A stretch of DNA of 32,346 nucleotides from NCBI GenBank assembly GCA_016748015.1, contig JAAOMT010000142.1:12469-44814 (forward strand). Direction: 5' to 3'. The translations under genes and the position numbers were made by a program. This document shows positions 1 through 32,346 of the stretch, one piece after another (the first letter of the stretch is position 1; each line of letters starts with the position of its first letter). Source of the DNA: Geosiphon pyriformis uo1. Taxonomy: Eukaryota; Fungi; Glomeromycota. A model generated the notes under the pieces. That model ran no database searches and was not told where the DNA came from. It saw nothing but the letters and a program-made list of their open reading frames with translations.

Positions 1-600
1 AAATTAACGACCAGGATATTCTATATAAAATAAAATTACTTTTGTTGTACGCATAAATGAAATTTGATGTACTAGAATAAATACCCGTAAATTCAACAAT
101 AGCTCAACAAATTCAGGTAAGGTCGATAAAGCTTGTTCAGACCACTGTATTGGAATTTGCGTTTTTTTCAGATGATAATATCGGTGTATATCGAGATTGT
201 CCCTAATGAGTACATTCAACTGGATCTCGGTCCCTATAATATCATAACTTGTTATTAAATCGGCAAACAATGAAAAGTTCTGAAATAATCTTACAGTACC
301 AAGACTTTACCTGCTATGGCATTTATCTTGGATCGAGTTTGGGAGTGTGACGACCATATTACGTGCTCGTTTCTGTTGAAGCTTCAATTTAATTAAAATG
401 TTAATTACAACAAAGAAAAACGAAGTAATTCTTACCATAAACTTTTGATGCTGTTTAGGTGACAACTTTCCTACAATGATGGAATCATCATATATTTTTC
501 TTTATCCTATCATCATCAAGAAGAACTTGTTCACTCTTTCTACACATATACATATTAGTTTAAATTCATAGATATTATTGTTACAAAAAGTAATCCGTCA
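1..600 (-). CDS. Multi-exon host gene or pseudogene, 3' exons, continuing off the window start; family of unknown function
   Basis: GT..AG introns at 310-234 (GTAAAG..TATAG) and 84-21 (GTATTT..TATAG) join in frame to give ...INAIA/GTEIQLNVLIRDNLDIHRYYHLKKTQIPIQWSEQALSTLPEFVELLLNLR/NILVVN. Further donor-like sites lie at ~435 and ~945. CpG is retained here, unlike in the TEs. Upstream exons are not resolved. Confidence 0.5.
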
Positions 601-3600
601 TACCATCTTCAATGCCTTGATATCACGTAGACTACAGATGGTTTCATAGGCACATTCGAACTGACACAGAATAATATGATGTTAGTATAACTTGATAATG
701 TATATATTATCTCCCTCCATTTGCGCGCGCATTCAGAAATATCCTAAAGTTGTCATCCTTGTTCGGCCGCCACAAGGACTCTAACTTATCTAAATATTAC
801 TCCACGGAGTCGAAACACCTTTCACTACGTTCGAAAGTCGTAACTTGTGTACTTGTAGGCTCGGGTATTTATTTTGACTTTGTCAAGTGATATCTGCGTT
901 GTCATCATAATGTATAAAAAATGTCTAAAAAAGAGAATAACTAACCTCTAAAGGAATATTAGAAATCTTTCTAAAGCGTTCAGAATCTTCACCAGCAATG
1001 TTTTTCATGGACCGAATTGCATCAATTGTAAGCTTTAAGAGTTCTTGTTTGATCGTCTTCTGTGCCTATATAAATTACTGACCCTGCTGTGATATGCTTC
1101 ACTGGTTCATCTCTCATAAAGTCAAAAATTTTGGTGAATACGAGAGTCGACATATTCTCAGTTGTAAAAGTTTTTGAGTAGAGAGCGATGAATAAACATA
1201 ATGTAGATATACTGTCATTTTAAAACGTTTCCCTCCACCTCGTCCAACTATGGGAATAGTAGATTTGGGAAAAAAAACTTCACAAAGAAAATGCATGGGC
1301 CACGAGCTAAAACAATCAGCAGGGTCTACTAGCTAGCTTATGATTGGCAAGTCCGGATCGGCACTATTCACAATATCTGTAACTTTTTTTTATTTAGCTT
1401 TTATATTTGGTTTTAACATTACTTTTTGTGTTTGTTATAATTTGGAAAAATATCATTTAATATATATTTGATTCATATTAATAATATTTTAGATTTTAGA
1501 TTTTAGATTTATTAGTATAAATTTAACAAATTCGCTATTATTAAATTATAATAATAATTAGAGTCTTAAATCTTTATATTATGCTTATATAATATAATTG
1601 TCATTTAAAAATTATCATATTGTGCAATATTTATTTATATATTTAATTATTATTTTTATTTTCTTAAATTAATATTATTATTGTTTTATTGTTTTATTTT
1701 TTTAAAATAAAAAGTAAATAATTTCTTATATATTTTAAATTTATGACAGCTTATATGCATAATCGAGAAGGCATAATAGAATCTTTGTAAACGTCATAAA
1801 ATTCTCACAACTTATTAATATCTAATTAAAAACTAATTCAACAATAAAAATTAGAAATTAATGAACAAACCAGTTATTTCAAATAATAATAAATAAAACA
1901 TTTTTTTTACTATTTTTTGGTAAATACTTTATTTATTCAATTTATTGGGTATTATGAATTTTCATTAAGTTTAAAATTTAATAAAATCATAATCACTAGT
2001 TTGAAAAATTTATTAAAAAACTAATAGGCACTATTAAAAGCAATATATTGATTTTTTAATCTTTCATAATATGCTACAAATCAAAAGAATCAATAGCATA
2101 ATATGTCTACATTTTAAAAAAATTCAAAATAAATAACACGTCTAAATAATATTTCAAAATTGTTTTTTTACAAAATTCAAATCAGAATATATTTTTATTA
2201 TTAGTTAACCAATAATAAAAAAGTTAATTACTTAGTTAACAAATATTTTAATACCTTTTTTTATGAGTTACAATTAATTTGTTAAATTTTAAGAAATAAA
2301 AAATTGATAGGTTTTGCATATTTTTACCAAAAGAGCTTTATTCTAAATCTTAAATCTCAAGAATCAATCTAATTTTATTATTAAATATTGATAAAAAATA
2401 ATATTAAAAACATTTTTAAAAAGAAGTCTTTCTCAAATTAAATTAAGAAAAATGATTCAACTAATTATTTATTCATTATAAATTTAAAATAACTATATTA
2501 GATGGTAAAAAAGCATTAAATAATTCAATAAAATTTATTAACTTTTTAATACACTATTGCCAATTCCTATAATAACACACCTAAACTATAAATAATATCA
2601 ATTATTGTGAACTTTTTCTTTTTTGTTGCATATATTATAGTAACTTTTATAAGTGCGAATCTGAACTTTTAAAAGAGTGTTTTTTTTTAAGTTTAGAAAT
2701 TTCTTTAAAGGCGAGCTTCTTATTTTAATTGGGTATCTGCAGCAAGAGAATAATCAGCTAATTTGATTATAATGTCTTATTGACCATAAGTACTATTTGT
2801 TTAATACTTTACTTCCTAGTTTTTTTTTAGTGATGACCGTTTTGAAAATACTTTCAAAGTTGAATCCAAAAAGATTGTTTTTGTCAGCATGCTAAAGAGA
2901 ATTATTATTAAGAAAAAGAGAGTGCTATTTTTAAATTATATTATGGTGAATAAAGTTGCACTCTAAAAATTTTTAAGCTAATCAATAATTTTTTAATATA
3001 ACAGAAATAAATTAGATTTAATTAAAATTTGATATAGTGTTATAGAAAAAATATTTTCAAAAAGTGTATAAAAATTATATTATTTTAAATAAGATATTCT
3101 AAACAAAAAAACAAATAAGCTTAATACATAAAATTTTTCTTTTGTGAATTTTTTAAAAATTATAAATAATCTGTTATATCCTTCCTAAAAATCAAATAAA
3201 ATAGGTTCTTTTTAATAATTAAATATAATTCAAAGTTGATTTTCTAAGAAAATTTAATATTATTACTGCAATTTGTATGGTATTAGTTTTTTATTTTTTG
3301 ATGCATAAAAACCACAGTGGCAGCTGGATAACCTCTAAAGTAATAATTTAAAAGTATAAAAAATTAGATATAAACTATACTTCTTTTATTATGATTAATT
3401 GGATAAATCAAATTCATATTCCACTAAAAATTAATCAAACCAAAAAAAGTTCGGAATTACAACTTAAAATACCAATTTTAATTGATAAATAAAGTGTTAA
3501 TGGTTTCATTGAATATTGTATTTATAATAAATATATTTGACTGTCTTGGTCTAAATAATATTGACTTGACAATGTCTGATTTACAAATTAAAGATATTTA

Positions 3601-3978
3601 AAAAGAAATTACTCTTAAATAAAAATTTTTTTAAAAAAAAATTTAATATATATATATATATTTCAAATATTTTTCATTAGTAAGAGTTCAATTTTACAAA
3701 TATTCATCAATTAAAGGCTTTTTAATTATAGCATTTTGCAGGAAAAATAATTTTCTTAACCACTTTTAAATTTTTAATTAAATAAAATTTTGAGATATTA
3801 ATACTTTTTTATTTATATTAGAAATTAACAAAAAAACAATAGGCTGCTAGAAATCTAAAACAAGTTTCAATTTATTTTAATAATAATATTGTTACAGTTG
3901 AAACCCATAATTTTTATTAGTTATCACATGTATTAATCACTGATGTCATATAATTAACCACTCTATTTTTAGATAGTA

Positions 3979-4110
3979 ATCATTGACCTAATCAATGATC
4001 TGACCATTGACCTAATCATTAACCTGATCATTGACCTGATCAATGACCTGATTATTGACCTGATCATTGACCTGATCATTAACCTAGTCGTTAACCTGGT
4101 CATTGACTAC
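3979..4110 (+). repeat. 11 x 12-bp tandem array (ATCATTGACCTG) in the U3 region of the 5' LTR
   Basis: Counted directly; a second copy lies at 11059-11190. Confidence 0.95.
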
Positions 4111-4120
4111 TTTCAATAGC

Positions 4121-4180
4121 TATATAAGCAATGAGTCTCTTAGCTGTAGAAAATCATCTCTTAGACAAAAATCAAATAAA
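4121..4180 (+). promoter_or_regulatory. LTR TATA box (TATATAA, 4121-4127) and poly(A) signal (AATAAA, 4175-4180)
   Basis: Positioned directly after the U3 repeat array; identical in the 3' LTR. Confidence 0.65.
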
Positions 4181-4634
4181 TAAAAATAACAACTTTCATC
4201 TTAATCACTCTCTTATCGCTAATTTCTCTTTTTCTACCTTTAAGTATCCGAACATCTTAGGATAAAAGATTACTTGTTGGTCTTTTCCTAACATATATAA
4301 TTGTAGCATTTGAAGATTATTTGAATAAACGTAACTGAAGAGCACAAGTTGATATCTGATATTGAATTCTAAGAGTGCCGACATGAGGCATAGAATTATA
4401 CCAGTGGTTATCAATTGTTGACAGTATGAACTATCTCTCTACCTTCAGATTCTCTTGTTATCTTTTGAAAAAAATAGTGACTGAGATATTTTATGAGACT
4501 GATCTTGCACATTGAATCCATACTCATTCAATTCACTCATTGAAGTTGAATCCTCTTTGATTATTTCTATTACTCTATAATCCTGTTCTCCCTTGTTATA
4601 CATTAGCTTGTTACTCCAACCTGTAACATAAAAG

Positions 4635-4651
4635 TAGTGCTCCCTGTGAGG
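4635..4651 (+). promoter_or_regulatory. E1 primer-binding site, tRNA-Ile(UAU)-type
   Basis: TAGTGCTCCCTGTGAGG (TGG>TAG by transition), 6 nt after the LTR. It resembles the complement of eukaryotic tRNA-Ile(UAU) 3' ends (TGGTGCTCCAGGTGAGG). Confidence 0.75.
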
Positions 4652-4680
4652 TTGTCAAAATTCACTTATTTTCTTATTGT

Positions 4681-6237
4681 ATGGGTGATTATTCATACTT
4701 GTTACAGCAATCAGAAGAACACTTTGCAGCACACAACAGAAACAACCTAGATTTCATTGAACTTAATCCTTTGCTATCCTGCTTGATTTGCTTCCCCCTT
4801 GAAGAACAATCCAGTAGACAATTCCAAAACTTTTGGAACTGGTTACTAAATGAGCATTCAGCTGAAACCTACACAGCTTATACAACCTATTACTTTGACC
4901 AAGCTTATTTTGAAAATGACTTTGAAGAAAGAAACAACAGTATCAATTAGCTCTTATATTCTGCAACCTTTAAACAACAGCCCTCTGATTTCGAATATCT
5001 GAATCATCAAATCCACATTTGGATTGCTGTCCATCAAGCAACTGAAACTCTCTTTGAAACAGAAGAAGAAAGCTACCAAACTGCCCCTGTTTTTGACCTT
5101 TTATCAAGCAAATCAGACTCGTCTACACAAACAGCTACCCTTAAACCAATGGCTAATGACTCCATGCAAGCAAACATTCTGGCCGCCCTTCAAGGTATAC
5201 AAACTGCTCTAGGAAGAAGAAATAATACCCCACTACCACTATTTAGAGGTGATGTACAGAATTCAATTGAATGGTTGGATGATTTTGAGAGAGCTGCCAC
5301 AGCCAACCAGTATGATGAAGAATACAAGTTCCAAATTGTTGGTGGCTACCTCCAAGGCTCTCCTACTACCTGGTTCTCACAAGAAACAGATACCAATGCT
5401 CAACACAGAATAATCAGATGAATACCAATCAATGCTGGAGAAAAAAATACCTCTTTCACTACCTGATTTGAGGCCAAGTTCAGAACCCCAATATTAATAT
5501 CCAAATGGTGCATGGAATTAGAAAAAAAAACTCAAGGCCCTAGAGAAGTAGTGACTGAATATGCCAAAGCTATTAGAAAGCTAATCAAATGTGTAGACTC
5601 TGGGAGAAACTGAACAGAAGAACAAAAGATTCATTCCTTCACAAAAGAATTGAGAACTGATTTATCTTATGCTCTCTGGCCTCTCTTGGCCCTGAAAGAC
5701 AACCCTATAATGGACATGGCCATTGAACTTGCTCAAAAAATTAAAGACAACCAAAGAATACATTTGAGATCTACACATCCAGTTTTTGCTCCTGCTCCTG
5801 TTATGGCTCCTGTCCCTCAAATAGCTATTGCTTCTTTTGCTGCCCAAATTCAAGATCCAAATGAACAATTAATTAACAGACTCACAACCAATCTTGTCCA
5901 GTTATTAGAACCTTTGGCATAAGCAGTCAGAGATAACCAGCAACCACCAAGACCTAAATATGAATCTCATTTTAACCAGCCCCAGCAACCTCCCTATCAA
6001 AGACAGCAAAATTGTGGTCCACCTGTGTGCTATTGTTGTGGATTAACTGGACATTATTCAAAAGATTATAACAATCCTCCACTGCCTCCTCTAGCTCCCA
6101 GAAACAATGACAACTAAAACAACAGACCCAACAACAACAACAATGTTCCCAATCAAAGACCCAATCATGCCAACATCAATTTCTTTGGAAAGGATCCCCT
6201 AGTTGAAGCCACTGTTTATCAGTCTTTAAACTGGTAG
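4681..6237 (+). pseudogene. gag: E1 Gag: N-terminal extension, retrotransposon capsid domain, CCHC zinc knuckle
   Basis: ORFs at 4681, 5149 and 5650 share one frame broken by transition-type stops. Motifs FRGDVQNSIEWLDDFERAATAN and QGPREVVTEY; knuckle CYCCGLTGHYSKDY (last C>Y). Confidence 0.9.
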
Positions 6238-6273
6238 GCGCATCTCCAAAGGGTGAGAGTACAAGCCAACCAG
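6225..6273 (+). promoter_or_regulatory. Putative -1 programmed ribosomal frameshift signal: T TTA AAC plus downstream stem-loop
   Basis: The heptamer at 6225-6231 is in X XXY YYZ phase with gag; the gag stop TAG is at 6235-6237 and pol is in the -1 frame. CTGGTAGGC (6231-6239) can pair with GCCAACCAG (6265-6273), with an inner TCTC/GAGA stem. Confidence 0.8.
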
Positions 6274-8915
6274 AAGAAAACTCCTTTTTCGCTTTTAACT
6301 TAACTGATGATGACCATGACATGGATGAACTAGCAATCAACATCTCAGAACCAACCAGAAAGAAGAAGAAAGCCAAGGTCGATTTTGTTCTAGATCCCAA
6401 CAAAGTCTCAACTTCTGCTGCTGATAACAATGAGCCATCAAAGGCTAAAATCTTTAAAAATCTCTCAAAGTTGGAACCCCCAGAAATTGTACAAAAATCT
6501 GGACCCTATTCCGTTGTCAAAGATCTCATGAAAACCCCAGCACATATTATCTTTGGCCAGTTAATGATTCACCCACAGTTCAGAAAAGATCTTCGCAAAT
6601 CTTTGATCCCAAAAAAGAAGACACCAAAAATCAACAAACACTCTCGCCAAGCTGGACTTGCTAACAACAGCAATGTCACCTCTCTGATTTGTAAAGCCCA
6701 AGTGGCTGAATACTTCATTGACTTAATTCTGAACAGTGGATTATCTGTTAGTGTTATTGCCAAACACTTCTTAGAAGCAATTGGTAGAAAAATTGATGAA
6801 CCTTCTACCAGACCAATGACCAATGTACATGGTGACAAAAAGAAAGGATTGGGTATTGCCAAAGCTGTTCCTGTTTGCATCAATAGAATCAGCATTGAAA
6901 CTGACATGGAAGTTTCTGAAGCCAAGGAATACACCATCATTGTTGGCAATAAATGGCTCAAGAAAGCAAAAGCTTTGCTTAATTATGAACTTTGTAAATT
7001 AACTATTAGATGTAGTAAAAAACCCATTGTGGTTAAATGTCGCCATTGGACAACTTCCCCAGTACCCAAACAAAACCAAGAAGAAGAACAATCAGATAAA
7101 TCAAATGATGAAGAGAGTGATGAAGAAGAAGAACAAGAAGAACAAAAAGAAACTACTGAACTCACCTATACCACCTTCACCAGCAATGGCAAACCACTAG
7201 ACAATGTTAAAGCAGACAAAGAAAGAATCATTGTAAATGGCAAGCTAATCTGCTGGCCTTATTATGATATTCTTAGAAGAATCTTTGAAAAAAAATCTGG
7301 CAAGAAAGCCAAATACAGTTTTTGGTAGCATGGTCCTTGTTCCCGGTGTTGGTGCAACAAATCCTTGTATTCTCCAAGTGATGAATACAAATCATGCCTG
7401 ATCTATTACAGAGATTGGGAACCAATCAGTTTGATACTCAGAGAAGAATTGAAAGAAGTACAGAAGTCTTTTGAGAATGAACCACCTGAGATTTAATCAC
7501 TGATTGTAAAACAAAAAAAACTCTCACCAGAAGAAAGAAAAATAGACATTGAAAATTTGCTGGCTAGAAATAGCCCAGTTATCTCCAAAAAAGATGATAC
7601 CCCTGGACATACCTATGTGATACAACACACCATTACCACCAGAGAAACTCGACCCATCTATTTGAAGCCTTATCAATCCAATCAGCACAATGATGAGTTT
7701 ATCAAGAAAGAGATAAACCGGATGAAAAAACTTGGATTCATACAAAAAACCAAGAGTGAATGGGCTTTTCCAGTTGTAGTGGTATCCAAAAAAAGTGGAA
7801 CACTATGCTTCTGTGTCGACTACTGCCAATTAAATGCCATTACTGAAAGAGACATGTACCCACTTCTCAAGATTGATGCAATGTTAGACCAATTCAAAGA
7901 TGCTGCTTTCTTCTCAACTATTGACTTAACTGCTGAATTCTGGCAAGTAGAGATGGATCCAGAAAGCAGAAAAAAAACTGCCTTCATCATCAAGTATGGC
8001 ACCTATGAATTCACAGTCATGCCTTTTGGTCTCACCAACACCTCTCCCACTTTTCAATACTTAATGGATAAAGTATTTAAATCAGTTAAGGAAAACTTTG
8101 TTCTAGTCTATTTGGATAACATAATGGTATACTCAAAAACCTGGAATGAACACCTGGAACATTTGCAAAAGGTTTTTGACCTCCTCAGAAATGCTGGCCT
8201 CAAGATCAAGCCAATTAAATCTTTCTTTGGAAAACAATCTACCCAGTTCCTTGGTCATCTTATCACAAAAGATGGAATTTTTCCTGACCCAGCCAAAGTT
8301 GAAAAAGTCCAAAACATCAAACAACCAATGAACATTCATGAATTATGCTCTTTTCTTGGTTTGGCCTCTTATTATTGCAAATTTGTCAAGGATTTCTCCA
8401 AAATCGCCTCTCCTCTCAATCAGCTACTTAGGAAAAATGGCAATTACCATTGGGAAACACATCAGCAAAAAGCCTTTGAAACTTTAAAGGAAAAACTGGT
8501 TACAGAATCCATTCTCAAGCCACCTGATATAGATCAACCCTTTATCCTTCACACTGATACATCTGGCTTTGGACTTGGTGCTGTTCTCTCCCAGAAAGAT
8601 GAAAATAGCAAAGAACATGCCATAGCCTATGCCAGTAAAACTTTTTCCCCAGCAGAACAGAACTATTCAGTCACTGAACAAAAATGCTTAGCAGTAGTAT
8701 GGTCCACCAATTACTGGAGCAAGTATCTTCTTGGTGTGAAGTTTTTGGTGGTAACAGATCACCAAGCTTTGGTTTGGCTGTGCAACAAAAAGAGGCTAGA
8801 ACACAAATGGATAACTTGCTGGATACTCCACTTGGATGAATTCGACTATGACATTCAACATTGCAAAAAAGCTAATTATCAAAACACCGACATTCTCTCC
8901 AGACTTATCATCTAG
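6225..8915 (+). pseudogene. pol: E1 Pol: aspartic protease, acidic/Cys-rich spacer, reverse transcriptase, RNase H (no integrase fused)
   Basis: LILNSGLSVSVI (DSG>NSG), IIVGNKWL, LCFCVDY, MPFGLTN, VYLDNI (YLDD>YLDN), LHTDTSGFGLGAVLSQ, TDHQAL. Stops at 7326 (TGG>TAG) and 7494 (CAA>TAA). Confidence 0.95.
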
Positions 8916-8988
8916 TGACAGAACAACCCTCTTAAACCAAACCAACTTAATTATTAGTAATTCCCCCTTTTTTTTGACAAACACGATA

Positions 8989-10251
8989 ATGGACTTGAAC
9001 AACTACTCTGCCTTAATGGAATTTTTGGGTAAAAAACAATACACACTGAAATACACACAACAACAAAGAGAACATTTGCACAAACAATCAAATTTCTATT
9101 TGATTTGCCAGAACTAACTTTATAAAAGAAATAGAAAAGATCCTGACTGCCCCCAGAGAGTCATTAGATTTGAAAAAAGAGAAATTGTGATCTACAATAT
9201 GTACACTGATCCATTAGTTGGACACTTTGGAAAAACAAAAACAATTCAGAAAACTTTAGCTCACTATTATTGGCCTACCTTGGGAAAAGACATTCCTGAA
9301 TACATTAAAACCTGTGATATCTGCCAAAGAAGAGGAAAACCCAATTGCAAAGAAAATATCCATCCAATCTCTGTTGGTCAACTCTTTGACAGAATTGGTA
9401 TAGATGTTGTTGGACCTTTAACAATAACTTCTGATGGCAACAGATACATTATTACAGTTACTGACTATCTTACAAAGTGGGTAGAAGCAAGAGCCACTCC
9501 AGACCAAACAGCAATCTCAATAGTCAATTTCATTTATGAAGATATTATTTGTCACCATGGCTGCCCCAAAGAACTTTTATCTGACAGAGGAAGAGCTTTT
9601 CTTAGTACACTTGTTAAAGAACTTTGTAGAAAAATGGGAATACATCACAAACTTTCTTCTCCTTATCACTCCCAAACAAATGGCCTAGTAGAATGTTTCA
9701 ATAGAACACTATGTGAAACTCTAGCCAAAACCAGTGAAAAAACAAATTTATGGGACAAAGTACTGCCTTCAGCTTTGTTTACTTATAGAACTGTAAATCA
9801 TGACATAACAAGTTATAAACTCTTTTATTTATTCTATGGACAAATGGCAATTCTACCAATAGAAACTGACATTGAGACAATATTTTTTGAAGAAATAACA
9901 ATAGGGAATTACAAAGACATTTTGCAAAGAAGACTTGGTACCATTCTTGACTCATTAGTAGAAGCACAGATAATTGCCTTTAAAAAGATAAAACAATTCC
10001 AAGAGAAGCTTAAGAAAAAGAAAACATATAAAACACTTTTCTTAAGTGTTGATAACTTAGTTTTAGAATACCATTCAGACAGAGACAATGTCTATGGTGA
10101 TAAATTCTCTAGCCAGTGGAAAGGACTCTTTATAGTTAACAAAGTTTTGAACAATAGTTCTTATATCTTACAAGATCAATATAGAACAATCTTCAATAAT
10201 TGCCCTGTTCATGGCACACGACTCAAGCAATATCACAAACAACTTGATTAG
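8989..10251 (+). pseudogene. E1 integrase in its own ORF (HHCC, rve core, C-terminal SH3-like; no chromodomain)
   Basis: ATG at 8989 (MDLNNY), 73 nt after the pol stop and in the +1 frame. GHFG..YYWP..CDICQ, IGIDVVGP, SDRGRAF, QTNGLVE. One internal stop at 9115. Confidence 0.92.
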
Positions 10252-10343
10252 TTACCTGTTGTGGTAATACCGACCCAAATGATCAACAAAAATCAGATAT
10301 AAATAAATGCATCATTCCCAAAACAGAGGTATCTTCAATTAAT

Positions 10344-11000
10344 ATGAACAATTATTTCCTAGATCAAAACATTCAAAACGCTTTCTACACTCTCTATGAG
10401 TACTGGATCAAAAATTATCCAAATGCTACTCTGACCATTGGAAAACAAACCACCATAACTGATAACAGTGGAACACATACTGTTATTAGACCAAAGAAAA
10501 CCACTACCAGAAGAGAAAGAATTGGTAGCAAAATGGATAAGTATTTGCTGGAAAGCATAACAGCAGCAATACTTACACCTTCTATGACAATTGGAAAAAT
10601 GATTAAAGAAATCTTGCTCATAGACAAAAACTTGTCATATGGAAGGCAACTAGAACTCTATGGTTGTCTTGGTGAAATCATAAAAGAAATGAAGCTCATA
10701 AAGAAAACAACTTCAGAGATACAAGTGGAAATTTTGGGCATTATACGTTTAGATGTCCCAAGAGTTTTGACCATTGCAAGAAGAGCCAAAACTCTTATAC
10801 AAAGATTTGGTCTCTTGGATACAAAGCTTATTTCGCCTCAAGTACTATATATTCTATCCACAAAAGACTTCAATAAACTAGTTAGTTTTGAGTTAGACAA
10901 AACCCTTCAATTAGAATATCCTATAAATAGCTTGATTTCACCAGAACTCAATCTCTTTGAAGAAGATGATGTTATGGTTGAAACCCATAATTTTTATTAG
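10344..11000 (+). CDS. E1 extra 3' ORF (218 aa, unknown function, env position), reading through the PPT into the 3' LTR
   Basis: Uninterrupted ATG-initiated ORF between integrase and LTR, with no signal peptide or TM segment. Motif-level similarity to the E2 3' ORF. Confidence 0.75.
   Translation: MNNYFLDQNIQNAFYTLYEYWIKNYPNATLTIGKQTTITDNSGTHTVIRPKKTTTRRERIGSKMDKYLLESITAAILTPSMTIGKMIKEILLIDKNLSYGRQLELYGCLGEIIKEMKLIKKTTSEIQVEILGIIRLDVPRVLTIARRAKTLIQRFGLLDTKLISPQVLYILSTKDFNKLVSFELDKTLQLEYPINSLISPELNLFEEDDVMVETHNFY
10959..10969 (+). promoter_or_regulatory. E1 polypurine tract (G>A eroded)
   Basis: GAAGAAGATGA abuts the TG of the 3' LTR. Confidence 0.7.
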
Positions 11001-11708
11001 TTATCACATGTATTAGTCACTAATGTCATATAATTAGCCACTCTATTTTTAGATAGTAATCATTGACCTGATTAATGACCTGACCATTGACCTGATTATT
11101 GACCTGATCATTGACCTGATCAATGACCTAATTGTTGACCTAATCATTGACCTGATTATTGACCTAGCTGTTGACTTGGTCATTGACCACTTTCAATAGC
11201 TATATAAGCAATGAGTCTCTTAGCTGTAAAAAATCATCTTTTAGACAAAAATCAAATAAATAAAAATAACAACTTTTATCTCAATCACTCTCTTATTGCT
11301 AATTTCCCTTTCCCTACTTTTAAGTATCTGAACATTTTAGGATAAAAGATTACTTGTTGGCTTTTTTCTGACGTATATAATTGTAGCATTTGAAGATTAT
11401 TTGAATAAACATGACTGAAGAGCACAAGTTGATACCTAATATTGAATTTTAAGAGCACCGACATGAGGCATAGAATTATATCAGCAGTTATCAATTTTTA
11501 ACAGTACGGACTATTCCTCTACCTTCAGATTCCCTTGTTATCTTTTGAAAAGAATAGCGACTGAAATATTTTATAAGACTGATCTTGCACATTGAATCCA
11601 TACTCATTCAATTTGCTCATTGAAGTTGAATCCTCTTTGATTATTTCCATCACCCTACAATTCTGTTCTCTTTTGCTATCTGTTAGCTTGTTACTCCAAC
11701 TCGTAACA
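10970..11708 (+). repeat. E1 3' LTR
   Basis: About 90% identical to 3890-4628; followed by the TSD ATAT. Confidence 0.97.
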
Positions 11709-12923
11709 ATATAAAGTTGCCCAAAGAATTTTTTATAAATTCCTAATTATTAAAAGATATGAATTTATTATTTTTTAATTTACTTCAAGATATTAAAATA
11801 TCTTTAAGTAAATCCACAAAATCAACTCAAAAGTTTAATATTGCAATTACAGAACATGGTTTGAGTGGAGGTCAGTTTTCTAAATATTTTTCTATTTTAA
11901 AGTTTTAAAGTCAAGTATTTTTTTTAACATTAAAAATTTTTTTAACTATATATATATATTAGTATATGCTTGTATTGCTGTATTTAAATAGATATTGAAA
12001 AGAGATAAAACTTGGCCAGATACTAATATAAATACAATAAGATATTATTTATATTTATGAAGCTTTAAGAATTGAAAATAAGTATTTTAGTAATGTTATC
12101 AATATAAAAATTATTCATCATTGTTTTACTTATGGAAATAATTATGTGCTATACTTTCCTTTGTATTCAAATGAGTGGAACCATTTTGGTACTAGATTGA
12201 ATTATTGAATAATTGTAATTGTTCTGTTGACAATGTGTATTGGGACTGTAATTCTATTTTGCCTTCAATTGATCAAAAAAATTTATGGTCCTATTTGTCG
12301 TATTCTTTAGAAAATATGATTAGTATTAATTTATATTAAATTTAAGAATTTTTCAGTAAAAAAACATTGAAAAATTGTTTTTCTTATTTTTTAAAAGTGT
12401 AATGCAGATTAATTAATAAATAAAGTTCCAAACAAATTATTTTATAATGAGCCTTATTTTGGGGTTAAAATAGACAATTGTAAATCAATTAATAAGGTAG
12501 GAAGTTTTGAAGAAATTATAAGAATGATTAACAACAGCAAATATTTTTTGATTATTAAATTAATTAATATATCAATAATTAATATTTTTAAATAAGACTT
12601 TATATATATTGATTTAAATTATATATTTATAATTTCTTTATTAATAATTACATTTCAAATTAATATTAAAGAGAATCTATTTAAGATTTATTAAAGAAAC
12701 TATTTTTCATAAAAATTCTTAAAAGAAATTGTTACTTTTTAAAGCAATATTTTCTAAATATTCAAACTTTAATTTTTTTATCTTATTCCTTCAACTTTGA
12801 ATTTTATATTATTACTGCTGCTAAAAGACATCATGAAAGTTCTCAAAGTTTAATTATAATTAAGTAAATAATTAAAAGTTAAAAAATAAAAGTTTCAACT
12901 ATAACAATATTATTTTTAACAAA

Positions 12924-14739
12924 TTTTTTTTTTATTTTGAAATTAATGAGTAAAATCCAACTGCTATTTAGTACATAGAATCAAACTAAGTAAAACAAAT
13001 TAAACACAGCTTATACACTTACTATATGTGACTAGCCACTCAAGTCAGACAAAACAACACTAAACATCTATGCCAACAAAAGCATTACTACCTAAATCTG
13101 AAAAAAAATGACATATTCTGCATTTACTAATACTATTAGTAAAAAATTTCACAATACTAAGCATACAAACCATTCTATTCAACAACAAGATATCACACAA
13201 TAAGACAAGTCCAAAACCAAATTATTATTGCTAACCAAACCAGTTTTTTCCATATTTACTCTATGCTTAAATCTAACAAGCCATATTTTAGTGTAGTGTA
13301 AGTCCACTACAAACTTAATGTATTCAACAATAATCAAAGCAGCCTTTTTTATTTCTTTAAAAACTAAAACAGTTTCAGTGAGCTAATTTTTCAACACAAA
13401 ATCTTTGCAAATTACAGCATAAAGATCCATATCTAAAGAACATATTGAAAGTGATTGCAAAACAGCCCAATTTATTTCTTTAATCATAATATTTAAAACC
13501 ATATCATAACCAAGACCAGCCTTTCAATAAGCATAGCAAATTGACTGATACAGATCATAAACAAAATAATAAACATTATCAGATACAGCAGTACTCTTAG
13601 CAACCAAAAACCATTTTCAAATCCCAACTGGCAAAGAAAAAGAAGTAAAAGTGGTCTTACTAGCCAATTTATCAGCCCTAATATTGTTCAGAATCTCTGA
13701 ATGTCTCTTAACTTTCATTTATTTAACTAAAATGCTTCTATCTCTAATAAAATTAGCTATATGCAATCTTTCAATCCAATATTGACTGCAGAAATCTGGC
13801 ACAGCAAATAAAACTTCAGATATATAAGCATTAATTACAGATTAACTGTCCAAATAAAAAACTACAGCACAAGAAAATAGAATATACTTCAAAGTCAAAG
13901 CAATAGCTTGCAACTTAGCCAAAGTAAAAAACAAAAGCCCAAATACTTTGAATTCAATACTCATATCCACAACTAAAAAGTAAGCAGCTGCCTTACTCAC
14001 TACCTTAGCAAAACTAGCATCCTTTAAGAATTCATCTGTGTAAATCTCAATACAATTTGACCAAATCTTTAATAAACTATTATACACATTAAAAAATTTT
14101 TCAGAATTCAAAACATTTAATACAGGCAATCTAAAATTACCATCAGACTCATTTTCTAAAAAAACATTATTTCTTATAAATTCAAAAGCCAATACAAATC
14201 AGTAAAGCACAAAGCCTCTTAGATCTAATCTTTTTTACTGTTAAAATGTTTTTCAGTTTATCACATTCCCTTTTTTGTTCAGAAATTTGTCACCAAATGG
14301 CACACTAAACCATTTTAAAAAAAAACAAAATTGTAAAACAAGAGCTGTCTTAAAATATTAGATATTAAAAATCTATCAAAGCTATGAAAAGCACTAGGCA
14401 AATTGTTTAAAACAACTCATTATCTAAAAATATTTTCACCACATTGGCCAAAAAATTATTTGTTGAACTAATACACAATTTAATAGAAAACTGCAAAGAA
14501 TTCAAAGGAGATTACTTCAGAATCTGTAAATTCAAAAATCTGTATTCAAATAACTGTTCAAAAATGCTTCAGATATTTGAAAAGAAGATCAATAAAGCTA
14601 ACTTCCCTTCAAATTAGACTTGCTCAAAAGATTTCAAACCATACAAAAATAAATGGTACAATATCTCACTAGGAAAGTTACATGGTAAACTAGCTTTAGT
14701 CTTTTTCAACACCATATTAGAAAAGAATCTAACATTTAT
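12924..14739 (-). mobile_element. LINE (non-LTR retrotransposon) 3' part: post-RT region, RNase H, C-terminus, 3' UTR, poly(A)
   Basis: RNase H motifs IEIYTDEFL, LAKLQAIAL, FYLDS and VKVKRHSE..NIRADKLA. ORF2 stop at ~13060. AATAAA plus A10 tail (T-run 12924-12933). Confidence 0.85.
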
Positions 14740-15733
14740 TATTATGAATAAACTTGGTAGGATAGGAAGATAATAATATTTGGTGTTCTCAATTATTGGT
14801 AAGGCATATTTTGCATAATTCTGGTGGCTTAATCTTGATTATCAGTCTTTGAAGATCTTATTTTACTGGTTGTAAATTTACACATTGAGTTCTTTGGTTA
14901 TAAGACACAGAGTTTTGGTTCTTATTAATTGCAATTTTTTATAAAAATAAGCATAGTTATTAGGGTCCAGCATTGTTTTTTCGCCCTTCTGATAAGCTAT
15001 TAAGATAACATTAATATCCAAAAACCTAGAAGGAGCTTTTTTTTTTACCAGGTTATTACAAAGTTTATTTCCAGACAGTTAATTTTACTATGTTGCCATT
15101 TCACAAAGAATAAAGAAAAGAAATAAAAAAAATAAAAATAAAAATAAAAATAAAAAAAAAAATAAAAAAAAAAAGAATTATTATTGTAAATCACTATAAT
15201 TAAGAGTCATTGGTCCAAATTGTTAATAGTTTAAGGCAATTATACTAAGAGCATCTGTCCTGAAACAAAGATATGAAACAATGATTAATTCACATAAAAT
15301 TCACAAAGTTCGAGAGCATAAATTCATAATTCTAATTTCTCAATAATTGATTTATTTTAGAAGATGAAGATGAAATAGAATAAATAATAGAAAGAGTAAG
15401 GATATTTGATTCTTGTCTAGTGGTTCATATCTATCTGTTTTTTTACTTTTCTCAACTACTCATTTTTATATATATTTTTGGTTTTACAGGATTGCTTTTT
15501 GATTGTTCTGTTATTGTTAACTATTGCTTTGCTATTTCTGTAATTACTTCATTCTTTTACATTAGTACTAGTTATCCTATGTTATAACACTTTATCTAGT
15601 ATTATTACATATTATTCTGTATTATCCCATATTATAATGCATTATTCTGTGTTATCTTACATTATTGTATATTATTCTGTATTATGTCACATTTTGGTCA
15701 TAACTTTGGATTGGTTTTTCTATTCAGATAATA
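14740..15733 (-). repeat. E2 3' LTR (994 bp) with ~30-bp U3 repeats and an A-rich simple repeat
   Basis: 14740-~15344 matches 23758-24382 directly; ~15364-15733 matches 25994-26373 inverted. Termini are eroded to TA..TA. Confidence 0.92.
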
Positions 15734-16461
15734 TTATCTCTCTCTTTTTAGAATTGAGCTCCTGCAAAATTATATATATTTGTTATCATGACTTTATTTA
15801 TGTAGTATTTGATAATTGTGTTGAGTATTGTTCTTCATAGGTCTTTAAACTGTTAATTGGTTATTTGTATTATATTGTTAACTATTATAGTCTTTATAGA
15901 TCTATATAATAGTACATTTAGACAATATTAGAAAGCAGCATATAGTCAATATGCTGTTTTGTAATATAGGGTCAGATTGCTTTTTCCTATGAATTTCTTT
16001 ACTTGTTATATTGCTTTTTTGTTAAAAGTTTTCTGGCTGAAGTCTTCATATGATGTCTTCAAATTTAATTGTTCACCAATTTTGTAGAACCAATATGCTG
16101 ATGGAAGTTTCTCTTTCCATTCCTGGGCATTGTCTAATGTCCACTTCTCTGTTTTAGGGAGTTTGGTCCTATGAGCTAAAGCTTTTTTGATTTTTTCAAG
16201 CTCAGAGACCACATATCTTTTATAAACTTCTTTTATTTCTGGTTCCATCCAAGAAAAAGCTTTTTGCCAATTTTTTCTCTCAGGCATTGGGTAAAAGTAG
16301 GACTATTTAGTTTTAGTTGAACTTTTGTTCTCTTTTTTTCTACTCCTATCTTTATATCGTATCTTTTTTCTATTAATTGTTACTTCTATTTGAGCAGAAG
16401 ATTGTTGAATTACATTAAATAATTGTTTTGAGAGTTGTAGAATTTGATCTAACAAGTTCAT
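15725..16461 (-). pseudogene. E2 extra 3' ORF (~240 codons, unknown function), reading through the PPT into the LTR
   Basis: MNLLDQILQ... The ORFs 16303-16671 and 16006-16287 and the downstream sequence share one frame, broken by stops consistent with CAA/CGA/CAG transitions, and end FAGAQF*KERDNII. Confidence 0.65.
15734..15750 (-). promoter_or_regulatory. E2 polypurine tract
   Basis: AAAAAGAGAGAGATAA immediately precedes the 3' LTR on the minus strand. Confidence 0.75.
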
Positions 16462-16599
16462 ATTGAAAGTTCTATTGTTTTTTGCTGTTTTTTGAATGCT
16501 ATATATATTTGAATTCTCTAATTTAATTTGCTGCATATTGTCTATAATATGATAACAATAATTGGTTCCAGATCTCATGATATATCTTTTGATTTGATT

Positions 16600-17908
16600 A
16601 ATAAAATTTGTGTTACTAGTTGAGGTACTGATGATGATAATTTTTGTTTTACATAATAAATTTTTAACCAATTTCTATGCACTATTTTTTTTAGAATTCT
16701 GTCTTCCAATTGTAATTTGTAAACTCCATTATCTAAAACTTCGTGTATATGGAATGGACCATCTCACTTTGGGTCAAACTTTCCACTTCATTGTTTCTCA
16801 GCTTTTGTACAATGTAACAGTACTTGGTCTCCAATCTTGAATTCCATTGGTTGTTCAGATAGTTTTTTATTATGTCTTTTTTTATTGTTGTTCCTAAGCA
16901 TTACTAATGTTATCAGTTGCTGTTCTATGATTATTTTCTAATATTTCTATAAGCTGGTATGTTTTATGGTATAAGGTTACTTCAAAATTCTCTTTGGTGA
17001 TAGCTTCTATCAAGTACAACTGTATTTTTTTTTAATAGGTAGAGTGGTTTTTTTTCTATAGACTAATTTAAATAGTGTGAACTAAGTCATATTTTGTTTT
17101 AGTGTTTAGTATACAAAAAGTACAGAAGATATAAATAAGTCCCATTTTTGTTCATTTTCATAACTTATTTTTGCTAATGCTTCATATAGTGTTCAGTTAA
17201 ATCATTCTACCAATCTATTTATTTGTGAGTAATATGGTGATGATAAAAGCTGTTTTATTCCAAACCATTGATTTAATTTAGTTAACATATTATTTACAAA
17301 ATGTGTTTCTTGATCAGATAGCAGTTTTTTCAGACATCCATGTCTGCAAATTAGCTCTTGGTGTATGAACTCAGTTATTGTTTTCGCATTTGCTACTTAG
17401 ATAGCTTTGGCTTTTGGCCATTTTGTTAAATAGTCTATGGTTACAGCAATATAACAATTTTTTTTGAATGTTATGAAAAGAGAACCAACCAAATCAATTC
17501 CAATTCTATCAAATAGATTTCTAACTGGAATGAGTTGAAGAGGTTCCATTGTTCTGACTTCTTCTCTTTGCTGACATAAGTTACAATTAAACACATATTC
17601 AAAAATGTCTTTGTACATTATTGGCCAATAGTATAAATTTAGGATTCTTTTAAGGGTAGCATCTTTGTTAAAGTGTTCTGCAGTTAGATCAAAATGTATA
17701 CTGTGTAATATAGTTTCTTTTTTTTTGTTTTTGATAACTTGTTGTGAGTGAAGTGGTTTTGGCATTCTCATTAATATAGTTGATTGTCTTAAATAAAATA
17801 ATTTCAGGCTTGTTTTCATATAGTACTTTATTCCTGTTGAAATAGTATTTCCTTGAAACATAGTGTTGATAGATACTGATATAGTTGGTAATAATTAGTT
17901 GTGTCCAT
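16600..17908 (-). pseudogene. E2 integrase in its own ORF (no chromodomain)
   Basis: ATG at 17908 (MDTTNYYQL), 10 nt after the RNase H stop, +1 frame. HFDLTAEHF..YYWP..CNLCQ, IGIDLVG, SDQETHF, FKIGDQVLL..GPF. Contains stops and a frameshift. Confidence 0.9.
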
Positions 17909-17918
17909 GGGTCTGAGA

Positions 17919-19330
17919 TTAGGTTTGTGGCATTCTCAACAAACTGTTAGCATTGATGTTTTTGGATCTTTTCTTGTAATAAACTTTGAGTAGAAATTGT
18001 TGCAAATAAGTACTCTATTTTGCATATTTTCTCTTTAGTTATAGATTATTGAGTAATCAAACAAGTCCTTTATGATCAGTATATAAGTCAAAGTGCAAGC
18101 TAAAATAATGTTTCCATGTCTGTACAGTCTAATAAATGACAAAACATTTCAGATCTGTTGTGCTGTAATTTTTTTCTGCTGAACTAGTGCTATGACTGGT
18201 ATAAGCAATTGGATGTTTTCTATTGTCTGGTTTTATTTGTGATAAAACTGCTTCTAGAGTATTTTTCAAGATGTCTGTAGTAATAATGAACTATTTAGTG
18301 AAATCTGGATAAATCAGGATTGGGGATGTGATCAATTGCTGCTTGAGATAGTTGAATGCTTTTTGTTGATCTTTTTTTTATAAGTATAGCACATATTTGA
18401 ACAACAAGTGGTAAAAAAGTTTTGTGATAAGTAAAAATCCTTTGACAAATTGGCAGTAATATTTTGCTAATTCTAAAAATCTTCATAACTCTTAAAGGTT
18501 GATTGGGGCTGAAAAATCTTTAACTTTTTGGACCTTGTTCAGGTCAGGTTTGACTTCATTTTTGTCAATCATGTGTTCTAAAAATTTCAACTCGGTTTTC
18601 CCAAAGAAACATTTTTTAAGATTAAGTTTTAATTCAGCATTTTAAAAGTATTTAAAGACTTGTTGAAGGTACAGCAGATAATTATCAAATGTTTCAAAGA
18701 ACATGTTTGTGTTGTCTAAATAAACTATGACTGATTTTCAAAAAATTTTTTTGTACATAACATTCATAAGGCATTGGAATGTAACAGAAGCATTGCAAAG
18801 TCTAAAGGGCATTATATTGAATTCAATATTTCTGTCTCAAGTGGTAAATGATGTTTTTTCTTTATTTTTAAGATCTATTTTGATCTGCCAATATTTACTG
18901 GCTAGATTTAATGACAAGAACCTTTTTTTTTTCTAGATTGTCCAGGATTTTTTGTATGAGGGAGTAGTGTAATTATCTCTTTGGGTAACACTATTTAATT
19001 TTTGGTAATTCACACAAAATTGTATTTTTCTGTTTTTTTTGGTGATCAGAACTACTGAGAAGAATCAAAAGCTTAACAATTTTTTGATTAAGTCATTGTT
19101 GAGCATTCATTGGACTTCTTGTTTGATAAGATTGTTACCAGATAAGAGTACTTGATAAGTCTGCTGTTTAATAAGTCATGCATCTTCCATATCAATTTGA
19201 TGCTTTACAATGTCAGTGTATTCAAACTTATTTTCACTGGTAAAAACATTAGTGTATTGATTTAAAAGAATCTTAAGTTGAATTTGCTAGAGAGTATTCA
19301 GGTTTTCCAAATGTAGTTTGTCAATTTTTT
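17919..19330 (-). pseudogene. pol: E2 reverse transcriptase and RNase H
   Basis: IQFCVNYQKLN, MPFRLCNA, VYLDN (18711-18716 region), TTDILKNTLEAVLSQ, YTDHKGL; many stops. Confidence 0.92.
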
Positions 19331-19744
19331 CTGGCATAAACAGGTAATTTATTTTGGCAAGTTCTATACTTGTGAGATAATATCACAAAATAAAAATAGC
19401 TGTGTAAAATCTGGAATGAGCTGGAGTTTTTTGGAATATTAGATGTTTGGTGAAATAGAATTAACGAGAGTCTCTTTGAGGATTTCAATTACATTTTCTG
19501 TAAGGTTGTGAATGAGGATTTTGAAGTGTTTATGGATTTTGGCTGGTAGATATAAGTTAGCAATATTTGCTAAAGAACAGATTTTAGGATTGGCTTCAAA
19601 TAACAAGACTTAATCTTGGATCTTTTAATTTATCTTGAGAATATATTGTCAGTAAAAGGAGATAGAAATAACTGTATTGGTGTAAATAAGTTCTACCTAA
19701 TTACTATCTTCCTCTATAAAATTGATTAGTACATTTTCTTTTTT

Positions 19745-20150
19745 ACTTGATCCAAATCTGTTGATTCCTTGGACAGTGAGGCCTAATTCTTCTTGGGTTG
19801 TTATCAGGATTAATTGGGGTATTTTGACTAAAAATAGGAAAATAGCTTGGAAAATCTTTTTTTGTAATTTTATTTTGTAAGATCTGTTCGAATTGTTCTG
19901 TAGCATTACAATGATGTTTTCCATATAACTGGCATTAATAATTTCTTTTTTTATGTTAATTTTTTTTTTGGCTAAATTAGATCAAAAAACAACTTGTACT
20001 ATTGTACTAACAGGAATTTTTAATGCTATTTTAAGATCTATTGTTACTAGGGAATATGGGGCTATAACTATGGTTGATTGTCCAGGGTATTATAGATCAA
20101 AACCAGCATTGGTGTTATGCACTTTTTCAGAGCAGATTTTTTTCTTATTG
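19745..20150 (-). pseudogene. dut: E2 trimeric dUTPase domain between protease and RT
   Basis: Motif 1 AGFDL (~20094-20107), motif 2 remnant (*SNLAKK), motif 3 remnant (IINASYMENI), motif 4 KIFQAIF, motif 5 QGINRFGSS. Confidence 0.88.
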
Positions 20151-20159
20151 TTACTGTAT

Positions 20160-21190
20160 TATTTTAATTCTAATTCTTTGAATAGATCAAGATACATGAG
20201 ATATTGTTCTGTTTTAGTATTCTCAATTGGATCTTGAAATAACATGTCCTTAGTGATTAATTCCTCTTCTATTTTGGGTTCTGGTAGTTTGGTGATTAGG
20301 TATAGTTTTCTTGGAGGTGAGTTAAATATGATATTGCATTTGTTACAATACTGAAAGTAATAAGAGATCAAACAATGATTGTACAGTTTTGTGTTTAGGT
20401 CAGCTAGTCTTTGTTTTTGCTCTTTTTTAGTCAATGCCAAGTTCTGGTAGTGCTTATGGAAGTATTCTGGGTTATTTTCAATGTTGCCAAAGATGTTAAA
20501 AGTCATAACATATTCAGATTCTGAAAGGAATAAGGGGTTGTTTTTAATTTCCAGTAATTTCCTGGTTGTAGTGCTTTCTGCTTTTACACTTGCCATTCTT
20601 CAAATCTTATGTTTATCATGAGGATACTTATCCAATTATCATAATGCTCATTTCCAAGTGTCATTAATTGGAGTTTTTTTTTGTATCCAATTATTAATCA
20701 AGATAGTGTATTGACATGCTTTATCGCATGTTCCTCCTCTGCCAGGAACATTGTTTTATAGTCTTTCATCTGGCAGAATTTTACCACAGGCAAGGCATGA
20801 TGTATTGTTCTATTTGTTTTGTCATTTTGGTCTACCAAATTTTTTCAACACACAAAGTCTGTAGTAATGTTTGGTGGTAGTTGACAATTCTTTGTCATCT
20901 CTGATATATGCACTCATAGAAGATAACTTTTTCTCACAGTTAACATAAATTAATTTTGGGGTTCAATATTATTTATTTTTTGACTTAGAACAGAATAGTT
21001 TGCAGGTGCTAATTATAGTTCTTTTTCTGTTTTTCTTTTTCTCTTTTCTTCTCAAGTTGGTAGTGAGAGTAATTTTGTTCGAAAATTGTTTACTTATGAA
21101 ACTTAATAGATTTCTATTGTTAGTGATAGTGTTGTGTCTTTGAATTCAATTAATGGTTGCTTTAAACTTTGGACTTTGAAGTGTCTGTAC
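20160..21190 (-). other. E2 ~340-codon Cys-rich insert between protease and dUTPase
   Basis: Remnants ICVNCEK, CLACGK, TCDKACQY and NHCLISYYFQYCNKCN; includes ORF 20159-20596. Confidence 0.6.
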
Positions 21191-21560
21191 ATAGCCAGAA
21201 CTCAGACATGTTGTTCATTAAAAGTAATCTGTAATTCCTGTATGTTCCAGTTAAGAATGGCATGGGCTTTGGCCAACCAGTTGTTTTCAATGAGAGCTTA
21301 ATATTGCATGGCTTCCATGATTAGAACTTTTGTAGAAATTTGAATTCTGTTAATTTCAAAAAGAAGTTATTGATTTCTCTGATTGAGGTTTTAGTATTGC
21401 TATCTGTGGTAATAATTTGGGTGGTTACAGTACGATCTACTTGGTGATCTAATTAATCCATGAGTTGTTTTGTTATTATACTGCCTGCTGATTCACTATC
21501 AAAAATTAATTTAATGTTTATGTTTTTGACTCTAGTATTAGTGTATAGGGCCATAATTGG
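21190..21560 (-). pseudogene. E2 aspartic protease
   Basis: KLIFDSESAGSII (DSG>DSE; D at 21498-21500) and ALIENNWLAK. Confidence 0.88.
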
Positions 21561-21759
21561 TTTGTCTTGATTTATGGCAGCTTCACTGAAAAGACTATTT
21601 GTGTTTAGACTGTCAATGTCAAAAGAGAAGATAGCAGCAAGAATGATATCTTTAGTGATAGTGGTAGGTGGAATAGTATTGTTGGTTTGATTTCATCTTG
21701 AAGAGTTGGGAGTTTTTCCTACATTTTTTTTTTCTAAAAGTGTAACACTATAAAAATCC

Positions 21760-23720
21760 TGGTTTTTAGTGAGACTAAGATATAAGACTTGGTTAAGGTA
21801 TTTGGTTGGTACTGGTCAAGATGGGACATTACTATGATTTAGGAATCATAATAATACACTGTTAGTTGGCATTTAATTGTTGCTGGAGTTTTTTCATTCT
21901 TGGTTGTAATCAATTACATGATGTTTAGATTGGTTATTAACAGGGTTTTGGTACTAGAGTGCTGTTTGAGCCATTGACTGTAATGACTAGTAGTAGTTTT
22001 AAGACAGTTGCTAAGTATAATGAATTTGTTGTGAGTATTGAGACAGTTAATATTAAAACATAGGGTATTGAAATACCATATTTTAAGAATATCTTAGTTG
22101 TTGATATTGATTTTCTTGATTTTGGTCCATTACTTTCTTATAATAGTTCTGGGCAATAGTAACAATTACAAAAATCAGATTTCTAAGATTGTTGGTATTG
22201 CTGATGATTTTGTTGTTATTGGTATCTGTTATTATTACTATCTCTTTGTTGTGGTAGCTAGTAGAATCCTACAATACTGCTAAAAATCTTTCAATTTTCT
22301 GAGTTAATTTTTTACTTAATTGAGTTATTTTTGTGTTAATATTAAATGTTTCATTAATAGCCAGATTAATGGCTTAAGTATGAATAGTCTTTTGTTCTAC
22401 TGACTTAAAGTTACAAGCAAAAATAACTGCCTCTTGTAGGTTTGTCAGGTAATAAGATCTTACAGATTGGAGAAGGCTGTTCTTTAATCTTTTGATGAAT
22501 TAATTAAAGATTTGTGCCACAGTGTAGTAGTCTCTTTTAATGGCCTAGATTTAATAAAAAATTTGGTTAAATCGTCTAAAATAAGTGGTTACTGCTTTAT
22601 GATCTTTTTGTTTTATAATACTGAACTGATTTTGTAATCTGATAAGAGTGTTGGGGTCACAAAAGTATTGCAGAAAGGCAAGTTTAAAGACAGTGAAGTC
22701 GGTTGGTTTCTTTGCAAGGCTTTGATATCATGAGTCTGCAGTTCCAGTCAGAAAGAATGGCAATGTTTGAATGGTTCTATTATCATCCCAATTGTTGGCA
22801 GTAATGACTTTCTTGGCTTCTGCAATGCATATATATGTGTCATCTTTTTTACTAGAGAATTTTTCTAATTTGGCAATATCTCAGTAAGCCATGATCTGAT
22901 GGGTAAGTAAAGTCTTACTGGTTAATGCTAAGGGGTTTAGTGTTTGTATGCTAGGGTGTTCTCCTGGTGCTAATTCTGGTTGTTTCTCTTTGTTAATTTT
23001 CTTAATGGGCTGGAGGATAGCTGTTTTTTCAGAGAGAGTAGTTGATAATTCAATCAAGAATTGGATTGGTAATAATTCTCATGTCAACATATTTCTATCT
23101 GTTTTATTAATTGTTGGGGTGAGATTTCCAAACAATGATCCATATTCTCCTAATAATTTGGTCCAATTGTGTTGACCCCAAGGGTGTGGATTTTTAGGAA
23201 TTTGTGGTGTTTTTGACTGGATTTTCAGGGGTGGGTTGAATACAATTTTACTTTGGGATGTCTAATAGTATGATAAAGTTGTTGAAGAGAGAAATTTTGG
23301 TTTTTTGTTGACCATGAACTTGGCTTGAGCAGTTGCAGGGTTGTTGAATTTGTTTTTGTGTTTCTTAGAGTCGGATTTCACTGGTTGTTGTACTTAAAAA
23401 AATTGTTTTGTCATGTAATATTTAATGTCTGTATTGATTATATACAGAGTTTTAACAATTGCTTAGGTAGTTATGGCTGTTAAGTACCTTAATAAGCTTT
23501 GATGGATTTGTTCTTTCAGTTTTCCTGTGTCGGTTGCACAGTATAATAAGCAGTCAATTTTTGCATTGATATAGTTACAAAAATCACTTTCTGCATAAGT
23601 GATTTCTGCTGGTATTCTTAGGTCTTTTCAAAAGTATTGAAATAATGCTCTTCTGTATAGAGAGTGGTCCTTTCCTACTGTTCTAATAGTTACTACTTTT
23701 GTGAATTTCTGGGTTACTCT
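21760..23720 (-). pseudogene. gag: E2 Gag: long N-terminal extension, capsid domain, Gln-rich C-terminus; in frame with protease
   Basis: IAKLEKFSSKKDD, AEAKKVITANNW, KQKDHKAVTTY; partial knuckle CNCYYC. The start position is approximate. Confidence 0.8.
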
Positions 23721-23738
23721 GTTTCTGTGAATTTATAA

Positions 23739-23755
23739 TCTTATAAAGAGCACCA
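23739..23755 (-). promoter_or_regulatory. E2 primer-binding site, same tRNA-Ile type as E1
   Basis: TGGTGCTCTTTATAAGA, 2 nt from the LTR; differs from the E1 PBS only by transitions. Confidence 0.75.
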
Positions 23756-23757
23756 AA

Positions 23758-24382
23758 TATTATGGGTAAACTTGGTGAGATAGGAAGATGGTAATGTTTA
23801 ATGTTCTCAATTATTGGTAAGGTGTGTTTCACATAATTCCAGTTGCTTAATCTTGATTATCAGTCTCTGAAAGTCTTATTTTACTGGTTGTGAATTTATT
23901 TATTTAGTTTTTTGGTTATAAGGCACAGAGTTTTGATTTTTGCTGATTGCAACTTCTTATAAAAGTGAGCTTTCTTCTCCGAGCTAATGAGTGCAGTCAT
24001 TAGAGTCTGGCATTGTTTTTTTGCTCTTTTAGTAAGCTATTAAGATAATGTTAATATCCAAAAACCTAGAGAGAGCTTTTTTTTTTACCAGGCTATCACA
24101 AAGTCTATTCCCAAACAGTCAATTTTACTATGTGCTACTCCACAAAGAATAAAGAAAATAAATAAAAATAAATAAAAATAAATAAAAAATAAATAAATAA
24201 AAAAAAAAAAAAAATTAGTATTGTTAATTGCCATAATTAAGAGCAATTGGTCCAAATCATTAATAGTTCGAGGTAATTATGCTAAGAGCATCTGTCCTAG
24301 AATAAAGGTACAAAACAATGATTAATTTACGTAAAATTCACAAAGTTTGAGAACATAAATTTGTGATTCTGATTTTCTTGGT
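23758..24382 (-). repeat. E2 5' LTR, R/U5-side portion (in place)
   Basis: Colinear with 14740-~15344; contains (AAAATAAATA)n at ~24150-24213. Confidence 0.92.
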
Positions 24383-25993
24383 TTAGTAAGTTTGATTGTT
24401 CAAAAAACAAACATTTTTCAAGATTTTTTAAGTTGAAGCAGCTTGTTGCTAAGATTATAAAGTATTAAAACTCTGAAAATCTTTCAGATTTTGATTGTCT
24501 TGTCAAAATTTGGTTAGCTATTAATAAGATTGTGACATCTAAGATTGTTGACATGATTCTGAATAGTGTGAATTCAATAGAGTTGGTTAAACATTTGTCA
24601 GTAATAAGAAAGGGGTATTAAAAGTCTAAGTATTATAAATCAAAAACTATTAAAAATATGGTTATTAGAAAAATAATTAACTGTCATATAAAAAATTTCT
24701 GTTCTAACAAAAAATAGATGATTAAGAGCATCTTGAAATGTCTATTTCACAAGATTGTTTTGGATCACTTGATAGTTGAGCTTAATAAAGTGAAACTTAA
24801 AGTGGATAAAATTATGATAAGATAGACAAAAAAATGGTCAATGCTTCCAAAAATGTCTGATCTTTGGTCTCATCAATATATGCTTTTGCACTATGTAGAC
24901 AATAATGTTTTTTTAAGTATTATAAAAGTAATTGATATAAGAGAGCTGTTTTTAGTTGTTGGTAATTTGCCAAATAATAAAGCTACTAGATTGTTAGGAA
25001 TACCTAATAAGCTTTAGAAGCATTATGGTAGTAAGGTGTTGATGTGTTTTTTGGAATTATTGAATTTATGTTTAACTTTAAGTGTAGTTCCAACTTCCTG
25101 GAAAAGGGTGTGGATTTTAATAATTCTGAAATCTTATGAATAAAATGGAGTTTTAACAAATACTAAGTCTATTGTATTAGTCTAAATGGCCCATAAGATC
25201 TTGTCAAAAATTCTCTCTGATCAGATATTATTAGCTTACAGCAAGTTTGATATTCTTTATGGTAATAATTTTTTGGTGTTGAAAGGTACTTTGACTTAGT
25301 CTTCTATTTTTGCTATTGGATTAGTTGTCAAGAATATTCGAAAAAAAAACAGAGAGCTTTAGTTAATACTACAGAATATGTGCAAAGCTTATGATTTAAT
25401 GGGCTGGCATCATTTGAAGACTAGCTTGTATTATATCAAAATGTGTGATCAGTTTATCAGCTTTTTTGGCAATATTTATGAAGATCAGTTTAATAGAGTA
25501 ATAACAGATTTTGGACTCTTGAGTAATTATAGAGTTCATAATAGTTTGAATTAAAATGAAATGTTTTCTGCACTCCTTTAAAAAATTTTCTATGATCTAC
25601 TTTTGTACAAGATAAAAAAACATAAGCACTTGTGTAAATACAGAATTGTTACTAAGTTTGTGATCAAGTCTGGCAGAGTTGAGACTATTGGAGAAAAAAC
25701 TTCTTTTTTTGCTACTAGTGCCTTTGTTGATGATACAATTTGGATCAAAAGTTGTTAAGCTTCTGCACAGTATATTTTGAACATTGCTAGTGAGTTCTTT
25801 GTTGTCAATGATATTTCAATTAATAATAATAAGATGGTGGCTATTCTTATTAATCAAGATGTCAAAACTGTTTCACTTTTGATTAATGGTCTGCCAATTT
25901 CAATTGCTAAAAAAAGTAAATTACACAAGTATTTTGGAATTTTTTTGTTTACTAAAAGTTTTTTCAAGTCTAGTTTGGCTTAGACTTATATGG
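24383..25993 (+). pseudogene. LINE ORF2 reverse-transcriptase segment (inverted relative to the rest of the LINE)
   Basis: LPNNKATRLLGIPN, ILIILKS, LQNMCKAYD, SAFVDDTIWI, HKYFGIF. Confidence 0.9.
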
Positions 25994-26373
25994 TATTATC
26001 CAAGTAAAAAAACTGATCCAAAGTTATGAAAAAATGTGACCAAAACGTGACATAATACAGAATAGTGTGCAATAATATAGGATAACACAGGATAATTTAT
26101 TATAATGTAGAATAACACAGAATAACATGTAATAACACTAGATAATATGTTATAACATAGAATAACTAGTATTAACATAGAAAAACGAAACAATAACAGA
26201 AATAGCAAAGCAATAGTTAGCAATAACAGAACAATCAGAAAACAATCCTGTAAAACCAAAAGAATATATAAAAACGAGTAGTTAAGAAAAGTAGAAAGAC
26301 AGATAAATACAAACCACTAGACAAAAATCAAATATCCTTATCTCTTTTATTATTTATTCTATTCCATTTTCAT
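25994..26373 (+). repeat. E2 5' LTR, U3 portion (inverted)
   Basis: Reverse complement of ~15364-15733; TATATAA at ~26266. Confidence 0.92.
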
Positions 26374-28135
26374 GGCTTCTTTCAGCACTTTCCATATTGT
26401 ATCCAAGTCACTTTTGTCTTTTGCAATCTTAAATATGCTTGATTTCACCAACAACTTAGCAAAAAAATGCTTCTTGAAATGCAACTACTGGGCCTTATCT
26501 GTATTTTCTAACTTAAATTTTTACCAGTTTCAGTTGGTTTGCTTATGAATATTGTTAAAATAAGCATTCAAAAGTCTACTCAAACTGACTAAGATTAAAA
26601 CTGCCTTATAGTCTGTATTAAAAAACCCTAACATATTATTAATTTTATGCAATATAACTGCAAATATCAGGTTCCTACTTATAAAAATAAAATTAATAAC
26701 CTTTTTAATGCCTCTGAAATTGCTTTAAGTAGAAGTCTTGACCAATGAATGTCTGCAAAACGAGTTAATCAACCTTAAGTCCATACAAAACTTGAAACTT
26801 GTATTCTTTTTAGTACTATTCTTATTGAAATTTTTATTTAACACCACAAAAATACTATTGTTGACCACATTTGCAATAAAAAAATTAACAACAGATGTTT
26901 GACCAAACCTTATTTTGGCAAAAACATTAGCATACAAACCTAAAACTATAACTGACAACTTCTTTTTAAACAGAAACTTAACTAACAGAATTCTATCAGG
27001 AACTTTTTCCACTTTAGACACATGTCAAACCAGAAAATTGTTCACAATAATAGTTACTTCAGCATCAAGAAAACTCTTATACAAACCAAATATTAAGATT
27101 TGGACTCCATCAAATTTGTTTATAATTTATGGCTTAATACTAAATCTTAATTTTGTCTCAGTAATAATAGAAACTATATTACTTAAATTTATATGCCAAC
27201 AAACAATATTCTTCTGTTTTGCAAGGACATTAATGTCTCAGACATTACACATAACAAATTTCTACACCAAATCTATTATTGAGAAGGACAAACAATAGAA
27301 ACCAGACTAACATTGTTTATTTTAGCTAATAGATTCATAACTATAACTGACAGATTGTTCAAAGTGTTTTTCAGTTTCAAAATAACTAATGGATCAAAAT
27401 TTACTGCATTCACAATAGTTTTACTACTAGTGATTACATCTAAACTCTTACTTATCATTATATTCACTCCTTGATTCTGTAAAGAAGGAGTTATTAATGG
27501 CTAATATCTAAAATTAAACTGGAAAACCATTGGCTCAGATGTGTTTAACCTCTTAGCCAACTTATTAACATGTTCAGTAAAGCTGACAAAACTATGCTTA
27601 AGAGTGGCAAATCTATCATTTAATTTTATGAACACCAGCAGAATAAGTTTTATCTTCAAAAAAGAACCAAAATCAACCAAGTTATTTTATGCAAAAAAAA
27701 GAGAGAAAGAGAACCTACTAACAATCTTGGTCCAAGAAACATCACCAAAAGAAACAGAATGAGTAGTTGGTGCTAAATGTTTAGCATAAATGACTGCCAA
27801 CTTGCTTTTATCTGTGTCTAATAATGTTTTATAAGAAGAACAACTAAAAAAAAAATTTTCATTCATAAAACAGTTCAAAAACATATGATCCAAATTTTCA
27901 TATTTCACACATTTGGCAGATCCCAAATAAGACCAGTATAGATTGGTGCCCCTTAGCACAGGTGTGGTTATTATGACAGCTTCTAATAAATTAGCAAAGT
28001 CAAAACATATAGCTACATATCTGGCCAAGCATATATAATTAGATAATAGTTAATAACACAAGTTTTCTTATCCACTAAAATAACATAATCTCAAATATTA
28101 TGTGCATTGGTTTCTATTAGCAAAGTATACAGTGA
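26374..28135 (-). mobile_element. LINE 5' part (5'-truncated): ORF1 with zinc knuckle and ORF2 APE endonuclease
   Basis: ORF1 KCVKYENLDHMFLNC (eroded CCHC), ending at 27276. ORF2 KFVMCNV*DIN, IITETKL, VLGLYA, VLNKNFN (eroded GDFN). Confidence 0.85.
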
Positions 28136-28139
28136 ACTT

Positions 28140-29640
28140 TCTCTATAGTCCCTCTGATTATAGTTACTATCTTCTTATAATCACATTTTTTTAAAAACCA
28201 AAACTATTTATATATAATATTATCTCCTTATAGTCACTTTTACTATATATATCTTCTTATAGTCCTTATTCACACAAATATGATAGCAAAATATAAGTAA
28301 TTTCTACTCTCTATAGTTACACTATAATTATATAATATTAGATATAAACATCAGATATTATCTCATATTTAATTGGACATATATAGTTAGGAAGATTTCC
28401 TGATTTGTTAATGGAAATCATTCTTTTTATGGTAGTAAAAAAAATTAGAGTAGTTTCTGGAAATGATTGTAGAACACTAAACAAAATTTCTGAAATATTA
28501 CAACATTCAATTATTCTTTTTCTTTATAAGCCACCACTGTCATCAGAAAACAAGGACAGAACTATTATATCTGGTTTGTGTTTGCAATATTACAGGATGT
28601 TTTCTTAGTATATTTAATTGTCAATATTCCATTTTAAATGCAGTCAGTCTTTTGTGAGTTCCTCAATTCTAATTGTGTGATAATGTCACTATTATACTAA
28701 AGGCTTTCTCTTTAATGTCACAATGTAAGTTATTTCTTAATTTCTGATTGTTGTAGGTGTTTATGTACTCCTTTCCAAAGACTGAACTGAAATCTACCCA
28801 CTGTCTGGGGTCTTCTCTGAGGCTATTTTTGTAATTGCCTAATGTGTTTCTCTAATCTAGAAACACGGAATGTTAATGGTCTTTAGCACTTTTTCTAATT
28901 CTTACAATAAAGCTTTTATCAATTAGTAACAACATGAATAATTTTGATCAGAAATTATTCTTCCAAGAAATTCAGCTGATAAATGATAGTTTCATTTAAT
29001 AATTAACACAAGTGAATTTTTTATTACTTTTGGGGTTGTGATAATTCAGTTTTAAATATTCTTTTTCATTTCTTTTTGATTTAAAAGTTTCTTGGAATAT
29101 TTAATTTAAAAGTACAATTTAAAGTGAAATTTGTTGGATAAATTGGATCTCTTGCTTGATAAGTTATGATTTTTATTACTTAATTGACTTTTTTCAATAT
29201 TAAAGCTACTATATATATACATGTTTGTAGTTTTATAAGAAAACACATTGTAATACTTTCTTTTTGATATTTCAATCTGGTGTTTGCTGCTATTACCAGT
29301 TGATGTTGGCCACTATTGTGAACTGGTGCTTGCCACTATCATAAGATGGTGTTTGCCACTATGTTAATCATTATCTTTCTAGGATTATTACTGTGCTATA
29401 TTATGATTAGATAATTTATATTATTTTATAATTCTTTTGCTAAATTTTTGAACCATAACAGTGGGTATTATAAGAGTTTTAATAATAGTTAACATATGGT
29501 ACAGTACTGCTGCTCTTGGTGCTTTGGAAACTGGTGGTGCTTTAGAGGCTGGTAGTGCTTTGAAGACTGTTGTTGCAGGTATTGATAAAGTTACTCTGAT
29601 CAAACTTTGGTTAATGAGATTACTTTTTTTCCATATTGGG
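28140..29640 (-). mobile_element. Heavily degraded retroelement-like remnant: Gln-rich gag-like segment, possible 3'-ORF relative, short-repeat LTR-like end
   Basis: YQYLQQQ..QEQQYCTIC low-complexity frame; ~6 copies of a CTTATAGTCAC-like motif at 28140-28330. No RT or integrase motifs seen. Confidence 0.3.
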
Positions 29641-29869
29641 AAAAGGAATTAACAGACTTACAAGTAAGAATAATGGCCCAATGGAATTCTTCAGGAACAA
29701 GTTTGTTAATAGGACATTGCTTGAACAAATCAACTGGAAACAGAGTTCAAATTTACCTTTCCTTAGAAAAAGAAATATGACCAGTAATAAAACTCAGAGC
29801 ATGAGAATTCTAATATATACTCAATAAATACATTTTTACACCAACTTTGACATCTGTAATTAAAAACAT

Positions 29870-30860
29870 AATCACTTAAAAAAGATATTAGAAAGTTAAT
29901 AATAGATAATAGTTGTGATTTTATTAACAGATTTATATTTTTTGATAATCTGCTTTTTCATTTGTTACTGGAATTGGTTTTCAAGTACCTAACAATATTT
30001 TTTTAATTTGCCTTGCTTTAAAAAAGTCTATTTTTTTTATCTGTGCAATTTTACTGAATTTTTTTATTTCTTTGCTTAATATCTATTTATGGCCAATATT
30101 ATGAAAAACATGATTAAAGACATTTAAATTTACAAACTATGTCTTTCTTATCTGAACTCAAAATTGATTTGATTCAGCAATAAAGTTAGGACATATATGA
30201 AACCTGTATATTTTACTTTTAGAATATTTGATGACATTAAAGAGGTTAATACACAATTTCTTAAATTTAATACAGTTATGTACTGCAATTTTCCAATGCT
30301 ATTGTGAAGGTGTAGAAAGAATCAACAATTTAAGTATTTTGTTGATTTTTTTAAGTATTGCATCATGGCCTTGATGTTGATTTAAAAGTTTAGATCAAGA
30401 AATTACAATTCTTTCTTGAATCAGCTTGCAAACTTTAGGCTTTAATCATAGCTATTGTTCTTTATCAGCAATTTCAATTAATTGGTAAATAGGATGGTGC
30501 TGAACAGACCAAATTGGTGTAAACATTCGTCTAGCCATAAGTCTTAATGAAGACCTATTAAAATGAACTCCAGTACAAAAGTTAATAATTGCTTGTAAAT
30601 AAAAAAAAACTTGTTTATACTTTAATCTAAATATGGGATCTGTTTCATTTTGGGCCCATTCTAAATAACCTTTAACAAATGAATTTTTCTTAGAAACAAC
30701 ATATAGCCATATTAATTCAGAAGCCATTGTATGTCTATATATATTACATATCAAATCCTATAACTTATGATAAACAGGACATTTTTTAAAAAACTGCAAT
30801 TGACTTTCACTTTAATATCCCTAATATTGTGCAAAGTATTTTATATTGATATTTCAATTG
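29870..30860 (-). pseudogene. Academ/DUF6589-like DNA transposase remnant
   Basis: YLQAIINFCTGVHFN..FTPIWS..HPIYQ..NQHQGHDAILKKINK fits the recalled Academ-type helical insert followed by D-x3-E-x2-N. Many stops; no TIRs found. Confidence 0.5.
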
Positions 30861-31063
30861 ATATAGGTATTACTGTGTTTAGAGAGCTTGACAACATGCC
30901 ATTGTGCTATCTTTTACATAATTATACAAATATACGGAGGATTAAATTGACAGTATTCATTATTGATCATCAGTTGGGGGTAAGAGGCAAAAAGTGTCAC
31001 AGATGTATTATCAAAATTAGGTTTCTTTTTACCGAGAATCTGTCATTTATACTTAGAATCTTA

Positions 31064-32346
31064 CAGTTGAATTAAAACCTTCTTTTTTATAATTTGGCCA
31101 CTTTTTATAATTTGAGACACCTCATATGACATAAGACACCTCACATGTCCGATTAGATATAAGGCAAAATGACATTTGAGACATAACAGATACATCAATG
31201 TATTATAAAAGCAAAATACAATAAAAAGTGTGTTCTTATTAACATGTCAAAAAATGCAAACCAAAAGTAAGCAGTAATTTCTTTGGAGACTAAAAAGACT
31301 TTCTGCCAGTACAAACTAAAGCATCCTGACTACTTAGCAAATAGACTTATCAAAATATTTAATCTAAAGATTGACTGCTCTACTATAACAAAGATACTTG
31401 CAAAATCAGACTGATGGATTGAAAAGAATGTATTTGACAATTCTGATTAATTAACAAAGAACAGGAAAGAGATGTTTCTGAAGATAAATAATGCACTATA
31501 ATTTGCACCACATTAAGATACATGGTGAAGCAAATAGTGTCTTCTTGGAAATTTTACCAAAGAAACAAAAAAAACTGCATGAGATTATTAGCAAATATGA
31601 TCTAAATAATGTTTACAATGCCAATAAGACAGCATTATTTTTTAGAATACCACCAAATACAACTTTGGCAACAAGATCTATCTCTGGCACCAAGCATAAT
31701 AAGAGTCAAATTACCATACTTTTTGCTTGTAATACAACAGGCAGCATCAAGTTGCAGCCTTTAATTATCAGCAAAACCACAAAGCCATGATGTTTTTGCA
31801 ATATTAATATGAATGTACTTCCAATCACTTATCATTACAATACAAAAACATGGATGCAAACTGATATTTTTAGTGAATGGCTTAATTTATTAAATAAAAA
31901 AATGCATCATAAGAAAAAAAAAAATTTGTTATTGCTTGATAATACTGGTTTCCATGGTAGAAAATCTTTTGTATTATCTAATATTATGATTAGATACCTA
32001 CCACCCAATACAACATCTCATTTGTAATCATTAAATACAGGAATTATTACATTTTTTAAGGCACAATACCAAAAGTTGTTTCTTTTCCATCTTATTAATC
32101 AGTATAATGGCAAGATTCTAATATTAACAGTAATATTAAAAGATGTGGTTAATTTTCTAATTAATGTGTGGTTAGCAATAACAACAACTACAATCTAAAA
32201 CTGTTGGCATTATACAAAAATTCTGAATAATAGTTAAATGCTAGCCCATTCATTAGATATTGAACAAAAATTTCTACAAAAAGTACAAGTTCTTATTGAG
32301 CATGTTGATATTGACAAGCTATTGGCAATAGACTTCATTAATATTA
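31064..32346 (+). mobile_element. pogo/Tigger-type (Tc1/mariner superfamily, CENP-B HTH + DDE_1) DNA transposon, decayed, running off the window
   Basis: Candidate left end TA|CAGT with subterminal repeats (TTTTTATAATTT x2, AGACACCTCAYATG x2). ATG at 31244; HGEANSV, YNANKTAL (eroded NADET), LLLDN, LPPNTTSHL*SLN (eroded QPLD). The second HTH is largely deleted. Confidence 0.9.

Follow-up and report, generated by a model that had tools for sequence, protein, structure and literature searches.

Integrase normally reaches the retrotransposon particle as part of Gag-Pol. A 32,346-nt stretch of the Geosiphon pyriformis genome (contig JAAOMT010000142.1; hereafter the window) carries two Ty3/gypsy elements that raise the question of whether integrase can also be a gene of its own, or whether such a layout is only what mutation leaves of two ordinary copies. 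Our analysis favors the view that both elements, here called E1 and E2, are copies killed by mutation from one Ty3/gypsy lineage with a split-off integrase.

Two decayed Ty3/gypsy elements in the window

E1 (3890-11708, + strand) and E2 (14740-26373, - strand) are decayed Ty3/gypsy elements, with LTRs accompanied by a primer-binding site (PBS) as well as a polypurine tract, and with the domain order protease (PR)-reverse transcriptase (RT)-RNase H (RH)-integrase (IN). Among PDB sequences, the best match for RT was Ty3 RT (E 4e-73; next 6e-43; foamy 2e-32) and for IN the Ty3 Gag-Pol (E 4e-53; foamy 5e-33). The elements had been predicted to have unrelated LTRs and divergent proteins and this was upheld, as self-BLAST gave no LTR match between them and their proteins share 39% identity over 387 columns of RT-RH and 35% over 374 columns of IN. 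Self-comparison delimited the 739-bp, TG...CA LTRs of E1, the 5' copy (3890-4628, +) bearing a 12-bp tandem array close to its 5' end (3979-4107, +) and the 3' copy (10970-11708, +) just after a decayed polypurine tract. The pair is 90.1% identical, differing by 71 transitions versus 2 transversions. CpG observed/expected ratios were 0.14 and 0.09 and both elements are heavily mutated; E1 has zero frameshifting indels across its four ORFs.

The E2 3' LTR (14740-15733, -) is about 994 bp long with a 10/20-bp tandem array, and an inversion splits the 5' LTR into a 3' part in place (23758-24375, -) and a flipped 5' part (25994-26373, +). Between them lies an inverted piece (24376-25993, +) of the LINE-like, non-LTR element into which E2 inserted; it gave zero Pfam matches, and its FVDD motif suggests a LINE. 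Target site duplications (TSDs) of 4 bp were found as predicted. In E1 they read ATAT/ATAT (3886-3889 and 11709-11712), and one contig of run X1 represents the empty site, joining 3885 to 11709 with 4 letters in common. In E2 they read ATGG/ATAA, the ATGG copy (25990-25993) preceding the flipped LTR part, and their length is inferred from the interrupted LINE, whose reading frame is restored if 4 duplicated bases are removed and not with 5 or 6. This length falls within the 4-6 bp that the relevant passage of PMC12440569 gives for most LTR retrotransposons. Rfam produced zero matches in the window or in 5 related loci.

Integrase has its own start codon

The original prediction of a separately initiated integrase held for both elements. 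In E1, the RNase H stop (8916-8918) is followed by a 70-nt spacer without an ATG (8919-8988, +) and then, in a different frame, by the integrase ORF (8989-10251, +), which begins with Met-Asp and encodes a zinc-binding domain and a DDE core with 1 internal stop. In E2, the RT-RNase H region (17919-19325, -; RVT_1 and RT_RNaseH) ends in a TAA at 17921-17919, and the integrase ORF (16572-17908, -) starts from an ATG at 17908, 10 nt on and in a different frame, again with Met-Asp; it is broken by stops and an indel. Integrase is thus not the last domain of a Pol polyprotein in either element, as it usually is in Ty3/gypsy. Among the 83 loci examined, none of the 45 related loci with an RNase H upstream has RNase H fused to integrase, so the split is a trait of the lineage rather than a product of decay, and we consider it very probable that the separate-integrase layout is a true lineage trait. 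Stand-alone, Met-initiated gypsy-type integrases also occur in Ginger-type DNA transposons, but in this lineage RT-RNase H precedes the integrase (45 loci), and in E1 and E2 the gene is enclosed by LTRs.

The start codon itself is conserved. Among the matches listed in a length-filtered search, 118 of 120 integrase homologs begin with a Met, whose position is the same in most of them, and residue 2 is D, E or N in 57/57. An A stands at -3 of 51/71 integrase starts versus 122/412 internal ATGs. The predicted lack of a chromodomain was confirmed in E1, where Pfam found no PF00385 in the integrase. None was seen in E2 by an in-frame scan that covered the N-terminal integrase piece only, nor in the 120 stand-alone integrases among the matches listed.

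A conserved helical gene follows integrase

Both elements were predicted to carry an extra 3' ORF that runs into the LTR. A 3' ORF, ORF4, is indeed present in both and belongs to one family, but only that of E1 (10344-11000, +), an intact 218-aa frame, enters the LTR, terminating 31 nt into it. The E2 copy (15748-16578, -) has several stops, a true start perhaps further downstream, and an end at 15748, 15 nt before its LTR. When a profile built without E1 and E2 was run against six frames of the window, its top matches were E2 (18.7 bits) and E1 (16.9 bits); against the single ORFs the same profile scored 20.3 and 18.6 bits versus shuffled maxima of 11.2 and 6.8. With the profile of the main family the homology of these two copies is weak, and it is clear only with this divergent one.

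The family comprises 648 clusters of basic, all-helical, Pfam-less proteins and is present in 28/37 loci and absent from 9/37. Codon comparison shows ORF4 to be under purifying selection, with a dN of 0.078 and a dS of 1.08 between loci L006 and L076. The family model is confident (pLDDT 97) with helices throughout, and the core is net-positive in 140/140. A Kyte-Doolittle window of 1.6, taken as the sign of a transmembrane segment, was exceeded by 1/150 family members. Searches for known relatives gave no Pfam family common to more than 1/30 members, no PHROG common to more than 1/140, and nothing better than E 0.08 among PDB sequences, and Foldseek matched no entry of PDB or BFVD. The best Z scores of the VIA structure search were 4.5 and 4.4, and Atlas matches reached at most 0.85 and were unnamed or unrelated. 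A low-confidence model of E1 ORF4 (pLDDT 59) hinted at ParB-type helix-turn-helix (HTH) proteins, namely KorB (Z 4.6, rmsd 4.8, 104 aligned), SopB (Z 4.1) and Spo0J (Z 3.6), but such proteins did not rank among the 50 best matches of the confident family model. A resemblance to DUF3102 is a further possibility. On balance we lean slightly towards nucleic acid binding by ORF4; the protein is likely a nucleic-acid-binding regulator, with the LTR repeats or the RNA of its own element as possible targets.

Gag-Pol layout and primer binding vary

The four-ORF architecture originally predicted for both elements is shown for E1 only, which reads gag, -1 frameshift, pol, integrase and ORF4; in E2 the Retrotrans_gag and protease matches fall in one frame (21200-23720, -; approximate boundaries) and indels blur the gag/PR boundary. 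E1 gag (5149-6237, +) is a single frame with 5 internal stops and a decayed zinc knuckle, assigned from its position and motif, with zero Pfam matches. The overlapping pol (6207-8918, +) encodes PR, a C4 Cys motif, RT and RNase H with a stop at its end, and its catalytic motifs are decayed (LNSG, YLDN). A predicted -1 frameshift signal (6225-6272, +) consists of the heptamer T TTA AAC in the correct phase with a stem-loop downstream (z -2.45). The heptamer is identical in loci L001, L006 and L023 and occurs as a variant in L070, and we infer from these sequences that E1 Gag-Pol is made by -1 frameshifting. Intact relatives have gag and pol fused, frameshifted, or with a TGA-CTA stop after PR, so that several recoding signals are found in one clade.

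Two supposedly shared traits were not confirmed. The Cys inserts of E1 and E2 are not homologous: that of E1 (7326-7400, +), with one Cys lost, resembles the conserved RCWC-x(6-12)-CxxC motif of 4 loci (L001, L006, L023, L045), and that of E2 (20146-20950, -) matches none of the sequences tested. A tRNA-Ile-type PBS was likewise claimed as common to both, and the putative PBS of E2 (23739-23755, -) is a decayed form of the E1 type (4635-4651, +; 6 nt past the LTR), but relatives carry other PBSs. Exact PBS matches were to the 3' ends of CAT-anticodon tRNAs in 18/19 loci, the tRNAs being taken from viral contigs. E2 also contains a decayed dUTPase domain between PR/insert and RT (19742-20143, -; PF00692, E 4.7e-10), which the first reading of the locus had overlooked. 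No dUTPase was found among 41 ORFs of related loci and it is therefore not a lineage trait.

A lineage of arbuscular-mycorrhizal fungi and their kin

The main inference of a distinct lineage is supported. Its defining traits are the split-off integrase and the conserved accessory gene ORF4; a fixed four-ORF plan, a common Cys insert and a tRNA-Ile primer are variable or do not hold up. In a RT-RH+IN tree that was unrooted, built from rows gathered with a separate-integrase profile and free of any named GyDB clade, separate-integrase elements fell on one branch (19 separate versus 22 fused rows, support 93/94). RT-RH alone gave no single separate-integrase clade (4 changes) and the support from IN alone was 31. 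E1 and E2 were sisters by RT-RH (96/93) and this grouping was absent from the concatenated tree (AU p 0.355); it is possibly due to AT drift in both. Named carriers are Geosiphon, Rhizophagus, Gigaspora, Cetraspora and Entrophospora, and the lineage has so far been named from arbuscular-mycorrhizal fungi and kin only. Of two scans of viral contigs, one yielded no relative of E1 integrase and the other only 3 weak matches. Our literature search found no description of such a lineage.

How the integrase may be made

Because integrase forms a gene apart, begins at a start codon of its own and is accompanied by a conserved extra gene, it is likely made and regulated unlike that of textbook retrotransposons. 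In the layout seen here, Pol terminates with RNase H, integrase forms a gene of its own and the small helical gene comes next. Ribosomes likely resume translation beyond the RNase H stop and so make integrase from the genomic RNA by termination-reinitiation, which would couple integrase output to Pol read-out without a need for protease cleavage. The distance from RNase H stop to integrase start ranges from -20 to +365 nt, with overlaps in 11/57 loci, four of them ATGA. The spacers are poor in ATGs (31 observed versus 64 expected; 35/43 have none). Reinitiation accounts less well for gaps of 125-365 nt and for the 8 ATG-containing spacers. We give reinitiation rather than a subgenomic RNA an even chance.

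The strongest competing explanation, which we find plausible but less probable, is that integrase and ORF4 are separate genes expressed from subgenomic mRNAs made by an internal promoter, RNA cleavage or splicing, in the manner of Pol and the accessory genes of foamy viruses. The strong start context and ATG-poor leaders would suit a short 5' untranslated region equally well, gap length varies widely, and one subgroup has a covarying hairpin immediately upstream of the integrase ATG, the model of which had no match in the window. There is precedent in foamy viruses (Spumaretrovirinae), which, in the sections of PMC7828637 that treat their expression, translate the enzyme gene apart from Gag, from a spliced subgenomic RNA, with its own packaging route and with 3' accessory genes. 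However, branch-point plus YAG signals upstream of the integrase ATG were in no excess (12/57 versus 12.8 shuffled), no promoter motif recurred in every spacer, and the stop/start overlaps suggest translational coupling.

It is quite improbable that integrase is still part of Pol through programmed frameshifting or readthrough, with the ATG incidental. The lineage does recode elsewhere, at -1 slippery sites and TGA-CTA stops, and the E1 integrase frame is open from 8815 through the RNase H end, so a +1 shift would be possible in the family of E1. Against this, RNase H-integrase junctions occupy all three frames (17/16/10), an integrase-frame stop prevents fusion in 42/43 spacers, and conservation extends to both the Met and its start context. 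Within the family of E1, the codon at 8916-8918 remains a stop and frame-changing indels are all below 8%. Finally, decay of two old ordinary gag-pol copies is hardly credible as the origin of the split integrase and of the 3' ORF. Mutation is indeed heavy in E1 and E2, and two NCBI models from related fungi place RT-RH-IN in one protein, but both models lack the RNase H end and the integrase start, a sign that a predicted intron joins two ORFs, and this artefact, the same split in intact relatives and the selection on ORF4 refute decay, against which the indel-free ORFs of E1 also speak.

Under reinitiation, a free integrase would need its own way into the particle, as foamy-virus Pol has through RNA. 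A bolder and rather unlikely reading sees here an undescribed, "complex" lineage of fungal metaviruses whose gene expression parallels that of foamy viruses. These would be the first LTR retrotransposons with a free integrase made by stop-restart or RNA-structure-guided initiation, and they would encode a new-fold, DNA-binding trans-regulator acting on their own LTR tandem repeats or against host silencing.

Comparison with known elements

Canonical Ty3/gypsy elements (Metaviridae; yeast Ty3, fungal chromoviruses) resemble E1 and E2 in their TG...CA LTRs, PBS, polypurine tract and gag-PR-RT-RH-IN order. In the parts of PMC2864245 and PMC3248453 that cover fungal elements, these consist either of a single fused ORF or of gag and pol, integrase lying within pol, and most have a chromodomain, whereas in E1 and E2 integrase is an ATG-started ORF of its own, in which no chromodomain was seen, followed by ORF4. 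Fungal gypsy elements with dUTPase (PosPlaTy3-5; Phanerochaete, Tuber) have this domain between PR and RT, like E2, but the account of them in PMC2864245, as far as it concerned us, does not describe a separate integrase. LTR elements with additional ORFs (plant Retand/Tat TRP28, env-like, Novikova's "add. ORF") likewise have a further gene after pol and before the 3' LTR, for which the pertinent text of PMC11963269 reports conservation and a proposed regulatory role. The ORFs of Retand run antisense and bear TRP28, whereas ORF4 is sense with no Pfam family and no membrane segment. Nor is ORF4, a small all-alpha fold, the membrane glycoprotein expected of an env-bearing or errantivirus-like element. 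In foamy viruses the whole of Pol including integrase is separate and spliced (PMC7828637, same sections), whereas in E1 and E2 integrase alone is split off, env is absent and RT is Ty3-like. The predicted "complex-retrovirus-like" label is thus an analogy only.

A large, recently intact lineage with a separate integrase makes integrase dosing and packaging without a Gag-Pol tether testable, and ORF4 offers a family of 648 clusters whose model is confident and finds no structural counterpart. The genome statistics in PMC11952901 assign 41.2% of the G. pyriformis genome to LTR elements and, since 66,597 contigs of one run map onto E1, its family is probably a major share of this LTR expansion. 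For annotation, gene predictors that splice RNase H onto integrase hide the split, and in Geosiphon no fewer than 120 "hypothetical proteins" are copies of ORF4.

Integrase is encoded by its own ORF

The Ty3/gypsy elements E1 (3890-11708, plus strand) and E2 (14740-26373, minus strand) represent a real and apparently undescribed variant, whose defining traits are a split-off integrase and an extra 3' ORF (ORF4) rather than the full list of traits in the original prediction. E1 gag (5149-6237) ends 3 bases past the heptamer T TTA AAC, whose phase suits a -1 shift into pol; a stem-loop lies downstream. Among related element loci, the heptamer recurs in the same phase in L006 and L023, is also found in L001, and has a variant in L070. 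Pol (6207-8918) comprises protease (PR), a Cys motif, reverse transcriptase (RT) and RNase H. Integrase (8989-10251) starts 70 nt past the RNase H stop in a different frame, and ORF4 (10344-11000) is intact. Among E1-family copies in sequencing run X1, the stop at 8913 is mostly a sense codon, that at 8916-8918 is retained, and the only indel reaching 8% is 3 nt long. The order in E2 is gag and PR (matches in one frame), a Cys-containing insert, dUTPase (e-value = 4.7e-10, also matching PDB dUTPases), RT-RNase H, integrase and ORF4, with RT-RNase H terminating at a TAA and integrase following from 17908 after a 10-nt gap. The available text of a fungal survey provides a precedent for this dUTPase position in Postia elements (PMC2864245). 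A Cys insert common to both elements was not borne out: the E2 insert has no similarity to those of E1 or the loci, while the E1 Cys motif was found in four loci.

Our search for integrase homologues yielded 635 proteins (207-660 aa); among the matches listed, 118 of 120 start with Met, most of them sharing the start position and an MD, ME or MN beginning. Since this search was unable to reveal fused forms, DNA context was retrieved for 80 metagenome loci and 48 from prokaryotic assemblies. Junctions were examined in 83 loci (L001-L080, L084-L086), and in the 45 with RNase H upstream of integrase, none was fused, in agreement with the predicted separate initiation. The more distant L087-L131 were left out of this count; among them, integrase lies within a longer ORF in L087, L088 and L091, and L088 groups with fused elements. 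A search for longer proteins recovered fused relatives, mostly at 31-43% identity. The top-ranked of these, from Cetraspora and Rhizophagus, were rejected as true fusions because the gene models lack the RNase H end and integrase start and so bridge two ORFs; P0241 and P0242 are such models, splicing RNase H to integrase. One bridging model also includes ORF4, which documents the three genes together in a named species. L084, L085, L086 and L089 are short element-bearing contigs within bacterial assemblies and MAGs, probably from fungal contamination.

Initiation of the integrase

A at -3 occurs at 51 of 71 integrase ATGs versus 122 of 412 internal ATGs. Across 57 distinct junctions, residue 2 is D, E or N without exception, the gap from the nearest upstream ORF stop to the integrase ATG ranges from -20 to +365 nt, stop and start overlap in 11, and splice acceptors are not enriched before the start. 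The spacers are ATG-poor (31 ATGs versus 64 expected), and in-frame stops prevent fusion in 42 of 43. Together, these features show that integrase has dedicated initiation and argue against one common frameshift. Because of the overlaps and short ATG-free gaps, we favour a mechanism, inferred from sequence, in which ribosomes would terminate at the upstream stop and reinitiate at integrase. The E1 integrase frame is open upstream as far as 8815, which counts against this reading, and synthesis from a subgenomic RNA is still in play given the long stop-to-start gaps and a hairpin in one subgroup.

The hairpin is a 48-nt covarying RNA-like structure directly upstream of the integrase ATG (L014:5188-5235, L049:4459-4506 and 22 other loci; 24 strong matches). 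It consists of an outer stem, an invariant 12-nt bulge, an inner stem and a conserved loop, with 97.5% of cells paired and both sides changed in 7 of 12 pairs. It matches no Rfam family and is absent from E1 and E2.

ORF4 family

A search with the E1 ORF4 protein gave 130 matches, of which the 120 listed (P0001-P0120) are all from Geosiphon pyriformis at up to 92% identity, which points to this species or a very close relative as the host; in its annotation they appear as hypothetical host genes. An ORF4 family profile, to which some of the loci contributed, matches 648 clusters at 50% identity, with Gigaspora, Rhizophagus and Cetraspora among named fungi. The profile also matches downstream of integrase in 28 of the 37 loci that have sufficient sequence, and nothing exceeds 9.4 bits on their opposite strand. 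The family is missing from nine loci, two of which carry other ORFs in this slot: a NUDIX hydrolase (L054:1945-2886) and an HTH-bearing ORF (L023:6546-6941). For L006/L076, dN is 0.078 versus a dS of 1.08, and 13 pairs show the same trend. E1 and E2 ORF4 match the main family profile weakly, but a divergent-member profile built without them ranks them as its top two matches in the six frames of the window. As predicted, both elements thus carry the extra 3' ORF, and by this profile the two are divergent members of one family.

The family model is all-helical (pLDDT 97) with no fold match by structure comparison, and all 140 members examined have a basic core. The core has no membrane segments, which rules out env. 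A low-confidence E1 ORF4 model gave weak ParB-type HTH matches, and tandem arrays occur at the LTR 5' end in both elements, with 17 of 24 loci carrying arrays in the corresponding region (raw count). Our best guess is that ORF4 is a nucleic-acid-binding regulator.

Relationships and literature

In an unrooted RT-RNase H plus integrase tree, whose rows we chose from the set found with the separate-integrase profile and which includes no named clade, 19 separate-integrase rows fall on one side of a branch and 22 fused rows on the other (93/94; 96% of 200 bootstrap trees). FastTree support was 88 with 26 and 33 rows; RT-RNase H alone gave 83 in FastTree but required four changes in IQ-TREE. Of the predicted four-ORF layout, the split integrase and ORF4 are shared by E1 and E2, but a fixed gag-pol arrangement is not: within the group gag-pol is fused, -1 shifted or interrupted by TGA-CTA after PR. 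The last occurs in six loci (L025:870, L042:2882, L055:780, L067:902, L073:3290, L089:2879) as an in-frame TGA then CTA/CTAG between PR and RT, presumably a readthrough context. Primer-binding sites (PBSs) also differ within the group.

In the text available, the fungal surveys report elements of one or two ORFs, integrase being part of pol (PMC2864245; PMC3248453), whereas integrase is split off in E1 and E2. The accessible part of a review of integrase position lists five states with no mention of a separate downstream ORF (PMC2774666), and the portions consulted of papers on arbuscular-mycorrhizal fungal (AMF) transposons do not discuss this layout. The literature covered also included parts of PMC12440569, PMC7828637, 10.64898/2026.05.21.726589 and PMC11963269. 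The layout combining separate integrase and ORF4 was not found in the literature searched, although subscription journals, Repbase, Novikova's structure table or the AMF TE library could hold it.

RNase H C-terminal extensions of 235-343 aa without Pfam matches occur in L014, L028, L048, L049, L056, L071 and L031, that of L031 weakly resembling a thymidylate-kinase-like P-loop domain. A GCAGGAGCTC-like motif lies directly upstream of the polypurine tract in the window (10942-10951 and 15762-15753) and in L001, L010, L015, L028, L032, L048, L056, L077 and L084; its retention across different reading frames suggests a cis element.

Insertion sites and decay

Self-comparison revealed three long repeats in the window. 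The 739-bp E1 LTRs (3890-4628 and 10970-11708) are 90.1% identical, differing by 71 transitions and 2 transversions. The E2 3' LTR spans 15733-14740, and its 5' LTR is in two parts, 24375-23758 in place and 25994-26373 flipped, with a piece of a non-LTR element between them. We take this element to be a LINE from its FVDD motif; the piece has zero Pfam matches. Its reading resumes on both sides of E2 if 24376-26373 is treated as inverted. This inversion of 2 kb, accompanied by small losses at its two ends, interrupts the E2 5' LTR and the host LINE, and may be genuine or an assembly error. The predicted 4-bp target-site duplication was recovered for E1 and is likely for E2: ATAT flanks E1 on both sides, with a single run X1 contig representing the empty site (3885 linked to 11709, 4 letters shared), and E2 is flanked by ATGG and ATAA, where removing 4 duplicated bases preserves the LINE frame.

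Both elements are dead, as judged by the near-total loss of CpG (observed/expected 0.14 and 0.09) and the E1 catalytic motifs LNSG (PR) and YLDN (RT). No E1 ORF has a frameshifting indel, and every internal stop is one transition from a sense codon. CpG loss is strong throughout 3890-24375, and inter-LTR C-to-T changes occur in all dinucleotide contexts, most commonly CpA, which may reflect methylation decay or a RIP-like process. LTR sequences make up 41.2% of the G. pyriformis genome according to the available text of PMC11952901. Elsewhere in the window, there is a weak DDE_1 transposase match at 31488-31790 (e-value = 0.002), and an AT-rich stretch at 12880-12919 is a 40-nt inverted match (85%) to the E1 left junction, possibly by chance.
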